DNA of 64,000 bases. It comes from Parasphingorhabdus sp. (GTDB lineage Bacteria > Pseudomonadota > Alphaproteobacteria > Sphingomonadales > Sphingomonadaceae). Numbering within the stretch: the stretch's first letter is position 1; every line of letters starts with the position of its first letter. The notes below the pieces were generated by a model. That model was not told the origin of the DNA. It saw only the letters and a program-made list of their open reading frames with translations, and made no database searches. Shown one piece after another: positions 1 to 64,000 of this stretch. The translations under genes and the position numbers were made by a program. The stretch spans positions 314 to 64,313 of the forward strand of contig NZ_JBALUN010000009.1 in assembly GCF_036963805.1 (NCBI RefSeq), given 5' to 3'.

Positions 1-150
1 GCTTATACGGAGCGCGGCGGTGTCGGCACGGTTGCCGCTGCCGAGCGCGCGAAATGGATGATGGAAGAGGATGAACCATCCGAGCCGGAGCCGCAGGATG
101 CTGCCGAAACCGCGCCAGCTAAAGACGAGGAAGAGCGGATTGCGGCTTGA
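1..150 (+). CDS. C-terminal end of a ParB-family partition protein of conjugative elements (partial)
   Basis: Frame 1 reads AYTERGGVGTVAAAERAKW...ERIAA*, which resembles the C-terminus of sphingomonad ICE/plasmid ParB-like proteins as I recall it. Confidence 0.55.
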   Translation, partial: AYTERGGVGTVAAAERAKWMMEEDEPSEPEPQDAAETAPAKDEEERIAA

Positions 151-812
151 AACGTAAGCGGGCGGCTGTTGGTCGCCCGCTCCCAGATTACCGCAAAGCC
201 CCGTCCGGCAGAACCGGACGGGGCAGCGGCGCGGGTGCAGCCGCCATGCGGCGGAGCAGCACAGTAATTTTCTGTTGGGATAGCAATCGCCACCAACGAA
301 CAGGCTCGCAAAACCAGTGCGCTGCGAAGCGCCGATTGCCCGAAATTCCTGCGGCGGTCGTGGCGGTTTTTGACCGGTTGCCCGATTGGCTTTGTCCATC
401 ACCGAACTTGGGACAGCGCGCTTCCTGTAATCGTTAGCATCAGCATGGGGGATCATTCCGTTCAGCAAACAGATCGCGCCATCTGGGCCGCAGTCTATAA
501 ACCTGACATTGAACGCTCTCAGATATTCGCCAAATCTCCTTGGAACTATTAGCCAAAAGCACTCATTCACGTCCTCTTAAATGGCTTTGATTGGCAGGGG
601 ACGGCTGCGCCTCTTGCCCCTAGCTGCAACGGTGCAGCCCAAAGTTTCTTCCCCTGCGCTGGCGCGCATTCCTCGCGGAAACAAGAAACCCCGGTCTGCA
701 CCGTCCTCCACTTCGTTTCGGCCCTGCGGGTGCATCGGTTCAAGCCCCTGCCTGAAATCAGCCATCGAGGCCGCGAATGAGCGCGGGTTCGACCAAACCA
801 AGGAGAAGTATC

Positions 813-1136
813 ATGGCTAATATCGGAACATTCAAAAAGACAGGCAACGACTATCGCGGCGAAATCGTCACCGTGATGTTGCAGAAGAAGAACGTCACCA
901 TCGTTCCCGAAGATGCAAGTGAAAATGAAAACGCACCGACCCACCGGGTTTTTGTGGGCCGCGCAGAAATCGGAGCCGCCTGGACCAAGACCTCGAGCGA
1001 AGGCCGAGGCTATCTTTCGGTCAAGCTCGACGATCCCAGCTTCACCGCACCGATTTTCGCAAATCTGTTCGATGACGAAGATGGCAAGACCTATAATCTG
1101 ATCTGGTCACGCGCCCGTAAGGCCAGCGGCGAATAA
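813..1136 (+). CDS. DUF736 family protein (putative ssDNA-binding)
   Basis: MANIGTFKK...EIGAAW...YLSVKLDDPSFTAPIFANL...LIWSR; AGGAG RBS at 801-805. Confidence 0.92.
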   Translation: MANIGTFKKTGNDYRGEIVTVMLQKKNVTIVPEDASENENAPTHRVFVGRAEIGAAWTKTSSEGRGYLSVKLDDPSFTAPIFANLFDDEDGKTYNLIWSRARKASGE

Positions 1137-1149
1137 GCCTGCTGATTTC

Positions 1150-1183
1150 AGCCCCGCCCGAACCGTTCGGGCGGGGCTTTTTT
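1150..1183 (+). terminator. Rho-independent terminator
   Basis: 12-bp stem GCCCCGCCCGAA/TTCGGGCGGGGC followed by T6. Confidence 0.9.
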
Positions 1184-1188
1184 GCTGT

Positions 1189-1410
1189 TCAGTCGTTTGA
1201 CTTTGGTGTCCCAAATAACTCGACAAAAGCAACATCAAGCGCGATCGCGAGTTCCGAAACACGCACTATTGTCATATTCTGCAAACCGCGCTCGATGGCG
1301 CTGACATAGGCGCGATCAGCGCCGATCTTTTCTGCGAGAGCTTCCTGGCTCAATTGCCGTTCGCGGCGAAAGCGGCGGGTGTTAGCTCCCAAAATAATGC
1401 GAATGTCCAT
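1189..1410 (-). CDS. XRE-family HTH regulator (QseC-like by position)
   Basis: LSQEALAEKIGADRAYVSAIERGLQN HTH; divergent from the QseM-like gene. Confidence 0.85.
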   Translation of the reverse strand: MDIRIILGANTRRFRRERQLSQEALAEKIGADRAYVSAIERGLQNMTIVRVSELAIALDVAFVELFGTPKSND

Positions 1411-1446
1411 GGAATAGCTTGAAGACAATCGCGCATTTTCATGCTA

Positions 1447-1460
1447 CGTATTATAATACG
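1447..1460. promoter_or_regulatory. Perfect palindrome CGTATTATAATACG between divergent genes; contains TATAAT on both strands
   Basis: Read directly; a role as operator for the XRE protein is inference. Confidence 0.6.
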
Positions 1461-1576
1461 CGCAATGCGTGATTGCTTGCCGTCACAGCGGATTGCTATA
1501 TTGAACATGGCGGTTATTGATCTCACTGGAGTTGCATCCGAGGGTCAATTTTGGATTGGGGAACCGGATATCTGCG

Positions 1577-1834
1577 ATGGTTGAAAATGCATTTCAAACA
1601 TGCCCGCCAGCATCAGAAACGCTGACCGATTATGACGAGCAGCATCTGGTGACTTATCTAAGATTGCTCGACGCCGACAAGGAAGGTGCGGACTGGAAAG
1701 AGGTTGTTTCGGTCATTTTCGGGATTGACCCATCTGATAGCCCCGAGTTGTCAAAAGAGATGTTTGAGCAGCATCTGGCGCGGGCCATCTGGATTTCCCG
1801 TTCCGGATTTGCGCATTTGCTAAACAATGAGTGA
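1577..1834 (+). CDS. Single-domain DUF2285 protein, QseM-like antiactivator
   Basis: LTDYDEQHLVTYLRLLDA...GADWKE...FGIDP...HLARA.W...GF..L pattern. Confidence 0.8.
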   Translation: MVENAFQTCPPASETLTDYDEQHLVTYLRLLDADKEGADWKEVVSVIFGIDPSDSPELSKEMFEQHLARAIWISRSGFAHLLNNE

Positions 1835-2010
1835 ACATATCGCCTGATTTAGCGCAACGACGGGTGGTTCCCGTTACGGAATCTTAGTCAAACTTGATTT
1901 TTTGCCCGAATAGTGCAAGTAATTGCAGTCTTGTTTGAGAGAAAGTTGACCAAGGGCATTATAGCAAGGTCGCTCCCTTCTTCAGCTTTGGAAGCTATCC
2001 AAGGGGTTTC

Positions 2011-2751
2011 GTGATGGGAACTACCGAAGACTGGAGGTCACCAGATTATGGTGATCAGTTTAGTGGTTATGAGCGCCCCGATTTCGCGCAGGAATTCTTG
2101 CGGCGCAATCCTGCATATATCGCCAACTACATTCGAGCGGGTGATGACGAGCAAATCCTCAAGGAAGTAGCAACCCGTTGGGGGCTCTGTGTGCCCTTTG
2201 ATCCGAGCCTTAAAGCCAGTGAAGCGAAAGCGCTATGGGATGAAAGACTTCATCCACTCAGTCTGGAGGTTCACGGACCCGCGCTGGAACATGACAATGT
2301 CGTAGCCGAGCATCAAGGCAGCATCTTCAGAAATATCCTCCTTTCAGATAAGAATGGCGATCATTATGTGATTTGGAAAAAGACGGGCAGTGATGGCTAT
2401 CAGATCGTGATACCGATGTGCTGCGATACCACAGCCAAACTCAAAGCTGCTTACCGATATTGGCGTCACATAGAGGGCAGAAATGCCGGACCTTACCCAT
2501 CTCCATATCGGCTCACGGAACAGCAACGCAAACGTTTGACCGATGCTTTGCAACTGATCGATGCGCAAAAATCTGATGCGAGCAGGCGTTCGGTTGCCGA
2601 AATCCTCTATGATGAAAAAATATCCTTGCGCGAATGGTCCGATAGCAGCGAACGCGCGCATGTCCGCAGATTGCTCAAACGCGGCAAATATCTGTCCGAT
2701 GAAGGATATCGAAAACTTCTAAATCCGTTTCAACAGTCCGCTACCGCTTAG
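2011..2751 (+). CDS. DUF6499-DUF2285 transcriptional activator, FseA-like
   Basis: N-terminal AQEFLRRNPAY, then RWGL..FDP, C-terminal HTH ending GYRKLL. Confidence 0.8.
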   Translation: MMGTTEDWRSPDYGDQFSGYERPDFAQEFLRRNPAYIANYIRAGDDEQILKEVATRWGLCVPFDPSLKASEAKALWDERLHPLSLEVHGPALEHDNVVAEHQGSIFRNILLSDKNGDHYVIWKKTGSDGYQIVIPMCCDTTAKLKAAYRYWRHIEGRNAGPYPSPYRLTEQQRKRLTDALQLIDAQKSDASRRSVAEILYDEKISLREWSDSSERAHVRRLLKRGKYLSDEGYRKLLNPFQQSATA

Positions 2752-2858
2752 TATCCGCAGGGGGACGATTATCGACCCCGCAATAAACGTCCCTTCCTCG
2801 GACCTCTAACCCTTCGCCATTATCGCCTCTTGTTACCCAAGCTACGCAAGAGGCAATA

Positions 2859-3116
2859 ATGTCAGTCAATAATCCACCGCAGCGATATCTAACAACGCCG
2901 GAAGCAGCGCGCTTCCTCGCCCTTTCCGGCCGCACCCTTGAAAAGCACCGAACCTATGGAACCGGGCCGACTTACCGCAAGGTCGGAGGCCGCGTTATCT
3001 ATGCGCTGGAAGATCTGCAAAGCTGGGCGGATCGCGGAACGCGCAGTTCTACATCAGACCCCGGCATTGGCACTGTTCATCCCGCCAAGCGTCTGGAGGG
3101 CAAGGACGATGGCTGA
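2859..3116 (+). CDS. AlpA/HTH_17 excisionase, RdfS-like
   Basis: RYLTTPEAARFLALSGRTLEKHRTYGTGPTYRKVGGRVIY...STSDPG. Confidence 0.88.
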   Translation: MSVNNPPQRYLTTPEAARFLALSGRTLEKHRTYGTGPTYRKVGGRVIYALEDLQSWADRGTRSSTSDPGIGTVHPAKRLEGKDDG

Positions 3117-3588
3117 CGATCCCCATCCAATATCCGTGCAAGTTCGCCTCATCTGGATTGAAAAGCGCATCCAATATTGGCTTCGCTTTGGCGACCCATC
3201 CAGTGAGACCATCACCGACCGAAGACGCAAGACTGTGCAGTTTAAACAAGGCGATATCTTCGCATTGGTACGCTGGAAATCGAATGATTATGGCACGGTA
3301 TTCTCCGCGTTGGATATTTTGCAATGCGTGAGCGAGGACGGCGAGGCGCTTGATATTCGCTGCGTGAAGGGCAATGTGCGTTCGCTATTGCACCTCACCG
3401 CTTGGCACCGGGTCAAAAGGGTTTTTGAGCATATTGATGCGATAGAAGCGCTTGGCATTGCTGCAAAAGACGTTTGCCCAGATCATTGGAGCCATGTCCA
3501 ATCCCGTATTTCGAGCGGCGATAGCCCGCGTGATTATACCACCGTCAGGCACAAGGTCTGGACCGAGCGCAGGGAATATGAGGCATGA
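3109..3588 (+). CDS. DUF2840 protein
   Basis: LIWIEKRIQYWLRFG...FALVRWKSNDYGT...DVCPDHW; start overlaps the end of the RdfS-like gene. Confidence 0.88.
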   Translation: MADDPHPISVQVRLIWIEKRIQYWLRFGDPSSETITDRRRKTVQFKQGDIFALVRWKSNDYGTVFSALDILQCVSEDGEALDIRCVKGNVRSLLHLTAWHRVKRVFEHIDAIEALGIAAKDVCPDHWSHVQSRISSGDSPRDYTTVRHKVWTERREYEA

Positions 3589-4109
3589 AGATGCCCGCTC
3601 TCTTGCCACTTTCGCGAACTGCCAAATTGACATTTATCGCGCTCGTATTGGTTGGCGTAAGCAGTCTGTCGCTACCTAAAATTATGATCTGGAATGCCAG
3701 CGCAAGCATGGATGAGGGGCTATATATTGTCATCCCATCATCACATGTCAGGCGCGGTCATATTGCAGCCTATCAGCCACCTCCAATGCTTGCGGCGTGG
3801 ATGGAAAAGCGCGGCTATTTGCCCGAAGGCTTGCCGCTTTTGAAGTCAGTGGATTCAAAAAAGGGGAGTCTTTACTGCCGTAGTGGCAGCATAATTTCCT
3901 ACCGTGCCCAGCCAATTGCCATTGCCCAAAATCACGACCGCTTTGGTCGCGAAATGCCCATCTGGCAGGGCTGCCGGGTTGTAGGCGAAGATGAAATATT
4001 CCTGCTGTCACCGTCTGGTTCCAGCCTCGATAGCCGTTATTTCGGCCCACTGCCTGCATCCGGATTGTTGGGCCGTGCTTATCCTATTTGGACTTACCAA
4101 AGTGAGTAG
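3585..4109 (+). CDS. traF: S26-family conjugal peptidase TraF
   Basis: IWNASAS...GLY...PLLK...WQGCR...FLL...SLDSRYFGP. Confidence 0.88.
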   Translation: MKMPALLPLSRTAKLTFIALVLVGVSSLSLPKIMIWNASASMDEGLYIVIPSSHVRRGHIAAYQPPPMLAAWMEKRGYLPEGLPLLKSVDSKKGSLYCRSGSIISYRAQPIAIAQNHDRFGREMPIWQGCRVVGEDEIFLLSPSGSSLDSRYFGPLPASGLLGRAYPIWTYQSE

Positions 4110-4110
4110 G

Positions 4111-4827
4111 ATGAGTGTTCTTTTGTCATCCATCACGATTGGGTCGTTTGTTTTTGGCGTTCTCCAACCCACCTCTTTGCAAGCTCAAACCATTCCGGTT
4201 GCGCCAGCTAAGGCCGTTTCGAAGCAGGCTGGCCTGCAAGAAATCATCCGTGAAGCATCTGTCCGCTTTGCAATTCCAGAACGCTGGATTGTTGAAGTCA
4301 TTCGTGCTGAGAGCAATGGCAAGGTTGGTGCTGTTTCGCACAAAGGTGCACGCGGTTTGATGCAGATCATGCCAGCAACTTGGGGCGTTTTGCGCCGACG
4401 CTACAACCTCAAAAATGCACCCTATGCCCCGCGCGAAAACATCATGGCGGGAACCGCTTATCTGCGCGAAATGTATAATAAATTTGGATATCCCGGATGC
4501 CTTGCTGCCTATAACGCGGGGCCAGGTCGTTATTCCGCGTGGGTCTCCGGCAAGCGCAAACTCCCCCTCGAAACCATCAATTATGTCAACAAAATCACGT
4601 CGCGTATCGGACGCGGGTCATCATTTGCTGCTGCAAATTCTTCCTCCATTGCCAAGCCGAACGCTGTGCGGCCAGCACAGTCTGGCCTGTTTATCAGCAG
4701 GCCGGTAGCAGATGGGAAACAAGAAAATATAAGCGCCCTTGGCGCAAAAGGAGCACATCCGAAGGATGATCTTTTGCAGGGCCAAGGCCTTTTTGTTCCG
4801 GTCTCCGGCGCGTCAGCGCCAGAGTGA
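4111..4827 (+). CDS. Lytic transglycosylase (SLT)
   Basis: VIRAES...AVSHKGARGLMQIMPATW...AAYNAGPGRY. Confidence 0.92.
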   Translation: MSVLLSSITIGSFVFGVLQPTSLQAQTIPVAPAKAVSKQAGLQEIIREASVRFAIPERWIVEVIRAESNGKVGAVSHKGARGLMQIMPATWGVLRRRYNLKNAPYAPRENIMAGTAYLREMYNKFGYPGCLAAYNAGPGRYSAWVSGKRKLPLETINYVNKITSRIGRGSSFAAANSSSIAKPNAVRPAQSGLFISRPVADGKQENISALGAKGAHPKDDLLQGQGLFVPVSGASAPE

Positions 4828-5035
4828 TGGCAAATTTCTCAAAACAGACTCTGGCGAAGAAAAGCGTATGGTTTTCTGTATGCTGCATCAAAAAATTTGG
4901 AGGGCAAGATAAAAGGAGCGCCGTCGGCTGCTCTATGATGGTTGGTTTTCTGCGGGTTTTTGAGCGGCGCTCTCGCAAGGGGTGCGGCGGCTCCCTTGGA
5001 TATGTCAATGATATCAATGCTTTTGGAGACGGCGC
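4828..5035 (-). promoter_or_regulatory. Candidate oriT; nic-like TATCTTG^CCC on the bottom strand at 4911-4902
   Basis: Intergenic, directly upstream of the relaxase; one mismatch to the MOBP/RP4 nic TATCCTG^CCC. Confidence 0.65.
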
Positions 5036-6781
5036 ATGACCCTACGCGAAGATCGCTTCGAACCGCGTATAGGCAAATCACGCCGCGAAGCTCGGCAGCG
5101 ACCTGCCAGTTTTGTGGAACAGATTTTGCGCGCAGCAAATCGATCTGGCCGGAGCGTCGGACGGTCCCGTTTTAGCAAGACAGGCGGTAGCAGCTTTGGA
5201 CGGGGGTCAGCAGCGGCATTGGCTACCAGAAATACGGCCTTCGCCCGGCGCGTTGTCATCAAGACCCATATTGTTCGCCATTCCTCCGCTAGCGGCAATT
5301 CGCTTGGACGTCATATCAGTTATCTTCAACGCGATGGTGTTGGCCGCGACGGCGAAGACGCCAAGATGTTTGATCGCGCCGGAGATGAGGTTCGTTCCAA
5401 AGACTTTGCTGAGCGCTGTGCCGATGATCGCCATCATTTCCGCTTCATGGTATCACCGGAAGATGCAGTGCAACTGGAAGATATGCGCGCGCTCACCCGC
5501 GAGCTGATGAGTGACATGGAACGCGATCTTGGCACCAAACTCGATTGGCAAGCCGTCGATCATTGGAACACCGACAATCCGCATGTTCACATATTGGTGC
5601 GCGGCGTTGATGATACCGGCAAGGATCTTGTGATTTCCCGGGGCTATATCAGCCACGGCATGAGAGCACGGACCGAAGAACGCGTATCGCTGGAACTCGG
5701 GCCGCGAAGCGAGCTGGAAATCGAAGCTGATCTGAAACGACAAATCACAGCCGAGCGATGGACGAAGCTTGATCACGCGTTGACGCGGCGCGCATCGGTG
5801 GGCGAGGGCATTGCCGATTTGAGGCCCGGACAATTTCAACAGGATCAGAATTTCCAGAACGCATTGCGCGGACGCGCCCAGCATCTTGAAAAAATGGACT
5901 TGGCGACGAAGCATGGTCCGGCGCGTTGGTCCTTTGAACACCATATGGAAGACACGCTTCGCGATCTTGGAACACGCGGCGACATCATCAAAACCATGCA
6001 CAAGGCGATGAAGCGATCCGGTCGCCCGCCGGATGTGTCGCGCTTTGCTTTAACAGAGGCGCCGGGAAGGTCCGTCGTCGGAAAGTTTGTGGCGCGGGGA
6101 CTTCATGATGAATTGAAAGGCGAGGCCTTCGCGATTATCGACGGCGTTGACGGACGTAGTCATTATTTGCGTTTTGGCAATTTGGAAGTAACGGGTGACG
6201 CAGCATCTGGAGCCATGGTTGAACTGCGCAATTGGAAAGATGGGCAGGGGCGACGGGCGCGAACGCTTGCTGTTCGATCTGATTTTGATCTTGCATCGCA
6301 GGTCACTGCCGATGGCGCGACATGGATTGATCGGCAGCTTGTTGGAAAATCACAAGACAATCTAGGCGGCGGTTTTGGTCGGGAAGTTGCCGGTGCAATG
6401 GAGCGGCGGGTTGAATTTCTGACCGAGCAGGGGCTTGCGCAGAAACACGGCGGTAGGATCACGCTGGCGCGAAATTTAATTGCGACGCTTCGAGATCGAG
6501 AACTTGGCAAAACGGCTTCCAAGATTGAGCAAGAAACAGGCTCTAAATATCGACCAACCAAGCAGGGTGAATATTTGAGCGGGAAATATTCCAAGCGTCT
6601 GCAACTGGCATCAGGACGGTTCGCGATGATCGAAAGCGTCAGCGAAGGCGGCAAGAGTTTTGAATTGGTGCCCTGGCGGCCAGCGCTTGAGAAGCAATTG
6701 GGCAAGCCGGTTCAGGGGCAGATGATGCCGGGCGGGCGTGTGGATTGGTCAGCGGGGAGGCAGAAAGGACTCGGCCGTTAG
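5036..6781 (+). CDS. rlxS: VirD2-like MOBP relaxase with DUF3363
   Basis: RRVVIKTHIV, HISYLQRDGV, DRHHFRFMVSPED, AVDHWNTDNPHVHILVRG. Confidence 0.95.
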   Translation: MTLREDRFEPRIGKSRREARQRPASFVEQILRAANRSGRSVGRSRFSKTGGSSFGRGSAAALATRNTAFARRVVIKTHIVRHSSASGNSLGRHISYLQRDGVGRDGEDAKMFDRAGDEVRSKDFAERCADDRHHFRFMVSPEDAVQLEDMRALTRELMSDMERDLGTKLDWQAVDHWNTDNPHVHILVRGVDDTGKDLVISRGYISHGMRARTEERVSLELGPRSELEIEADLKRQITAERWTKLDHALTRRASVGEGIADLRPGQFQQDQNFQNALRGRAQHLEKMDLATKHGPARWSFEHHMEDTLRDLGTRGDIIKTMHKAMKRSGRPPDVSRFALTEAPGRSVVGKFVARGLHDELKGEAFAIIDGVDGRSHYLRFGNLEVTGDAASGAMVELRNWKDGQGRRARTLAVRSDFDLASQVTADGATWIDRQLVGKSQDNLGGGFGREVAGAMERRVEFLTEQGLAQKHGGRITLARNLIATLRDRELGKTASKIEQETGSKYRPTKQGEYLSGKYSKRLQLASGRFAMIESVSEGGKSFELVPWRPALEKQLGKPVQGQMMPGGRVDWSAGRQKGLGR

Positions 6782-6796
6782 TTTGACGATATTATG

Positions 6797-8095
6797 TCAT
6801 TCAAATTTGAGCCTGATCGTTCTGAGTACCCACTCCTTCAGATTTTTGGGAATATCAAGTTCATTTGCAACATCGCCCCATGTGGAAAATGCCTCTATGG
6901 TCTTTTCCAGTATCTGGTTTTCACGTCCACGCGGAAGGCCAGCATATTCGGCGAGATGTTTAAAGTCTTGGCGGACGAAATCTGACGTTTTCCCGTTGAT
7001 GCTTAGCTGATGAAATTTAGTGAAATTGCTGCCCTCTGAATGGCATAGATCATAGGCGGGCGACACATCCCATTGGCCTTTCCTGTCCATCATGAAGGCG
7101 AAGTTTTTGACATGATCGTCTTGGTTGCATCCCACCACATTAAAAATGGCGCGGCGGAATTGTTCTTCAATAGACGGTTTCGAAATGTTCAAACGCTTCA
7201 TGGCCATAAATATCTGTTCGTAGGAATAGGCGCCGCTTTCATAATAATCATAATGTGCCAATGCACCGAGCGTTTGAACAAAACTCTTACCGCCCATGTC
7301 ATCGCGGTCAAATCGCCGTGTCATAAAATGATTGCGACCATTTTCAGAGAAGATCTGGCTTTCCATCATGTCGATCCCGCATTTTTTAGCCATGAGATAA
7401 TAGCTATACTCAAGCAGGCCATAGCCCTTGGGATCGGCGACGCCCCAATCTCCGCTAAACTCGACGCCATCAAATTTTATGAGCCAATGTTCAAATCCAG
7501 CGGGTAGATTCAATTGCCCCGAACGCACCTGCTTGGTTTTTGGATTGAAGGCGATGACTGCTTTTGCGCGCGCGCCGCCTGCCGATGTGCCTACGCTCAA
7601 AATGTCGAATAGGGCATTCTCTCCGCCTGCTTCTGTTAGTTTCGTATCAAGTGCCTCCTTGTCGGCAAATGCCATTGATGCGAGTTCGGTAAGGTCTTTT
7701 ATCTCAAGCAGCTTGTCTTGGGTTGCCGACGGCTGTGCCGACGGCTCAAATTCCAATGCGCCCATACCTCTTTTGCCGGTGTAGCAGAGGCGATCGACGG
7801 CGTTGAAATCTTCGGCTTTCCGGCCCGTCTGAGCAAGCCAGATATTGATCAATCTTTGTCCATATTTATCGGGTAAGCTGTCGGCAACCAGACCAGGCAT
7901 TCCATGAAATGCTAGCGGATTGAGGTCTGGAAACTGATAAATATGCCGCGCTCTGACCGGCATCATTAAAGGAGCCGGCTCAACGCCCATTTCTGCAAAC
8001 TCAGGGTCATATTCAAAACGCGCAAATCTTTCATCGGCATCCATTGAAATATAGCCGATATCAGTTCCCCATAGTTTGACGGTGGCTGTAGTCAT
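6797..8095 (-). CDS. hipA: HipA-family Ser/Thr kinase toxin
   Basis: N-terminal coupling domain, SAGGARAK P-loop, NQDDHVKNFAF, SPAYDL. Confidence 0.93.
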   Translation of the reverse strand: MTTATVKLWGTDIGYISMDADERFARFEYDPEFAEMGVEPAPLMMPVRARHIYQFPDLNPLAFHGMPGLVADSLPDKYGQRLINIWLAQTGRKAEDFNAVDRLCYTGKRGMGALEFEPSAQPSATQDKLLEIKDLTELASMAFADKEALDTKLTEAGGENALFDILSVGTSAGGARAKAVIAFNPKTKQVRSGQLNLPAGFEHWLIKFDGVEFSGDWGVADPKGYGLLEYSYYLMAKKCGIDMMESQIFSENGRNHFMTRRFDRDDMGGKSFVQTLGALAHYDYYESGAYSYEQIFMAMKRLNISKPSIEEQFRRAIFNVVGCNQDDHVKNFAFMMDRKGQWDVSPAYDLCHSEGSNFTKFHQLSINGKTSDFVRQDFKHLAEYAGLPRGRENQILEKTIEAFSTWGDVANELDIPKNLKEWVLRTIRLKFE

Positions 8096-8427
8096 GTCTG
8101 CTCATCTCCCCAAATCGGCTTTTTCAGGTCGGATTTTTTCCTGATACGGCGTTTCCCTTTCGACAACGCCTCGGTTTTGGGAGAGTTGAATTTCTCTGGC
8201 AGTAATGAGTCGATATGTGCCGTCATGCGCAGTGACTTCATCAACTTAATCCAGGACTCTATTTGACTGGCTTTCCCGGTCTCTATTCGCCGGATTGTGG
8301 CAACCCCGATTCCGGCTTCTTCGGCTAGCTCGGCTTGCGAATATCCGAATTGCTTACGGATATGTGCGAGTCTGCGGCCCAACTCAGCCAATACCTCTTT
8401 CTCGGGAGTTAAATAGTCGATTTTCAT
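8092..8427 (-). CDS. XRE HTH antitoxin, HipB-like
   Basis: SQAELAEEAGIGVATIRRIETG; C-terminal WGDE; 4-nt overlap with hipA. Confidence 0.85.
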   Translation of the reverse strand: MKIDYLTPEKEVLAELGRRLAHIRKQFGYSQAELAEEAGIGVATIRRIETGKASQIESWIKLMKSLRMTAHIDSLLPEKFNSPKTEALSKGKRRIRKKSDLKKPIWGDEQT

Positions 8428-8428
8428 A

Positions 8429-8589
8429 ATATCACTCCTGATATGAAATTGATGTTTTAGCGCCTTTTAATATCATATGTGATATTAAGTATGTACGTCT
8501 CTAACATGAGATTCGCTAATTTTGCAACAACAATATCATATATGATCGATATTATGCTCTTTAAGGCCTAAAAATATCATAAATGATAT
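8429..8589. promoter_or_regulatory. Four ATATCA-N4-TGATAT operators upstream of hipBA
   Basis: 8429-8444, 8470-8485 and 8574-8589 are exact; 8533-8548 has two mismatches. Confidence 0.8.
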
Positions 8590-8752
8590 CAAAATATCTA
8601 GCTATCTTTGCAGAATATCTCATTCAAACAAAGTCAAATTTCGCTCCTGCCAGTTTTTCTGCGCCATGATGCGCCACCGCCGGATGCTCGACAAACAAAT
8701 CTTGTAAATGGCCAATTCGAGCCAGAAGGATACGGCTTTCTGGAGAATTTGC

Positions 8753-10717
8753 ATGACCAAAATCCTTTGGGGGCAGATACTGGCGGTATTCAGTGTAATG
8801 ATTTTCAGTGTTTGGGCTGCCACGCAATATGCTGCCTCAAGACTGGGGTATCAGCCTGAACTTGGCGAACCGTGGTTCGCTATCATGGGGCATTCGATTT
8901 ACCCTCCACCTGCTTTTTTGTGGTGGTGGTTTGCTTTTGAGGCTTATGCACCCGACATATTCTTGCGGGCCGGGGGCATCGCTATATCAGGGGCCGGCGT
9001 TGCGATTGTTATTGCGATTTCCATGTCTGTTTGGCGCGCGAGGGAAGCCAAACGCGCTGAAACATATGGATCGGCGCGGTGGGCTGACCGGAGAGATTTA
9101 GCGCGCGCAGGATTATTTGAGCAAAGCGGCGTTATGCTGGGGCGCTTTCGCGGCCAATATCTTCGCCATGATGGACCGGAGCATGTGCTTTGTTTTGCGC
9201 CAACACGCTCGGGAAAAGGCGTTGGATTGGTTGTGCCGACATTGCTGACCTGGCCGGGCAGCGCCATCGTTCACGATATCAAAGGTGAGAATTGGGGGCT
9301 GACTGCTGGCTACCGTTCGCGTTTTGGACGGGTTCTACTGTTTGACCCCACCAATGCAGATAGTGCTGCCTATAATCCATTGCTGGAAATCAGAAGCGGT
9401 GAGAGTGAAGTGCGTGATGTCCAGAATGTGGCCGATATCCTGGTTGATCCGGAAGGCTCGCTAGAGCGGCGCAATCATTGGGAGAAAACCAGCCATGCTC
9501 TATTGGTGGGCGCGATATTGCATGTTCTTTATGCCGAACCCGACAAGACGCTTGCCGGTGTTGCGACATTCCTGTCCGATCCCAAACGACCTATTGAAGC
9601 AACGCTCAAGGTAATGATGTGTACCGCGCATCTGGGAGGTGCCGGTCCGCATCCGGTTGTGGCTTCCGCTGCGCGTGAATTGTTCAACAAGTCGGAGAAT
9701 GAACGGTCAGGCGTGTTATCGACCGCCATGTCCTTCCTGGGACTGTACCGCGATCCTGTTGTGGCGCAGGTTACGCGCTGCAGTCAGTGGAACATTTCTG
9801 ATCTTGTCGACGGTGATAATCCGGTGACGCTTTATCTGGTTGTGCCGCCGTCTGACATTAGCCGGACGAAGCCGCTCATCCGGTTGGTGCTTAATCAGAT
9901 CGGGCGGCGGCTGACCGAGGATCTGGACGGGAGCGTGAAGCGGCAGCGCTTACTATTGATGCTCGATGAGTTTCCGGCATTGGGGCGGCTGGATTTCTTT
10001 GAATCCGCTTTGGCCTTTATGGCGGGTTACGGACTAAAAGCCTTCTTGATTGCCCAATCTCTCAACCAGATCGAAAAAGCCTATGGCCCCAACAATGCGA
10101 TATTGGACAATTGCCATGTGCGGGTGAGCTTTGCGACCAATGATGAGCGCACCGCCAAGCGGGTGTCTGATGCGCTCGGCACCGCCACGGAAATGCGCGC
10201 CATGAAAAACTATGCCGGCCACCGGCTCAGTCCTTGGCTGGGTCACTTGATGGTATCGCGCTCCGAGACCGCCCGGCAATTGCTGACGCCAGGCGAGATC
10301 ATGCAACTTCCGCCCGATGATGAAATTGTGATGCTATCGGGGCTGCCCCCGATACGGGCCAAGAAAACCAAATATTACACTGATCCCGCGTTACAGGGGC
10401 GGGTTTCGCCGCCGCCGGAAGCTGAATCACCGAAAAAATGCACCGCGCATGGCGATGATTGGACATCGCTGCCCAAACCGGAACTATGGTTCATGGATGA
10501 TGAGGAACTGAGTGAGGAAGAGGCTGACAGCGATGGCGCTATCCGGCGCAACCCGGAACTCTCCGATCATGATGATATTGTTCCCAAGTCAGAACCGAAA
10601 TCCGAATTTGCCTTTGATGACAGTGAACCGGAGAGTGAAGACAGCTTGGTTCAGAGGCGCGCGTTCACTTTGGCGCGCGCTGCCAGTCTCGATCCCAATG
10701 ATGGCATCGATCTGTAG
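8753..10717 (+). CDS. traG: Type IV coupling protein TraG/VirD4
   Basis: TKILWGQI, CFAPTRSGKGVG, DIKGENW, LMLDEFPALGRL. Confidence 0.96.
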   Translation: MTKILWGQILAVFSVMIFSVWAATQYAASRLGYQPELGEPWFAIMGHSIYPPPAFLWWWFAFEAYAPDIFLRAGGIAISGAGVAIVIAISMSVWRAREAKRAETYGSARWADRRDLARAGLFEQSGVMLGRFRGQYLRHDGPEHVLCFAPTRSGKGVGLVVPTLLTWPGSAIVHDIKGENWGLTAGYRSRFGRVLLFDPTNADSAAYNPLLEIRSGESEVRDVQNVADILVDPEGSLERRNHWEKTSHALLVGAILHVLYAEPDKTLAGVATFLSDPKRPIEATLKVMMCTAHLGGAGPHPVVASAARELFNKSENERSGVLSTAMSFLGLYRDPVVAQVTRCSQWNISDLVDGDNPVTLYLVVPPSDISRTKPLIRLVLNQIGRRLTEDLDGSVKRQRLLLMLDEFPALGRLDFFESALAFMAGYGLKAFLIAQSLNQIEKAYGPNNAILDNCHVRVSFATNDERTAKRVSDALGTATEMRAMKNYAGHRLSPWLGHLMVSRSETARQLLTPGEIMQLPPDDEIVMLSGLPPIRAKKTKYYTDPALQGRVSPPPEAESPKKCTAHGDDWTSLPKPELWFMDDEELSEEEADSDGAIRRNPELSDHDDIVPKSEPKSEFAFDDSEPESEDSLVQRRAFTLARAASLDPNDGIDL

Positions 10718-10727
10718 GAGCGAAGAA

Positions 10728-11144
10728 ATGCGCATTAAACATACCATTCGTCTGCCGCCGAAACTATCATCGCATCTTGTTGACTATGCAGCGCGCAAAC
10801 GGGTTACACAGGCGCTGGTCGTTGAAACTGCGCTTGCGTCCTTCTTGTCGCCGGACAGCAGCGAACGAATGGAAGCCGCATTGACACGGCGGCTGGACCG
10901 GATGTCCCGTCAGCTCGAACGGTTGGAACGCGATGTCGAGATTGCCAATGAGGCGATATCGCTCTTTGTGCAATTCTGGCTTACCACCACGCCGCCTTTG
11001 CCCGAAAGTGAATTGAAGGCGGCGAAGATTTCGGGAAAAGCCCGTCATGCGGATTTCATTGCGGCGCTTGGTGAGCGCGTTGGCGGACATAACCGCGTTG
11101 CAAGAGATATTGAGCGACAAACCGCACCCACAGCGACCGATTGA
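10728..11144 (+). CDS. CopG/ribbon-helix-helix regulator of Tn4371-type ICEs
   Basis: VVETALASFLSPDSSERMEAALTRRLDR...FWLTTTPPLP. Confidence 0.85.
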   Translation: MRIKHTIRLPPKLSSHLVDYAARKRVTQALVVETALASFLSPDSSERMEAALTRRLDRMSRQLERLERDVEIANEAISLFVQFWLTTTPPLPESELKAAKISGKARHADFIAALGERVGGHNRVARDIERQTAPTATD

Positions 11145-11172
11145 TTGCTGCATTTCAGTTCGGCCGTATTCT

Positions 11173-11237
11173 ATGACCGCTTTGCGCCCTAGTTTCGGAC
11201 CTTCCGATGGAGTCCGCTAGATCCCGAAAGCCGACAT
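11173..11237. repeat. Imperfect palindromic intergenic element at the left edge of the cargo block
   Basis: ATGACCGCTTTGCGCCC...CGGACC followed by GTCCGCT-N10-AGCCGACAT. Confidence 0.5.
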
Positions 11238-11256
11238 AAGGCACCGCTCAAAAACC

Positions 11257-12018
11257 TCACTTCAAATGATCAAGCTTACCCAGCGACGAAGCGCGCAGGG
11301 CGGCGGTTACACGGTTGTCCACTTCCAGTTTCCTGAAGGCGCGTTCGAGATAGGTGATAACCGAGCTTTCCGAGAGACCCAGAATGTCGGCTATCACTCC
11401 GTTGCTCTTGCCTTGCGCCACCCATGACAAGATTTCTTTTTCGCGTCGCGATAGTTTGGCCGGGTCAGGAAGCTCCTGCATTAGCAGGTCGCAATATTTC
11501 AAATGGGCGAATTGGCAGCAGCTTTGAATCAAGTGAATTTCGCTATCAGCGATGACCGATCGGCCTATTTTGAAGCCCAAAGACACATAACCGTTTCGCC
11601 CGTTGGGGCCGAAGACCGGCACGTTTATTCCATCATCTACCCTGCTCGCAGCGTAGTCGAGATAAGCTTGCTCTTCATCATTCAGGCGACTGGTATATTC
11701 AATTTCGCGCCATTTTTGTGCCTTTGTGCCCGACATGACCAGTTGAATGGTCGGGTCGATGCCAATCGAACTCGCCGCCTCAAATCGTTCGACAAGCTCC
11801 TTTGGAAGGCCCAGACATACAACATTCACGCCGACATTCTCACCTGCACCTATATGCGGCAGGTGATGGTAAGCCATCGCCTTGATCTCCAGCTTGGCAG
11901 CTGTGCGCAGGCAAAGCGTGTTAAGGCCCGAAAACGTCAGGCAGCGCCCGACGTCGGCCAAAAATTCTGCGGTCAATGATACGACATCTGTATGGGGTTT
12001 TACTGACGGATCGCGCAT
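11257..12018 (-). CDS. LuxR-family regulator (autoinducer-binding domain + HTH), no luxI in window
   Basis: IDP, VPVFGPNG, LSRREKEILSWVAQGKSNGVIADILGLSESSV. Confidence 0.9.
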   Translation of the reverse strand: MRDPSVKPHTDVVSLTAEFLADVGRCLTFSGLNTLCLRTAAKLEIKAMAYHHLPHIGAGENVGVNVVCLGLPKELVERFEAASSIGIDPTIQLVMSGTKAQKWREIEYTSRLNDEEQAYLDYAASRVDDGINVPVFGPNGRNGYVSLGFKIGRSVIADSEIHLIQSCCQFAHLKYCDLLMQELPDPAKLSRREKEILSWVAQGKSNGVIADILGLSESSVITYLERAFRKLEVDNRVTAALRASSLGKLDHLK

Positions 12019-12239
12019 TCAGAAGCTCTAACCGGACTGAGGCAGAATTGAAATAGCGGCGAGTATCGGCAATTGCCTGCGAACAACCAGTAATGGTCAT
12101 CACCTCTTAGAATGTCGGAAGATTGCAGGACATTGGTTATTCCTATCTTGTGGTATGATAAGGTGAAAGAGGCCGCTGTGATCACTTGGCGCAAATTCGG
12201 CAGTTGATTTTGGACGGCGCAAGAAAGGGAGACAGCGAT

Positions 12240-12629
12240 ATGATTGCATCTAGATGGGCAGCCTTTTCAGCTACATTTGCAGCTTTTGGCATTTTTGCGC
12301 AATCCGCATCCGCACAATATGCGCCTGACCGCTATGGCTATTGCCAGCAACGCGCGGCGGCGATTTCCGGTTATCGCGGACCGGTGCCAGATCGGTATCT
12401 TCCCGGCGGAGTCCTGGATGGTGCTGCCAGAGGTGCCGCAGTTTCGGGCATCGGCGGACTGATTTTCGAAAAGGACAAGAAAAAACGGAAACGCAATGTC
12501 CGGCGCGGCGCGGCAATTGGTGCCATTGTCGGTGCCATCAAGCGCGGCAATGCGAAAAAGAAACAGCGCCGGGCGGCGCGCCTTTATAGACTGGAACTGG
12601 ACGCATGTATGCGCGGAGGAAGATATTGA
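12240..12629 (+). CDS. Secreted glycine-zipper protein
   Basis: Signal peptide, GAARGAAVSGIGG and GAAIGAIVGAI, two Cys. Confidence 0.7.
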   Translation: MIASRWAAFSATFAAFGIFAQSASAQYAPDRYGYCQQRAAAISGYRGPVPDRYLPGGVLDGAARGAAVSGIGGLIFEKDKKKRKRNVRRGAAIGAIVGAIKRGNAKKKQRRAARLYRLELDACMRGGRY

Positions 12630-12631
12630 TC

Positions 12632-12985
12632 ATGTTTTATTTCACAAATTTTCACAAATCCATGGCCGCCGCAATCGCCGCATCGGCCCTGTTTATCTCA
12701 CCCTTGCAAGCGCAGGAGGAAACGGAAGAAGCCAACCCATATGGCCTTTCCTCGGCCGAGTCTGTCGATCTGAAAGCTTTAACCTGCTGGGATGTTGTGA
12801 CGCTCGCCGAAGAAGACCGCGCTTTCACTATGACGATGCTTTACGGCTATGTAATGGGCACGCAGGGAAAATCGGAAATAAAACCACGGGACATTCAGGT
12901 GGCGATTGTGACCACCATGACCAAATGCGTTGATACGCCCGACGCAAAAGTGCTGGATGTGCTGAAAGAGCAGATGTCGCATTGA
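12632..12985 (+). CDS. HdeA/HdeB-like periplasmic chaperone
   Basis: Signal peptide; TCWD...KCVDTPDAKVLD two-Cys pattern. Confidence 0.6.
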   Translation: MFYFTNFHKSMAAAIAASALFISPLQAQEETEEANPYGLSSAESVDLKALTCWDVVTLAEEDRAFTMTMLYGYVMGTQGKSEIKPRDIQVAIVTTMTKCVDTPDAKVLDVLKEQMSH

Positions 12986-13498
12986 TCAGGCGGCAGCAAG
13001 CGCCAGATAAATCTGATTGGCAAATAACAACGCAAAGGCAGCAGCCGCGCCCACAAGGCCGCGAACGAAGCGTTTGCGCTTGCTTTCGCGCAGTTCCGAT
13101 ATTTTCAAAAGCTCATAGGCAACCTCGTCAATTGGATCGCATTCTCTGGCAGCTTTGATCAAATTCTCCGCCGAGCCATAGCGTTCGGGATGCAGGAAGA
13201 ATACATGCGTCCGGTACTCCTCTTGCCCATCGGAACCGACCGTCTTGCGCGCAGGATATAGAACATATCCGAACAATGCGATTGGCAATATGACAATCAG
13301 CCATGCGATAACGACATTGGTGAGGCCAATATTGGTGTCTTGCGTCAGGGCATTGCCAATCTGCCCGATGACGTTGAGCGCGAAAATATACCCGACACCC
13401 ACAATCTGAGCCTTGGTATCATAGGCGCGGACGGAATTTTGTGCCTCATCAAGACTGTCTTTCAACAGGCTGAATATCTCGTTGCTCGCTTTGGCCAT
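12986..13498 (-). CDS. Pycsar effector-family (PycTM-like) membrane protein
   Basis: VRAYDTKAQI + TM + TM + YELLKISELRESKRK + TM architecture. Confidence 0.6.
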   Translation of the reverse strand: MAKASNEIFSLLKDSLDEAQNSVRAYDTKAQIVGVGYIFALNVIGQIGNALTQDTNIGLTNVVIAWLIVILPIALFGYVLYPARKTVGSDGQEEYRTHVFFLHPERYGSAENLIKAARECDPIDEVAYELLKISELRESKRKRFVRGLVGAAAAFALLFANQIYLALAAA

Positions 13499-13519
13499 GG
13501 ACGATTGTTATCCTTTTTT

Positions 13520-14101
13520 TCACTGGGGAGGAAATTTTGCCAGAATAACGCGTACATCGGCTGCTGCGGTTTCCTGTTCGCCGGACAATTCTCTGCTGCT
13601 CAATGTCTTCGTTCCTTTCCCGTGCCAGACAGGGCTGCGGCGTGCTACATCATATATGTCCACCGAAAGCGTGCCTTCGGTATAGTCTCTGACGACGGTT
13701 CGTGTCGGTGTGATGTTTCTCTGTATTGTCGGGAAATGGGGGTTACCCCAAGCCCAATCGAGTCGGTTCTGCCAAAAATAGTCCGGAATCTCGGTGGTTT
13801 TCGTTCCGTCTCTTGTGCCGATTGTAAAGGAAACGGCAAAATCGGCCGCTTTGACATCATCGGTAAACTGATAACCTCGCGCTGTGAGTTCGCTCTTTAT
13901 GGACTGCGCCACCCGAGATTGCACAATGGCCGGGATATTGCGGTTACCGAAAGAGACCATGGGTTCCTCCCCGGCCCAGGCGAATGTCCTATAGGCGGCG
14001 AAATTCTGGGATGGGTCGCTATCTGTAGTAATACGACCAGTGGTCGCACACCCCGCCAGAAAAAGGGAGCCTACTACCAGCGCTGCACTAAATTTTCTCA
14101 T
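13520..14101 (-). CDS. DUF4136 lipoprotein
   Basis: LAGC lipobox; FAAYRTFAW; YTEGTLSVDIYDVARRSPVWHG. Confidence 0.85.
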   Translation of the reverse strand: MRKFSAALVVGSLFLAGCATTGRITTDSDPSQNFAAYRTFAWAGEEPMVSFGNRNIPAIVQSRVAQSIKSELTARGYQFTDDVKAADFAVSFTIGTRDGTKTTEIPDYFWQNRLDWAWGNPHFPTIQRNITPTRTVVRDYTEGTLSVDIYDVARRSPVWHGKGTKTLSSRELSGEQETAAADVRVILAKFPPQ

Positions 14102-14126
14102 ATCTTCCTCCTAAAAAAATGCCGGA

Positions 14127-15344
14127 TCACACTGACAGAAAAAACTGTATCAAGAACGAATTGGCGACATCGACAAAGAATGCACCGACCAGCGGTACGA
14201 TAATAAAGGCCGTGGGGGCCGGACCGTGCGATTTGGCAACGGCGGACATATTGGCAATGGCGGTTGGCGTTGCACCAAGGCAGAAACCGGCAAAGCCAGC
14301 GCTCAAAACGGCGGCAAAATAATTGCGGCCCATCACCGGAAAAACCACGAACAGGATAAAGAGCACTGCAACAGCCACCTGCGCAAACAGCAGGATAAAC
14401 AAAGGCCCCGCCAGATCGGCCACAGCCCAGAGCTGCATCCCCATTAGCGACATGGCAATGAAGAGCCCTAGCGAGAAATCCGAAATGACAGCAAGCGCGC
14501 GGCTTTCGGCTGGCCAGGAGATGTTTTTGAAAAGCGCCGGGACGCTATTTGTCATCAATATGGCGACCATCATGCAGGACACGAAAAGCGGTAGCTTCAA
14601 TTGGGCGGCCATCAGAGCCTCATTGAGCATATAGCCAAATATCATGGCGACATGGATGACCAGCATCGAGCTCATGATACCCAGATGGGTAACTGTTGCC
14701 GTATCCTCTTTTGCATATTCGACGCCGACCAGCAGATCGCCGTCTTCCGTCGATTCCAGCTTGTTTCTGGCAAGCAGGAATTTGGCTATCGGTCCGCCAA
14801 TCAGGCTTGCAACCACCAGGCCGATTGTCGCAGCAGCAACCCCGATTTCGAGCGCATTGGCTATGCCTTGCTGTTCGGCAATGGCGGGTGCCCAGGCAAT
14901 CGCCGTTCCATGCCCGCCCGCGAGCGAAGCAGAACCAACAAGCACACCTATGCCGCCAGGCTGACCGATTGCCAATGCACTGGCCACACCAACAATATCC
15001 TGAATAGCGAGGTAGCCTAGCGTTAACGCAAGTAAGAGCAGCAGCGGTTTGCCGCCGGATAGAAGCTGCGCAAACCGGGCATTTATGCCGATGGCCGTGA
15101 AAAAATAGATGAGCAATACATCACGAACATAGAGATCGTAGCTAAGCTCCCAGCCGGTTGTAGCGTAGATCAGCAAGGCGGCGATCGAGGCAAAAATACC
15201 GCCTGTAACCGGCTCGGGGATATTGTATTTTTGCAGGAACGCGCTGCGGGCCGTTACCTTGATACCAGCAAACAAAACAACAAAGCCGAGCGTGAGAGCA
15301 ATGAAGCTGTCAATCTCAATAATATTGCCTTCCAGAAAATTCAT
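14127..15344 (-). CDS. gltS: Sodium/glutamate symporter
   Basis: YNIPEPVTGG, SLAGGHGTAIAW, GATPTAIANM. Confidence 0.92.
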   Translation of the reverse strand: MNFLEGNIIEIDSFIALTLGFVVLFAGIKVTARSAFLQKYNIPEPVTGGIFASIAALLIYATTGWELSYDLYVRDVLLIYFFTAIGINARFAQLLSGGKPLLLLLALTLGYLAIQDIVGVASALAIGQPGGIGVLVGSASLAGGHGTAIAWAPAIAEQQGIANALEIGVAAATIGLVVASLIGGPIAKFLLARNKLESTEDGDLLVGVEYAKEDTATVTHLGIMSSMLVIHVAMIFGYMLNEALMAAQLKLPLFVSCMMVAILMTNSVPALFKNISWPAESRALAVISDFSLGLFIAMSLMGMQLWAVADLAGPLFILLFAQVAVAVLFILFVVFPVMGRNYFAAVLSAGFAGFCLGATPTAIANMSAVAKSHGPAPTAFIIVPLVGAFFVDVANSFLIQFFLSV

Positions 15345-16792
15345 TCGACCGCTTCATCCTTTGGCTCAGGAGGAGCAATCACTCTCCAGTTTCCGCCCAG
15401 CGCGAGGTTGATTTCCAGATACTGGTTCAGCTGCGCGCGCTTGAGAGCCAGTAAGTTGCTTTGCGCGCCAAAGAGCCGCTGCTGCACCGAAAGCAGGTCG
15501 ATCAGGTCGATCTCGCCTTCCTTGTATTGCAGGTTGGAAAGGCGCAGAGCGTTTTCTGTTTCCTTAGTAGCGGTTTCAAGCGCGATCCGGCGGCGACCAA
15601 GGAAAACACCGCGATCAAGAGCCGTTTCGACTTCGGTGAACGCCTTGATTGCGGCATCGGCATAAAGGGCGACCGTTGCCTCAACATCAGCATCGGCAAT
15701 ATCGACCTGTGCATCCCTTCTGCCATTGTCAAAGATCGGCGCGAGAATGTTGCTGGCCAGCGTCCAGACGATATTGGCCGGGTCCAGAATATTGCCCAAA
15801 TCGGTTGACGATGTGCCTAATGTGCTGGTGAGGCTAAAGCTGGGCAAGCGCGCAGCTTCTGATACCTTCCGATTGTTAATCGCGGCAGCGATATTGCGCT
15901 CCGCCGCGATAATATCTGGCCTTCGCTGCAATAGTTCGGAAGGAAGACCCTCGCCGGGTGGCGCTGGAACAGCAGGAAGCGCGTTCGGTGTTTTCAAATC
16001 TGCGCCGGGATAGCGGCCCAACAGCCCCTCCAGTGCGCGTAAGGCTTCCAGCTTGCCATTCTTGGCCGTCTGCAGCGTATCCACCGAGGTCGCAAAATCG
16101 GATTCCGTCAGCGAAACGTCATAAGCTGATGCAAAGCCATAGCGATAGCGCAAGCGAACAATACGGCGGATTTCCGTGAGTGCATCAACAATGCCCTGCG
16201 CGACTTCAACCTGCTGCTCGGCCTCGATCACCAGAAAATAGGATTGTGCAACGGCAGCCGCTATCGAATATTGCGAAAAGAGATAATCCGCCTCTGCAAC
16301 ACGCGCGCTTTCAATTGCCGCTTGCTGTCCTGCTTCGATACGCCCCCAGACATCGATTTCCCAATTGGCCTGAAGCCCGGCCGAGAATGATGTGATGCCA
16401 CTATTTTCGAACGACTGGTTGCGCTGAACACCGCCGGACGCATCGACCGAGGGAAGCTTTGCCGAGCCGGCCTGACGTATGACAGCGCGGGCGCGGCGGA
16501 CGTTTGCTGCAGCCGCTTGCAAATTGCGGTTGTTCGCCATTGCTTCTTCCACAAGTTCCATAAGCTGCGGGTCGTTAAACTCTGCGATCCAGCCGGGGCG
16601 GACGTCGCCGACCTTCTCGCGGATGGAAGTCCAGTCGGCTGGTTGGACCGGCAAGCTTGCTTGCGCCGAAGTGGCCGTTTCCGCGTCTGTCGCCGGTTTG
16701 ATGGTGGCGCATCCACCAACGGCCAGCGCCCCCAATGTCAGCGCGGCGAGGCCAGAGCGCGAGAAAGATTTCGAGAAAGCGGACTGTTTCAT
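15341..16792 (-). CDS. TolC/NodT outer-membrane efflux lipoprotein
   Basis: VGGC lipobox; PSELLQRRPDIIAAE; EINLALGGNW. Confidence 0.92.
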   Translation of the reverse strand: MKQSAFSKSFSRSGLAALTLGALAVGGCATIKPATDAETATSAQASLPVQPADWTSIREKVGDVRPGWIAEFNDPQLMELVEEAMANNRNLQAAAANVRRARAVIRQAGSAKLPSVDASGGVQRNQSFENSGITSFSAGLQANWEIDVWGRIEAGQQAAIESARVAEADYLFSQYSIAAAVAQSYFLVIEAEQQVEVAQGIVDALTEIRRIVRLRYRYGFASAYDVSLTESDFATSVDTLQTAKNGKLEALRALEGLLGRYPGADLKTPNALPAVPAPPGEGLPSELLQRRPDIIAAERNIAAAINNRKVSEAARLPSFSLTSTLGTSSTDLGNILDPANIVWTLASNILAPIFDNGRRDAQVDIADADVEATVALYADAAIKAFTEVETALDRGVFLGRRRIALETATKETENALRLSNLQYKEGEIDLIDLLSVQQRLFGAQSNLLALKRAQLNQYLEINLALGGNWRVIAPPEPKDEAVE

Positions 16793-19700
16793 GATGCTGC
16801 ACTCTCTTCCGCTTTGATGCGGAAAAACATGGAGTAGAAGACCGGAACAACAACAAGCGTCAGCAGCGTCGCGAAGGTAAGACCGAAGACCAGTACGACG
16901 GCCATCGATTTGAAAAAGGCATCAAAGAAAAGCGGGATCACGCCAAGCACCGTGGTAAGCGAACCCATCATCACTGGACGGACACGGCTGGTAGCGGAGT
17001 CAATCACTGCATCAAATCGCGGTTTGCCCTCTCGTATCTCCAAATCCATCTGGTCCACGAGGACGATGGCATTTTTAATCAGCAGCCCGGACAGCGATAG
17101 CAGCCCAAGGATAGCCATGAACTCCATCGCGGTGCCGGTTGCCAATAGTCCGAACACCACGCCGATCAGCGACAGCGGAACAGTCAACCAGATGATCAGC
17201 GGCTGCTTGATCGCGTTGAATAGCACTACAACGACGAGAACCATGGCGAGGAAACCCATTGGCAATGTGCTTGCCAGACTACCGTTTGCTTCCGCGCTAT
17301 CACCAGATTCGCCATTCCATTTGAAGCTATAGCCTTCGGGCAAATCTATGGCTTCTATGTCGGGGCGCAGTCGTTCCTGCAATTCGCCCGCCAATTCGCC
17401 GGGTAGCGGGTCACTCTGCGCATTGATCGTCCAGACACGGTCCACACGGCGCAGGCGCGAATTGGTCCAGACTGTTTCAAACCTGTCGACCACTTCAAGT
17501 ATCGGAACGGATTTGCCAGTCGTGGAGCTGGTAATCTGAATACCGCGCAGCGCATTTGCATCCAGCCGCTCACGCTCTGGCGCACGTGCGATGATACGGA
17601 TCAGCTGATCGCCATCGCGATAGACGCCCACATCGCGGCCAGAGAAATTGGCGCGCAACGCATTGGCAAGGTCTTCGCGTGAAACACCCAGCCGCCTGCC
17701 GCTTTCGCCATTATAAACCGGCTGGATAACGCTCACCGGTTGCCGCCAGTCATCCTTGATGGAAATCGCGCCGCCATCCTTGGCCATGATGGCCTTTGCC
17801 TTGTCTGCAAGCAGGCGAAGGACAGTGGGGTCAGGTCCGGAAAATTCCGCCTCGATTTTCGAGCCGCCGCCGGGGCCAAGCTGGAATTGCCATACCTTCG
17901 CCTGTGCATCGGGATAGTTGGCATCAATATGTTGCTGTATCTTGGGCAGGATACCTGCGATCAGATCATAGTCATCGACCTTGATCAGAAATTGGCCATA
18001 GGCGGAACTTGGTGACTCTGGACTATAGACCAGCATGTAGCGCAGAGTTCCCATGCCCACGAGGGTCTGGACGTCCTTCACGCCATCCAGTTTTGATACG
18101 AACGTCTCCAGCTTCGCCATTTGCGCGTCGGTCTTGGCCAGCGCAGTTCCTTCAGGCTGTGAGAAATCGACAACAATCTGAGGTGAGGTTGAAGGTGGGA
18201 AAAAGCCGGGTTTCACCATGCTGAAGCTCAATACCGAGAGCACGAATAATCCAGCCACAACCATCACAGTTAGCTTGGACTTGCCAAGCACAAAGCGCAT
18301 GAATTTCTTATAGCGCACAAAGAAAGGATGCTCCGGTTTTTCCTCGATCTCGCCATCTTTCGCTTCGGGGAAGAGAATATCGGCGAAGAGCGGCACGGCG
18401 GTAATCGCAAAAATCCAGCTGAACAGCAGCGAGACCATCACGACCCAGAACAGGTCTCCCGTAAATTCAGCCGTCGACCCCGGCGCAAAGCCAATAGGCG
18501 CGAAAGCAATAATACCAACCAGCGTGCCGCCCAGCAGCGGCCATCTGGTGCGCCTGACAATATCCTTGGCAATATCGAGCTTCTTTTGCCCTTGCTGCGT
18601 GCCGACCAATATACCCTCGGTCACCACAATCGCATTGTCCACCAGCATACCCAGCGCGATAATCAGCGCGCCGAGCGAGATGCGGTGCATCGGAATATCG
18701 ATGAAATACATGGTGCCCAGCGTCGCTGCGATGGTGAGCAGCAGGACAGCACCGATCACAATTGCAGAGCGCAATCCCATAAAGAAGAATAACGTCACAA
18801 GAACGATCAGCAGGGCAACCACAACATTGATCGCAAAGTCGGCGACTGCCGTTTCAACTATCTTCCCCTGATGGTAATATTCATGCACTTCGATGCCGAC
18901 AGGGCGCAGCGATTTTGTCTCTTCGAGCTTGGCGTCAATGCCCTTACCCATCTTGGCGACATTCGCGCCAGAAATATTGGAAATGCCAATCGCGATGGCC
19001 GGTTTGCCGTTAAAGCGGATAATCATGCTCGGCGGATCGACATAGTCCCGTGTAACGCTTGCAACATCGCGAAGATAAACAATGCGGCCAGACGTAGCAG
19101 TTGAAACAACCAGATTCTTGATCGCATCAACAGACTGTATCTCGCCGGTTGGCTGAAATTTCAGGCGGCGGTCGCCGAGTTTGATGTCTCCAGCAGGCAC
19201 AACCGAATTTTGCTTGGCAAGGTCGCCGTAAATCTGATCAACCGAGACGCCCAGCGCATTGGCCTGCTCGCGGGAAATTTCGACATAGATTGCCTCTTGC
19301 CGCATGCCCAGCGGCTGGACTTTGGCGACATCTTCAACGGAAAGCAGGTCGGTGCGCAGTGCTCTGACATATTCATATAGCTCGGCTGGCGAAAACCCGT
19401 CGCCAGTGACGAGATAGTAAAGCCCGTAAACATCCCCAAAATCATCATTGACCTGAGATGGTTCAGCGCCCGGCGGGAGCCTGTTCTGGACATCATTCAC
19501 CTTGTTGCGTAGCTTGCTCCAGATCAGCGCCAGGTCCGATTTTTCAGGAGAGAAACGATAGCGAATATCGACGCTTATCTCTGACCGTCCAGCCGAAGAA
19601 ACCGAACGTATCTCTTTCACTTCCTGCATTTGCTGGACTGCGCTTTCCAGCGTCTCGGTCACTTCATTGGCTACTTCTTCGGGTGTTGCGCCGGGATATT

Positions 19701-19848
19701 GCGTTACAATTTGGGCGGTGCGGATGGTAAATTCCGGGTCTTCAAATCGCGCGATATTTTGATAACTATACCAGCCAGCCGCAAGACAAAGCGCAATGAC
19801 AATGAAGCAGATCAAACGGTTCTTTATCGAAAATTCTGCAAGGTCCAT
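16789..19848 (-). CDS. AcrB/AcrD/AcrF-family RND permease
   Basis: ARFEDPEFTIR; ALGMLVDNAIVV; IKNAIVLVD; SRVRPV. Confidence 0.96.
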   Translation of the reverse strand: MDLAEFSIKNRLICFIVIALCLAAGWYSYQNIARFEDPEFTIRTAQIVTQYPGATPEEVANEVTETLESAVQQMQEVKEIRSVSSAGRSEISVDIRYRFSPEKSDLALIWSKLRNKVNDVQNRLPPGAEPSQVNDDFGDVYGLYYLVTGDGFSPAELYEYVRALRTDLLSVEDVAKVQPLGMRQEAIYVEISREQANALGVSVDQIYGDLAKQNSVVPAGDIKLGDRRLKFQPTGEIQSVDAIKNLVVSTATSGRIVYLRDVASVTRDYVDPPSMIIRFNGKPAIAIGISNISGANVAKMGKGIDAKLEETKSLRPVGIEVHEYYHQGKIVETAVADFAINVVVALLIVLVTLFFFMGLRSAIVIGAVLLLTIAATLGTMYFIDIPMHRISLGALIIALGMLVDNAIVVTEGILVGTQQGQKKLDIAKDIVRRTRWPLLGGTLVGIIAFAPIGFAPGSTAEFTGDLFWVVMVSLLFSWIFAITAVPLFADILFPEAKDGEIEEKPEHPFFVRYKKFMRFVLGKSKLTVMVVAGLFVLSVLSFSMVKPGFFPPSTSPQIVVDFSQPEGTALAKTDAQMAKLETFVSKLDGVKDVQTLVGMGTLRYMLVYSPESPSSAYGQFLIKVDDYDLIAGILPKIQQHIDANYPDAQAKVWQFQLGPGGGSKIEAEFSGPDPTVLRLLADKAKAIMAKDGGAISIKDDWRQPVSVIQPVYNGESGRRLGVSREDLANALRANFSGRDVGVYRDGDQLIRIIARAPERERLDANALRGIQITSSTTGKSVPILEVVDRFETVWTNSRLRRVDRVWTINAQSDPLPGELAGELQERLRPDIEAIDLPEGYSFKWNGESGDSAEANGSLASTLPMGFLAMVLVVVVLFNAIKQPLIIWLTVPLSLIGVVFGLLATGTAMEFMAILGLLSLSGLLIKNAIVLVDQMDLEIREGKPRFDAVIDSATSRVRPVMMGSLTTVLGVIPLFFDAFFKSMAVVLVFGLTFATLLTLVVVPVFYSMFFRIKAEESAAS

Positions 19849-19859
19849 CTGCCCGCCCC

Positions 19860-20936
19860 CTACGGCTTGTAGGGACGGATTTTGTCGCCGTCATTTAAGT
19901 AGGCCGCACCAGCCGCCACGATGGTCTCGTCTTGTTTCAGGCCGCTAACAACCGGAACGCTCTCGCCAACACCTGTGCTGACCTCGACAGCGCGTTTCTT
20001 GACGGTCATTTTTTTTGTATCGACGACCCACACAAACCGCTTTTTGCCATCAGACAGAATCGCGCCGAGCGGCACCATGACCTGATTCTCTGCCTTTTCC
20101 CCTTCCAGCAGCGCACGGCTAGTAAAGACTGTGCCAGTCATGCCGGGCAGGACCGACAGGCTTGCAGGAGGTGTGAACGCAAACTTCACCTGAAATGTCT
20201 GGGATTCGGTGTCACCCTGAGTCGTAACCGAACGAAATACGCCTGGGATTTTTCTATCCGGGGCTGCACCCAATATCACATAGGATTCAGATGGCGGTCT
20301 ATTCGCCAGCCGTGGAACCAGACTGGCCGGCACGCTAACGACCGCTTCAACGGTGCCAACCGATTGCAGCGTGACGATGTCCTGATTGGGGCTGACATTT
20401 TCAAACTGTTCCACCAGTTTTTCGGCAACGATCCCGGAGAACGGCGCGCGTAGGATGGTGTCCGACAAATCCTTGCGCGCGCTGTCCAGTTGCGCTTGCG
20501 CAACGTCGCGCTGCGCCCGCCGTTGATCCACGGCAATGCGCGCGATGGCGTCTTCTTCGAGCAATCTTCGGGCACTTTGATACTCGGAGTTCGCAGAAGC
20601 ATATTGTGCGCGGGCTGAGTTAACCGCATTGCGATACCGCCGATCGTCAAGCCGGGCGATAACCGCACCGCGTCTTAGCTGCTGACCTTCCCTGACCGGA
20701 AAGCGGGTCAATAGCCCGCTGACCTGAAAGGTGAGCGTCGATGACTTTCCGGCCTCTATAATCGCGGGGAAACTATTGTCGAATGTCTCACTGGCCGATG
20801 CAACGACATGCAGTTTTGCCGGACGGACGATTTCATCCTTCTTCTCTTCTCCGCCAGAGCAGGAGGCCAAGAGGGTGCAGCTTGCGATTGCAACAAAAAC
20901 GGGCTTCAGCCACGGCTGTTTATTCAATATATTCAA
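19860..20936 (-). CDS. RND periplasmic adaptor (membrane fusion protein)
   Basis: LASC lipobox; LRAPFSG; barrel-sandwich hybrid domain. Confidence 0.93.
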   Translation of the reverse strand: MNILNKQPWLKPVFVAIASCTLLASCSGGEEKKDEIVRPAKLHVVASASETFDNSFPAIIEAGKSSTLTFQVSGLLTRFPVREGQQLRRGAVIARLDDRRYRNAVNSARAQYASANSEYQSARRLLEEDAIARIAVDQRRAQRDVAQAQLDSARKDLSDTILRAPFSGIVAEKLVEQFENVSPNQDIVTLQSVGTVEAVVSVPASLVPRLANRPPSESYVILGAAPDRKIPGVFRSVTTQGDTESQTFQVKFAFTPPASLSVLPGMTGTVFTSRALLEGEKAENQVMVPLGAILSDGKKRFVWVVDTKKMTVKKRAVEVSTGVGESVPVVSGLKQDETIVAAGAAYLNDGDKIRPYKP

Positions 20937-21059
20937 AAGCCTATACCTTCCCAGCTTTGGCGATCACATAATATGAAGGTTGCCTGTTTTTACATGATAT
21001 AGCAATGTATCCTTTAGGGCCATTGGGCTAAGAGTAATGTCGGGGAGATTTACTACAAA

Positions 21060-21497
21060 ATGTTAATGCAATTGCTTGTTGGTTCTGCCCTGATTTCCGC
21101 AACCATCATTGTAGAGGTCGGTTTTATCGGCCTTGCGACAGTCGGCCTTACCAAAGCAGGCGCTTGGCTCGTTGAGGGCAGCAAGATCCTGAAATTGATG
21201 ATTTCACTGCTGGCAATTGTCTTGTGGATGCTTGCAGCGATCAGCATAGCCGTCTGGATTTGGGCTGCCGCGTTTCTGGCCTTAGGTCAATTCGGTGATT
21301 TGGAAACCGCACTTTATTTCTCGGTCGTCTCCATGACCACTTTGGGATATGGCGACATAGTAATCGGCAAGGAATGGCGTCTGCTCTCCGGCCTGATCGC
21401 GGCGAACGGCCTTATCCTGTTCAGCTTGACCACCGCTTTCCTGATTGAGTTTATCAACCAACTGCGAACGGCCCAATCAGATGCATTGAAGAATTGA
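21060..21497 (+). CDS. Two-TM potassium/ion channel family protein
   Basis: ALYFSVVSMTTLGYGD selectivity-filter motif. Confidence 0.88.
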   Translation: MLMQLLVGSALISATIIVEVGFIGLATVGLTKAGAWLVEGSKILKLMISLLAIVLWMLAAISIAVWIWAAAFLALGQFGDLETALYFSVVSMTTLGYGDIVIGKEWRLLSGLIAANGLILFSLTTAFLIEFINQLRTAQSDALKN

Positions 21498-21505
21498 GTT
21501 GTAGC

Positions 21506-21575
21506 AATGTCGGTTTTTTGCGCCCATGGTGGTCGAAACCGGACATTCCGCTCACGGCCCACTTTCAGCCATTCG
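21506..21575. repeat. Palindromic intergenic element at the right edge of the cargo block
   Basis: AATGTCGGTTT (21506-21516) / AAACCGGACATT (21536-21547); shares TTTGCGCCC with the 11173 element. Confidence 0.6.
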
Positions 21576-21811
21576 CGGATAGATTTTGGAAACAGTCATC
21601 ACAAGGTTGCTTAAGCGGAGGCATGCTGATTCGTCGTCGGTTCCGGCTGTCAGTGTGACCTTCGCTAACGCAGCCTTCACCATGACAAGTCTTTATACGA
21701 TGCAGCACTACTACGCCCTTATGATTGTTGAACTACCCTAAAAAGCTGCTTTTTAGCTGAACCCCACCGACGCAGTTGCATTTCCGCAGCTGCAATCAGG
21801 AGACGGGGTTC

Positions 21812-22789
21812 ATGCAAACCAACGCAGTCATCTCTATAACGCCATCGCGATTGGGCAGCATGCTGCGCACCGCCTTGGGCGCAGAAATTGCCGAATGGCT
21901 TGCTGAGCCGCAAGTCGTGGAAATCATGCTCAACCCGGATGGCCGGATATGGCTCGACCGGCTGGATACAGGCCTTGCCGAAACCTCTTCCTTTTTGAGC
22001 GCAGCCGACGGCGAACGTATCATCCGGTTGATAGCTCATCATGTCGGTGCGGAAGCGCATGCTGCATCGCCGCGTATTTCGGCAGAGCTTCCCGAAAGCG
22101 GCGAGCGGTTTGAAGGTTTATTGCCGCCGCTCGCCGCAGCTCCCTGTTTTGCCATCCGCAAACCCGCAGTTTCGGTATTCAGTCTCGATGATTATGTGGT
22201 GGCTGGGATCATGACCGATAGCCAAGCTGATGCGTTGCGTGACAGTGTTTCATCGCGCGCAAACATTCTGGTCGCAGGCGGAACTTCCACCGGGAAGACG
22301 ACATTGGTCAACGCGCTTCTCGCAGAGGTTGCCAAAACCGATGACCGTGTGGTGCTGATTGAAGATACCCGCGAACTACAATGCGCCGCGCCCAATCTGG
22401 TCGCGCTGCGCACCAAAGATGGCGTGACCTCACTATCCGACCTTGTCCGTTCCGCATTGCGTTTGCGGCCCGACCGCATTCCCATTGGCGAGGTGAGGGG
22501 AGCCGAAGCGCTCGACCTGCTCAAAGCCTGGGGCACGGGACATCCGGGCGGCGTTGGAACCATCCATGCCGGTTCGGCTTTGGGCGCGCTTCGCCGGATG
22601 GAGCAACTGATTCAGGAAGCGGTTATTACCGTGCCGCGCCCGCTCATCGCCGAAACCATCGATTTGATCGCCGTGCTTGCCGGGCGTGGATCGCAGCGCC
22701 GTTTGGTCGAGCTTAGCCAAGTAACCGGCCTCAATGACGCCGGCGACTATCAACTCACCCCGATTGGAGAACCATCCCATGACAATTAA
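21812..22789 (+). CDS. trbB: P-type conjugative ATPase TrbB
   Basis: AGGTSTGKTT; ALRLRPDRIPIGEVRG; AWGTGHPGG. Confidence 0.96.
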   Translation: MQTNAVISITPSRLGSMLRTALGAEIAEWLAEPQVVEIMLNPDGRIWLDRLDTGLAETSSFLSAADGERIIRLIAHHVGAEAHAASPRISAELPESGERFEGLLPPLAAAPCFAIRKPAVSVFSLDDYVVAGIMTDSQADALRDSVSSRANILVAGGTSTGKTTLVNALLAEVAKTDDRVVLIEDTRELQCAAPNLVALRTKDGVTSLSDLVRSALRLRPDRIPIGEVRGAEALDLLKAWGTGHPGGVGTIHAGSALGALRRMEQLIQEAVITVPRPLIAETIDLIAVLAGRGSQRRLVELSQVTGLNDAGDYQLTPIGEPSHDN

Positions 22790-23099
22790 AAAATCACGCC
22801 TGGTTTCATACGCGATCGCTGCCACGACATTGATCGCAATATCCACGCCCGCTTATGCATCGGGTTCAGGCATGCCGTGGGAAGCGCCCTTGGAATCTAT
22901 ATTGGAGTCTATTCAAGGTCCGGTTGCCAAGATCATGGCGGTGATCATCATTATCATAACCGGATTAACGCTTGCCTTTGGTGATACGGCGGGCGGCTTT
23001 CGGCGGCTGATCCAGATCGTCTTTGGTCTTTCGATTGCCTTTGCCGCATCCAGCTTCTTTCTCTCCTTCTTCTCCTTTGGTGGAGGGGCCGTAATCTGA
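22779..23099 (+). CDS. trbC: TrbC/VirB2 pilin
   Basis: GSGMPWEAPL...IQGPVAK...FGLSIAFAASSFF. Confidence 0.93.
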   Translation: MTIKKSRLVSYAIAATTLIAISTPAYASGSGMPWEAPLESILESIQGPVAKIMAVIIIIITGLTLAFGDTAGGFRRLIQIVFGLSIAFAASSFFLSFFSFGGGAVI

Positions 23100-23371
23100 T
23101 GGAAAACTCCTCCCCTGATTTTCCCGGATTAACGGTGCCCCTTCACCGTTCGCTCGCCGAGCCCATCCTGCTCGGCGGTGCACCCAGAGCCGTCGCCATC
23201 GCCAATGGTACCATCGCGGCGGCTCTGGGATTGGGGCTTCGCCTCTGGCTGGTGGGCCTTGCATTTGGCCTAATCGGTCATCTCGCCTCTGTCTGGGCCG
23301 CCAAACGCGACGTGCAATTTGTCGATGTTGTCCGCCGTCATCCCCGTTACCCCAGTTATCTAGGAGTTTGA
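23099..23371 (+). CDS. trbD: TrbD/VirB3
   Basis: PLHRSLAEPILLGGAPR. Confidence 0.92.
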   Translation: MENSSPDFPGLTVPLHRSLAEPILLGGAPRAVAIANGTIAAALGLGLRLWLVGLAFGLIGHLASVWAAKRDVQFVDVVRRHPRYPSYLGV

Positions 23372-25809
23372 TGGAGATGCTCAATCTCTCAGAATATGCC
23401 CGCAAACCAAAATTGCTCGCAGATTACCTCCCCTGGGCTGCGATGGTCGACCCCGGTATTGTGCTCAACAAGGATGGCAGCTTGCAGCGTTCGGCTCGGT
23501 TTCGCGGGCCGGATCTGGATAGCGCAACACCGGCAGAATTGGTCGGCGCCAGCGCACGGCTTAATAACGCACTGCGCCGGTTAGGTTCGGGCTGGGCGAT
23601 ATTTGTCGAAGCGCAGCGGCTGCCTGCTGGTGATTATCCGGTAAGCGTCTTTCCCGACGCCGCATCTGCGATTGTCGATGAAGAACGCCGCGCAGGTTTT
23701 GAAGAAGAGGGCGCGCATTTCATATCCGATTATGTGCTGACTTTATTATGGCTGCCACCCGAAGATCAAAAGGCGGCCGGAGAATCCTGGCTCTATGAAG
23801 GCCGCGAGAAAGAAAGCCAGTTTGACTGGCGCGAACATCTCAAAACCTTTGCTGATCGCACGCAGCAACTGCTCGGTCTTATCGAAACCTTCATGCCCGA
23901 GGCGCGCTGGCTGGATGATGAAGAAACATTGTCTTTCCTGCATAGCTGCATATCGACAAAGCATCAGAAAGTGCGTCTTCCAGAAGCACCAATATATCTC
24001 GATGCGCTGATTGCAGATGAACCGCTCACCGGCGGGTTGGAACCCAAGCTCGGCAACAAACATCTGCGCACGCTTTCGGTGGTCGGGTTTCCGGGTTCAA
24101 CGACGCCGGAATTGCTCGATGATCTCAACCGGCTCGCCTTTCCCTACCGATGGTCGACGCGGGCGCTTTGTCTCGACAAGACCGATGCCACAAGGCTGCT
24201 CGGTAAAATCCGGCGTCAATGGTTTGCAAAGCGCAAATCAGTGGCTGCGATCATCAAGGAAGTGATGACCAACGAGGCCTCGATTTTGCTCGATAGCGAT
24301 GCCGCGAACAAGGCAGAAGATGCCGATCAGGCCCTGCAGGAACTCGGCGCTGACTATGTTGGCGCGGCTTATATCACCATTACCATAACGGTATCGGGTG
24401 ATACTGCTACGGGTGCCAATGCGCGGTTGGCGCAGATTGAAAAAATCATCCAGTCGCGCGATTTCACCTGCATCAAGGAAAATATCAACGCGCTCGAAGC
24501 GTGGATGGGGAGCCTGCCCGGCCATGTCTATGCCAATGTGCGCAGTTTTCCGGTCTCGACGCTCAATCTGGCGCATCTTATGCCGCTGTCTGCTGTCTGG
24601 GCCGGGCCAGAGATCAATGAACATTTAAGCGCGCCGCCACTATTTCTGGCAAAGACGCAAGGTTCGACGCCATTTCGCTTTTCCGGTCATGTTGGCGATG
24701 TCGGTCATATGCTGGTCGTTGGTCCCACCGGCGCCGGTAAGAGCGTGTTGCTTAGCTTCATCGCGATGCAATTCCGGCGTTATGAAAGCGCAAAAATATT
24801 CGCATTTGATTTTGGCGGCTCGATCCGAGCTGCGATGCTGGCGATGGGCGGTGAGTGGCAGGATCTTGGCGGAAACATTACCGAGCAGGCTAGTCCGATA
24901 ACTTTGCAGCCGCTGCGCAATATTGACGAGGCTGCAACCTGCGCCTGGGCAGCGGGCTGGATAGCATCGATTTTGGCGCATGAAGGCGTCGTTATCGATC
25001 CCGATGTCAAGGATCATATCTGGACGGCACTGCAATCGCTCGCATCCGCGCCGGTGCAGGAACGCACCCTCACTGGGCTTTCTATTCTCTTGCAGAACCA
25101 GCGGATTAAACAGGCACTCGCGCCCTATTGTTTAGGCGGAAGCTGGGGTGAAATGCTCGATGCTGACGAAGAAAGGTTGGGCCAGTCCGATCTGCAAGCT
25201 TTCGAAACCGAGGGTCTGATGGGCTCTGCTGCTGCCCCCGCTGTATTATCTTACCTATTCCACCGGATTGAATGTTCGCTGACCGGCGATCCAGCACTCA
25301 TCATCATTGATGAAGGCTGGCTAGCGCTGGCTGATACCGGCTTTGGCGCGACATTGCGCGAATGGCTCAAAACCCTGCGCAAGAAGAATGCCAGTGTGGT
25401 GTTTGCAACCCAGTCGCTCAGCGATATCGACGGCTCCAGTCTCGCGCCCGCGTTGATCGAAAGCTGTCCGACGCGGATTTTCTTGCCCAATGACCGGGCG
25501 CTGGAACCGCAAATCACTGCAATTTATCGCCGCTTTGGTCTTAATGATCGCCAGATTGAGATGACGGCGCATAGCGTGCCCAAACGCGATTATTATGCCC
25601 AGAGCCGCGATGGTAACCGGCTGTTTGATCTAGGGCTTGGCCCGGTCGCACTCGCCTTTTGCGCCAGCTCTTCCAAAACAGATCATGCCGCCATGTCCGA
25701 AATCCTGTCGCGTGATGACCCGGCTCCCTTTGCCGCGTCGTGGCTGCGCCACAAGTCGCTCGACTGGGCCGCCGACCTACTACCCACCCTAACCCCCAAG
25801 GAGAATTGA
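23371..25809 (+). CDS. trbE: TrbE/VirB4 ATPase
   Basis: LADYLPWA; VVGPTGAGKS; IIIDEGW; WLKTLRKKN. Confidence 0.96.
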   Translation: MEMLNLSEYARKPKLLADYLPWAAMVDPGIVLNKDGSLQRSARFRGPDLDSATPAELVGASARLNNALRRLGSGWAIFVEAQRLPAGDYPVSVFPDAASAIVDEERRAGFEEEGAHFISDYVLTLLWLPPEDQKAAGESWLYEGREKESQFDWREHLKTFADRTQQLLGLIETFMPEARWLDDEETLSFLHSCISTKHQKVRLPEAPIYLDALIADEPLTGGLEPKLGNKHLRTLSVVGFPGSTTPELLDDLNRLAFPYRWSTRALCLDKTDATRLLGKIRRQWFAKRKSVAAIIKEVMTNEASILLDSDAANKAEDADQALQELGADYVGAAYITITITVSGDTATGANARLAQIEKIIQSRDFTCIKENINALEAWMGSLPGHVYANVRSFPVSTLNLAHLMPLSAVWAGPEINEHLSAPPLFLAKTQGSTPFRFSGHVGDVGHMLVVGPTGAGKSVLLSFIAMQFRRYESAKIFAFDFGGSIRAAMLAMGGEWQDLGGNITEQASPITLQPLRNIDEAATCAWAAGWIASILAHEGVVIDPDVKDHIWTALQSLASAPVQERTLTGLSILLQNQRIKQALAPYCLGGSWGEMLDADEERLGQSDLQAFETEGLMGSAAAPAVLSYLFHRIECSLTGDPALIIIDEGWLALADTGFGATLREWLKTLRKKNASVVFATQSLSDIDGSSLAPALIESCPTRIFLPNDRALEPQITAIYRRFGLNDRQIEMTAHSVPKRDYYAQSRDGNRLFDLGLGPVALAFCASSSKTDHAAMSEILSRDDPAPFAASWLRHKSLDWAADLLPTLTPKEN

Positions 25810-25810
25810 A

Positions 25811-26560
25811 ATGAAAATCTGTAAATTTCGCACCCGTTGCATCGCATTGATGGCAGCCACAGCCTTGACGGTTCCAGTCATGCTACCTGCGCCAGCGCAC
25901 GCAGTGATTGTCTATGATCCCACCAACTATGCGCAAAATCTGCTGCAGGCGACGCGCGCGCTCGAACAGATCAGAAACCAGATCCAGTCGCTGCAAAATG
26001 AAGCACAATCGCTGCTCAACGAAGCGGCCAATCTCAAGAAATTGCCGAAGTCGGTTATGGCCGACGTCGATAAATCGGTACAGGCAACACAGGGCCTCCT
26101 CAAAGACGCGCAGCGCATTGCCTATGATGTCCAGAAGGTCGATGAGGCTTTTTCGAAACGTTACAGCCAGTCCAGTCTGACCGGTTCGAACGCCAAGCTG
26201 GTCGAGCTGGCGCGTGAACGCTGGAGCGATAGCATTGGCGGCTTTCAGGATGCGCTGCGCGTGCAGGCGGGCATTGTACAATCAATCGATCTGACACGCG
26301 CGAAGACGAATGATTTGATAACAAGCAGCCAGGGATCAGCGGGCGCATTGCAGGCCGCCCAAGCCGGCAATCAGTTGCAGGCTTTGCAGTTGAAGCAGCT
26401 TACCGACCTCACGGCGTTGCTAGCCGCCAATGGCCGCGCGCAAATACTGGATGCCGCAGCGAAAGCCAGCGCAAAAGCACAGGCACGCGAGCAATTCAAA
26501 CGCTTTCTCGGTAGCGAAAATAGCTATCAAAACTCAACCGTTCGCCTGTTTCGGAAGTGA
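25811..26560 (+). CDS. trbJ: TrbJ
   Basis: IVYDPTNYAQNLL; GALQAAQAGNQL. Confidence 0.93.
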   Translation: MKICKFRTRCIALMAATALTVPVMLPAPAHAVIVYDPTNYAQNLLQATRALEQIRNQIQSLQNEAQSLLNEAANLKKLPKSVMADVDKSVQATQGLLKDAQRIAYDVQKVDEAFSKRYSQSSLTGSNAKLVELARERWSDSIGGFQDALRVQAGIVQSIDLTRAKTNDLITSSQGSAGALQAAQAGNQLQALQLKQLTDLTALLAANGRAQILDAAAKASAKAQAREQFKRFLGSENSYQNSTVRLFRK

Positions 26561-26862
26561 ACGAAAAACGTCATCCGTTGCTGAAGCGTATGTTGATGGG
26601 AATGGCGGGCCTGGCGCTTGTAGTTGGCGTTGTCGCCGGTTTCTCCCGCACGGCCCAATTTCAGGAAGCAAGCAATACTGATAGCCGCCGGTCGGCCCCG
26701 CCTGATCCAATTTCTGTCGAACTGCGCCGTTGTTCGGCATTGCCGCACATGGAAGCAATGGATGACACCAAATGCCGCCGCGCCTGGACATTAAACCGGC
26801 AGCGCTTCTTTGGAAAATCAGAGGAATTGCTCTCCGATCTTCCCGATCGAAACAAGGAATAG
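26557..26862 (+). CDS. trbK: TrbK-like putative entry-exclusion protein
   Basis: ELRRC...CRRAWTLNRQRFFG, between trbJ and trbL. Confidence 0.8.
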   Translation: MNEKRHPLLKRMLMGMAGLALVVGVVAGFSRTAQFQEASNTDSRRSAPPDPISVELRRCSALPHMEAMDDTKCRRAWTLNRQRFFGKSEELLSDLPDRNKE

Positions 26863-26866
26863 CATT

Positions 26867-28144
26867 ATGCAATCGACCGGTGTCATCGACAGATTTCTGG
26901 ATGTCTTTTCGCGCTATATCGATAGCGGCTTTGGTTTGCTCCAGGGCGAGGTCGCCTTTCTCGCGACCACACTAATCGTCATCGACGTCACGCTGGCCGC
27001 ATTGTTCTGGACCTTCGGTGAGCCCGACAACATCCTTGCGCGTCTGATCAAGAAAACACTGTTCATCGGCGCCTTTTCTTACATCATCGGCAATTGGAAC
27101 GCGCTCGCCAACATCATCTTTGACAGTTTTGCTGGACTGGGCCTCAAGGCCACCGGCGGCGCTCTAAGCGCTGCCGATTTGCTCCAGCCCGGCAAGATCG
27201 CTGCTGTCGGCCTGGATGCTGGCAGGCCGCTGCTCGAATCCATCGGCGAATTGATGGGCTATGTATCCTTCTTCGAGAATTTTGTGCAGATCGTCATATT
27301 GCTGCTGGCCTGGTTTATCGTGCTGATTGCCTTTTTCTTCATCGCCATCCAGCTCTTCATCACGCTGATAGAATTCAAGCTCACAACGCTTGCCGGATTC
27401 ATCCTCATTCCTTTTGGACTGTTTGGCAAAACCGCTTTTCTGGCCGAGCGTGTGCTGGGTAATGTTGTGGCCTCCGGCATCAAAGTTCTAGTGCTCGCCG
27501 TCATCGTTGGCATTGGCACGACCATATTCAGTGAGTTTACAGCGGGATTTGCGGGCGAACAGCCGACTTTGGAAGATGCAGCCGTGCTGATCTTGGCGGC
27601 GCTGTCCATACTCGGCCTCGCGCTCTTTGGCCCCGGCATTGCCAACGGCCTGATATCGGGTGGTCCGCAATTGGGCGCAGGCGCTGCGGTTGGCACCGGC
27701 CTCGCGGTCGCAGGGGCAGGCGTTGCAAGTGCTGCCGGCGCGAGAATGGCTGGCGGCGCAGCGATGAGCGGCGTTAAAAAGGCGGCTGCTGTTTCCGGCG
27801 CGGCATCGGGCGGGTTTTCCGGTGCAAAAGCGGCATCAGGCGGCAAAACCGGCGCAGCCATTGCAGGCGGCGCAAAGGCAGCGGCTTCCGAGGCAGCCAG
27901 CCCGCTGCGCAAAGCTGGCCAAAGCATCAAGAGCAGTTTTGCCGATGGAAAATCCCGCGCCAGCGGACCAGCTAGCGATGGGCAGGGGGCTGCATCATCA
28001 ACGCCAGACCAAAGTCAGCCCCAATGGGCCAAGAAAATGCACCGTGCGCAGGATATGAAAAGCGGCGCGACGCTGGCCGCCCATGCCGTGCGTTCATCCG
28101 ATAGCGGCGGCAGTTCCACCCAAGTCAATGTGAAGGAAGATTGA
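26867..28144 (+). CDS. trbL: TrbL/VirB6
   Basis: GVIDRFLDVFSRYIDSGFGLL; IEFKLTTLAGF; Gly/Ala-rich tail. Confidence 0.95.
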   Translation: MQSTGVIDRFLDVFSRYIDSGFGLLQGEVAFLATTLIVIDVTLAALFWTFGEPDNILARLIKKTLFIGAFSYIIGNWNALANIIFDSFAGLGLKATGGALSAADLLQPGKIAAVGLDAGRPLLESIGELMGYVSFFENFVQIVILLLAWFIVLIAFFFIAIQLFITLIEFKLTTLAGFILIPFGLFGKTAFLAERVLGNVVASGIKVLVLAVIVGIGTTIFSEFTAGFAGEQPTLEDAAVLILAALSILGLALFGPGIANGLISGGPQLGAGAAVGTGLAVAGAGVASAAGARMAGGAAMSGVKKAAAVSGAASGGFSGAKAASGGKTGAAIAGGAKAAASEAASPLRKAGQSIKSSFADGKSRASGPASDGQGAASSTPDQSQPQWAKKMHRAQDMKSGATLAAHAVRSSDSGGSSTQVNVKED

Positions 28145-28827
28145 TGCGCTTTTTCAAACGCTCTGCAATTAGATACGCGACCACGCCCGAAGCCGAAACG
28201 CCCTATCGGCGTGCAGGCCAGATTTGGGATGACCGGATCGGATCGGCCCGCGTGCAGGCTAAAAACTGGCGTCTTATGGCCTTTGGCTGTTTGGCTTTGG
28301 CAGCGGGTGCAAGCACCGCGCTAGTCTATCAATCGCTGCAGGGTACCGTTGTTCCCTGGGTGGTGACGGTCGACAAATTGGGCGAGGCTCGCGCCGCCGG
28401 ACCGGCCTCGGCTGACTATGAACCGACCGATCCGCAGATTGCCTGGCATCTGGCGCAATTTGTCGAGCAGGTTCGCTCTATTTCTGCCGATCCGATCATT
28501 GTGCGCAAAAACTGGCTGCGCGCCTATGACTATGTGACTGATAAGGGCGCCCTGGCGCTTAACGACTATGCCAAGGCCAACGATCCTTTCGCGCAAATTG
28601 GCGAGCATCAAGTTGCTGTCGAGGTCGCCAGTGTTATTCGCGCATCGGATAAATCCTTCCGGATCGCATGGACCGAGCGCCATTATGACAATGGCCAACT
28701 GAGCCGCACAGAACGCTGGAGCGCGATTGCGACCATCCATATCCAGCCGTCGCGCACCCCTGAAGATATCCGCAAAAACCCGCTGGGCATATTTGTCCAC
28801 GCCCTCAACTGGTCAAAGGAGCTTTGA
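28144..28827 (+). CDS. trbF: TrbF/VirB8
   Basis: ETPYRRAGQIWDDRIGSARVQAKNWR; KNPLGIFV. Confidence 0.95.
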   Translation: MRFFKRSAIRYATTPEAETPYRRAGQIWDDRIGSARVQAKNWRLMAFGCLALAAGASTALVYQSLQGTVVPWVVTVDKLGEARAAGPASADYEPTDPQIAWHLAQFVEQVRSISADPIIVRKNWLRAYDYVTDKGALALNDYAKANDPFAQIGEHQVAVEVASVIRASDKSFRIAWTERHYDNGQLSRTERWSAIATIHIQPSRTPEDIRKNPLGIFVHALNWSKEL

Positions 28828-28829
28828 AT

Positions 28830-29816
28830 ATGACGTCCCCACATAAACTGCTTTCCTGTGCAATAATTCTGCCCTTGGCACTTTCTGCTTGCGGTCATGG
28901 CAGCGATAGGACCGGTCCAACGCAGTCAACACAAATGACCGCAGCGCGGCTGCTCATTCCGCCGCCGCCAACACCGCAGGCTGTAGTCCTGCCTAAAATA
29001 TTGCCCGGTCAGTTGAAAAAATTGGCGCGCGAGAAAGCGCGCCGCAAACTGATTTCGCCGGTTGACCGGATCACTCGCGCGAACAAAAAAGCACGCGTCC
29101 AGCCAGCAGGCGAGGGCTTTATCAATGCCGTGCAGGTCTATCCGTGGGCCGAAGGATCGCTTTATCAGGTCTATACCGCGCCCGGACAGATTAGCGATAT
29201 CGCGCTGCAGCCCGGTGAACGGCTTATTGGATCAGGACCGGTGGCGGCAGGCGATACCGTGCGCTGGATTATCGGCGATACGATAAGCGGCAGCGGCGCA
29301 AATGCCCGCGTGCATATATTGGTGAAGCCAGTGGCAAGCCGTCTTTCGACCAATCTCATTATCAATACTGACCGGCGCACCTATCATCTGGAACTCAATT
29401 CCACGCCCAAAGCCTATATGGCATCGGTAAGCTGGACTTATCCGCAAGATGAGCTGCGTGCTTTGACTTATGGCGCGGGCTGGGCGCGATCGATGGAACC
29501 CGTTGCTGCAGGATTGTCGCTCGATAATCTCAATTTTTCTTACAAGATCAGCGGTGACAAACCGGATTGGCGGCCGATCCGTGCCTTTGACGACGGACGG
29601 CAGGTTTTTATCACTTTTCCTGCCGGTGTCGGCAGGGGCGAGCTGCCGCCGCTATTTGTGCTCGGCGCAAGCGGAAATGCTGAACTGGTCAACTACCGCG
29701 TGCGGAACAATCACATGATTGTGGACCGGCTTTTTGATGTTGCCGAGCTGCGTTTGGGCGCAAAGAAACAGCAGATAGTCCGGATCAAGCGCCGCAAGAA
29801 AGCGAACCGGCGATGA
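28830..29816 (+). CDS. trbG: TrbG/VirB9
   Basis: VYTAPGQISDIALQPGE; AAGDTVRWIIG; LVNYRV. Confidence 0.95.
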   Translation: MTSPHKLLSCAIILPLALSACGHGSDRTGPTQSTQMTAARLLIPPPPTPQAVVLPKILPGQLKKLAREKARRKLISPVDRITRANKKARVQPAGEGFINAVQVYPWAEGSLYQVYTAPGQISDIALQPGERLIGSGPVAAGDTVRWIIGDTISGSGANARVHILVKPVASRLSTNLIINTDRRTYHLELNSTPKAYMASVSWTYPQDELRALTYGAGWARSMEPVAAGLSLDNLNFSYKISGDKPDWRPIRAFDDGRQVFITFPAGVGRGELPPLFVLGASGNAELVNYRVRNNHMIVDRLFDVAELRLGAKKQQIVRIKRRKKANRR

Positions 29817-30967
29817 CGGATGCAGCGAATAAAGAGCTTGAATCCCCGCCAGATGGCGGCAGCGATGATGTGAAAGCCGACCTCAGATCAAAACCGTTAT
29901 TGCGGCTTAGGCCCGAGCATATCCCGGTAACGCGGTTGTCGCGCAAGGCGTTGATTGCGCTTGGCGGCGGCTTTTCGATCATCATCGGCGCTGCGGCCAT
30001 ATTTGCCTTGCAGTCTGGTGAAGGCGGTATTGGCCCCGGTGAGCTTTTCGCCACGAACCAGAAGCCGTCTGCAGAAAGCTTGGCGGCACTACCGAAGGAT
30101 TATTCGGCCATTCCCAAATTAGGCCCGCCGCTGCCTGGTGATCTGGGCAAACCGATATTGGATGCAGGCGCGCAATATGAACTGCCGCCGCCTGAGTCAG
30201 CACCGCCGCCGGTTGATTCTGCGATTGCGGAACGCCAGCGGCAAAAAGATGCGGTTTTGGCGAGCCGGTTATTTACAGAAAGCAAGGAGGGTAATCAGCA
30301 GGCGGCGTCTGCGGCATCGCCATCTCTACCCGCTGTTGACACCAGTAGCGGTAATGCACGGGCAAACGAGCAGACTGTAAGCAATCATCGCCTGCAAAAG
30401 CCAGCCAGTCCATTCCTCATTCAATCAGGCTCGATCATCTCTGCAGCGTTGGTGACCGGCATCCGCTCCGACGTTCCGGGCCAGGTGACGGCTCAAATAA
30501 CACAGAATATCTTTGATAGTCTGACCGGAAATCTTTTGTTGATCCCGCAAGGCGCAAAACTGGTGGGCAGCTATAAAAGCAATGTCGGTTTTGGACAAAA
30601 CAGGCTCGCTATTGTCTGGACGCGGCTTTTGCTTCCCAACGGCAAATCGCTTATCCTCGATGAGCTATCTGCGAGCGATGCGCAGGGCTTTGCCGGATTG
30701 CAAGATGGGGTTGATCATCATTTTGACCGGCTTGCGCTGGCTGCTGGATTGTCGACGCTGCTTTCGGTGGGATCGCAAGCCGGGTCTGCCGGTGATAGTG
30801 ATATTGCGCGCGCCATAAGGGACGGCGTGTCTGACACCGCCGGGCGCACCGGCGAAGAAATTGTCGCGCGGCAATTGACGGTGCCGCCGACTATCACCAT
30901 CAAATCAGGCTTTCCTGTCCGCGTGATAGTCAGTCGCGACTTGGTTCTGGAACCCTATAGAGTTTGA
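29813..30967 (+). CDS. trbI: TrbI/VirB10
   Basis: LGPPLPGDLG; GSIISAALVTGIRSDVPG; PTITIKSGFPVRVIV. Confidence 0.95.
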   Translation: MTDAANKELESPPDGGSDDVKADLRSKPLLRLRPEHIPVTRLSRKALIALGGGFSIIIGAAAIFALQSGEGGIGPGELFATNQKPSAESLAALPKDYSAIPKLGPPLPGDLGKPILDAGAQYELPPPESAPPPVDSAIAERQRQKDAVLASRLFTESKEGNQQAASAASPSLPAVDTSSGNARANEQTVSNHRLQKPASPFLIQSGSIISAALVTGIRSDVPGQVTAQITQNIFDSLTGNLLLIPQGAKLVGSYKSNVGFGQNRLAIVWTRLLLPNGKSLILDELSASDAQGFAGLQDGVDHHFDRLALAAGLSTLLSVGSQAGSAGDSDIARAIRDGVSDTAGRTGEEIVARQLTVPPTITIKSGFPVRVIVSRDLVLEPYRV

Positions 30968-30977
30968 AGGAGCGTAT

Positions 30978-31202
30978 ATGGCTGATCTTCGCCTCAAGTC
31001 GCTGATTGATGACAAGCCGGTCAAGATGCAGGTCGAACTGCCCGCATCGGTGCATCGGGATCTTGAAGCTTATGCGGCAATCATGAGCGGCGAGGGCGGT
31101 GATGATATTGCTCCGCAGCGACTGGTTGGTCCGATGCTGGCCAAGTTTATGGCGAGCGACCGCGGGTTTAAGAAGGCTAAGCGGTTGAATAAGCCGGCTT
31201 AA
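30978..31202 (+). CDS. DUF2274 protein
   Basis: MADLRL...DDKPVK...LPASVHRDLEAYA...FMASDRGF. Confidence 0.9.
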   Translation: MADLRLKSLIDDKPVKMQVELPASVHRDLEAYAAIMSGEGGDDIAPQRLVGPMLAKFMASDRGFKKAKRLNKPA

Positions 31203-31293
31203 ATGCGCACACCGTACGCAATTGCATTGCAGTAAGATTTTATAAACCATTGGTTTTGCATCGAAATTGCTCCCCGACAAGGAGTAATTTCCG

Positions 31294-32535
31294 ATGTTCT
31301 CCAATGGCTATTCGCTACCACAAGATAATGCCCAAAACCATCTTCGAATCGTTTCGAAAAAGCGATCTGGTTCGCCACGAAAAACCTCCATCCGCCTCAA
31401 TGGTCATGTAGCGAGGCGAAAACCAAAAGCCCAGGAAACTGAATATTGGGACAAGGACCTGCCGGGCTTTGGATTGCGGGTTTTCCCATCGGGCCGCAAG
31501 ACATGGTTTGTCATGTTGCGCCAGCGCAAGAAGCAGCGAAGAATATCGCTTGGCCAGGTGGGTAAAGTCAGCGCAGATGAGGCACGGCGACATGCCAAAG
31601 CCGAACTCCTCAAGGTTGCGTTGGATGGTTTGTCCGCAAGTGGTTCGTCCAGTGCAGGCAAAAAGAAACAATCGCCCCTGATGCGCGACTATGCGCACCG
31701 CTTTTGGGCAGATTATGCCCGGCACTGGAAACCAAGCACCCAGAGTAGAAACAAGACCGCCATCTTTCGCGATATTTGTGATGCTTTTGGCGGCCATAGA
31801 GTCGATGAGCTTCGCAAGAGCGATATCCTGTTCTGGCGTGACGGATTTGCCGCCAAGCCTGGAGCATTCAACCGGACATTGCCGGTGCTTGCGGTGATGA
31901 TGACCTATGCTGAACAGCTTGGATTGCGCCCGAGAGGTTCAAACCCTTGCAAGGGAACACCGCGCTACAAGAAGACGCGCATGGAGCGCTTTCTGACCAA
32001 ACGCGAGTTTGGAAGACTGGCGTCAACTCTATTGGATTTTGAAAACACACGACCGGATGCAGTTAGCGCAATAAGGCTGCTGATCTTCACTGGCGCAAGG
32101 CGCGGTGAAATTGAAAACCTGCGATGGGAGTGGGTACAATCGCCAAGGCTGATGTTGCCCGACAGCAAGACAGGCGCGAAGATCATTTATCTCAACAAGC
32201 AGGCCCTTGCTGTCATCCACAGCATCCCAAATCCCAAAGCAAAAGGACTGGTCTTTCCAGCGCCCTATGCAGATGCACCAATCAACCTCGGAAACTTCTG
32301 GCCGAAAATAAGAAATCATGCAGCTTTGCCCGATGTGCGGCTGCATGATTTGCGGCATAGTTTTGCCTCGATAGCCATCGCCGATAATATCTCGCTGATG
32401 GTGATCGGCAAGCTGCTTGGTCATGCGCTCGCAGAAACCACAGCCCGCTATGCGCATCTTTCGGATGAAGTTGTTGCCGATGCTGCATCTCGTGTGTCCG
32501 GGTCTATTGCCAAATGTCTGGGGATGGCATCATGA
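31294..32535 (+). CDS. Tyrosine recombinase 1 with N-terminal arm-binding domain
   Basis: WDKDLPGFGLRV; FTGARRGEI, DSKTG, HDLRH, LGH, TARYAH. Confidence 0.95.
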   Translation: MFSNGYSLPQDNAQNHLRIVSKKRSGSPRKTSIRLNGHVARRKPKAQETEYWDKDLPGFGLRVFPSGRKTWFVMLRQRKKQRRISLGQVGKVSADEARRHAKAELLKVALDGLSASGSSSAGKKKQSPLMRDYAHRFWADYARHWKPSTQSRNKTAIFRDICDAFGGHRVDELRKSDILFWRDGFAAKPGAFNRTLPVLAVMMTYAEQLGLRPRGSNPCKGTPRYKKTRMERFLTKREFGRLASTLLDFENTRPDAVSAIRLLIFTGARRGEIENLRWEWVQSPRLMLPDSKTGAKIIYLNKQALAVIHSIPNPKAKGLVFPAPYADAPINLGNFWPKIRNHAALPDVRLHDLRHSFASIAIADNISLMVIGKLLGHALAETTARYAHLSDEVVADAASRVSGSIAKCLGMAS

Positions 32536-33746
32536 ATGCGCTAACACTCAGAGACATTGTCGCAGAAGAACTCGGCCACAGCTATATCAGTCTGACTGGC
32601 AATTGCCGGAAGAAGGGATGCCTTAGAAAAACCCGCTGGTCGCACAAGTTGCCGGGCTTTGGTGTTCGCGTCTATGACAGCGGGCGGAAGGTCTATATCG
32701 TCCAGGCGTTGATGCAGGGCAGAACCCGGACCGTAACCATCGGCAATGCCAAGATCGTCAATCGCCGTCAGGCGATGACCGTTGCACGGCGCGTGTTGAT
32801 CCGGGCGCAAAGCGGACAAAACCCTGCTGATGAACGAATGAAGAAACGCAAGGTGCCCTTGTTTGCAGACTTTCTCAAATCCTACTGGAAAACCATGTCT
32901 CCGAAGTGGAAGCCCTCAACCCGAAAGACCCAGACCAACTATCGAACAGCCTATCTCGACAATGCCTTTACCGGGAAATTTCTGGATGAGATTGTCGAAG
33001 AAGATGTGGTGTCATGGTTTAACTATGTCACCAATCGCGGCGGGCCGGGTGCTGGAAACCGCTGTCTTGATATCCTTCGCGCTATGCTGAACAAAGCCGA
33101 GGAATGGGGGCTGCGGGAAGAAGGCAGCAATCCTTGTACATTTGTCCGCATCAACAAGCGCCGTAAATTTGAAAGATTCCTGTCTGATCAGGAACTGGAG
33201 CGGCTCGGCAATGCGCTTGATGCAGCGCGGAAAACCTATCCGCTTCATTCGGTAATCATCTATCTGTTGATATTAACTGGTTGCCGCAAATCGGAAATTA
33301 CCGGTCTGCGATGGTCGGAAGTGAAGGGGAGGCGGTTGGTATTAACCGACAGCAAGACGGGACCGCGCACGGTCTGGCTCGGGGAAGAGGCGCATATGTT
33401 GCTAACTTGCCTTCCCAGACGAAAGGGTCATCCGGAAGTATTCTGGAATCCGAGAACCCGCAAACCTATCCGTAGCATGGGTTCGTTCTGGGTGAAGATT
33501 AAGGAGGATGCGAACCTTCCTGGCGTGAGGCTTCATGATCTGCGGCACAGTTTTGCAAGCCATGCCGCAGCGCGCTCGGAGACGCTGCCAATGATTGGAA
33601 AGCTCCTTGGTCACGCGCATATCACAACTACATCGCGATATGCGCATCTGGATGATGGGCAGGTCATCGAGGCATCGCAAAGGATCGGGGACTTGTTGGA
33701 AGAGGCGATGTGCGGGAAACGGACCGACATTGGTCATGAAAGATAA
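32532..33746 (+). CDS. Tyrosine recombinase 2, paralog of recombinase 1
   Basis: LPGFGVRV; LTGCRKSEI, DSKTG, HDLRH, LGH, TSRYAH; ATGA overlap with recombinase 1. Confidence 0.95.
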   Translation: MNALTLRDIVAEELGHSYISLTGNCRKKGCLRKTRWSHKLPGFGVRVYDSGRKVYIVQALMQGRTRTVTIGNAKIVNRRQAMTVARRVLIRAQSGQNPADERMKKRKVPLFADFLKSYWKTMSPKWKPSTRKTQTNYRTAYLDNAFTGKFLDEIVEEDVVSWFNYVTNRGGPGAGNRCLDILRAMLNKAEEWGLREEGSNPCTFVRINKRRKFERFLSDQELERLGNALDAARKTYPLHSVIIYLLILTGCRKSEITGLRWSEVKGRRLVLTDSKTGPRTVWLGEEAHMLLTCLPRRKGHPEVFWNPRTRKPIRSMGSFWVKIKEDANLPGVRLHDLRHSFASHAAARSETLPMIGKLLGHAHITTTSRYAHLDDGQVIEASQRIGDLLEEAMCGKRTDIGHER

Positions 33747-34489
33747 AAAATTTTGTAGAGCATCCATAGCCCCATACCGATCATCGTCAGGTTTTCGGTG
33801 AGTGACACAAAGCCAAGCGGAACATTGCTGTCACCGCCGACACAGGCGCATTTCAGTTCACGTTTCTGTACATAAACAGCGTAGATCACCGACACCGCGC
33901 CAATGGTTCCGATGAACAGAGCGACGGGAATGGCCAGCCACATTGCTATTCCCGCGATCATCAATATCCCGGCCAGCCCCTCTCCAAACGGGTAAAGATA
34001 GCCATATCGTACCCAGCGCTGACCAAGCAGGTCATAGTTGAGGAACATGGTCGAAAAACTCTCGATATCGCGCAGCTTCAGATAAGCCAGTCCGCACATC
34101 GAAAAGGCGACAAACCACTCTGCGGTAAGTATTGAAAGCCACTGCCCGGTCGCAACAAAGGCCGCAGCCAGCGCCATCAGGAACATCATTGCGAATAGCG
34201 CAACCACCGGCTGATAGCTGATGTCGTTCTCGGCTTCTTCTGGCCTGTCCTTGCCGAAAAATATCCGCAGATCGTCAAATCCGCCAATTCGTTCGTCGTC
34301 GATAAAGGTTTGTGGAGTCGTCTCGACGTTATGTTTTTCCTTGAATGTGTCGGTTTCTGCGCGTGTCTTGAGATGGTAGTCTTCGATCTCCAAACCTTTG
34401 CGTTCGAGCAGGTCCTTTGATTTCAGGCCATAAGGACAGACATGTTTTTCCATGACCATCCGGTAAAGCTTGGCTTTGTGTTTGGTCAT
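33734..34489 (-). CDS. Glutaredoxin fused to a MauE/DoxX membrane domain
   Basis: CPYG, TTPQTFI, IGGFDDL; LKCACVGG. Confidence 0.88.
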   Translation of the reverse strand: MTKHKAKLYRMVMEKHVCPYGLKSKDLLERKGLEIEDYHLKTRAETDTFKEKHNVETTPQTFIDDERIGGFDDLRIFFGKDRPEEAENDISYQPVVALFAMMFLMALAAAFVATGQWLSILTAEWFVAFSMCGLAYLKLRDIESFSTMFLNYDLLGQRWVRYGYLYPFGEGLAGILMIAGIAMWLAIPVALFIGTIGAVSVIYAVYVQKRELKCACVGGDSNVPLGFVSLTENLTMIGMGLWMLYKIFYLS

Positions 34490-34521
34490 TCATATTCCTC
34501 TACAGCTTTGCATGAAAGACT

Positions 34522-34546
34522 AACGTGTTTAGAAGGTGGAAGTTCC
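34522..34546 (-). promoter_or_regulatory. EcfG-type promoter (glutaredoxin/MauE gene)
   Basis: GGAAC-N16-CGTT exact. Confidence 0.8.
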
Positions 34547-34574
34547 TGATTAAAAAAACCGATGTGGAGCCAAG

Positions 34575-35195
34575 ATGGCACTAAAGCTTCAAGTTTCAGA
34601 ATTGATCGTTCCAAAATCCATTGAAACGACGCTCAAATCGGGCCGGAATATCTGTCTGCGTGCAATCCGAGCTGATGACGAAGAGAATATTGACGAGGGT
34701 ATCCGCGAACTATCCGATCAGTCGCGCTATTTGCGGTTCTTTTCCGGCTTCAAGGAGGCCCCGCCTTCGGTAGTAGAAAGACTTGCCGCCGCCGATGGGA
34801 GTGATCATATTGCATGGGGGATGATTGATATGGATCATCCGGATCAAAAGGCCTTTGCTGCAGCTCACGCGATCAGAGAGAGTAGCGATGATCGTTTCGG
34901 CGAATTTTCCATCGCGGTGCTCGATGAGTATCAAGCACAGGGTTCAGGAAGAATATTGATGACCACGGTCTTTCTGCGTTGTCTCATGGAAGATATAGAC
35001 ATGCTCGACATCCAAACCTTGCACGAAAATAAGAAAGCGAAGGCACTGGTGAAATCGGTCGGAGCGGAACTGGTAAAAACGGAGGGGTCAATCGCGTTCT
35101 ATTGTTTGAATATATCGTCCGCCTTGGCGTTACTATATGACAAGCACAATGCACCTGGAATCCAGTCTGTTTTTCAGGCCTTTGGAACCCGCTAG
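34575..35195 (+). CDS. GNAT-family acetyltransferase
   Basis: LSDQSRYLRFFS; EFSIAVLDEYQAQGSG. Confidence 0.85.
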   Translation: MALKLQVSELIVPKSIETTLKSGRNICLRAIRADDEENIDEGIRELSDQSRYLRFFSGFKEAPPSVVERLAAADGSDHIAWGMIDMDHPDQKAFAAAHAIRESSDDRFGEFSIAVLDEYQAQGSGRILMTTVFLRCLMEDIDMLDIQTLHENKKAKALVKSVGAELVKTEGSIAFYCLNISSALALLYDKHNAPGIQSVFQAFGTR

Positions 35196-35208
35196 CGTTT
35201 TAGGCGTT
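35184..35208 (+). promoter_or_regulatory. EcfG-type promoter (PLD gene)
   Basis: GGAAC-N16-CGTT exact. Confidence 0.8.
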
Positions 35209-35219
35209 GGGATCAGAGA

Positions 35220-36695
35220 GTGGCGAAAAGCGCCCTGAAAGAGGCCAATATCACAAGATTGCAACTAGAGCCGGGCCAGAATTGCTGGCGAGTAGAAGAG
35301 GCTCGGCAGGCCTCCGTCATTGTCGATGGAGAAGCTTATTTCCGGTATTTGCGTCACGCGATGGCGAAGGCAAAGCGGCGGATTATACTAGCGGGATGGG
35401 ATTTTGATACCCGCGTAGAAATGAACGATACCGAAAAGGATTTGCAGGGACCGCTGAAGGTTGGTGATTTTATCGACTGGCTGGTCGCGAGAAACCCCGA
35501 TCTCCAGATATACATATTGCGCTGGGATGTCGGGGCAATCAAATCTTTCGCGCGCGGTTCGATGTTCTTCAAGGTTCTAAAATGGCAGTTCCACCCCCGC
35601 ATCCATCTGAAACTCGATGGCCAGCATCCTACGGGTGCGGCCCAGCATCACAAGATCGTTGCGATTGATGATGACGTCGCTTTTTGCGGCGGCATAGACG
35701 TGACAGCTGGGCGATGGGACACGCGGACGCATGAACCCGGGCACCGCTACCGCAAACAGCCAAACGGCGAAGATCACAGTCCATGGCATGACGCATCGCT
35801 GGCGGTCCAGGGGCCTGTCGCAACGGCGCTCGCATCCTTCGCGCAGTCTCGCTGGCACAAGGCAGGCGGAAAGGATATGATTGAAGCCAACGGTTCGCAG
35901 GATTGCTGGCCGGACGATCTGAAGCCTGACTTTAAAGAGGTCGATATCGGTATTGCGCGCACGCAGCCGGAGATGGATGATCAGGAGGATGTCCGCGAGA
36001 TAGAGCAGCTTTATATCGACCTGATTCGATCCGCAAAGCGCATAATCTATGCTGAAAGCCAGTATTTTGCCTCGCGTCATATTGCGGCTGCCATCGCCGA
36101 GCGGCTGCAGGAACAGGATGGCCCAGAAATTGTTGTCCTCAACCCGATTTCATCGGAAGGGTGGCTGGAAGAACAGGTCATGGACACTGCCAGAGCGCGG
36201 ATTTTCGCAGCCTTGCAGAAGCGGGACAGGTTTAACCGGCTCCGTTTGTATCATCCGGTTAACGAGGCTGGCGAAGAAATATATGTCCATGCCAAAATCG
36301 TGATCATCGACGATCAGGTCATCAGGATCGGCTCTTCGAATATCAACAACCGGTCAATGGGGCTCGATACCGAGTGCGACCTGGTGATTGATGCTGGTGA
36401 CGATGATGAAGGCAGTGCCGCGCGCGAACAAATTTCTCGCATTCGGAACGGTTTGCTGGCCGAACATCTGGGTTCCAGCGAAAAGAACATTGCCGAGAAA
36501 TTTGAACAGACAGGCTCGCTGATGGAAACCATTCAGCTATCCCGGAAACCGGGCCGCACATTGCGTGATTACCAGGTGCCTAACTTAGACGACACCGAGA
36601 AATGGCTCGCCGACAACGAGATACTGGATCCGGAAAGCCCCGATGAGATGTTTGCGGGCATAACCAAGCGCGGCTGGTTCAAACGTTTGGGGTAA
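35220..36695 (+). CDS. Phospholipase D-family protein
   Basis: Two HKD motifs: HHKIVAIDD and HAKIVIIDD...GSSN. Confidence 0.93.
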   Translation: MAKSALKEANITRLQLEPGQNCWRVEEARQASVIVDGEAYFRYLRHAMAKAKRRIILAGWDFDTRVEMNDTEKDLQGPLKVGDFIDWLVARNPDLQIYILRWDVGAIKSFARGSMFFKVLKWQFHPRIHLKLDGQHPTGAAQHHKIVAIDDDVAFCGGIDVTAGRWDTRTHEPGHRYRKQPNGEDHSPWHDASLAVQGPVATALASFAQSRWHKAGGKDMIEANGSQDCWPDDLKPDFKEVDIGIARTQPEMDDQEDVREIEQLYIDLIRSAKRIIYAESQYFASRHIAAAIAERLQEQDGPEIVVLNPISSEGWLEEQVMDTARARIFAALQKRDRFNRLRLYHPVNEAGEEIYVHAKIVIIDDQVIRIGSSNINNRSMGLDTECDLVIDAGDDDEGSAAREQISRIRNGLLAEHLGSSEKNIAEKFEQTGSLMETIQLSRKPGRTLRDYQVPNLDDTEKWLADNEILDPESPDEMFAGITKRGWFKRLG

Positions 36696-36740
36696 TACGA
36701 CCTTTCCGATCACCGTATCAAACCGTCCGAATATTTTGAG

Positions 36741-36765
36741 GGAACCAGTTGTTGGGCTCTGCGTT
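36741..36765 (+). promoter_or_regulatory. EcfG-type promoter (microprotein-DUF421-DUF202 unit)
   Basis: GGAAC-N16-CGTT exact. Confidence 0.8.
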
Positions 36766-36791
36766 GGATCATCATGAAAAGGAAATCCGTC

Positions 36792-36881
36792 ATGCGCTAT
36801 TTTTGGAGGACTGCTGCGGCCGCAATCGTGTCCGTTGCCGTTCGAACCATCATCAAAAAACTATCAAGAAAAGAACGCTGA
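36792..36881 (+). CDS. 29-aa microprotein MRYFWRTAAAAIVSVAVRTIIKKLSRKER (not in ORF track)
   Basis: AAGGA RBS, EcfG-type promoter, similarity to 48003-48158. Confidence 0.7.
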   Translation: MRYFWRTAAAAIVSVAVRTIIKKLSRKER

Positions 36882-36968
36882 AGGCACTGACAGTGATAAG
36901 GCCAAGAGTGCCTGATTTCTTCAATTTTCCTCGCCTTTCGATATGTGTTGATGTGAAGGATATCGATA

Positions 36969-37520
36969 ATGCCATGGCTTAGCGCGCCGGTTACGAATGT
37001 CCTATGGATCGCCTTGTCGGCGATCCTTGTCTATGTAGTTCTAGTTGCTTTGACCCGATTGGCCGGGATCAGAAGTTTTTCCAAAATGAGTGGCTTTGAC
37101 TTTGCGATCACAGTTGCGATCGGCTCCGTCATTGCATCAGTGGTTATTGCAAAAGACCCGCCAGTCGCAAATGGTGCAGCGGCCCTCGTGATGTTGTTCG
37201 CTATCCAGATCGGATTTGCAGCATTGCGCAGCCGGTTTTCCGGCATAGAGGCTCTGGCTGACAACAAGCCGCGCCTCATCATGATCGGCAATGAAATTCA
37301 GTTTGATCAGCTCAAAAAATCGCAGATGACCGAAAGCGATCTGATGGCTAAGTTACGAGAAGCAAACGTTTTCAGCTTTTCTCAGGTTACAGCGGTCATC
37401 GCGGAAACGACTGGCGATGTTTCAGTTTTACATTCGTCGCAGGAAGATGCCAGGCTGCACCGGAAAATCACAACAGACGTGATTGGCGCCGACAGGCTTG
37501 GCAATGATCGCTTCGAATAG
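36969..37520 (+). CDS. DUF421/YetF membrane protein
   Basis: GIRSFSKMSGFDFAITVAIGS; AETTGDVSVL. Confidence 0.9.
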   Translation: MPWLSAPVTNVLWIALSAILVYVVLVALTRLAGIRSFSKMSGFDFAITVAIGSVIASVVIAKDPPVANGAAALVMLFAIQIGFAALRSRFSGIEALADNKPRLIMIGNEIQFDQLKKSQMTESDLMAKLREANVFSFSQVTAVIAETTGDVSVLHSSQEDARLHRKITTDVIGADRLGNDRFE

Positions 37521-37541
37521 TCTCGATTTTGGAATTTTTCG

Positions 37542-37976
37542 ATGAGTGACGGATCAAAGAACAATGAAGATCTTGCCGAAGACCGGACGGATCTTGCTGA
37601 TGATCGAACCGATTTGGCGGAGAAACGGACAGATTTCGCAGAAGACCGGACGGTTATGGCAAATGAACGAACCTTTGCCGGATGGATGCGAACAGGCTTG
37701 GCCGCTGTCGGAATCGGACTTGGTTTCAATGCCCTGTTTGGCGAGTTACAGCCCTTCTGGCTTCCACGCGGGATCGCTACTGCATTCATCCTGATCGGTG
37801 TTTTCATATTTTATGCGGCACAGAAAAACGGATGCGCGGTTCATGAAAGACTGGAATCGCATAGCTCCGAACCATTGCCCGGCGCAAATCTGCGTGCGAC
37901 CGCTATGGCAATGAGCACAGCCAGCCTTTTGCTTGTCTTCGGATTATGGTTGATGGAAGTGGAAAGCGGAGGATAG
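37542..37976 (+). CDS. DUF202/YidH membrane protein
   Basis: RTVMANERTFAGWMRTGLA. Confidence 0.9.
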   Translation: MSDGSKNNEDLAEDRTDLADDRTDLAEKRTDFAEDRTVMANERTFAGWMRTGLAAVGIGLGFNALFGELQPFWLPRGIATAFILIGVFIFYAAQKNGCAVHERLESHSSEPLPGANLRATAMAMSTASLLLVFGLWLMEVESGG

Positions 37977-38063
37977 GGCCTCGGTCAACCTCTTACGATA
38001 GCATAGCCCGCTGTTTCGCTGGCAAAACTACGGTCTTTCTTTTGATGGTCGTTGTGTTTGCGA

Positions 38064-38477
38064 TCAGGACAGTCTGAAGAGCACATCCACTTCTTCATGG
38101 TATTCTCCACCCGGCGCATCCGTGTTGCGCAGTATCTTCGCCTTTGGTCGAAAGCATGATCGGTTCTCCGCGATCCATCAAAGCAAGTCGTCGAGAGGAA
38201 TTCCAACCTCATCGCGCTGTACGCTAGAATAGCAATAAAAATGCAGGCCATCGATATCGATCAGTGCATAAGTTCCGGCGTGATCGCCTTCCTCTACCCG
38301 GATACTATTCTCGATTTCACCAACAGTATCACCGTTCAGATTGACCACTTCCTTGCCTTCAAAATGATTGTCAATTTCCTTAAGGGGAGGCGATTTTGAT
38401 GCCCACATCATCCAGCGCGCTGATGATGCGAATTCCGATATCCCGATGAAAGCGATGCCTTCTAATGTGTTTTTCAC
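38064..38477 (-). pseudogene. Hypothetical gene with a possible in-frame TGA at 38178-38180
   Basis: Reading frame stays open for 37 more codons past the stop (LLxWIAENRSCF...). Confidence 0.35.
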
Positions 38478-38607
38478 TTATAGCAGATTTTGTTGAAGTA
38501 CCCTAGTTCGCGGACTGAATCTCTCGATACGGAGGAGAAAAATCCAAAAAATATTTAGTTTGTATTGATAAATCTGGAACGAATGGGACGTTGCCGAGTA
38601 GTTTGTT

Positions 38608-38712
38608 TAGATGAGGTAGTACCCCCGAATAAATGCCCCATCTGAACTAGAAAGACCGGAAAATTTGCCGCACTCCTGACCTCCCGTCGTGCCTGCAAAT
38701 TTTCCGGTCTAA
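38608..38712 (+). ncRNA. Candidate EcfG-dependent sRNA with C-rich loops
   Basis: GGAAC-N17-GT upstream at 38576-38599; hairpin with ACCCCC loop; perfect 16-bp stem 38653-38668/38695-38710 enclosing GAC-CTCCC-GTC. Confidence 0.6.
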
Positions 38713-38730
38713 ATTTATGAAATTTGCAAT

Positions 38731-38760
38731 AAAAAAGGCCGGGTGCATTGCCCGGCCTTC
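38731..38760. terminator. Intrinsic terminator of the 38781-39008 gene
   Basis: AAGGCCGGG/CCCGGCCTT stem with an A6 tract. Confidence 0.8.
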
Positions 38761-38780
38761 CTGGATGCGGATCTGGAAAA

Positions 38781-39008
38781 CTATTCTTCGGACGGCATCT
38801 CTACGTCAACGTCCGGCACATCAACGGTCACTTCTTTTGTGCCAACTTCAACATCTGCAGTTTCAACATCAACTTCTGGCATCTCGCCAGCATCTGCAGA
38901 AACATCAACATCCATGGACGGCAATTCGCCTTCATCTGTCACTTCGGCTTCACATGCGGTCAGTGCCAGTCCGGCAATCACAGTTGCTGCAATAGAAATC
39001 TTTTTCAT
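38781..39008 (-). CDS. Small acidic lipoprotein
   Basis: LTAC lipobox; D/E/V-rich mature part. Confidence 0.8.
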   Translation of the reverse strand: MKKISIAATVIAGLALTACEAEVTDEGELPSMDVDVSADAGEMPEVDVETADVEVGTKEVTVDVPDVDVEMPSEE

Positions 39009-39039
39009 CTCGAACTCCCTTTCATTGGTTCAAGCGACC

Positions 39040-39064
39040 AACGATAGAAAAGGAGACCGGTTCC
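39040..39064 (-). promoter_or_regulatory. EcfG-type promoter (acidic lipoprotein)
   Basis: GGAAC-N16-CGTT exact. Confidence 0.8.
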
Positions 39065-39076
39065 AATATTTTTCGA

Positions 39077-39814
39077 TTATTCTCTACCCAGTCGCATGCG
39101 GAAAGCGTCGAGGTGAAAATAGCTGGGATCAAATTGGCAGATTTCTGCCAAACGGCTGGCATCACGAAAGACGATCCAGCCTTTTTCTCGATCGAGCAAA
39201 TCATCCTTTTCCAGTTGCCGTAGAACGCGATTGGTGTGGATTGGAGTCAGGCCCAGCGCGTCGGCAATGACAGTCTGTGTCAGCGGCATGCGAAAGCCAT
39301 CGCGCGTGCCTTCGTCGATGATCTGTATCCGCCGGTGGAGTTCGAGAAGGAAATGACCAATCCGCTCGCGCGCGGTTTGCTGTCCATTGCGCACGATCTG
39401 TTCGCGCAGAAATGCCTCTTCCTGAACCTGCATCCACCAGAAAGCCAAAGTCAATTTACCGGATTCGGTCAGTAATCGCCGGAATTCGGAAGGTTCCACC
39501 GACAGGGTCTCCAGTTCGGTTATCGAGAGAACCGAGTGATCAGCTTCGGCTGCAACCAGCACCTGCAAATCGAAAATATCGCCTGGCAGAAGCACGTTCA
39601 ATATCTGCCGGCGTCCGTCTTCCAGGGTTTTATACCGCACGGCCCAGCCTTGTTTGATGACCAGAACGCTATCCATCTGTTGGCCGGCGTCAACGATATC
39701 CAGATTGCGGTCGAAGCGTTTTTCTTTCCCTTCTAAGCCCATAACCCCATCCTGCACCACCTCATCAAGGTCCGCGTAAAATGAGATGCGGCGGAGCAGC
39801 GCCCTTTTGGCCAT
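39077..39814 (-). CDS. Crp/Fnr-family regulator
   Basis: DGRRQILNVLLPGD; ARERIGHFLLEL; PLTQTVIADALGLTPIHTNRVL. Confidence 0.92.
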   Translation of the reverse strand: MAKRALLRRISFYADLDEVVQDGVMGLEGKEKRFDRNLDIVDAGQQMDSVLVIKQGWAVRYKTLEDGRRQILNVLLPGDIFDLQVLVAAEADHSVLSITELETLSVEPSEFRRLLTESGKLTLAFWWMQVQEEAFLREQIVRNGQQTARERIGHFLLELHRRIQIIDEGTRDGFRMPLTQTVIADALGLTPIHTNRVLRQLEKDDLLDREKGWIVFRDASRLAEICQFDPSYFHLDAFRMRLGRE

Positions 39815-41313
39815 TATGTGGTTCCGTTCGGTTTGGGAAATGTCACCGTGCAGACCAAACCGTCCGGCGTCCAGTCCCGTTCAATGCTGCCATGCAAATT
39901 GCGGGTAATGCTGTGGTCGATGAGCGAAGATCCAAAGCCGCTATTAGAAGGAGATTCGGTAATCAATGGACCGCCCTTTTCCAGCCATATCAACTTAACC
40001 ATTTCGGTTTCTTTTCCTGCTTCGACATCCCATTTAATGTCTACCTCACCATCACGCTCTGCCAACGCTCCATATTTCGCCGCATTGGTCGCAAGTTCAT
40101 TTAGCACAAGCGACAGTGACACCATCGCATTCTCGGGAATTGTGAGGTCCGGGCCTGACACACTAACGCGAGGATAAGTCTGTGACAGATCATTGACCAA
40201 CGCCTTGAACGAACCCGTTACGAAATTGGTGTCGAGCAATATCTGCTGCGCCCGGTTCAAGGCGCGCAATCGGCTGGAAATACGTTCCATATAGTCATCA
40301 ATCGAGGTTGCTGATTTCTTGGTCAGCGTCATGATTGACTGCAGCGTAGAAAACAGATTCCGCAGCCGGTGATGCAATTCTCGGGTGTGAAGGCGTAGCT
40401 GGTCTTCCGTCTGAACCGAGTTTGTAACATCCTTGTTCAGACCCGTTAAGGTAGGCCTGCCGTTAACCAGCAAATGATCTCCAAATCCTTCAATCCAGCG
40501 AATTTCCTCCGATGGGAGCACAATACGAAATGTTGCTTCATATTTCTCTCCGAGGTTAGCCGCTGCGCTCATTGCAGTCACTACCGCATCTCGATCATCT
40601 TCGTGAATGCGGGCCATGGCGCTATCCAAATCAGCCAATTTTTCTCCGGCATCTTCACCCCATATCTTCATATATGCCCCGCCCCATTCTATGTGGCCAC
40701 TTTCAAGATCAATTCGAAAACTGCTGGTGTTGCTGAGTGCAAGCGTCAATTCGAGATCGGTTCGATTCTGTGCCGCTTGTCTTTGGGCTTTCTCCCGAAG
40801 CGCCATTTCCCGGCGCAATTCCATCTCGCTGATGACCAGGTCAGAAAAGTCGCGCAAATGTTGGATTTCAGAATCGGTGGGTCTGGCTCGCGGTTCAGTG
40901 TCTCCAATCCAGAATGAGCCCAGCACCATCCCATCGGGAGCAATGAGCGGTGCACCCGCATAGAAGCGGATATAGGGCTCACCAATCACCAACGGGTTGT
41001 CGCGAAAACCGGATTTGGCTGTGTCTTCAACGACCAACGGTTCCTGACCATCCACTACATGTGAACAAAAGGAAATGTCTCTTGCGGTGGATTCGGATTT
41101 GATGCCCACTGCCGACTTGAACCATTGCCGGTCGGCATCAACGAATGAGATGGATGCCATTGGTGCTTTGAAAATATCGGCGCAAAGCCTCGTGATTCGG
41201 TCAAATGCGACTTCTGGGGCGCTGTCCATAATGTTGTAATGCCGAAGTGTTTTCAGTCGCTCTTCTTCGATAACTGAAGATCGCTTTGGTTTAGCTTGCT
41301 GACCAGAATGCAT
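39814..41313 (-). CDS. GAF-PAS HWE/HisKA_2 sensor histidine kinase
   Basis: GAF IRFYAGAPL; ELHHRLRNLF; NELATNAAKYGAL; WLEKGGP. Confidence 0.92.
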   Translation of the reverse strand: MHSGQQAKPKRSSVIEEERLKTLRHYNIMDSAPEVAFDRITRLCADIFKAPMASISFVDADRQWFKSAVGIKSESTARDISFCSHVVDGQEPLVVEDTAKSGFRDNPLVIGEPYIRFYAGAPLIAPDGMVLGSFWIGDTEPRARPTDSEIQHLRDFSDLVISEMELRREMALREKAQRQAAQNRTDLELTLALSNTSSFRIDLESGHIEWGGAYMKIWGEDAGEKLADLDSAMARIHEDDRDAVVTAMSAAANLGEKYEATFRIVLPSEEIRWIEGFGDHLLVNGRPTLTGLNKDVTNSVQTEDQLRLHTRELHHRLRNLFSTLQSIMTLTKKSATSIDDYMERISSRLRALNRAQQILLDTNFVTGSFKALVNDLSQTYPRVSVSGPDLTIPENAMVSLSLVLNELATNAAKYGALAERDGEVDIKWDVEAGKETEMVKLIWLEKGGPLITESPSNSGFGSSLIDHSITRNLHGSIERDWTPDGLVCTVTFPKPNGTT

Positions 41314-41410
41314 AATTTACCTTTTAATCGCCAATTGTCCGCTACGCCAAGCCTAATTTCTCTGGCGTCCTTATCCTAACTGCGAACCAGCAGATTTGTT
41401 GCAATTTTTC

Positions 41411-41435
41411 GGAACAAACAAGGCTTCGGTGCGTT
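41411..41435 (+). promoter_or_regulatory. EcfG-type promoter (general stress protein)
   Basis: GGAAC-N16-CGTT exact. Confidence 0.8.
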
Positions 41436-41480
41436 CTTTTGAATGAACCCCGAGTGAAAATGAACAACAAGGAGTCCGCA

Positions 41481-41966
41481 ATGACCCAAGAGAATCTCGA
41501 AGAACTTTATGACATGATTGACGATGTCGGAACCGCCATGCTGGTGACGGAGAATAACGCTGAATTGCGAAGCCGTCCGATGACCGGCAAATTGCATCGT
41601 GATACTGGCGAAATCTGGTTCCTGACCGAAACCGCATCTGAAAAGATACGGGAAATTTCAAAAGATGGCACGGCCAACCTGACCTATGCTTGTCCGGAAA
41701 AGGAGACATATATCTCGATTTCCGGCAGCGCGAAAACGATCCGCAATCAAGATAAGATTGATGACCTATGGGGACCATGGGCCGAAGCATGGCTGCAATG
41801 CGAGAAGGATGACCAAAAAGTTTCTGCTATTTGCTTTAAACCGGAAATAGCGGAATATTGGTCATCGCCATCTTCTACAATAGTCCAAAGCTGGGAACTG
41901 GCCAAAGCCAAGATCACCGACGAAAAGCCCGATCTGGGTGAAAACAAAACTGTGAAAATAGCTTAA
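41481..41966 (+). CDS. General stress protein, pyridoxamine-oxidase-like FMN-binding fold
   Basis: AMLVT...LRSRPM...IWFLT...SEK...AEYWSSP. Confidence 0.85.
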   Translation: MTQENLEELYDMIDDVGTAMLVTENNAELRSRPMTGKLHRDTGEIWFLTETASEKIREISKDGTANLTYACPEKETYISISGSAKTIRNQDKIDDLWGPWAEAWLQCEKDDQKVSAICFKPEIAEYWSSPSSTIVQSWELAKAKITDEKPDLGENKTVKIA

Positions 41967-41984
41967 AATCATTTCACAAGCATA

Positions 41985-42015
41985 CAAAAAAGCGGGGTTT
42001 CAGCCCCGCTTTTTA
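41985..42015. terminator. Bidirectional intrinsic terminator
   Basis: AAAAAAGCGGGG-loop-CCCCGCTTTTT. Confidence 0.85.
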
Positions 42016-42041
42016 ATTGCCTATATAATTTAAATTGCGAT

Positions 42042-42332
42042 CTATCTGCGAGCGAGCAGGGCGCCGACGATCAAGCCTACACCTGCCGTCACCAGCAATG
42101 TGCTCATTGGATTTTCTCGAACCGCCTCGCGCGCTTTTGCCTTTCCTTTGGAGCCAGCATCGAAAGCATTAGATCTCGCTTCTCCAGCTTTCTGTTTTGC
42201 TGTTGCACGGAGCTCTGCAGCGTTTTCCTTGGCGTCAGCAGTGACAGATTTCACCAGATTGGAAAAATCCTGCTTCAACGAGTTCATATCTTTCTTTACG
42301 GCTCCTAATTCTTCGGAATAATTGCCGGACAT
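42042..42332 (-). CDS. DUF883/ElaB-YqjD family protein
   Basis: VRENPMSTLLVTAGVGLIVGALLARR. Confidence 0.88.
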   Translation of the reverse strand: MSGNYSEELGAVKKDMNSLKQDFSNLVKSVTADAKENAAELRATAKQKAGEARSNAFDAGSKGKAKAREAVRENPMSTLLVTAGVGLIVGALLARR

Positions 42333-42364
42333 TGTTTTCTCCTTTTTTGATTGCATATAGCTTC

Positions 42365-42389
42365 AACGAGCAATGGGTTTAATCGTTCC
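42365..42389 (-). promoter_or_regulatory. EcfG-type promoter (DUF883 gene)
   Basis: GGAAC-N16-CGTT exact. Confidence 0.8.
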
Positions 42390-42482
42390 CAAAAGACGCG
42401 AATTTGGTGAAAAATAATCGACTCTTCCCTTGCAACCCTTTTTGTTTTGATGCGTATGCTTCCCATCACGGAGTAAATTTGA

Positions 42483-43259
42483 ATGTCCCTAGCCGAAACC
42501 CTTCGCCCGCAATTGCCTTATCTGCGCCGCTATGCGCGCGCGCTAACCGGAAATCAAAAAAGCGGGGATTCCTATGTGAAAGCAACATTGGAAGCCATTA
42601 TCGCCGAACCGGATTCAATCGATACCAGTGGCGATATTCGCGTGCAGATTTACAAAATTTTCGGACGTATCTGGGAAAGCTCAAATGCGTATTCTGAAGT
42701 TGATGACGCCGGTAGTGGCGACGATCAGCTGACGACCATCCCTCCGATCAGCCGCCAAATCCTCTTGCTCACCGCGCTGGAAGGATTCTCTCTTTTCGAT
42801 GTCGCCGACATCGCCAATATTGGGGAAAATTCAATTAATGGATTGATGGAAGAAGCGATTGCCGAGATTGATCGCGAAATGCGCACCGATGTCCTTATCA
42901 TCGAGGATGAAGCGCTCATTACTATGGAGTTGGAGCAGATCGTTACTGAGCTTGGACATAATGTCTGCGGCACAGCAACTACGCACAAAGCTGCGCTAGC
43001 GGCGGTGGATAAAGCAAAACCCGGATTGGTGCTCGCCGATATTCAACTTGCCGACGGAAGCTCGGGCATTGATGCCGTTAAAGATATATTGGATCAGTTT
43101 TCAGTTCCGGTCATTTTCGTAACCGCTTTCCCGGAGCGATTGCTAACGGGCGAGAGGCCGGAACCAACTTTCCTAATCACCAAGCCTTTTCAATCAAATG
43201 CAATTCGCGCAGCCATCAGCCAAGCGCTATTCTTCTCCCAACAGACGGAAGCCGCATAA
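42483..43259 (+). CDS. phyR: Anti-anti-sigma response regulator PhyR
   Basis: Sigma-like N-terminus LPYLRRYARALTG; receiver LIIEDE, LADIQLADGSSG, LITKPF. Confidence 0.95.
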   Translation: MSLAETLRPQLPYLRRYARALTGNQKSGDSYVKATLEAIIAEPDSIDTSGDIRVQIYKIFGRIWESSNAYSEVDDAGSGDDQLTTIPPISRQILLLTALEGFSLFDVADIANIGENSINGLMEEAIAEIDREMRTDVLIIEDEALITMELEQIVTELGHNVCGTATTHKAALAAVDKAKPGLVLADIQLADGSSGIDAVKDILDQFSVPVIFVTAFPERLLTGERPEPTFLITKPFQSNAIRAAISQALFFSQQTEAA

Positions 43260-43267
43260 TCGAGATT

Positions 43268-43867
43268 TCAGGGCACTTCCGAGACGATTTCATCAACTGC
43301 GCCGATGATATTTTCCAAAGCGGTTTCCGTGGGATTTATTTCACCTTCGGACGCTGCAGTGAAACGGCCATTTTTCAAAATGCCTGCAAGCGTTTTTCGG
43401 GCACGTGAAACACGGCTTTTCATCGTTCCGATAGCGCAGCCAGCAATCTCTGCGGCCTCTTCGTAAGCATATCCGCCAGCGCCGACCAAAATAATTGCTT
43501 CGCGCTGATCATCAGAAAGTTCCATCAACCCACGCTGCAAATCGGCAAGGTGGAGCGGGTCCTGCTGCGGAGCAGGCGCAGATAATATCCGTTCGGCCAC
43601 AATCTCATCATAGTTGGCGGTAAACTTCTTCCGCCGCATATTGGAAAAATAGGTATTGCGCAGGATGACAAAGGTCCAGGCCCGCATCGAAGTACCTGCC
43701 TTGAACCGCTCGCGCGCCGCCCATGCTTTGAGCAAAGTGTCTTGCACGAGATCATCTGCCAGATCGGCGTTGCCGGACAGGCTGCGGCCAAATGCACGCA
43801 GGTGCGGGATGGTCTCTGCCAGTTCCTTCTTGAAATCTGCAGCGCTGAGTTGCTTGTGATCACTCAT
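43268..43867 (-). CDS. ecfG: ECF sigma factor EcfG/SigT
   Basis: LRAFGRSL, DLVQDTLLKAW, AWTFVILRN, GTMKSRVSRAR. Confidence 0.92.
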   Translation of the reverse strand: MSDHKQLSAADFKKELAETIPHLRAFGRSLSGNADLADDLVQDTLLKAWAARERFKAGTSMRAWTFVILRNTYFSNMRRKKFTANYDEIVAERILSAPAPQQDPLHLADLQRGLMELSDDQREAIILVGAGGYAYEEAAEIAGCAIGTMKSRVSRARKTLAGILKNGRFTAASEGEINPTETALENIIGAVDEIVSEVP

Positions 43868-44081
43868 TCGATGGGGATCCGGAACCTGATGAACTGTCGC
43901 TGTCGTCCAGCTTGTCCAGCAAGGCGAGCATGTCCTCAGGCAATGGTTCCTGAAGCACGTTGTGATACATGGTCTTCAGACCTGCTCCCAATCTTTCCTG
44001 TGCTTCAACGTGAATCATATCTTGCTCTTCGTCCTGCTTCGCTTGCCCAGGTTGTTCATCTTTGTTGGTTGGATCCGACAA
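43860..44081 (-). CDS. nepR: Anti-sigma factor NepR
   Basis: LGAGLKTMYHNVLQEPLPEDMLALLDKL; overlaps the ecfG start; GGAAC-N16-TGTT at 44139-44115. Confidence 0.88.
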   Translation of the reverse strand: MSDPTNKDEQPGQAKQDEEQDMIHVEAQERLGAGLKTMYHNVLQEPLPEDMLALLDKLDDSDSSSGSGSPSNE

Positions 44082-44199
44082 TTTTGCCTCGTTTTACTAA
44101 ACTCATGTGAAGTCAACACATGTCCTAGAAGAAAGTTCCATAGAGGCAAAGCAGAAAAATTTCCACTCAATGAATGTCAGTCACAACCGATAAATGCCA

Positions 44200-44640
44200 T
44201 CATTCCGGTTTCATCACGTTATTCGTGGGCAAACCCAGGCTGCAAAAATTTCTGAAAATCTCGCTCGTTTCGTTGCTCACATCTTTGCGACCAAGTATCT
44301 TATCCAACGGATTATCCGATGAAATTTTGCCAGATTGAAATAATATGTTGGCCATATGCCAATCCGGAAATTCGCGTTCTGGTTTGCCGTCTTTGGAGAG
44401 AATGACGATACCATTATGACGCGGATCATTGGCAATGATCGCCATGCAATTGTTCACGCTTTCCGGCGCACCTTCGAGCAGCTGCATGAAATTGGTGCCA
44501 TTGAAAACGAGTAGACCTGTAATTTCGTTTAGTTCGTTATTGCGCTGGGCGGATTCAACAATTTTCAAGAAGTCAGCCTCTTGCAGGCCCGCCTTGGCGG
44601 TGCTGATGTAGACCAGCGATCTGATGGAATTTTGCGACAA
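44200..44640 (-). CDS. Single-domain BLUF blue-light sensor
   Basis: LVYIS, RNN...ITGLL, FMQLLEG, DPRH, FPDWHM; likely TTG start. Confidence 0.9.
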   Translation of the reverse strand: MSQNSIRSLVYISTAKAGLQEADFLKIVESAQRNNELNEITGLLVFNGTNFMQLLEGAPESVNNCMAIIANDPRHNGIVILSKDGKPEREFPDWHMANILFQSGKISSDNPLDKILGRKDVSNETSEIFRNFCSLGLPTNNVMKPE

Positions 44641-44745
44641 CCGATACTTCCTTACACCCAGCGCACGGTATGCCATGCTAAACCGTAACGCCTGCTAGCA
44701 CAGGATTTTACATTTTACACTAACATAGGTTAGGGGGCGATACCG

Positions 44746-46092
44746 TCACTCAACCGGGCGGTTATTGTCCAGCAAATCTGGTTCGGACTGCCCGGATCGT
44801 TCGGAATCCACCAGATGTTCGACGTGATCTTCTGGTGAAACGTCGAAATCGGTTTCGGACGCGGTTGGTTTCGTTTGTTTGGGGGCAGAGGCACCCTTTT
44901 TGGAGCCAGATCTTTGTACTACCTGATCAGGTAACCCGCCGTCAAAACGCAGCCGGTAAATCGGCTCCGGCAGAGCAAAACCTTCATCTTCCAGCGCATT
45001 TTTCGTTACGCGGATTGCCGCGCCCCGTGCTTTCTTGAAATCGCTTTCGCGCTGATCCACCCAGCCGTGAAAAGCGATGATAATGTTGGAATCGCCCACT
45101 TCCCTGATTTCCGCCGTGGCTTCGGGATCATCGAGCACATAGTCCTGACCGTTAATCGCGCGCAGGCCCGTATCGACCGCCGCGGCCGGGTCATCATCAG
45201 CGTCCACGCCCAGCTCAAAGGTAAAACGCCTTTGCGGGTTGCGGGTATAGTTTAGTATTTCGGCTTTGAAGACGGTTGCATTGGGTATGCGCAAATGATT
45301 GCCCTCAAGCGTCATCAATATCGTCGCGCGGGACGTCAGACGAACTACGCGACCTTCCTGCTGACCGACCAGGACATGATCGTTTGCGCGAAATGGCTGC
45401 CGGATGCTCAGCATGATACTGGAGATATAGTTATCTACGGTATCGCGCAGCGCGAAGCCAACCGCGAGGCCGATAACGCCGGCACCGCCAAGTACTGCGC
45501 CAATCGCGGCAGTCGCCCCGAGTATGTCTAGTGCGATGAATATCCCCAGGCCAATGAAAATCACCCGCACCGAACTGGCAACGAGTTCGGCCAGAAAGAC
45601 ATTGGGCGTGATCTTTTGCCAGAACGATTTCAGCGAGGCGATGAAATGGCCAAATAATCCAACCAGTATTGCCACCAGCAGTGCAACACCTATCAACGGC
45701 AGCGCAGCAAGAAATTGGTCGAAACTGCTGCTGAGATCATCAACAACCGGCTCGACATTGGAGCCGACAGACAAATCGCGTTCGAAATCAGTTTCGACAG
45801 TGACAACACCGGACACGCGCTGCGCAATAGCGCTGGCCCGGTCTATCGCAGCCTGATCTTCGAGCGTTCCGGAAAGGCGCACCACACCGGAATCGACCGC
45901 GACCCTGATATTGTCAAAACCGTCAATCTCGCCAAAAATTCCCCGGAGGCGCTCGGCTATAACCTCATCATCTTCCCCAACAGTTTCCGCGTCTATCGCT
46001 GGCTGCGTGGGTGCTGCTGCCTCTTCCGCGTCAACTTGAGCGGCAAGCTTTTGAGTAGGAGCGCCAAGTATCGCAACTGCCGCGGCGAACAT
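44746..46092 (-). CDS. BON-domain MscS mechanosensitive channel
   Basis: VRVAVDSGVVRLSG; GFALRDTVDNYISS; IRQPFRANDHV. Confidence 0.9.
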   Translation of the reverse strand: MFAAAVAILGAPTQKLAAQVDAEEAAAPTQPAIDAETVGEDDEVIAERLRGIFGEIDGFDNIRVAVDSGVVRLSGTLEDQAAIDRASAIAQRVSGVVTVETDFERDLSVGSNVEPVVDDLSSSFDQFLAALPLIGVALLVAILVGLFGHFIASLKSFWQKITPNVFLAELVASSVRVIFIGLGIFIALDILGATAAIGAVLGGAGVIGLAVGFALRDTVDNYISSIMLSIRQPFRANDHVLVGQQEGRVVRLTSRATILMTLEGNHLRIPNATVFKAEILNYTRNPQRRFTFELGVDADDDPAAAVDTGLRAINGQDYVLDDPEATAEIREVGDSNIIIAFHGWVDQRESDFKKARGAAIRVTKNALEDEGFALPEPIYRLRFDGGLPDQVVQRSGSKKGASAPKQTKPTASETDFDVSPEDHVEHLVDSERSGQSEPDLLDNNRPVE

Positions 46093-46142
46093 GAAAAAAT
46101 CTGGAAATTTGTTGAATATACGCGCCTCCCGAATTTGTTCCT

Positions 46143-46167
46143 AACGCTCTTCCAAAAGAAAAGTTCC
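46143..46167 (-). promoter_or_regulatory. EcfG-type promoter (BON-MscS gene)
   Basis: GGAAC-N16-CGTT exact. Confidence 0.8.
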
Positions 46168-46247
46168 GGGTCAAAAATAAAATATATTTGGGAACGCTCA
46201 TAGGGGCTGGCGGTTGATTGGGTAGACTTCCAAAAAAAGAGGACATT

Positions 46248-46688
46248 ATGACAAACGAACAAACCAACACCATCCTGAACGACGTTCTGGAAACGCTGAT
46301 CGATTCAACCGACGGCTATGAAAAAGCCGCCGAAGTAGCTGATCGCCCGGCTTTTAAGCAACTTTTTGGGCGCCGTGCTGCCTCACGTCGTGCGATGGCT
46401 GCTGATGTACGCAACCACATTGTCGAACTTGGCGGAACGCCTGATGACGATGGTTCGATCCTGGCGAACATGCACAGGACATTTCTGTCAATCCGTGCTG
46501 CGGTGCAGGACAATGACAATGCCGCGATCGAAGCGGTCGACAATGGCGAAAAACATCTGCGCGAACAATTTGAAGACGCACTGGAAAACGATGACCTGAG
46601 CCCGTCCGCGCGCGCTTTGCTGAAGAAATATCAGGGCGAACTCCGCGCTGATGGCCGGCTGATCGATCAACTGGAAGACGCTGCGTAA
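46248..46688 (+). CDS. PA2169/DUF2383 four-helix-bundle protein
   Basis: LNDVLETLIDSTDGYEKAAE; GGTPDDDGS; GEKHL. Confidence 0.88.
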   Translation: MTNEQTNTILNDVLETLIDSTDGYEKAAEVADRPAFKQLFGRRAASRRAMAADVRNHIVELGGTPDDDGSILANMHRTFLSIRAAVQDNDNAAIEAVDNGEKHLREQFEDALENDDLSPSARALLKKYQGELRADGRLIDQLEDAA

Positions 46689-46727
46689 TCCAACCGCGCA
46701 AAACCCCACGAATGAAAGGAATTTAAC

Positions 46728-46913
46728 ATCGAATATGGTATTATTGGTTTAGTCATCCTTGCTTTGGATATCTGGGCGCTGCTGAGCGTTTGGGGTAGCG
46801 GGTCATCTGTCGGAAGCAAGATTATCTGGAGCGCGATCATCCTGATCCTTCCGCTAGTCGGACTAATTTTATGGTACTTTATTGGACCAAAAGGTAGTGC
46901 TGCTGCTGTATAG
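46728..46913 (+). CDS. PLDc_N-domain small membrane protein; ATC at the expected start
   Basis: EYGIIGLVILALDIWALLSVW...KIIW..IILILPLVGLILWYFIGP; AAAGGA RBS upstream of ATC; no in-frame ATG. Confidence 0.65.
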   Translation: MEYGIIGLVILALDIWALLSVWGSGSSVGSKIIWSAIILILPLVGLILWYFIGPKGSAAAV

Positions 46914-47044
46914 CAAACTATAACCACATTGTGGGTGATCTACCTGGATCACAAACTTAGCCCCGGCAGCCTCGCTGTCGGGGTTTTTTATGATGATATC
47001 AGATACGGAACGGAACCAATATCTGGTTCCAGCGTATGTCGAGA

Positions 47045-47926
47045 ATGGAAAACTCGGTAGACACATCACTAAACACGCTCGAAATCCTGATTGAGCAGCT
47101 CAAATCCATGTGGGAGGGGCTGGTCCAGCTAATGCCCAGCCTTGTCATTGCGATCCTGTTCCTGATTGTGACCTGGATCATCGCCCGATTTGCGAGCAAA
47201 ATCGCAGATCGCATCACTGCCAAGACCAATATGCGGCCCTCTCTCCAGGAATTGATCGACACTCTCGTCCGGATCAGTATCTGGACGGTTGGCTTGTTGG
47301 TCTCATTGACGATATTGCTTCCGGGATTGACGCCGGGCAGTCTTGTTGCCGGGCTTGGTATCGGTACCGTCGCTATCGGTTTCGCGTTCCAGGATATTTT
47401 CGAGAATTTCCTCGCCGGAATTCTGATTATGTTGCGCGAAAAGATGCGCATCGGTGATTATATTAAATGTGACGATATTGAAGGTAGGGTTGAAAAGATA
47501 CTGCTGCGCGAAACGCATGTTCGCAAGCTATCCAATGAATTGAACATCGTGCCGAATTCCATCCTTTTTAAAAATCCGGTTGAGATACTCACTGATAAGG
47601 ACCAGCGTCGCCACGATGTCGTTGTCGGCGTGTCCTATGATACCGATCTGGAAAACGCGCAGGCAGTCATCAGAAAAGCCGTTGAGGAAACCGAAGTCGT
47701 GGACACGAACAGAACGATTGATGTTTTCGCCTGCGAGTTCAATTCAAGTTCGGTGGACTACAAGGTCAGGTGGTGGTCCGGATCCGGGCAGCGCGAGATG
47801 CATGACAGCCGCGATCAGGTGGTCCGCAACATCAAGCGAGCGCTTGACGATGCAGGCATTGAAATTCCGTTCCCGTACATCACGCATACTTTCAAGGAGA
47901 AGATCCCACTCGCTTCCAATGATTGA
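47045..47926 (+). CDS. MscS-family mechanosensitive channel
   Basis: GFAFQDIFENFLAGILI; GIEIPFP; GGAAC-N16-CGTA at 47012-47036. Confidence 0.92.
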   Translation: MENSVDTSLNTLEILIEQLKSMWEGLVQLMPSLVIAILFLIVTWIIARFASKIADRITAKTNMRPSLQELIDTLVRISIWTVGLLVSLTILLPGLTPGSLVAGLGIGTVAIGFAFQDIFENFLAGILIMLREKMRIGDYIKCDDIEGRVEKILLRETHVRKLSNELNIVPNSILFKNPVEILTDKDQRRHDVVVGVSYDTDLENAQAVIRKAVEETEVVDTNRTIDVFACEFNSSSVDYKVRWWSGSGQREMHDSRDQVVRNIKRALDDAGIEIPFPYITHTFKEKIPLASND

Positions 47927-48002
47927 GGGCGATGCGTACCAATTGACATAAAAAAACTCCCGGCCTTTAACGGGCCGGGAGCCTTTATTCGTTTGGCTTT
48001 AA

Positions 48003-48158
48003 TCAGGCAGTCTGCGGTGGATAAGCCGTCGTGTAACTGTCTTCGTCGACACGCTCGTCACCGTCTTTCCGATTTTCCTGTATCTTCTTGATGATCATTT
48101 TCGCAGCGGCTGATACGGCAGCGGCTGCGAGGGTTCTGATAATATAGCGTTTTGCCAT
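48003..48158 (-). CDS. 51-aa small protein MAKRYIIRTLAAAAVSAAAKMIIKK...
   Basis: GGAG RBS; GCAAC-N16-CGTT at 48211-48187; paralog of 36792-36881. Confidence 0.7.
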   Translation of the reverse strand: MAKRYIIRTLAAAAVSAAAKMIIKKIQENRKDGDERVDEDSYTTAYPPQTA

Positions 48159-48241
48159 GATAGCATCTCCTTGGTTATGCCTGATCAACGCCGCACGTTT
48201 GATTTCGTTGCATCAAGCGTGCGGCGGTGTTGTTTAAGGTA

Positions 48242-48691
48242 CTACGCGACCTTGTCCATTTCCGCCGGTTTGCGCTCGTCAAACTTCCGGAGAAGTTCGC
48301 TGGCCTTTTCCTCGCTCAAACCTTTTTTCGCCACCGGGAAGATATCATTCTCTTCTTCTTCCATATGGTGTTCCAGCCGATGTTTCAGCGTCTTGAACCG
48401 CGTCAGCCAGCCGGTATCGTCGAAATCCTTGTCGGACAATTCTTCGAAATAATCGTCGATTTCCTTGTGCTCGGCAACCGAATGGCGGCCTTCATCCTGC
48501 ATTTCCGGACGGCCCAGCATTTCGGCATATAGAGACTGCCCCTCCGCATTGGCATGCGCGGACACGTCTATGCGAAGTGTTTCGAATGCCTCTCGCCGTT
48601 CCTTGGCGTCGCCGCTCGTATCGGCAACACGCTCGAGCATCTCGCGATGCTTGTCATGGTCTTCTTTCAGACGAATAAAAATATCAGTCAT
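48242..48691 (-). CDS. Hemerythrin-domain protein
   Basis: EDH, HANAE, EHKEID, LEHHMEEEE. Confidence 0.88.
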   Translation of the reverse strand: MTDIFIRLKEDHDKHREMLERVADTSGDAKERREAFETLRIDVSAHANAEGQSLYAEMLGRPEMQDEGRHSVAEHKEIDDYFEELSDKDFDDTGWLTRFKTLKHRLEHHMEEEENDIFPVAKKGLSEEKASELLRKFDERKPAEMDKVA

Positions 48692-48733
48692 TTAGTTTTC
48701 CTTTTGTTGGGGGTTTGGGGTGCGCTAGCTTCG

Positions 48734-49141
48734 TCACGCCGCGCGGAGGGATTTCTCAATCTGATCGATCGGCGAGTTGGTCAGGGTTTTGTCGAGTTCA
48801 AGAATGATCTTGTCTTTCACTTCCTGATGTAAAACCGGACGTACTTCGCCGAGCGTATCGGGGTCTGCGACGAAAACAAGATGATCATAATCTCCGTCAT
48901 GCGCGCGATTGTAAAGATGGTGCGCCAACTGCTTCGAGAAGGTCGCTTCATCAGTCTCCTGCTGAGAGGATTCCGGAACATAGGAACCAGAGGGTCCCTC
49001 TAACGCCAAATCCTTCGGCTCCAGTTCACCCTCTGATTTGAGACTTACATCGCCGGTCTTGTCGGTGTTCCGGAACATCTTCGCGCCCGCGCCGGTGGCG
49101 ACCACCACGAGGCTGTCTTTCGGAAATCTGGTATTTCCCAT
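48734..49141 (-). CDS. Host-attachment / baeRF12-family protein
   Basis: LVVVATGAGAK; EATFSKQLA; LVFVADPDTLGEVR; LDKTLTN. Confidence 0.85.
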   Translation of the reverse strand: MGNTRFPKDSLVVVATGAGAKMFRNTDKTGDVSLKSEGELEPKDLALEGPSGSYVPESSQQETDEATFSKQLAHHLYNRAHDGDYDHLVFVADPDTLGEVRPVLHQEVKDKIILELDKTLTNSPIDQIEKSLRAA

Positions 49142-49173
49142 TGGTAGTTCCTTTCATTGATAGCTTGTGCATC

Positions 49174-49198
49174 AACGAATGGGGATGGAAAAGGTTCC
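49174..49198 (-). promoter_or_regulatory. EcfG-type promoter (host-attachment-hemerythrin unit)
   Basis: GGAAC-N16-CGTT exact. Confidence 0.8.
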
Positions 49199-49248
49199 AG
49201 GAAAACGGCGTCAGGGCGCAATATTCGCGAACATTATGACCAGCAGAC

Positions 49249-49464
49249 TCAAGTTAGGGGGTTTGCTCTTGCCAGCGCCAGATCACGGACAAATTTTTCA
49301 TATTCGATTTTCCGTCCCGCCGCGTCCGGAATACGGAGCAAATAGGAGGGATGGACGGTGATCAGCAATCTCTGATTGTCCTCCAGATCGAAAAACTGCC
49401 CGCGATATCGCGACAGCGTGATCTTTTTCCCGATCAAGCAATGTGCCGCCGTGCTGCCCAGAAC
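49249..49464 (-). pseudogene. 3' remnant of a UdgX-family uracil-DNA binding protein gene
   Basis: VLGSTAA...RG...ITVHPSYLLR...FVRDL; N-terminal part absent. Confidence 0.8.
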
Positions 49465-49880
49465 CGGTTCTCGACCCGCAATTTGCGTGCGACCTCGACC
49501 AGTTGCTCCATCGTGTGGTCCGGACTGCGGATAATCCCCGACGACAGGAAAAGCCCCTCGATATAATTTCGCTTGTAAAAATCCAGCGTGAGATCGACAA
49601 TCTCCTGCACGGTGAACGCCGCGCGGCGGACATTGCTCGACGTCCGGTTGATGCAATAGAGGCAATCGAACATGCAGTAATTGGTCATCAGGATTTTGAG
49701 CAGCGAGATACAGCGACCATCCGGCGCATAGCTGTGGCAGATGCCCATGCCTGTCGTCGATCCGATACCGCCGGATTTCAGACTATTGCGCTTCACCGAC
49801 CCGCTGGAAGCACAGGAAGCATCATATTTTGCGGCGTCCGCGAGGATCGCCAGCTTTTCGGCGCGATTCATTTTGGGCAT
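49461..49880 (-). pseudogene. 5' remnant of a DNA modification/repair radical SAM gene
   Basis: ADAAKYDASCASSG, GICHSYAPDGRCISLLK, CMFDCLYC; truncated after RVENRF. Confidence 0.85.
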
Positions 49881-49898
49881 CCGCTAGCATTATCACAT

Positions 49899-49913
49899 GT
49901 TCATGATATGTTC
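49899..49913. promoter_or_regulatory. Alphaproteobacterial LexA box
   Basis: GTTC-N7-GTTC, 19 bp upstream of the radical SAM start codon. Confidence 0.8.
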
Positions 49914-49987
49914 CAACAAAACGTCATGCGGTGGCAACTATTCCGCCTGTCGTCGGTTGTTGCGGGAGATCGGGGAGAAAAAGCCAA

Positions 49988-50497
49988 ATGTTTTCAGATG
50001 ACACAACAATCAACCTGATCCTCAAGATCGCAATCCTTGGACCGGTCGCGCTGGTCTGGGTAGTGATCAACGTGCGTGTTGTCGGATTGCGCTCATTCTC
50101 CAAAATGACCGCCTTCGATTTTGTAACGACGGTGGCAATCGGATCACTGCTGGCGACCGCGATGACGGCTAGTTCCTGGCCGGGCTATTTGCAGGCAGTG
50201 GGCGGAATCAGTGCCTTGCTGCTTGCCCAATTTGTCATCAGCAAATTTCGCAGGGCATCGGATAGCGCCAAAGACGCTATATCCAATGATCCCGTTTGGC
50301 TGTTCAGGGAGGGGGAATTTCTGGAAGACAACATGGACTGTGCAAGGATTACCAGAGACGATCTTTTCGGGAAAATGCGCGAGGCAAACGCGCTCAAGAT
50401 TTCCGATGTTCACGGTATCATCCTCGAACCCACTGGTGATATTTCGGTGCTCCATGGCGGGGAACCGGATAATGAAATTCTGCCGGGCAGGGATTGA
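49988..50497 (+). CDS. DUF421/YetF membrane protein (second copy)
   Basis: GLRSFSKMTAFDFVTTVAIGS; LEPTGDISVL; GCAAC-N16-GGTT at 49934-49958. Confidence 0.9.
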   Translation: MFSDDTTINLILKIAILGPVALVWVVINVRVVGLRSFSKMTAFDFVTTVAIGSLLATAMTASSWPGYLQAVGGISALLLAQFVISKFRRASDSAKDAISNDPVWLFREGEFLEDNMDCARITRDDLFGKMREANALKISDVHGIILEPTGDISVLHGGEPDNEILPGRD

Positions 50498-50624
50498 CCC
50501 GTCGGTTTCGGTGCAGTGGTAAATTGCATCCCTAGACTATTTTGGAACCATGCCGGACGTCGCTTGTTGGTGATTGCAGAGGGGCAATTTGTTGTCTCTT
50601 CATCTAGGAATGAAGGAATACAAA

Positions 50625-50891
50625 ATGAGTAAACTAACCATTTTCACCGCGACGGCAGCAGCTCTGGCTTTGACCGCATGTGCGCAAGAAGACACAAGCG
50701 GCGCAGAAACAGCAACGGAAGTAGAAGCGCAGGAAGCTGAAGTAGCAGCCGATGAGGCGGAAGCCGCCGCGGATGCAGCTCCGACCGAAGCTGGCGAAGA
50801 AGCCATGGAAGAAAAAGCCGAAGCGCTGGAAGACAAGGCCGATGTTCTTGAAGAGAAAGCCGACGAAGAAGAAGGCGTTCTCGCACAATAA
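50625..50891 (+). CDS. Small acidic Ala/Glu-rich lipoprotein
   Basis: LTAC lipobox; GGAAC-N16-TGTT at 50544-50568; terminator hairpin 50922-50950. Confidence 0.8.
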   Translation: MSKLTIFTATAAALALTACAQEDTSGAETATEVEAQEAEVAADEAEAAADAAPTEAGEEAMEEKAEALEDKADVLEEKADEEEGVLAQ

Positions 50892-50954
50892 TTCAGAATT
50901 TCCCTTTTGGGGAACTAGAGGAGGGCCAATCGAGCAATTCGGTTGGCCCTTTTG

Positions 50955-52217
50955 CTATTTATTGGCACCGACAACCTTCCTTGATCGCGCTTTCAGGTCA
51001 TTGATGTCCTTTTCGTGCGTGATCGAACTCTCGGCTCTCACCAGTGCATCGCGGCTGGTATCGTCTGCAGTGTCAGAAAATATTTCCGGCCACGAACTTT
51101 TAAGCGCGAGCAATACCAGCTGGATTCGCTGTTGCACCTCAATATTGCCGCGTCCGTCCCTTGCAATCTTCGTGAAAAAATCATCAAACAAGCTGGTGAG
51201 CTCGATTTCAGCACAATGCAGCCTGGAATAGCGAACATCAGGATCTGATAGTTCCGCGCGCGTTTCGGCGAAAGCCTCAAAACAGCGCAGGCCACTGTTG
51301 ATGACGGCGATCGCAGTACCCGGATCATTCACTGCGGGTGACAGCGCGCGGGATGCGATTTCGGAAAGCACAACCAGACCAAATCTGGGGTCCTGTTCAA
51401 AACTCCGGTCGCGTTCGATCAGGATTGTGTCCCGGAATGGCTGTGGATCAATCTCGAGCGGTTCGCCCCCTTCCAGATAGAGCAGCTCCCGGGCGGGATA
51501 AATCAGTTGGCCGGGATACACTGCCAGATGAACCGTCACGTCATGCTTGTCTGCTGCTTCCTGCAACGCGGCCATATCAATTGTGGTCACCAGCCCGCTT
51601 GCCGTCTCGCAGCTCACAGCCACCGCATCTTCCGGTACAGCCACCGCTGGTTCCGCGCCCAGGTAAGGGTTTTCACCATGCCATTTCAGCGCTTTTGATG
51701 CCGCCTTTTCCACCCGTTCAATCAGGTCGCGCATTCGTCCAAAGGTCGACAGCTGCTGGATCCAGCTGATCAGCGTGCCCGTAATGATGATGATCACCGC
51801 AATAGTCGCGAAAAACAGCAGAACACGGCCTTTGTCACCATAGAAATTCGCAGACAATCCGATGATGCCCACGATACTGAACAGAAAGGTTCCCAGAAAA
51901 GTCGACAGAGCATTCTGTGATCGGTCGTCGGCCAGCATCAGCGTAATGGTCCGCGGCGTGGCCGTATTGGTTGCGGAGCTATAGGCGGCAATCATGATCG
52001 AAACGGAAAAGGCGATCACCGCCAGCATGCTCGACGCCAATATCGTCAGCAAATCACCGACCGATCCGCTCGCGAGCTCCAGATCATAATTATAGGGAAT
52101 GAGCGGACCGATCCACCTGGCCGCGACCACCGCGACAATTGCGGCCAGGCAGAACAACAATGCCCGAAACCATATTCTTTCGGGCAGTCGAAAAATGAAT
52201 TTTTTGAACGCCAGCAT
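50955..52217 (-). CDS. DUF2254 membrane protein
   Basis: ILASSMLAV..FS.SIM; ATPR; LSTFLGTF; IASRALSPAVNDPGTA. Confidence 0.9.
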   Translation of the reverse strand: MLAFKKFIFRLPERIWFRALLFCLAAIVAVVAARWIGPLIPYNYDLELASGSVGDLLTILASSMLAVIAFSVSIMIAAYSSATNTATPRTITLMLADDRSQNALSTFLGTFLFSIVGIIGLSANFYGDKGRVLLFFATIAVIIIITGTLISWIQQLSTFGRMRDLIERVEKAASKALKWHGENPYLGAEPAVAVPEDAVAVSCETASGLVTTIDMAALQEAADKHDVTVHLAVYPGQLIYPARELLYLEGGEPLEIDPQPFRDTILIERDRSFEQDPRFGLVVLSEIASRALSPAVNDPGTAIAVINSGLRCFEAFAETRAELSDPDVRYSRLHCAEIELTSLFDDFFTKIARDGRGNIEVQQRIQLVLLALKSSWPEIFSDTADDTSRDALVRAESSITHEKDINDLKARSRKVVGANK

Positions 52218-52828
52218 TGTACAGGACTTTCTGAGTTTGACCGCGGTTTCGGAGCGGGTTCATGAAACTAGATCGTAGATGATAGGGGTTAAACCAAGCT
52301 ATTCAATGTTCGTTTCATCAAGAGGGTTTTTTCCTGGCACGAATTTTGCGAAATCCGCCTGCGCCGTTCCGACATAGAATCTCATTTCGATAGCGAATGT
52401 CGGACTTGGAGTGAAAAAGTTCCGATGTGCTTACAGAAAGACTTGATGCGAGACAGAAAGAACGTCTGGTTGTGCACCCGAAGTGGTCGACCAAACTGTC
52501 CGAAAACGGTCCACATTTTGCTGTTTGTCTTGATCACTTTAGGTTTACGCTTAGCCAATTCGTTCCTACTCTCGGCATTGATTTCAGAACTCCAAATGGC
52601 CATCCAAAAACCACAATTGCAAGGTGTTTCAGGAACCCAATCGATAGCTGGTGACCGTCCAAAGCCACACCCCCTTTCATGACTAAAAAGCGCCCCTGTC
52701 AGGTTAGTGTCTGGACAGCAACCCGCGCATCTTCAGGGCCGTGTTGTCATCCTGCGGATGAGAGTCTTGGATTTTTTCGCATCGACTAGAAATGGAAAGT
52801 TGGCCATAGAACCGAAATCAAAAAGCTG

Positions 52829-52905
52829 TGGCGCACCCGACAGGATTCGAACCTGTGACCTTCGCCTTCGGAGGGCGACACTCTATCCAGCTGAGCTACG
52901 GGTGC
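52829..52905 (-). tRNA. tRNA-Arg(CCG), 77 nt, CCA encoded, variant anticodon stem
   Basis: Full cloverleaf: GCACCCG/CGGGTGC, GCTC/GAGT, TCGCC-CTCCGAA-GGCGA, ACAGG-TTCGAAT-CCTGT. Confidence 0.95.
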
Positions 52906-53028
52906 ATACTGCTTACGCAGTGCTTACGCGGAAATTTTGGCGGTGTGAAGACAATATGGCCAAAACCTGTAAGTTACGTAAAACAAACGAAAAAAATTCC
53001 TTTCTATTTTCAGCTCTCAGCTTGACAC

Positions 53029-53072
<44 letters not shown>

Positions 53073-53155
53073 TGAGGCATATCTGCCAAGTAAAAGCGCT
53101 TAGCAGCGGGGATGCCGCTTTGCCAATCACTAATTTGGAAGATAGTGGGTCTATT

Positions 53156-53563
53156 TTACTTGCTGGTCTTTTCCAACTTGGTCTTTGTTATCTTTTGGAA
53201 TTTCCCAAGACCGCATGCCGCGCGCGTATCAAGCCGACCTGCGGAGCTACTGAGCACATGTATAATATCAACACTGCAGAGTTGGTTGTTCGACGGGCTA
53301 TAGGAAAATGCTTTTTCAAAGCCCAAGCCGCTGCACTTATTGGGCAATTCATTTCGGTATATGTCGCCATTATTCATTTCAAAATCAATTGTTTGGTCAT
53401 CGATGACATTGGTCGAGCGAATCTGGGAGCGGTTGATACAGCTTTTAGCATCGCCAACTGTCTCGATAACATAATTATCGTCATTCGAGCGTTTTTCGCC
53501 TGCATAGGCGACGCCAGCTAAGGCGAGAATCGAGCCGATGAGGATCGGAGCGAATAGCTTCAT
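53156..53563 (-). CDS. Secreted hypothetical protein (DUF6491-like)
   Basis: Signal peptide; SCIN..QIR...IDDQTIDF...C.GL......YS....QLCSVD. Confidence 0.65.
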   Translation of the reverse strand: MKLFAPILIGSILALAGVAYAGEKRSNDDNYVIETVGDAKSCINRSQIRSTNVIDDQTIDFEMNNGDIYRNELPNKCSGLGFEKAFSYSPSNNQLCSVDIIHVLSSSAGRLDTRAACGLGKFQKITKTKLEKTSK

Positions 53564-53656
53564 ACTGTCTCTCCCTAGACTAAATGGAAACCTAAACGCA
53601 AAAATACACCTGTCAGGATTTCTAGAAGCTGAACAACCAAGGCGGATATAAGTGAT

Positions 53657-54295
53657 TCAGGGCGCATGCGTTTTCTTTTTGAACCGGCACAGGTCGGATA
53701 CCGGACAGCGCCAGCATTCCGGCTTTCGTGCCTTGCAGATATAGCGGCCATGCAGGATTAACCAGTGATGGGCATGCACGCGAAAGGGGCCGGGTGTTTG
53801 TTTTTCCAGCTTTTTTTCAACTGCTAATACTGTTTTCCCTGGTGCGAGCCCGGTGCGGTTTCCAACCCGGAAAATATGCGTATCAACGGCAAAAGTTTCG
53901 GCCCCAAAAGCGCAATTCATGACGACATTGGCAGTTTTACGACCAACACCGGGGAGCTTGGTCAGTTCGTCACGGTCGGCGGGCACTTCCCCGCCAAAAT
54001 CGGCGATCAGCATTTCGGATAAAGCGATAACATTTTTGGCTTTGGTATTGAACAGGCCAATTGTCTTGATGTGTTCTTTCAGGTCATCAATGCCTAGTTC
54101 AACCATTTGCTCCGGCGTTTTAACCCGTTCAAAAAGCGCCCGGGTGGCTTTGTTGACTCCGATATCGGTGGATTGCGCAGATAAAGCGACGGCCACGACA
54201 AGTTGATAGACATTGCCGTAGTTTAGTTCTGTTTCGGGTGAGGGATTATCCGCTGCGAGTCGTGAATAAAACTCAAAAATATCGTCTTTTTTCAT
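53657..54295 (-). CDS. nth: Endonuclease III
   Basis: LPGVGRKTANVV; AVDTH; C-X6-C-X2-C-X5-C. Confidence 0.96.
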   Translation of the reverse strand: MKKDDIFEFYSRLAADNPSPETELNYGNVYQLVVAVALSAQSTDIGVNKATRALFERVKTPEQMVELGIDDLKEHIKTIGLFNTKAKNVIALSEMLIADFGGEVPADRDELTKLPGVGRKTANVVMNCAFGAETFAVDTHIFRVGNRTGLAPGKTVLAVEKKLEKQTPGPFRVHAHHWLILHGRYICKARKPECWRCPVSDLCRFKKKTHAP

Positions 54296-54302
54296 ATGTG
54301 AG

Positions 54303-55040
54303 CTATGATTTCAGACCGAGCATATCCGTCATGTCATAGCGCCCCGGTTTCTGCTGTGTCAGCCATAATGCCGCTTTCACGGCTCCCCGCGCGAAGATCA
54401 TCCGGTTTTCGGCACGGTGTATAAGTTCGATTCGTTCTTCATCGGTCGCCAATATGACCTGATGGTCCCCTGCGACCGATCCGCCACGCAGTGATGCAAA
54501 GCCGATAGCGCCTTTGGCCCGTGCGCCTGTATGTCCGTCGCGGCCGCGCTCACTATGATCGTCCAGCTTGATCCCACGGCCTTTTGCGGCCGCCTCGCCG
54601 AGCAGCAGCGCTGTACCAGACGGCGCATCAACTTTGTGCCGGTGATGCATCTCGACAATTTCAATATCCCAGTCGTCGCCAAGCCGCGCAGCCGCTTCTT
54701 TGACAAGGGCGGCCAACATGGTCACGCCAAGCGATGTGTTGCCGGTCTGTAGAACCGGAATCGATTTTCCTGCGGCATCAATCGACAGGTGATGAGCTGG
54801 TTCCAGTCCAGTGGTTCCCACTACGATTGGCTTTCCGGCCTTGGCACAGAGGTCGAGTCGTTCGGCTAACCCTACCGGAGTGGAGAAATCGACGAGGACG
54901 TCGCAATTGCTAAGCAGGGCTGCAAAATCATCATCCTGATCTACACCGCCAGCGTGACTAAGTTCGTCCCGCTCACCAATCGCGTTGACGAGGGCGTGGC
55001 CCATCCGGCCTTTGCTGCCGATAATCCCGATAGATGTCAT
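54303..55040 (-). CDS. dapB: 4-hydroxy-tetrahydrodipicolinate reductase
   Basis: GSKGRMG; VGTTG; EMHHRHKVDAPSGTA. Confidence 0.96.
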   Translation of the reverse strand: MTSIGIIGSKGRMGHALVNAIGERDELSHAGGVDQDDDFAALLSNCDVLVDFSTPVGLAERLDLCAKAGKPIVVGTTGLEPAHHLSIDAAGKSIPVLQTGNTSLGVTMLAALVKEAAARLGDDWDIEIVEMHHRHKVDAPSGTALLLGEAAAKGRGIKLDDHSERGRDGHTGARAKGAIGFASLRGGSVAGDHQVILATDEERIELIHRAENRMIFARGAVKAALWLTQQKPGRYDMTDMLGLKS

Positions 55041-55093
55041 ATTTCCATTTCCATAGGCTTGCATTATGTAGCTGAAGCTGCTGGCATAGCGTT

Positions 55094-55828
55094 ATGCGCG
55101 AAATAAACAATATTGTCATACTGACCGGTGCGGGAATCAGTGCGGAAAGCGGTGTTGCAACCTTTCGCGGGCCGGATGGCCTGTGGAAAGGGCATCGGGT
55201 GGAAGATGTTGCTACGCCAGAGGCATTTCAGCGGCATCCGATTCTGGTTCAGAAATTTTATGACGAACGGCGCGCCAAGCTACAGGGTGTGCAGCCCAAT
55301 CCCGCGCATCTAGCGCTGGCGCAGCTTGATGCTGCTTGGGGAGGAGATTTGCTGCTGGTCACGCAAAATGTGGATGATCTACATAACCGCGCCGGATCAA
55401 AACGACTACTGCACATGCATGGAGAATTGCTTAGCGGCCTGTGTCTTGCTTGCGGAGAACGTTCCCCGGTGGCCGGCAATTTGTCAGATGGACCTGTATG
55501 TCCTCATTGCCGCCAATCTGCTATGCGTCCCGATATCGTTTGGTTTGGTGAAATGCCCTATCAGATGGATCGGATAGAGTCGGCTTTATCGCAATGCGAT
55601 CTGTTTGTGTCGATTGGCACATCGGGCGCAGTCTATCCCGCAGCGGGCTTTGTTCGGTCTGCCCGGCATTATGGGGCGCTAACGTTAGAGATGAATTTGG
55701 ACCCGTCTGATGGCAGTCTATATTTTAATGAGAGCAGGATGGGAAAAGCAGGGGAGCTTGTCCCGGCCTGGGTCGATGATATTCTCTCATCAGGAACGCG
55801 ATTTTGTGACGTAATGCTTAAGCGATAA
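55094..55828 (+). CDS. cobB: NAD-dependent deacylase (sirtuin)
   Basis: GAGISAESG; TQNVDDLH; HMHG; RPDIVWFGE. Confidence 0.93.
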   Translation: MREINNIVILTGAGISAESGVATFRGPDGLWKGHRVEDVATPEAFQRHPILVQKFYDERRAKLQGVQPNPAHLALAQLDAAWGGDLLLVTQNVDDLHNRAGSKRLLHMHGELLSGLCLACGERSPVAGNLSDGPVCPHCRQSAMRPDIVWFGEMPYQMDRIESALSQCDLFVSIGTSGAVYPAAGFVRSARHYGALTLEMNLDPSDGSLYFNESRMGKAGELVPAWVDDILSSGTRFCDVMLKR

Positions 55829-55843
55829 CGGAAAAAAGGCAAA

Positions 55844-56626
55844 TCAGCCCTCGGTCAGCGACCCGCAGCTTTTGCATTCGGGATCTTTGGGTAAGTTGAT
55901 GCCACGCATGGAGGGGCGAAGCCCATCGAATAATTGCAGCTTTCCCGCCGGATCATCGCCGAAGCCAGTGACAACCCGGATCGCTTCCATCGCTGCAAAG
56001 CTCCCCATCAGGCCAACCATCGCACCGAGAACACCGACTTCGGAGCAATTATCGCAATCATCAGGGTCCAGCGCGTCTCCGACGAAACAGCGATAGCAAG
56101 GTTTATCATTTTCCCATCCGCGGAATATACCAAGCTGCCCCTGAAATTGACCGATGGCGGCGGACACCAAGGGTATATGATGGGTTAGCGAATAGTCCGA
56201 CACCAAAAGCCGGGTCTGATAATTGTCGGATCCGTCCAATATAACGTCAAACTGTTCAAAAAATGCTGCAGCATCATCTGTGAAATGCTGCGCAGTAAGT
56301 CTTTGATTAACTGTATTTATTGATACATCCGGGTTGATTTTCTGTGCCGCCTTTTTGGCGACCGCAACTTTAGGCTGTCCGACATCATCTGTGGTGAAGA
56401 GAACCTGTCGCTGCAGATTAGACAAAGATACGACATCATCATCGATGATCGTTAACGCGCCAATTCCGGCTGCGGCGAGATATTGGATCGCCGGACAACC
56501 AATGCCGCCCGCTCCGATGATTAATATATGGGCGTCGATAATCTTTTTCTGGCCGATACCGCCAATGTCTTTCAGGACGATATGACGGGCATATCTATCA
56601 AGCTGTTCATCGGTTAATTCGGTCAT
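55844..56626 (-). CDS. moeB: MoeB/ThiF/HesA adenylyltransferase
   Basis: RYARHI; GAGGIG; SNLQRQ; CYRC...C. Confidence 0.85.
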   Translation of the reverse strand: MTELTDEQLDRYARHIVLKDIGGIGQKKIIDAHILIIGAGGIGCPAIQYLAAAGIGALTIIDDDVVSLSNLQRQVLFTTDDVGQPKVAVAKKAAQKINPDVSINTVNQRLTAQHFTDDAAAFFEQFDVILDGSDNYQTRLLVSDYSLTHHIPLVSAAIGQFQGQLGIFRGWENDKPCYRCFVGDALDPDDCDNCSEVGVLGAMVGLMGSFAAMEAIRVVTGFGDDPAGKLQLFDGLRPSMRGINLPKDPECKSCGSLTEG

Positions 56627-56653
56627 TTGTTACAAAACCTGCCGCTCTCCGAT

Positions 56654-57100
56654 TTATACACCGGTAGAACCAAAGCCACCAGAACCGCGTGTCGTCTCAT
56701 CCAAGTCAGCGACTTCAACCAGATTTCCGCGCTGCACTGGTGCCACCACGATCTGGGCGATCCGGTCGCCGCGTTCGACGATAAAATCTTCATCGCCAAG
56801 ATTGACAAGTATCACTTTAATTTCGCCGCGATAATCACTGTCGATTGTTCCGGGAGAGTTGAGGACCGATATGCCTTTTTTGAGCGCCAGACCGGAACGA
56901 GGGCGCACTTGTACTTCATAGCCTTCTGGAATTGCAAAGGCGAAGCCAGTTCCGACCAAGCCGCGTTTACCCGTAGCGATAGTGGCTGCTTCTGCAGCGC
57001 GAATGTCCATACCGGCTGATCCGGCCGTTTCATAAGAAGGTAGCGGTAAGTCGTCGGCGGCATCCAGCCGCTTTACGGCTATTTCAATCGGTTCAAACAT
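56654..57100 (-). CDS. dut: dUTPase
   Basis: AGMDI; RPRSGLA; [11 protein letters not shown]; [10 protein letters not shown]. Confidence 0.96.
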
Positions 57101-57107
57101 ATAGTCC

Positions 57108-58352
57108 TCAAATCTCTTCGACAATTTTTGCAACCAGCCGCCGTGCGACTTCTGGTTTGGGAAGGCGTGCCCAGATTTCAGTGCCATCAGCGGTGACGAT
57201 ATGGACGCTATTTTCTGCGCCGCCCATGACATCTCCTGATACGTCATTAGCGATTATCCAATCACAGCCTTTTTTGGTGAGCTTGGCACGGGCGTGTTCG
57301 TCAATTTTTTGAGTTTCAGCCGCGAATCCGATCAGCAGGCCGGGCCGCTGGGAATGTTTGGCAAGGCCAGCCAATATATCAGGGTTTTCCGTGAGCTTGA
57401 GCGGTGCAGGCGCATCACCCTTTTGTTTCTTTATCTTTTGATCCGCACGCGTGTCTGCACGCCAGTCTGCTACAGCTGCGACCATAATCGCAACGTCCGC
57501 AGGCAAAGCATCATGCACAGCGGCTTCCATCTCCAGCGCCGTCTCCACATCGACGCGCATTACCCCGGTCGGTGTCGGTAAATGGACTGGTCCGGCGACT
57601 AGTGTGACTTGTGCACCAGCGTCCGCTGCTGCTGCGGCAATAGCAAATCCCTGACGTCCGGAGGATCGATTCGCGATATAGCGTACCGGATCAATCGGTT
57701 CGCGGGTCGGGCCCGCTGTTACGAGCACATGCTTGCCATGAAGCGGACGATGCTGGTCCGGCGCGAAGGCTGGCTGGCCTTCCAGTGGGTTAGGCCCAAC
57801 TATATTTTCGCCGATAACGTGATTCATTATTTCTGCTAAAACCGCAGGTGGTTCGGGCAGACGGCCGGGGCCAAATTCACCGCAGGCCATGTCGCCTTCA
57901 TCTGGTTGCATGACGATAATGCCATCACGGCGCAACTGCTCGATATTGCGCTGGGTTGCCGGATGGTTCCACATCCTTAAATTCATAGCTGGAACGGCGA
58001 GGACCTGTGTATCGGTGGCGAGCAATAATGTCGTCGCCAGATCGTCAGCAATCCCGCCCGCCATTTTTGCGAGCAGATTGGCGGTTGCCGGACAGACCAC
58101 TACTAAATCGGCTTCACGGGACAATTGTATATGCCCCATCTCGGTTTCGTCTTTCAGCGACCAAAGTGTGGTGTGGACCTCATTCTCGGACAATGCCGCC
58201 AGAGTCATCGGAGTTACAAATTGCGCTCCTGATTCGGTGAGTACGCAGCGCACTGTCATTCCGGACTTCTTGATCAGACGGATGAGTTCAGAGGATTTAT
58301 AAGCGGCTATTCCACCACCGATGATCAGCAGGATATGTTTCGGACTGTTCAT
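57108..58352 (-). CDS. coaBC: Bifunctional CoaBC
   Basis: GGIAAYK; PATAN; PAMN; [21 protein letters not shown]. Confidence 0.96.
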
Positions 58353-58353
58353 A

Positions 58354-59910
58354 TCAGTTTACTATCATCCAAACGGCCCCAGCACTAGCTGCCCCGGCAA
58401 TCAGAGCCGTCAGCGCATAGCGTAAAAATCCGCCACCCTGTCCAGTTTTTCGTTTCTCCCACAGCAATTCAATATCAGCCACTGGCGGTTGGGGCGGTGC
58501 GCCGCCCTGACGGGGTAATTGTGCGTCCAGTCGGCGAACAATATCGGGCAACATTAATAGCGTATCCATGTCCGAATTAATCCGGTCGGCAATGGCGGCT
58601 TCTGGCCCCAGTTCCCCACGGATCCAGTTTTTCACATAGGGTCCGCTTGCATCCCACATGTTAATTTCCGGATTGAGATCGGTTGCAATCCCCTCAACCA
58701 TCACCATTGTTTTTTGAAGCAACAAAAGATGCGGTTGGGTTTCCATGTCAAAATCGCGGGTAATCGCAAATAGTCCGTCGAGCATATCGCCCACAGAAAG
58801 TTCGCTCACTGGCTTGCCGCGCATTGGCTCACCGACAGCGCGCAAGGCTGTAGCAAATTCTTCCATGATATGGTGATCGGGCACATATTGGGCCTCGAAA
58901 TGGATTTCCGCGACCCGTTTATAATTGCCGGTGGTCAGGCCGTATAATATTTCTGCCAGCCAGAAACGTGCTTTTTTATTGATTCGGCCCATGATGCCAA
59001 AGTCGATCGCGACGATGGTTCCATCTGCTTTTACGAATAAATTGCCCTGATGCATGTCAGCATGGAAATAGCCGGCTTCTATCGCCTGTTTGAGGAAGGT
59101 GTGCACCAACCGGTTCGCGATATCGCTGAGATCATGGCCTGCAGCTATTAGTTCATCACGTCGCGATATTTTAATCCCGTCGACCCAATCCAGCGTCAGG
59201 ACGCGGCCGGATGTCCGATCCCAATCTATTGCTGGAATTTCAAACTGCTCGACATTTTCCATATGCTCCGCTAGCTCAGAGGCTGATGCAGCTTCACGGC
59301 GCAGGTCAAGCTCGCGCATGGTCCAGCGCCGAAAATTGGCGACAACCAATTGTGGCCGCAGCCGTTTGGCTTCGCCGCCCATCGCTTCGAGATGCGCTGC
59401 TGCCCACTCATAGGTTTCTATGTCAGCGGTGAATTTCTTGATGATGCCGGGGCGCAGCACTTTGACAGCGACATCCTTGCCCTCAAGTGTGGTAGCACGG
59501 TGGACCTGCGCGATGGAGGCTGCCCCAACCGGCTCGGGATCAATATGGCTGTAGAGAGCGCTTATCGGCTTACCGAGGCTCGCTTCAATCTCGTCCGTGA
59601 TTTTTTCAAAGGCCACCGGCGGCAGGTTGTCCTGCAATTGTAGCAGGTCGCGCGCTGCTTCTGTACCGATGATATCCGGCCGTGTCGCTAATGTCTGGCC
59701 AAGTTTAATGGCTGCGGGACCAATGGCTTGTAGCGCTGCCGAGTAATTGGGCGTTTTGGGCTGGATCGTACCCAGCCGCGCAATGCGGAACAGCCGCCGG
59801 ACTTGCGGCGGCGTGGTTTTATGCTTCTCTATGTCCCGCAACGCGCCATGTTTGGCAAGAGTACGGCCCCATTTGAGCAGGCGTAAGATATGGGTTATGG
59901 ATGATGTCAT
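58354..59910 (-). CDS. ubiB: UbiB kinase-like protein
   Basis: IKLGQ; ASIAQVH; FHADMHQGN; DFGIMG. Confidence 0.96.
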   Translation of the reverse strand: MTSSITHILRLLKWGRTLAKHGALRDIEKHKTTPPQVRRLFRIARLGTIQPKTPNYSAALQAIGPAAIKLGQTLATRPDIIGTEAARDLLQLQDNLPPVAFEKITDEIEASLGKPISALYSHIDPEPVGAASIAQVHRATTLEGKDVAVKVLRPGIIKKFTADIETYEWAAAHLEAMGGEAKRLRPQLVVANFRRWTMRELDLRREAASASELAEHMENVEQFEIPAIDWDRTSGRVLTLDWVDGIKISRRDELIAAGHDLSDIANRLVHTFLKQAIEAGYFHADMHQGNLFVKADGTIVAIDFGIMGRINKKARFWLAEILYGLTTGNYKRVAEIHFEAQYVPDHHIMEEFATALRAVGEPMRGKPVSELSVGDMLDGLFAITRDFDMETQPHLLLLQKTMVMVEGIATDLNPEINMWDASGPYVKNWIRGELGPEAAIADRINSDMDTLLMLPDIVRRLDAQLPRQGGAPPQPPVADIELLWEKRKTGQGGGFLRYALTALIAGAASAGAVWMIVN

Positions 59911-59923
59911 GTCAGTTGGATGC

Positions 59924-60661
59924 TCAGGCCTTCCAGCCGCTATGGATAGCGACCAAGCCGCCCATCATGGGTTCGACCTTTGTCTGGGAAAATCCAGCAT
60001 CCTCTATCATGCCGCGAAATTTCTCCATATGCGGAAACCGGTCAATGGATTCTGCAAGATAGCGATAGCTGTCTTCATCACCCGCAACAGCTTTGCCAAT
60101 TTTGGGCATAATCCGGTGTGAATAAAAATCATAAACCTTGTCAAATCCGGGCCACAAGGTCTTTGAAAATTCCATGCAGTAAAACCGCCCGCCAAATCGC
60201 AAAACGCGATAGGCCTCTTCCAGTGCTTTTTCGATATGGGTGACATTGCGAATGCCAAATACGATTGTATAGGCATCGAAATGGGCATCCGGAAAGCTAA
60301 GCTCTTCAGCATTTTGCTCGCTCCAGACCAGCCGACCTTCGCCTTTTTTGATCGCACGGTCCAGCCCTTCGGACAGCATATCGGCATTGATGTCTGCAAC
60401 TGTTATATCTGCACCGCTATCAACCATCCGAAAAGCAATGTCTCCGGTGCCGCCCGCCATATCGAGTATATCTTCGCCTTCGCGCGGTTTGACCCGGCGT
60501 ACGAAACGGTCCTTCCACAGCCGGTGGGTGCCCGCGCTCATAGCATCGTTCATCACATCATATTTGCTAGCGACGCTGGAGAAGACTTTGCCAACCCGGC
60601 CTACTTTTTCATCCTCGGCCACTTCTTCGTGGCCAAAAGAGACTGTCTTTGTATCAATCAT
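59924..60661 (-). CDS. ubiE: Ubiquinone/menaquinone methyltransferase
   Basis: YDVMNDAMS; LDMAGGTGD; FGIRNV; YLAESI. Confidence 0.95.
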   Translation of the reverse strand: MIDTKTVSFGHEEVAEDEKVGRVGKVFSSVASKYDVMNDAMSAGTHRLWKDRFVRRVKPREGEDILDMAGGTGDIAFRMVDSGADITVADINADMLSEGLDRAIKKGEGRLVWSEQNAEELSFPDAHFDAYTIVFGIRNVTHIEKALEEAYRVLRFGGRFYCMEFSKTLWPGFDKVYDFYSHRIMPKIGKAVAGDEDSYRYLAESIDRFPHMEKFRGMIEDAGFSQTKVEPMMGGLVAIHSGWKA

Positions 60662-60808
60662 ATATTGGTTGCTCAGCCTTTGGAATTGGCCCCATAGAAT
60701 CTGATGTGGAGCGGTTTTCAATGACAAGCATTAGACGAGCCTTGGCAGCACTGCAATCACCCTGTAGCTGCTGGAAAAAGCGAAATTGTGATTATCTGAG
60801 GGGCTTAA

Positions 60809-61621
60809 ATGCCGGAACTACCAGAAGTTGAGACAACGGTGGCGGGTTTACGCCCGGTGCTGGAAGGTAAGAGGCTAACGCTCGTCGAGCCGCGCCGCGC
60901 CGATTTGCGGCGACCGATTCCCGTCGATTTGCGTCAACGTATGACGGGCGCGCGGGTCGTGCAATTGTCCCGACGGGCAAAATATGGACTGATCGAGACA
61001 GATCGCGGGGATGTCATGATCTTTCATCTAGGCATGTCGGGGCGCTGGCGAATTGATCCGGCAGAGCTGGAAAAGCATGACCATTTGGTGCTCGAGACTG
61101 AAGAGAATCGGCGGCTTGTGCTTAACGATCCTCGCCGTTTTGGGTCGCTCGATCTGGTTCGTGTGGAAGAGCTGGATGAATTTGGGCCGTTTGCGGTGAT
61201 GGGCCCTGAACCCTTGGGTGAGGAATTTAACGGGACCTATCTGAAAGCGGTAACAAAGGACCGCAAGGCACCCATTAAACAATTGTTGCTCGACCAGCGA
61301 AATGTTGCGGGGCTCGGTAATATCTATGTTTGCGAGGCTTTGCATATGGCAGGTATAGCGCCAAGCCGTATGGGCGGCGGTATATCAAGGTCGCGCTATG
61401 ATAAGCTCGTTACGGCGATTAAAGCGGTGCTGGAATCGGCCATAGCTGCCGGAGGATCGTCCCTGAAGGATTTTGTGCAGCCGGACGGTGAACTGGGCTA
61501 TTTCTCTAAGCAATGGCTGGTCTATGGCCGGGAAGGCGAGCTTTGCCATTGTGGTGCACCGGTCCTGCGCAAAGTGGATAGTGGCCGATCAACCTTTTAC
61601 TGCGGAAAATGTCAGAACTAG
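60809..61621 (+). CDS. mutM: Fpg glycosylase
   Basis: MPELPEVE; HLGMSG; GLGNIY; C-terminal zinc finger. Confidence 0.97.
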   Translation: MPELPEVETTVAGLRPVLEGKRLTLVEPRRADLRRPIPVDLRQRMTGARVVQLSRRAKYGLIETDRGDVMIFHLGMSGRWRIDPAELEKHDHLVLETEENRRLVLNDPRRFGSLDLVRVEELDEFGPFAVMGPEPLGEEFNGTYLKAVTKDRKAPIKQLLLDQRNVAGLGNIYVCEALHMAGIAPSRMGGGISRSRYDKLVTAIKAVLESAIAAGGSSLKDFVQPDGELGYFSKQWLVYGREGELCHCGAPVLRKVDSGRSTFYCGKCQN

Positions 61622-61749
61622 AATTAGGATCGGGCTTGTTTGACTAAGCTATTGACGGGAATCACATGGGAAGCTAATGACCGCCGACTTGAGCCAAGGT
61701 TACTTTAGTGATTTGAGGCTATCCAGCATTTCAGTTTTGAGGAAATTTC

Positions 61750-62013
61750 ATGGCTAATACGCCGCAAGCAAAGAAACGTATCCGTCGCAACGAACGCCGC
61801 ACGGTCATTAACAAGAACCGCGTGAGCCAGATTCGTACGAAGATTAAGTCCGTTGAAGCGGCCGTTGTCGCAGGCGATAAAACGGCTGCAACCACTGCTC
61901 TTGCAGCAGTTCAGCCAGAATTGGCACGTGGCGTTGCTCGCGGTGTGTTCCACAAAAATACCGCTTCGCGCAAATTCAGCCGCCTGACAAAACGGGTTGC
62001 TGCCCTAGCATAA
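61750..62013 (+). CDS. rpsT: 30S ribosomal protein S20
   Basis: [14 protein letters not shown]...[12 protein letters not shown]. Confidence 0.97.
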
Positions 62014-62136
62014 ATATTACGGAGTGATGCTTCCGGTGGAAATCGGACTTGCATTATTTTAACAGAGCCATATCGGTTCTCTGGTAATTATAAAGAATCA
62101 CCCGCTCGGTTTTCGGCGGGTTTTCTTTGGTCCGAA

Positions 62137-63213
62137 TCAGATCAACATTAATCCACTGCGGCGAATCATCGCAAAAAACCCGACCATAGCGGAGGCCGTG
62201 TCATCGCTTAGTTCGATAAATATTCGCCGACCATCTTTTGCATCCGCCTTGCGCAGGAATATCTGTTCTTCGGTCATGGTTTTGATCCAGCGTAGCGCAG
62301 TTGTTGGGGGCACACTGGCTGCGATACATAGACTCGACACGGCAACCTTCTTACCTTCCAGGCGGGCCGCCATTAGATCGAGCAACATATCCCAAGCAGG
62401 ATCAGAAAAAAGTTCAGCATCAAAATATTGATCACGCATCCGCCGGGCCTTGATCAGTCCGCGAACCTCGTCGGCGGATATCGGCCTAGAAAGGCTAATG
62501 CTTTGCTGATCGGAGGCGGTATCCCCTGATATTGCAGCGTGGACCGGGGGGTGTTGATGCTTGAAATTGATCGAGGGATTGGCAAGTTTTATTTCCCCGG
62601 TTGTTTCGCGAAACGGGTTATTGATTAGGGATCTGTCGCCGCCCGATCGTTCTGTCCCAGATAATTTTACCAGCGCTCTTGCTATGCGTTCCACATCGGC
62701 AGAGATTTTTTTGAGATCTACCAGATCAATTTCATCTCGGTCCGCAAACAAACTGCTAATCGATTGTTTGGTCCGATATTCTAGGGAAACAAATAGCTCT
62801 GCGACGCTGTCGCTTAACAGATGCTCGACATGGGGGTAATTGACGGCCCCTAATGTAAAATCGAGCAGGTCCAAATTCGTGCGGATGAGTAAGGGAAGGT
62901 GAAAAGCCTCACAATGATGTTCGATCTTTGCGAGAGCGTCCTCTTGGGCGCTATTCCAATCGGTAATTTGGATCACGATTGCCGCGACATTTGGTCGCCC
63001 GGCAAGATCGTCAGCGGTGAAAGCGATGGGTAAGGATGCACTTCGTCCGCCAAGCAGGTCTATGGCGTGCGTATATAGAGCGCTTAGTTGAGGATCATCA
63101 GTAACCAATAATATCGGCCCTCCCCAAATATCATCGATTGCCATATCGTCCATTCTGGTAAAACACTCTTCTATACTATCCGAAAAATATATATTTCGCG
63201 CTTCTCTTAACAC
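62137..63213 (-). CDS. Winged-helix (MarR-like) regulator with extended N-terminus
   Basis: RRMRDQYFDAELFSDPAWDMLLDL; VSSLCIAASVPPTTALRWI; start uncertain. Confidence 0.8.
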   Translation of the reverse strand: MLREARNIYFSDSIEECFTRMDDMAIDDIWGGPILLVTDDPQLSALYTHAIDLLGGRSASLPIAFTADDLAGRPNVAAIVIQITDWNSAQEDALAKIEHHCEAFHLPLLIRTNLDLLDFTLGAVNYPHVEHLLSDSVAELFVSLEYRTKQSISSLFADRDEIDLVDLKKISADVERIARALVKLSGTERSGGDRSLINNPFRETTGEIKLANPSINFKHQHPPVHAAISGDTASDQQSISLSRPISADEVRGLIKARRMRDQYFDAELFSDPAWDMLLDLMAARLEGKKVAVSSLCIAASVPPTTALRWIKTMTEEQIFLRKADAKDGRRIFIELSDDTASAMVGFFAMIRRSGLMLI

Positions 63214-63557
63214 TCTACTTGTTCTCTTCCAAATGATATCGATTGATCTTTATCATCGCTAAAAACGCGCAATGGCCACGCTAGATTGGGGATGGGAAGG
63301 AAGTCGAACCGCTCATGGTCTTATTTGGATATGGCAGAGCTTGGATGATGCTATTTCAAGAGGTAATTTGCGCCATAGGTCATTGTTTTGCCCCTTTGTT
63401 TCTTGAGATATTTTATCGCGACATAAATTGATTGGGGCATCGATAGTTCGATATCCAAAACGGAGATAATATCGGTGAACTGTATTATAATGTCGTTCAA
63501 TGGTGGTTCAGTATGATATTGCTACTATATCGGTCAGATGGCGGATAATTTGAAGGA

Positions 63558-64000
63558 ATGATGATGACGGGGTCCAAAGATAAAAGTTCGAAACGCTTCA
63601 AACTGACAATATTCACGCCGCTGGCCTTTTTGGCGCTCGGGGCTTGCGCGTCTCCCTTTCGGGCAGACGTGCAACGTTTTGAAGCCCTACCTCCGGCACA
63701 GGGGCAAAGCTTTGCGGTTGTCGCAGCCGACCCAGAGCTTGCTGGCGGATTGGAATTCGCCCAATATGCCGCTCTTGTTGAGCAGCGCTTGGCTGATCTG
63801 GGCTATCAGCGCAGCGAAGATCCTGCCGCGGCACAGTTGATTGTTAGCATGGACTATGATGTCGACAAAGGCCGCGAAAAAGTGGTGGCCGATTATGATC
63901 CATTTTATTCCCCAGGCTTTTATGGGTCGCGTAGCTTTTATGGACGTCACCACTATCGCTATGGTTTCTACGACCCGTTCCTGTTCGGCGGCGCTGGCTT
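63558..64000 (+). CDS. DUF4136-like lipoprotein (partial, runs off window)
   Basis: LGAC lipobox; FRADVQRF; GLEFAQYA; SMDYDVD. Confidence 0.75.
   Translation, partial: MMMTGSKDKSSKRFKLTIFTPLAFLALGACASPFRADVQRFEALPPAQGQSFAVVAADPELAGGLEFAQYAALVEQRLADLGYQRSEDPAAAQLIVSMDYDVDKGREKVVADYDPFYSPGFYGSRSFYGRHHYRYGFYDPFLFGGAG

Follow-up and report, generated by a model that had tools for sequence, protein, structure and literature searches.

Which transcription factor controls the roughly 22 stress genes packed into 18.5 kb (33.7-52.2 kb) of the window, the 64-kb stretch of marine sphingomonad DNA analyzed here, and how did they come to lie together within an ICE? Nearly all of them stand behind a sigma-EcfG signature, and a preliminary description had proposed at least 16 EcfG-type promoters. 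Scanning both strands of the window for GGAAC-N16-CGTT returned all eight exact sites that it had named, at 34522(-), 35184(+), 36741(+), 39040(-), 41411(+), 42365(-), 46143(-) and 49174(-), and none besides. The five one-mismatch sites (44115-, 46191+, 47012+, 48187- and 50544+) were recovered as well, and the three two-mismatch sites (41378-, 42432+ and 49934+) read as claimed. The pattern is the published sigma-EcfG consensus (PMC7083833, PMC3892343, PMC6599016). G1, the AAC triplet and the GT of the -10 never vary among these 16, a G follows the -10, and the 15 nt upstream are 64% A+T. The sites thus behave as published, with an invariant AAC and a flexible -10 (PMC7083833) lying less than 100 nt from the coding sequence.

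Shuffled sequence yields 0.51 exact sites on average, and none of 100 shuffles reached eight; one-mismatch matches number 28 against 13.2 expected. The 3.9-Mb genome has 44 exact matches at spacer 16, compared with 23-32 at spacers 13-15 and 17-19, and the island holds 8 of these 44 in 0.47% of the genome (Poisson P ~1e-10). All eight island matches are intergenic, versus about 9 of 36 elsewhere. Sigma-70-like matches show no such enrichment in the block (11 versus 18.3 expected). Every site faces a gene in the proper orientation, as had been stated, with 26-64 nt between the -10 end and the most probable start codon, except at MscS, whose -10 runs right up to the first ATG. The proposed back-to-back arrangement holds for three divergent pairs (41378/41411, 42365/42432 and 46143/46191). 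The 33.4-kb ICE backbone, where a non-exhaustive look had noticed no such site, contains no exact and seven one-mismatch matches, none promoter-positioned, and therefore does not share the motif density of the island; the housekeeping flank likewise has no exact site in promoter position. Promoter-positioned two-mismatch matches occur near background density (10 in the island versus 9 in the backbone). By motif statistics alone the three two-mismatch sites are therefore not significant, and the case for each of them has to be comparative.

Such comparison backs 15 of the 16 sites. A syntenic chromosomal block in at least five genus-mates, apparently Parasphingorhabdus, carries the motif, often with the same variant base, before orthologous genes (block orthologues in G001, G003, G005, G012 and G016, plus partial loci), although the spacers have diverged. 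The genes footprinted in this way are orf75 and those for the kinase, PNPOx, DUF883, PhyR, NepR, BON-MscS, DUF2383 and MscS. Paralogues elsewhere in this genome also retain the motif, down to the variant bases at nepR (TGTT) and DUF2383 (GGTT), and the orf105 paralogue is preceded by an exact site.

At the left end of the block, the exact site 34522..34546 (-) is intergenic, 32 nt before the ATG of a glutaredoxin-MauE gene (33734-34489), with a T-rich upstream flank. Exact site 35184..35208 (+) overlaps the stop of a GNAT gene and precedes a PLD/cardiolipin-synthase-like gene (35220-36695). Another exact site, 36741..36765 (+), would serve a 29-aa microprotein (36792-36881), YetF-1 (36969-37520) and DUF202 (37542-37976); orf61, a paralogue of this microprotein, likewise carries the motif. 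These three sites are not conserved in the relatives, whose flanks differ in arrangement, and the motif of 35184 is not kept upstream of PLD orthologues there. Upstream of a 75-aa acidic lipoprotein-like gene (38781-39008), the exact site 39040..39064 (-) is matched in five relatives by an exact motif (N16 or N17) at 31 nt and in the paralogue on contig C11 by a one-mismatch motif (CGTA), all with spacers unrelated to its own.

The regulatory genes carry more degenerate sites. GCAAC-N16-AGTT at 41378..41402 (-) precedes the GAF-PAS-HWE kinase gene (39814-41313) and, in a putative operon with it, an overlapping Crp-family gene (39077-39814); at nine orthologous kinase loci GCAAC-N16-CGTT lies 40-61 nt upstream, and its spacer begins in a similar way. 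Divergent from it, the exact site 41411..41435 (+) heads a PNPOx-like 'general stress protein 26' gene (41481-41966), which has GGAAC-N17-CGTA in relatives whose gene is intact. The exact site of the DUF883 gene (42042-42332), at 42365..42389 (-), is kept as CGTT or CGTA in most genus loci examined, with no motif at one mismatch or fewer in G001 and G002. Its divergent partner, GCAAC-N16-CGTA at 42432..42456 (+), precedes phyR (42483-43259); before its orthologues the motif is GGAAC-N16-CGTT or CGTA, again 25-28 nt away and with a similar spacer. GGAAC-N16-TGTT at 44115..44139 (-) precedes the nepR-ecfG operon (43268-44081), in which the two reading frames overlap by 8 nt; its TGTT recurs in the C11 paralogue and, G012 (GGTT) apart, at every genus-mate locus examined.

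Further right, the exact site 46143..46167 (-) precedes BON-MscS (44746-46092) and, because the gap is 69 nt, probably also drives a BLUF gene (44200-44676); the relatives have GGAAC-N16-CGTA before BON-MscS. Divergent from it, GGAAC-N16-GGTT at 46191..46215 (+) precedes a DUF2383 gene (46248-46688), the variant recurring in the C11 paralogue and being replaced by TGTT in five relatives. GGAAC-N16-CGTA at 47012..47036 (+) precedes MscS (47045-47926), and in four relatives GCAAC-N16-YGTW stands in exactly this place, directly against the first ATG. GCAAC-N16-CGTT at 48187..48211 (-), before a 51-aa microprotein (48003-48158), earns moderate confidence because it overlaps a strong palindrome (48189-48226, 15-bp stem); an exact site precedes its paralogue at 36792. 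Exact site 49174..49198 (-) is predicted to drive Host_attach/baeRF12 (48734-49141) together with hemerythrin (48242-48691), and GGAAC-N16-TGTT at 50544..50568 (+) precedes an 88-aa acidic lipoprotein-like gene (50625-50891) whose paralogue at C1:383458, 72% identical, is preceded by an exact site. The island scan found no convincing site upstream of the GNAT gene, a PRC-like ORF or DUF2254. Of the "at least 16" promoters first proposed, 15 are thus supported; GCAAC-N16-GGTT at 49934..49958 (+) is doubtful as the promoter of YetF-2 (49988-50497), whose C6 paralogue has no supporting motif upstream; and a 17th site, at 38576 (+), can be added.

The cognate regulators, identified with Pfam and NCBIfam, lie on the same element as a complete GSR switch: PhyR (NF006623, 352.7 bits, cut-off 240), NepR (PF18557, 41.7 bits, cut-off 25.7), an ECF sigma factor overlapping nepR and the GAF-PAS-HWE kinase. 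The sigma factor has regions r2 and r4 and scores 191.6 against the nearest NCBIfam subfamily model, under its cut-off of 219. The EcfG-type reading of the motifs is upheld by the presence of this system together with the match to the published consensus. Contig C11 carries a second, diverged GSR locus, to which the ICE set of kinase, PhyR, NepR and EcfG is about 75% identical (the EcfG copies 85% in region 2 and 79% in region 4); both sets sit in DNA absent from the nearest relatives. Given this second locus and the motif-bearing chromosomal paralogues, EcfG cross-recognition is to be expected. Feedback had also been proposed from the sites before the kinase, phyR and nepR. These sites are indeed kept in orthologues and paralogues, and the persistence of the motif at such degenerate positions despite diverged spacers makes feedback itself plausible; autoregulation is reported as common in EcfG systems (PMC7083833).

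In all, the sites are very probably sigma-EcfG (ECF15) promoters that wire a self-contained GSR module carried as ICE cargo. By analogy with the PhyR-NepR-EcfG partner switch, a stress signal would lead the GAF-PAS-HWE kinase to phosphorylate PhyR, with the adjacent BLUF protein possibly adding light input. PhyR~P would capture the anti-sigma factor NepR, and freed EcfG would guide RNA polymerase to G(G/C)AAC-N16-(C)GT(T) promoters. These 16 or 17 promoters would drive about 17 transcription units covering 22 of the roughly 25 genes in the cargo (for membrane, osmotic and redox protection, for microproteins and for lipoproteins) and a small structured RNA, and those of the kinase-crp operon, phyR and nepR-ecfG would confer positive feedback.

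The block is cargo of an ICE with relaxase, T4CP and trb T4SS genes, set within a split tRNA-Arg(CCG) and between the element's integrase pair and its end segment. A tandem tyrosine-recombinase pair (31294..33746, +) forms the left border of the cargo bay; the right end (52654..53072, -) comprises a 94-nt segment (52654-52746), an ICE-borne tRNA-Arg(CCG) (52829-52905) and, at 53031-53072, the 5' part of the interrupted host tRNA. Contig C1 bears a second ICE that has the backbone, the recombinase pair (placed after trbI) and the 94-nt segment in common with this one and carries different cargo. In the nearest relatives, G010 and G017, the tRNA-Arg is intact and the site empty beside the same nth flank, and neither genome has any PhyR or EcfG.

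Chance or base composition is a very improbable source of the motif cluster, or of some degenerate sites. It would fit the two-mismatch counts, the unsupported site 49934 and seven further one-mismatch matches within island genes that resemble background, but not eight exact sites that are all intergenic and correctly oriented where 0.51 are expected, an excess confined to spacer 16, or a motif retained in orthologues and paralogues while spacers diverged. It is also most unlikely, if slightly less so, that the promoters are real and served by another ECF sigma factor. A motif alone does not name its sigma factor, many ECF factors read AAC/CGT-type boxes, and other ECF genes occur at C2:509181, C21, C10 and C11:22110. 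Against this, nepR-ecfG and phyR themselves have the motif upstream in both loci and in every relative; two sphingomonads show an identical consensus for EcfG (PMC6599016, PMC7083833); published EcfG regulons contain matching gene families (PMC6599016); and the C2 factor, which has no such motif upstream, shares only 37% identity with the island EcfG.

That the block is instead a resident GSR locus beside a landed ICE, or a separate island accreted in tandem, is improbable. The integrases lie an unusual 19 kb from the tRNA junction, the ICE left end is beyond the contig, and in the genus-mates the syntenic block has stable chromosomal surroundings, free of ICE genes for 20 kb; yet the block is bounded by the integrase pair and end segment common to both ICEs, sits within the interrupted tRNA, shows no internal tRNA-like repeat between itself and the backbone, and is missing from the two empty-site genomes, which have neither PhyR nor EcfG. 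A greater, though still minority, chance attaches to the ICE-borne regulators being redundant passengers, with the resident C11 EcfG driving a pre-wired effector set. Both loci use one consensus, the EcfG copies are similar in regions 2 and 4, and the EcfG paralogues of Sphingopyxis granuli both transcribe the same promoters (PMC7083833). However, the ICE kinase, PhyR, NepR and EcfG are full length and retain their own conserved autoregulatory promoters. Redundancy and the preferred self-contained module are compatible rather than mutually exclusive.

Promoter type, autoregulation and gene families are those of a textbook GSR. Sphingomonas melonis Fr1 (PMC6599016) and S. granuli TFA (PMC7083833) share GGAAC-N16-CGTT with invariant AAC and flexible -10, sites within about 100 nt of the coding sequence, nepR-ecfG autoregulation, and targets such as a Crp-like regulator, general stress protein 26, Host_attach, small secreted proteins and microproteins. 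With experimentally defined EcfG regulons the block has the Crp, general stress protein 26, Host_attach and PRC barrel families in common, the Host_attach family being EcfG-regulated in S. melonis (PMC6599016). Whereas those regulons are described genome-wide, here about one-third of the genome's recognizable sites and their regulators lie in 18.5 kb of ICE cargo. Rhizobium etli (PMC3892343) and S. granuli (PMC7083833) likewise have two EcfG-type loci (EcfG1/EcfG2), with phyR divergent from nepR-ecfG as the primary arrangement and an HWE kinase alongside; here, in contrast, the second full set is ICE-borne. What is unusual is thus a whole self-contained sigma regulon moving as mobile cargo, the promoters themselves being familiar.

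Tn4371/ICEMlSym-like elements of Alpha- and Betaproteobacteria are tRNA-integrating trb-T4SS ICEs that resemble this one in relaxase, TraG coupling protein, trbB-trbI, tyrosine recombinase, insertion at a tRNA gene and modular cargo bays. They differ from it in that here the integrases form a tandem pair distant from the junction, the tRNA is split and its own copy supplied by the element, and a regulatory cascade travels together with its regulon in place of catabolic, symbiosis or resistance genes.

The added site, GGAAC-N16-AGTA at 38576..38600 (+), heads a predicted, conserved structured noncoding transcript of about 125 nt (about 38607-38725), and GGAAC or GCAAC-N16-NGTT occupies the aligned position in five genus-mates. 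The predicted RNA has no Rfam match; it forms a long stem with compensatory changes around a C-rich loop. It has no sequence or Rfam relationship that we could find to GsrN, the sigma-T-dependent sRNA of Caulobacter (PMC5869019), but resembles it as a small structured GSR-associated RNA with a C-rich loop behind an EcfG-type promoter.

The motif GGAAC-N16-CGTT occurs eight times in the 64-kb window, always between 34.5 and 49.2 kb, and a pattern search returned exactly the copies named in the preliminary description (34522-34546(-), 35184-35208(+), 36741-36765(+), 39040-39064(-), 41411-41435(+), 42365-42389(-), 46143-46167(-) and 49174-49198(-)). The motif scan proposed there showed enrichment: chance predicts 0.51 exact matches, and none of 100 dinucleotide-preserving shuffles reached eight. 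With one mismatch allowed, the window held 28 matches against 13.2 expected, including all five variants of this class described earlier (44115-44139(-), 46191-46215(+), 47012-47036(+), 48187-48211(-) and 50544-50568(+)). The three two-mismatch variants (41378-41402(-), 42432-42456(+) and 49934-49958(+)) also read as described, so the 16 sites, all with a 16-nt spacer, comprise eight exact, five one-mismatch and three two-mismatch copies. Matches of the last class lie near background density (10 in promoter position in the island, 33.7-52.2 kb, vs 9 in the ICE backbone), and such sites therefore need other support. The impression that the backbone is devoid of sites held over its 33.4 kb, with no exact and no promoter-positioned one-mismatch match. 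Likewise, the sites lie upstream of genes and in the right orientation: judged by Shine-Dalgarno context, the probable start codons follow the end of the -10 by 26-64 nt on the same strand, except at MscS, where the -10 abuts the first ATG. Three back-to-back divergent pairs are present, as had been noticed. No credible EcfG-type site was found upstream of the GNAT gene, the PRC-like ORF or DUF2254.

Across the whole assembly (3.90 Mb, 67 contigs; the window is C9:314-64313), exact matches number 44 at spacer 16, compared with 23-32 at spacers 13-15 and 17-19; the genome-wide excess is thus confined to spacer 16, and 8 of the 44 copies fall in 0.47% of the genome. All eight island copies are intergenic, vs about 9 of 36 elsewhere, by ORF calls that are crude throughout. 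Outside the island, spacer 16 gives 6 exact matches in promoter position and control spacers give 1-2; for one-mismatch matches the counts are 64 vs 42-50. The small number of promoter-positioned sites outside suggests that the resident regulon is modest, with the island holding roughly a third of the recognisable sites.

Promoters of sigma-EcfG (ECF15) carry a -35 GGAAC and a -10 CGTT separated by 16 (or 17) nt. The island sites display these boxes and this spacer, together with invariance of AAC, a flexible -10 and a position before a coding sequence. G1, the AAC of the -35 and the GT of the -10 are invariant in 16 of 16 sites, the bases flanking GT vary, and the second base is G in 12 sites and C in 4. 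The 15 nt upstream of the sites are 64% A+T vs 48% for the genome, G usually follows the -10 directly, and an A stands 9 nt after the -10 in 12 of the 16; this A may mark the transcription start. Sigma-70-like matches in 33500-53200 are, if anything, too few (11 vs 18.3 expected in shuffles, sd 4.6). GGAAC-N16-CGTT is the EcfG consensus in two other sphingomonads (PMC7083833, PMC6599016), in which AAC is nearly invariant and the -10 more flexible (PMC7083833) and regulated coding sequences carry a site within ~100 nt upstream on the same strand (PMC6599016). When a position weight matrix was trained on orthologous sites with the spacer columns kept, it fitted the spacers too closely and placed several true exact sites below intragenic noise; sites were therefore judged by consensus class and by positional and comparative criteria.

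Comparison with paralogues and genus-mates lends indirect support to EcfG-dependent starts at these sites. A second, diverged general stress response (GSR) locus on contig C11 of the same genome carries orf75 (a 75-aa lipoprotein-like gene), kinase, PhyR, EcfG, NepR, BLUF and DUF2383, in this order and with 59-78% protein identity to the island. There, the motif precedes the same genes, often with the variant base shared: GGAAC-N16-TGTT at nepR and the GGTT variant at DUF2383 recur in both loci, and the orf75 site, GGAAC-N16-CGTA, is equally distant (31-32 nt). Elsewhere on the chromosome, an exact site precedes a paralogue of the 88-aa gene, and hemerythrin is preceded by GCAAC-N16-CGTT. The whole block is syntenic in five genus-mates (G001, G003, G005, G012 and G016; 55-83% protein identity), and several partial loci exist besides. 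At most or all of the loci where the respective gene is present, the motif recurs: exact before orf75 with unrelated spacers, GCAAC-N16-CGTT before the kinase, N17 with CGTA before PNPOx, GCAAC-N16-TGTT before nepR (upstream regions aligned by anchoring on ecfG), CGTA before BON-MscS and TGTT before DUF2383; it is also found before DUF883, 25-28 nt from the start of phyR and, in four genus-mates, abutting the first ATG of MscS as in the island. This footprint backs the degenerate kinase, phyR and nepR sites and, with them, the proposal of feedback on the regulators. Site 49934(+), ahead of the second YetF gene, has no comparative support among paralogues and relatives. In relatives, where the flanks have another arrangement, the exact sites before PLD, the microprotein-YetF-1 unit and Grx-MauE are not kept.

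Some individual sites have peculiarities. Site 48187(-) overlaps a palindrome with a 15-bp stem, but its 51-aa product (48003-48158 (-)) is a paralogue of the 29-aa product (36792-36881 (+)) behind the exact site 36741(+), so that an EcfG-type site precedes each of the paralogous microproteins. Both share the motif R-T-x-A-A-A-x-V-S...I-I-K-K. At MscS (47012-47047 (+)), where the -10 abuts the first ATG and another in-frame ATG follows 9 nt further on, the transcript may have little or no leader. A radical-SAM-like ORF (49434-49880, within 49249-49944 (-)) has weak Pfam matches and appears truncated or frameshifted. Its upstream one-mismatch site, GGAAT-N16-CGTT at 49920-49944(-), and the doubtful 49934(+) stand back to back.

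A 17th site, GGAAC-N16-AGTA at 38576-38600 (+), lies in a 303-nt gap (38478-38780); the corresponding stretch in five genus-mates reads GGAAC or GCAAC-N16-NGTT. Behind the site come ~125 nt of non-coding sequence conserved in the five genus-mates (within 38576-38725 (+)), for which RNAalifold predicts a long stem around a C-rich loop, with seven stem pairs that keep pairing through changes on both sides. This stretch, which has no Rfam match, looks like a candidate EcfG-dependent GSR small RNA, resembling Caulobacter GsrN (PMC5869019) in role but not in sequence.

The Pfam map places the stress block at 33.7-52.2 kb, between the recombinases and tRNA-Arg(CCG). Its order is Grx-MauE, GNAT, PLD-type enzyme, YetF, DUF202, the 75-aa lipoprotein-like gene, Crp and GAF-PAS-HWE kinase, then PNPOx-like 'general stress protein 26', DUF883, PhyR, EcfG, NepR, BLUF and BON-MscS, and finally DUF2383, MscS, microprotein, hemerythrin, Host_attach, a second YetF, the 88-aa lipoprotein-like gene and DUF2254. 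PhyR joins an N-terminal sigma-like part to a C-terminal receiver (Pfam PhyR_sigma2, PhyR_sigma-like and Response_reg; NCBIfam NF006623, 352.7 bits vs a cut-off of 240). NepR matches PF18557 (41.7 bits vs a cut-off of 25.7), and its gene (43860-44081) lies directly upstream of ecfG (43268-43867), with an 8-nt overlap. EcfG has regions r2 and r4, matches the PhyR_sigma2 model and is 79-83% identical to the sigma factor of genus-mate GSR loci; against the best NCBIfam subfamily model it scores 191.6 bits, below the cut-off of 219, none of the models used being ECF15-specific. The GAF-PAS-HWE_HK kinase is encoded at 39814-41313, an arrangement kept in all genus loci. Beyond the tRNA and tRNA fragment, an Rfam search of the block returned nothing. 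A terminator scan showed no enrichment (24 vs 23.5 expected), so operon ends are drawn from gene spacing.

Family membership and published EcfG behaviour in two other sphingomonads point to the standard partner switch, in which the kinase would phosphorylate PhyR, and PhyR~P would capture NepR and thereby free EcfG. The sigma factor would then act on 16-17 promoters, serving ~17 units with 22 of the ~25 cargo genes and one RNA, and the kinase-crp operon, phyR and nepR-ecfG would be positively autoregulated. EcfG autoregulation, as well as transcription of the same promoters by both EcfG paralogues, has been reported (PMC7083833), EcfG regulons include the Crp, general stress protein 26, PRC barrel and Host_attach families (PMC6599016), and members of the class often have several EcfG copies (PMC3892343). 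Identity between the island and C11 EcfG proteins reaches 85% in region 2 and 79% in region 4. Since both loci use the same consensus, cross-recognition is to be expected; like EcfG dependence and operon extents, this cross-talk is an inference.

The ICE backbone (1-31 kb) comprises a relaxase/DUF3363 gene (5036-6781), the TraG coupling protein (8708-10717) and trbB-trbI (trbB, trbE, trbL, VirB8, CagX and TrbI; 21.8-31.0 kb), with HipA, LuxR and RND-efflux inserts; two tandem tyrosine recombinases follow at 31294-33746. Beyond an ICE-borne tRNA-Arg(CCG) at 52829-52905 lie the housekeeping genes nth, dapB, cobB, thiF/moeB, coaBC, ubiB and ubiE. A second ICE of the same family extends over C1:838-75749 (to ~75.7 kb), with a backbone of 79-84% nucleotide identity and backbone proteins 72-96% identical. 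Both have the integrase pair immediately behind trbI and, at the end, a common 94-nt segment (52654-52746 = C1:75656-75749). The C1 element carries different cargo and has no EcfG-type sites. Shared backbone and end segment with differing cargo indicate that the stress block occupies a defined cargo bay. A tRNA-Lys(ttt) gene is found 1.1 kb past the end of the C1 ICE.

At the right junction, the host tRNA-Arg(CCG) is split at 53031-53072, leaving a ~44-nt 5' fragment to the right of the ICE-borne gene, which is a full copy with an anticodon stem compensatorily changed relative to that fragment. Intact tRNA-Arg(CCG) stands beside the same nth flank in the two nearest relatives, G010 and G017, and is followed in G010 by unrelated chromosome. 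The element thus joins relaxase, coupling protein and T4SS to a recombinase and a defined insertion site that is empty in relatives. On the left, the assembled sequence opens within the backbone. The unlinked contig C20 (C20:4429-5882) has a 45-nt 3' tRNA-Arg fragment beside a third, distantly related integrase, and several elements may be stacked at this tRNA gene. A megablast search of the block against PLSDB plasmids returned only a 0.7-kb Grx-MauE match (73% identity) and no known plasmid with the block.

The GSR is usually regarded as a vertically inherited core trait of the class. Of 18 species genomes from the genus, 8 have no PhyR by protein search and Pfam model and no EcfG orthologue either, the three nearest to this strain among them; the recipient lineage thus appears to lack the GSR. 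Such absence, seen also in complete single-contig genomes, is unexpected for a sphingomonad genus. Relatedness is based on one protein and one flank: G010 and G017 share with this strain 92-93% identity in UbiB and 8 kb of collinear flank at 80% identity. In the genus-mates that have the block, its chromosomal surroundings are conserved and contain no ICE genes within 20 kb; the orthologous flank in this genome (contig C4) lacks the block. In a PhyR+EcfG tree, the ICE copy, the C11 copy and the genus clade form three roughly equidistant lineages (74-78% identical), and the closest PhyR among 5.8 billion proteins is 81% identical. For the DNA that holds the C11 locus, the nearest relatives show almost no match. 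This stress island (C11:1-12200) has an IS5-type transposase fragment, large catalase, FAD oxidoreductase and Dps-like ferritin, followed by orf75, HWE kinase, PhyR, EcfG, NepR, a 78-aa protein (with an exact EcfG site upstream), BLUF, DUF2383 and a PLD fragment. Taken jointly, these observations may mean that the ICE moves an entire sigma regulon as one plug-and-play unit, namely kinase, PhyR, NepR, EcfG, a sigma-dependent small RNA and ~22 effector genes, each with its cognate promoter. The cargo would have been taken up as a whole from a chromosomal block such as that syntenic in genus-mates, to enter a lineage apparently without the GSR, and within the genus the response would be gained and lost as a mobile module. 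We hold this reading tentatively, at slightly below an even chance.

Promoter type, autoregulation and target families are textbook, and the promoter map is a well-supported example, not a new principle. Less ordinary is the combination: a complete cascade and nearly its whole regulon lie together as ICE cargo, in the gene order of genus-mate chromosomes, in a host that already has a second, diverged GSR island and whose closest relatives have none. Our literature search on PhyR or EcfG with ICEs or genomic islands returned no relevant paper, which is weak evidence of novelty. The context could matter, given a complete cascade in a conjugative cargo bay and about half of the species of the genus without the system. 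It makes the old question of the portability of a sigma regulon directly testable, and raises the questions of whether the ICE confers multi-stress resistance at once on a naive relative and how two diverged EcfG/NepR/PhyR sets cross-talk in one cell. The EcfG-driven candidate small RNA and the BLUF gene beside nepR are leads for GSR biology in marine sphingomonads. The latter encodes a short blue-light sensor (44200-44676 (-)) between nepR and BON-MscS. A BLUF gene is found at the corresponding place in the C11 locus and in every syntenic genus-mate block (40-45% identity), which suggests that light sensing feeds into the GSR of the genus or is one of its outputs.

Follow-up and report, generated by a model that had tools for sequence, protein, structure and literature searches.

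We found that an element at 38576-38726 on the + strand of the 64,000-nucleotide stretch of Parasphingorhabdus DNA analysed here (hereafter, the window) is rather likely to be a strongly diverged copy from a family of EcfG-type small RNAs (sRNAs) that had not been described before and that would act in the manner of GsrN and ReC64. A sequence-only reading of the window had proposed, at this place, a stress sRNA with C-rich loops that was likened to the alpha-r14 family. Of this proposal, a non-coding gene with two hairpins could be upheld, with homologs in at least 28 species that carry an EcfG-type promoter, but the assignment to alpha-r14 could not. Below, we describe the element and its surroundings, the family as it occurs in relatives of the same genus, the relation of the window copy to that family, and the alternatives that have to be weighed.

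Results

Two hairpins with C-rich loops in a stretch free of ORFs

In the MFE fold, the + strand of the 38605-38712 region forms two strong hairpins, at 38605-38647 and 38653-38710. Hairpin 1 (38605-38647, +), which aligns to the first hairpin of both covariance models described below (R1 and R2), is made up, in order, of GUUUAGAUG-A-GGUA, the loop GUACCCCCGAAUAAA and UGCC-C-CAUCUGAAC. It has 13 pairs, with one single-base bulge in each arm, and its C-rich loop (38619-38633) is exposed at the tip of the 5' hairpin in the predicted fold. The linker UAGAA (38648-38652, +) leads to hairpin 2 (38653-38710, +), a perfect 16-bp stem whose two 16-nt arms (38653-38668 and 38695-38710) are 100% complementary and lie 26 nt apart. 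Between them is the apex CGCACUCCUGACCUCCCGUCGUGCCU (38669-38694), which carries CUCCU and CCUCCC and includes an inner hairpin, GAC-CUCCC-GUC. The two hairpins, the perfect 16-bp stem and the inner hairpin had all been pointed out from sequence before, and both direct reading of the letters and folding agree with that description. The tail AAAUUUAUGAAAUUUG (38711-38726, +), with weak U-tracts, stands where relatives have ACYUUUY after hairpin 2, and is probably the region of the RNA 3' end. Over 38590-38775 (+), a stretch that takes in the terminator of the neighbouring gene, the fold reached -71.6 kcal/mol (z = -7.9), a stability equalled by none of 200 shuffles, and the antisense and sense folds were about equally stable.

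The + strand has no ORF of at least 30 aa that overlaps 38576-38712, in line with the earlier claim of an ORF-free stretch after GGAAC; the − strand of the same segment has only mechanical ORFs of 47 and 33 aa, and a co-directional ORF downstream of the element is absent. The stem of hairpin 2 is A/U-rich, and the tails beyond it are AAAUUUA on the + strand and UUUCU on the − strand. We rejected the possibility that the element is an intrinsic terminator only, given its 16-bp A/U-rich stem, its 26-nt apex and a consensus terminator scan that called nothing in 38100-39100.

By DNA search, the element is single-copy in the 3.9-Mb genome. Scanned against Rfam, the whole window yielded a tRNA only at the gathering score, and 38450-38800 at E up to 10 yielded only noise on the neighbouring terminator; for neither the window element nor the loci of seven relatives did any Rfam family reach E = 0.01, the latter giving nothing. 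Hence, the Rfam/Infernal check for a known family returned no match to the element.

The element lies inside a general-stress-response locus

The element is flanked on both sides by − strand features. The first, a 99-aa PRC-barrel ORF (38477..38178, −), is a pseudogene remnant: its similarity to a 283-aa signal-peptide/EF-hand/PRC-barrel protein of a relative (G005) is confined to residues 182-282 of the latter, the match (38060-38477, −) crosses an in-frame stop that comes after ...IPLDDLL, the remnant lacks the N-terminal 180 residues, and it is not syntenic in relatives. That 38478-38780 might be what is left of the PRC-barrel N-terminus was examined by tblastn with the 283-aa protein and discarded, with no match before residue 182.

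The second flanking feature, convergent to the element, is a gene for a 75-aa acidic lipoprotein (39008..38781, −), which we used as the synteny anchor. It is preceded by an exact match to an EcfG-type promoter, GGAACC-N16-CGTT (39064..39040, −), and its product has a lipobox, LTAC, and repeated D/E-V motifs, with no Pfam match; it is shared by 15 of 24 congeners, with 71-82% identity, and its own genome encodes it twice. The intrinsic terminator of this gene (38731-38757, −; GGCCGGG-loop-CCCGGCC plus U6, stem at 38737-38757) bounds the sRNA and is no part of it, and a homologous hairpin with a T-run follows the 75-aa gene in all the relatives aligned. Beyond the lipoprotein gene lie genes for a Crp-family regulator and a GAF-PAS-HWE kinase and a PNPOx-like gene, followed by phyR (42483-43259) at 3.8 kb and ecfG (43268-43867) at 4.6 kb from the element; further genes of the locus are BLUF, MscS, DUF2383 and hemerythrin genes. 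Exact GGAAC-N16-CGTT sites number eight in the window, all between 34.5 and 49.2 kb, against 1.65 expected, and with a spacer of 16 or 17 nt (GGAAC-N16/17-CGTT) the whole genome has 75, eight of them in the window. Because of this gene content and the cluster of EcfG-type sites, we place the element inside a general-stress-response (GSR) locus.

A covarying RNA family at the same position in Parasphingorhabdus relatives

Regions downstream of the 75-aa lipoprotein gene were aligned for nine congeners. Seven of these share a conserved non-coding block of ~190 nt after the terminator of the gene. Read opposite to the lipoprotein strand, that is, in the + sense of the window, the block begins with an A-tract and G[G/C]AACCAAT-N12-nGTT (equivalent to GGAAC-N16-nGTT) and continues with a first hairpin, GAAUGGA.../...UUUCAUUC, single-stranded CCUCAAAAACC, and a long hairpin, GGCUGGGAAAUUUG.../...CAAAUUUCCCAGCC, with the apex CGUAU-CCCCCC-GUUUACC and the tail ACYUUUY. 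We built covariance model R1 from seven sequences and R2 from 26, with the window sequence in neither. In searches with R1, 26 of 61 genus genomes had one copy each (44-153 bits), and canonical copies score 77-142 bits with R2. The conserved element spans ~125 nt at the syntenic position convergent to the 75-aa lipoprotein gene; in the eight relatives checked it lies 3.5-4.5 kb from the only phyR and belongs to the core stress locus. The A-tract, the -35 element and, at identical spacing from it, the GTT of the -10 element are present in all 26 canonical copies.

Covariation in homologs, to which the sequence-only reading had looked for support, is evident in these 26 sequences, where 14 of 33 pairs have changes on both sides, compared to 5.5 +/- 1.6 in shuffles (0 of 500 reach 14). 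Moreover, 91.2% of the cells form standard pairs, as against 28-55% when the partners are slid by one to three columns. The count of 73 G-U cells as against 7 A-C cells speaks for the promoter-sense strand, although this figure is biased toward that strand by the derivation of the structure on it. A small ORF in the RNA (ATGGATGTCGACC...TGA, five codons) was considered and dropped, being broken by indels in several species and having no ribosome-binding site.

The family extends to more divergent members. The copy in G441 scores 43.6 bits with R1 and 77.2 with R2 and is intermediate between the window and canonical copies: it shares GGAACGAAT (at the -35 element), AGATGA-GT and CCCGAAT with the window, and its neighbours are in the same kinase-Crp-lipoprotein order, with a GGCCGG-type terminator. 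A laxer search of genomes that were negative in the standard search revealed two diverged variants. One (L092; G439:C18:15824-15946; 27 bits) has GCAAC-N16-AGTT and the stem GCCGGGAAAUUUGAC and is without the linker altogether. The other (L093; G459:C1:1561250-1561391; 22 bits) has GGAAC-N16-TGTT and lies 5 kb from phyR, with the loops GCCUCCCC and AACCCCAAUCCUC, three hairpins and a clean U6 terminator. Since both were found among standard-search negatives, the family is wider than 26 of 61 genomes. Constant across the variants are the promoter type, the two-hairpin plan, a G-C-Y-GGRAAAUU outer stem and a C-rich apical CCYCCCG. With R2, searches at the level of the family and in Sphingopyxis found nothing outside the genus, which is weak evidence of absence because the same pipelines also missed the window copy; as far as sampled, the RNA family appears restricted to Parasphingorhabdus.

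Two further observations concern these relatives. Read on the lipoprotein strand, the long hairpin of the sRNA is followed by GGUUUUUGAGG, for example in L018 (G016), and the long hairpin could serve as a bidirectional terminator that also stops lipoprotein read-through. Beyond the sRNA promoter, G001, G013 and G004 have a conserved ATGCAACCAAC-N-GCGTC ahead of a hemerythrin-like ORF (MTDIFTRLKQDH...); the ATGCAACCAAC motif resembles the GCAAC variant of the EcfG -35 element, as does window 48187-48211 before the hemerythrin gene.

The window copy is a diverged match to the family models

R1 matched the window at 38596-38725 (+) over model positions 1-132, the full length, with 22 bits (E = 1.8e-4), the best match among the 128 kb searched (− strand, 13.8 bits). 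R2 matched it at 38600-38721 (+) with 28.3 bits (E = 9e-5 in 117 kb; − strand, 19.8 bits), again the top match within the window. Extrapolated to the whole genome, these E-values correspond to only ~1e-2 to 1e-3, and the scores of 22-28 bits are far under the canonical 44-153 (R1) and 77-142 (R2), the window copy not being recovered by whole-genome covariance-model pipelines. Nonetheless, the match falls exactly where synteny would place it, facing the lipoprotein gene in convergent orientation, on the downstream side of HWE kinase-Crp and less than ~5 kb from phyR, and it begins directly after the putative -10 element, as in relatives. Of the family promoter, the window copy has the -35 element and the 16-nt spacing; its -10 reads AGTA, compared to nGTT in 28 relatives.

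The stems agree with the family in pairing despite changed letters. Hairpin 2 keeps 12 of 12 aligned outer pairs of the genus consensus, GGCUGGGAAAUU/AAUUUCCCAGCC, three of them with double changes (G-C to A-U, U-A to C-G, and G-C to A-U), and hairpin 1 keeps six of seven aligned pairs, three via changes on both sides. At the apex, the window has ACCUCCCG and G439 has CCCUCCCG, with CCUCCCG common to both, where canonical copies have CCCCCCG. The linker is UAGAA in place of the relatives' CCUCAAAAACC, and its CCUC, kept in seven of seven sequences of the first alignment and in most of the 26 relatives, is missing.

At the DNA level, the window variant found no match in 40 relatives, in all 63 genus genomes or in 400 genomes of the order. 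Likewise, its exact two-arm pattern had no match in public genome and metagenome contig collections, and plasmids gave no DNA-level match. Matches of ~20 nt among the 400 order genomes, for example one inside thyA, were set aside as chance.

Promoter of the window copy and the possibility of decay

Upstream of the element, an A-rich tract, AAAATCCAAAAAATATT (38549-38565, +), may be an UP-like element; in relatives the corresponding A-run (consensus AAAAAAAATT) lies ~10-20 nt upstream of GGAAC, and the window tract is ~10 nt further off. The EcfG-type -35 element GGAAC (38576-38580, +) aligns with the invariant G[G/C]AAC of 26 relatives. After an exact 16-nt spacer follows the putative -10 element AGTA (38597-38600, +), at the place of the relatives' consensus nGTT. 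The EcfG -10 consensus is CGTT, of which AGTA matches the G and the T and differs in the first and last bases; the last-base change, T to A, affects the GTT that is kept in the 26 canonical relatives as well as in G439 and G459. The earlier proposal had drawn on GGAAC at 38576 with GT at the -10 position, and both are read directly, but they are not significant by themselves. GGAAC occurs 7631 times genome-wide and GTA at the same offset is uninformative at that scale; a whole-genome comparison of GTA against GTT after GGAAC-N17 was swamped by coding sequence and was abandoned as equally uninformative. The promoter match of the window copy alone is not beyond chance; it counts for more than chance because it is in register with an RNA body homologous to that of relatives.

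Since its -10 reads GTA instead of GTT, expression of the window copy is uncertain: we regard it as about evenly balanced, and the copy may be weakly expressed or silent. Only one other GGAAC-N16-nGTA occurs in the locus, with CGTA, at 47012-47036. This GGAACC-N16-CGTA (+) runs into the ATG of the ORF for an MscS-type channel (47036-47926), and would give a leaderless transcript, go with a different start codon, or be non-functional.

It is possible, if on the unlikely side, that the copy in the window is a relic of the family sRNA, already dead or decaying, whose promoter has been inactivated by the GTT to GTA change, which yields no functional RNA any more and whose hairpins have not yet been eroded. 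Whereas neither stem has broken down (hairpin 2 has all of its 16 pairs and hairpin 1 has 13), the six compensating changes would not be expected under neutral decay over the time needed for such divergence, and the C-rich motifs CCCCC and CCUCCC are retained, the T to A change affects a -10 position kept in 28 relatives, the CCUC of the linker is lost, the model score is very low, the adjoining gene is a pseudogene relic, which points to local decay, and the locus is a redundant second stress locus.

A second, probably acquired stress locus

The genome has two GSR loci, that of the window (contig C9; compared over window 38781-43867) and one at C11:6314-9827. Between them, identity is 73% for PhyR, 78% for EcfG, 59% for the kinase and 69% for the lipoprotein. 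The C11 locus is arranged lipoprotein-kinase-phyR-ecfG, with neither Crp nor, beyond the lipoprotein gene, an sRNA. In the congeners checked there is one locus, with a single phyR. The window PhyR is ~73-75% identical to the PhyR of all congeners checked, and the window Crp has at most 80% identity to any Crp in the species collection. These figures fit an extra copy of the locus acquired from an unsampled lineage, so that the window stress locus was probably acquired horizontally; acquisition from such a lineage would explain the strong divergence of the sRNA without decay. As to the earlier suggestion that the sRNA is island-encoded, the copy lies in a second, extra GSR locus of its own genome (C9 as against C11).

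The Crp closest to that of the window (80%) is encoded in CANMVC010000002.1 (L063), where the sRNA is absent and a 377-aa ORF converges directly on the lipoprotein terminator, in the place that the sRNA would have.

A more far-reaching version of island origin is improbable, in our estimation: that a mobile element carries a portable GSR module made up of phyR, nepR-ecfG, the kinase, regulon genes and a dedicated sRNA, that the sRNA co-diverged with the island's sigma factor, and that GTA marks a change of specificity separating island from host EcfG. If this were true, promoter and RNA would constitute an insulated post-transcriptional circuit beside the chromosomal stress response.

Strand and nature of the element

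It is also conceivable that the − strand is the functional one, the long hairpin being a second or bidirectional terminator or a 3'-UTR structure of the lipoprotein transcript, or else a leader of the PRC-barrel gene, with no sRNA at all. Both flanking features are on that strand, hairpin 2 of relatives is followed there by the terminator-like GGUUUUUGAGG, and the antisense folds as stably and has weak model matches (13.8-19.8 bits). We nevertheless hold this to be very improbable, since a canonical terminator with U6-U7, that of the lipoprotein gene, already stands directly upstream, the invariant G[G/C]AAC-N16-nGTT points in the opposite direction, the 73 to 7 count of G-U against A-C cells speaks for the + sense, and the conservation of hairpin 1 and the loops exceeds the needs of a terminator. 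In addition, the PRC-barrel 'gene' is a truncated pseudogene that is not syntenic in relatives, and the − strand tail in the window is merely UUUCU.

Least credible of all is that the 16-bp inverted repeat acts at the DNA level, as a protein-binding palindrome, a recombination site or what is left of a miniature mobile element. Perfect repeats of 16 bp are unusual and a pseudogene adjoins this one, but it occurs once in the genome, plasmids, metagenomes and genome collections contain no match to it, the 26-nt spacing of its arms is unlike usual operator geometry, and the homologous stem of relatives covaries as RNA.

Discussion

A working model for the sRNA family

Under the preferred reading, of the window element as a diverged EcfG-type sRNA, the family gene sits at the edge of the GSR locus (phyR / nepR-ecfG ... 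HWE kinase - Crp - 75-aa lipoprotein) and converges on the lipoprotein gene. Under stress, RNA polymerase with EcfG would transcribe it from G[G/C]AAC-N16-nGTT into an RNA of ~105-125 nt, with a 5' hairpin and a long 3' hairpin whose apex is C-rich (CCYCCCG). The exposed C-rich loops may then base-pair to target mRNAs, at leaders that are G-rich or Shine-Dalgarno-like, and alter the translation or stability of these mRNAs, as GsrN of Caulobacter does. The window copy, in its extra GSR locus, has retained both hairpins and the C-rich loops; if it is expressed, its transcription in this strain would be EcfG-dependent and it would reach its targets through the same base-pairing mode. An attempt with RNAduplex on 3698 crude translation-initiation regions, which ignores intramolecular structure, produced meaningless long duplexes, and we claim no targets.

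EcfG-dependent sRNAs are the least explored layer of the alphaproteobacterial GSR, with GsrN and ReC64 as the worked examples; both are precedents for such RNAs with C-rich loops beside the stress locus. To these can be added a new covarying, promoter-anchored sRNA family in a genus of Sphingomonadaceae, found in at least 28 of ~64 species and provided with usable covariance models and with candidates for the seed that stand out clearly. The family combines fast sequence divergence with a kept architecture, and BLAST-based surveys miss such RNAs for that reason. It is suited to deletion, pull-down and comparative target prediction, and the window copy offers a natural experiment, in which an extra stress locus carries an sRNA with a -10 variant.

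Comparison with known sRNAs

The alpha-r14/cuckoo RNAs are Rfam families of Rhizobiales that have CCUCCUCCC loops and occur in multiple copies. The element resembles them in its anti-Shine-Dalgarno-like C/U-rich loops (CUCCU and CCUCCC in the window) and differs in being single-copy per genome and in its promoter type. Membership, as proposed from the sequence alone, was rejected: no such family appeared at E up to 10 on 38450-38800, and the element occurs only once in the 3.9-Mb genome, as it does in each of the relatives that have it.

Within the same family, Sphingomonadaceae, the sRNA SuhB of Sphingopyxis granuli TFA is needed for stress resistance; its activator is a LysR-type regulator, and most of its regulon does not depend on EcfG (bioRxiv 10.64898/2025.12.09.693200). 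The element shares the bacterial family with SuhB but not the LysR-driven expression, and the Rfam scans, which covered all families, gave no match here.

In Caulobacter crescentus, GsrN is a sigmaT/EcfG-dependent sRNA of ~100 nt that pairs with G-rich leaders of mRNAs through a C-rich loop exposed on its 5' hairpin, and its homologs usually adjoin the ecfG-nepR-phyR locus (Tien et al., 2018; PMC5869019). BLASTn matches to GsrN were obtained only within Caulobacteraceae, and the survey found no gsrN-like gene in Erythrobacter litoralis, its representative of Sphingomonadales (PMC5869019). By the criteria of that study (PMC5869019), as distinct from sequence, the element is like GsrN in its position and its C-rich loops. 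As to the third criterion, the promoter, relatives have the near-consensus EcfG site in full, whereas the window reads GGAAC-N16-AGTA. The two also differ in that the strongest conserved C-rich motif here occupies both the 5' loop and the apex of the 3' hairpin; isoform processing and katG targeting are described for GsrN.

ReC64 of Rhizobium etli, an EcfG1-dependent, trans-encoded ncRNA of 88 nt, is the only down-regulated ncRNA preceded by GGAAC-N16-CGTT and lies downstream of a kinase gene in the ecfG-phyR region, with proof by Northern, 5' RACE and promoter fusion (Jans et al., 2013; PMC3892343). It belongs to another order (Rhizobiales). Likened by position and by promoter motif, ReC64 is the closest positional analogue of the element described here.
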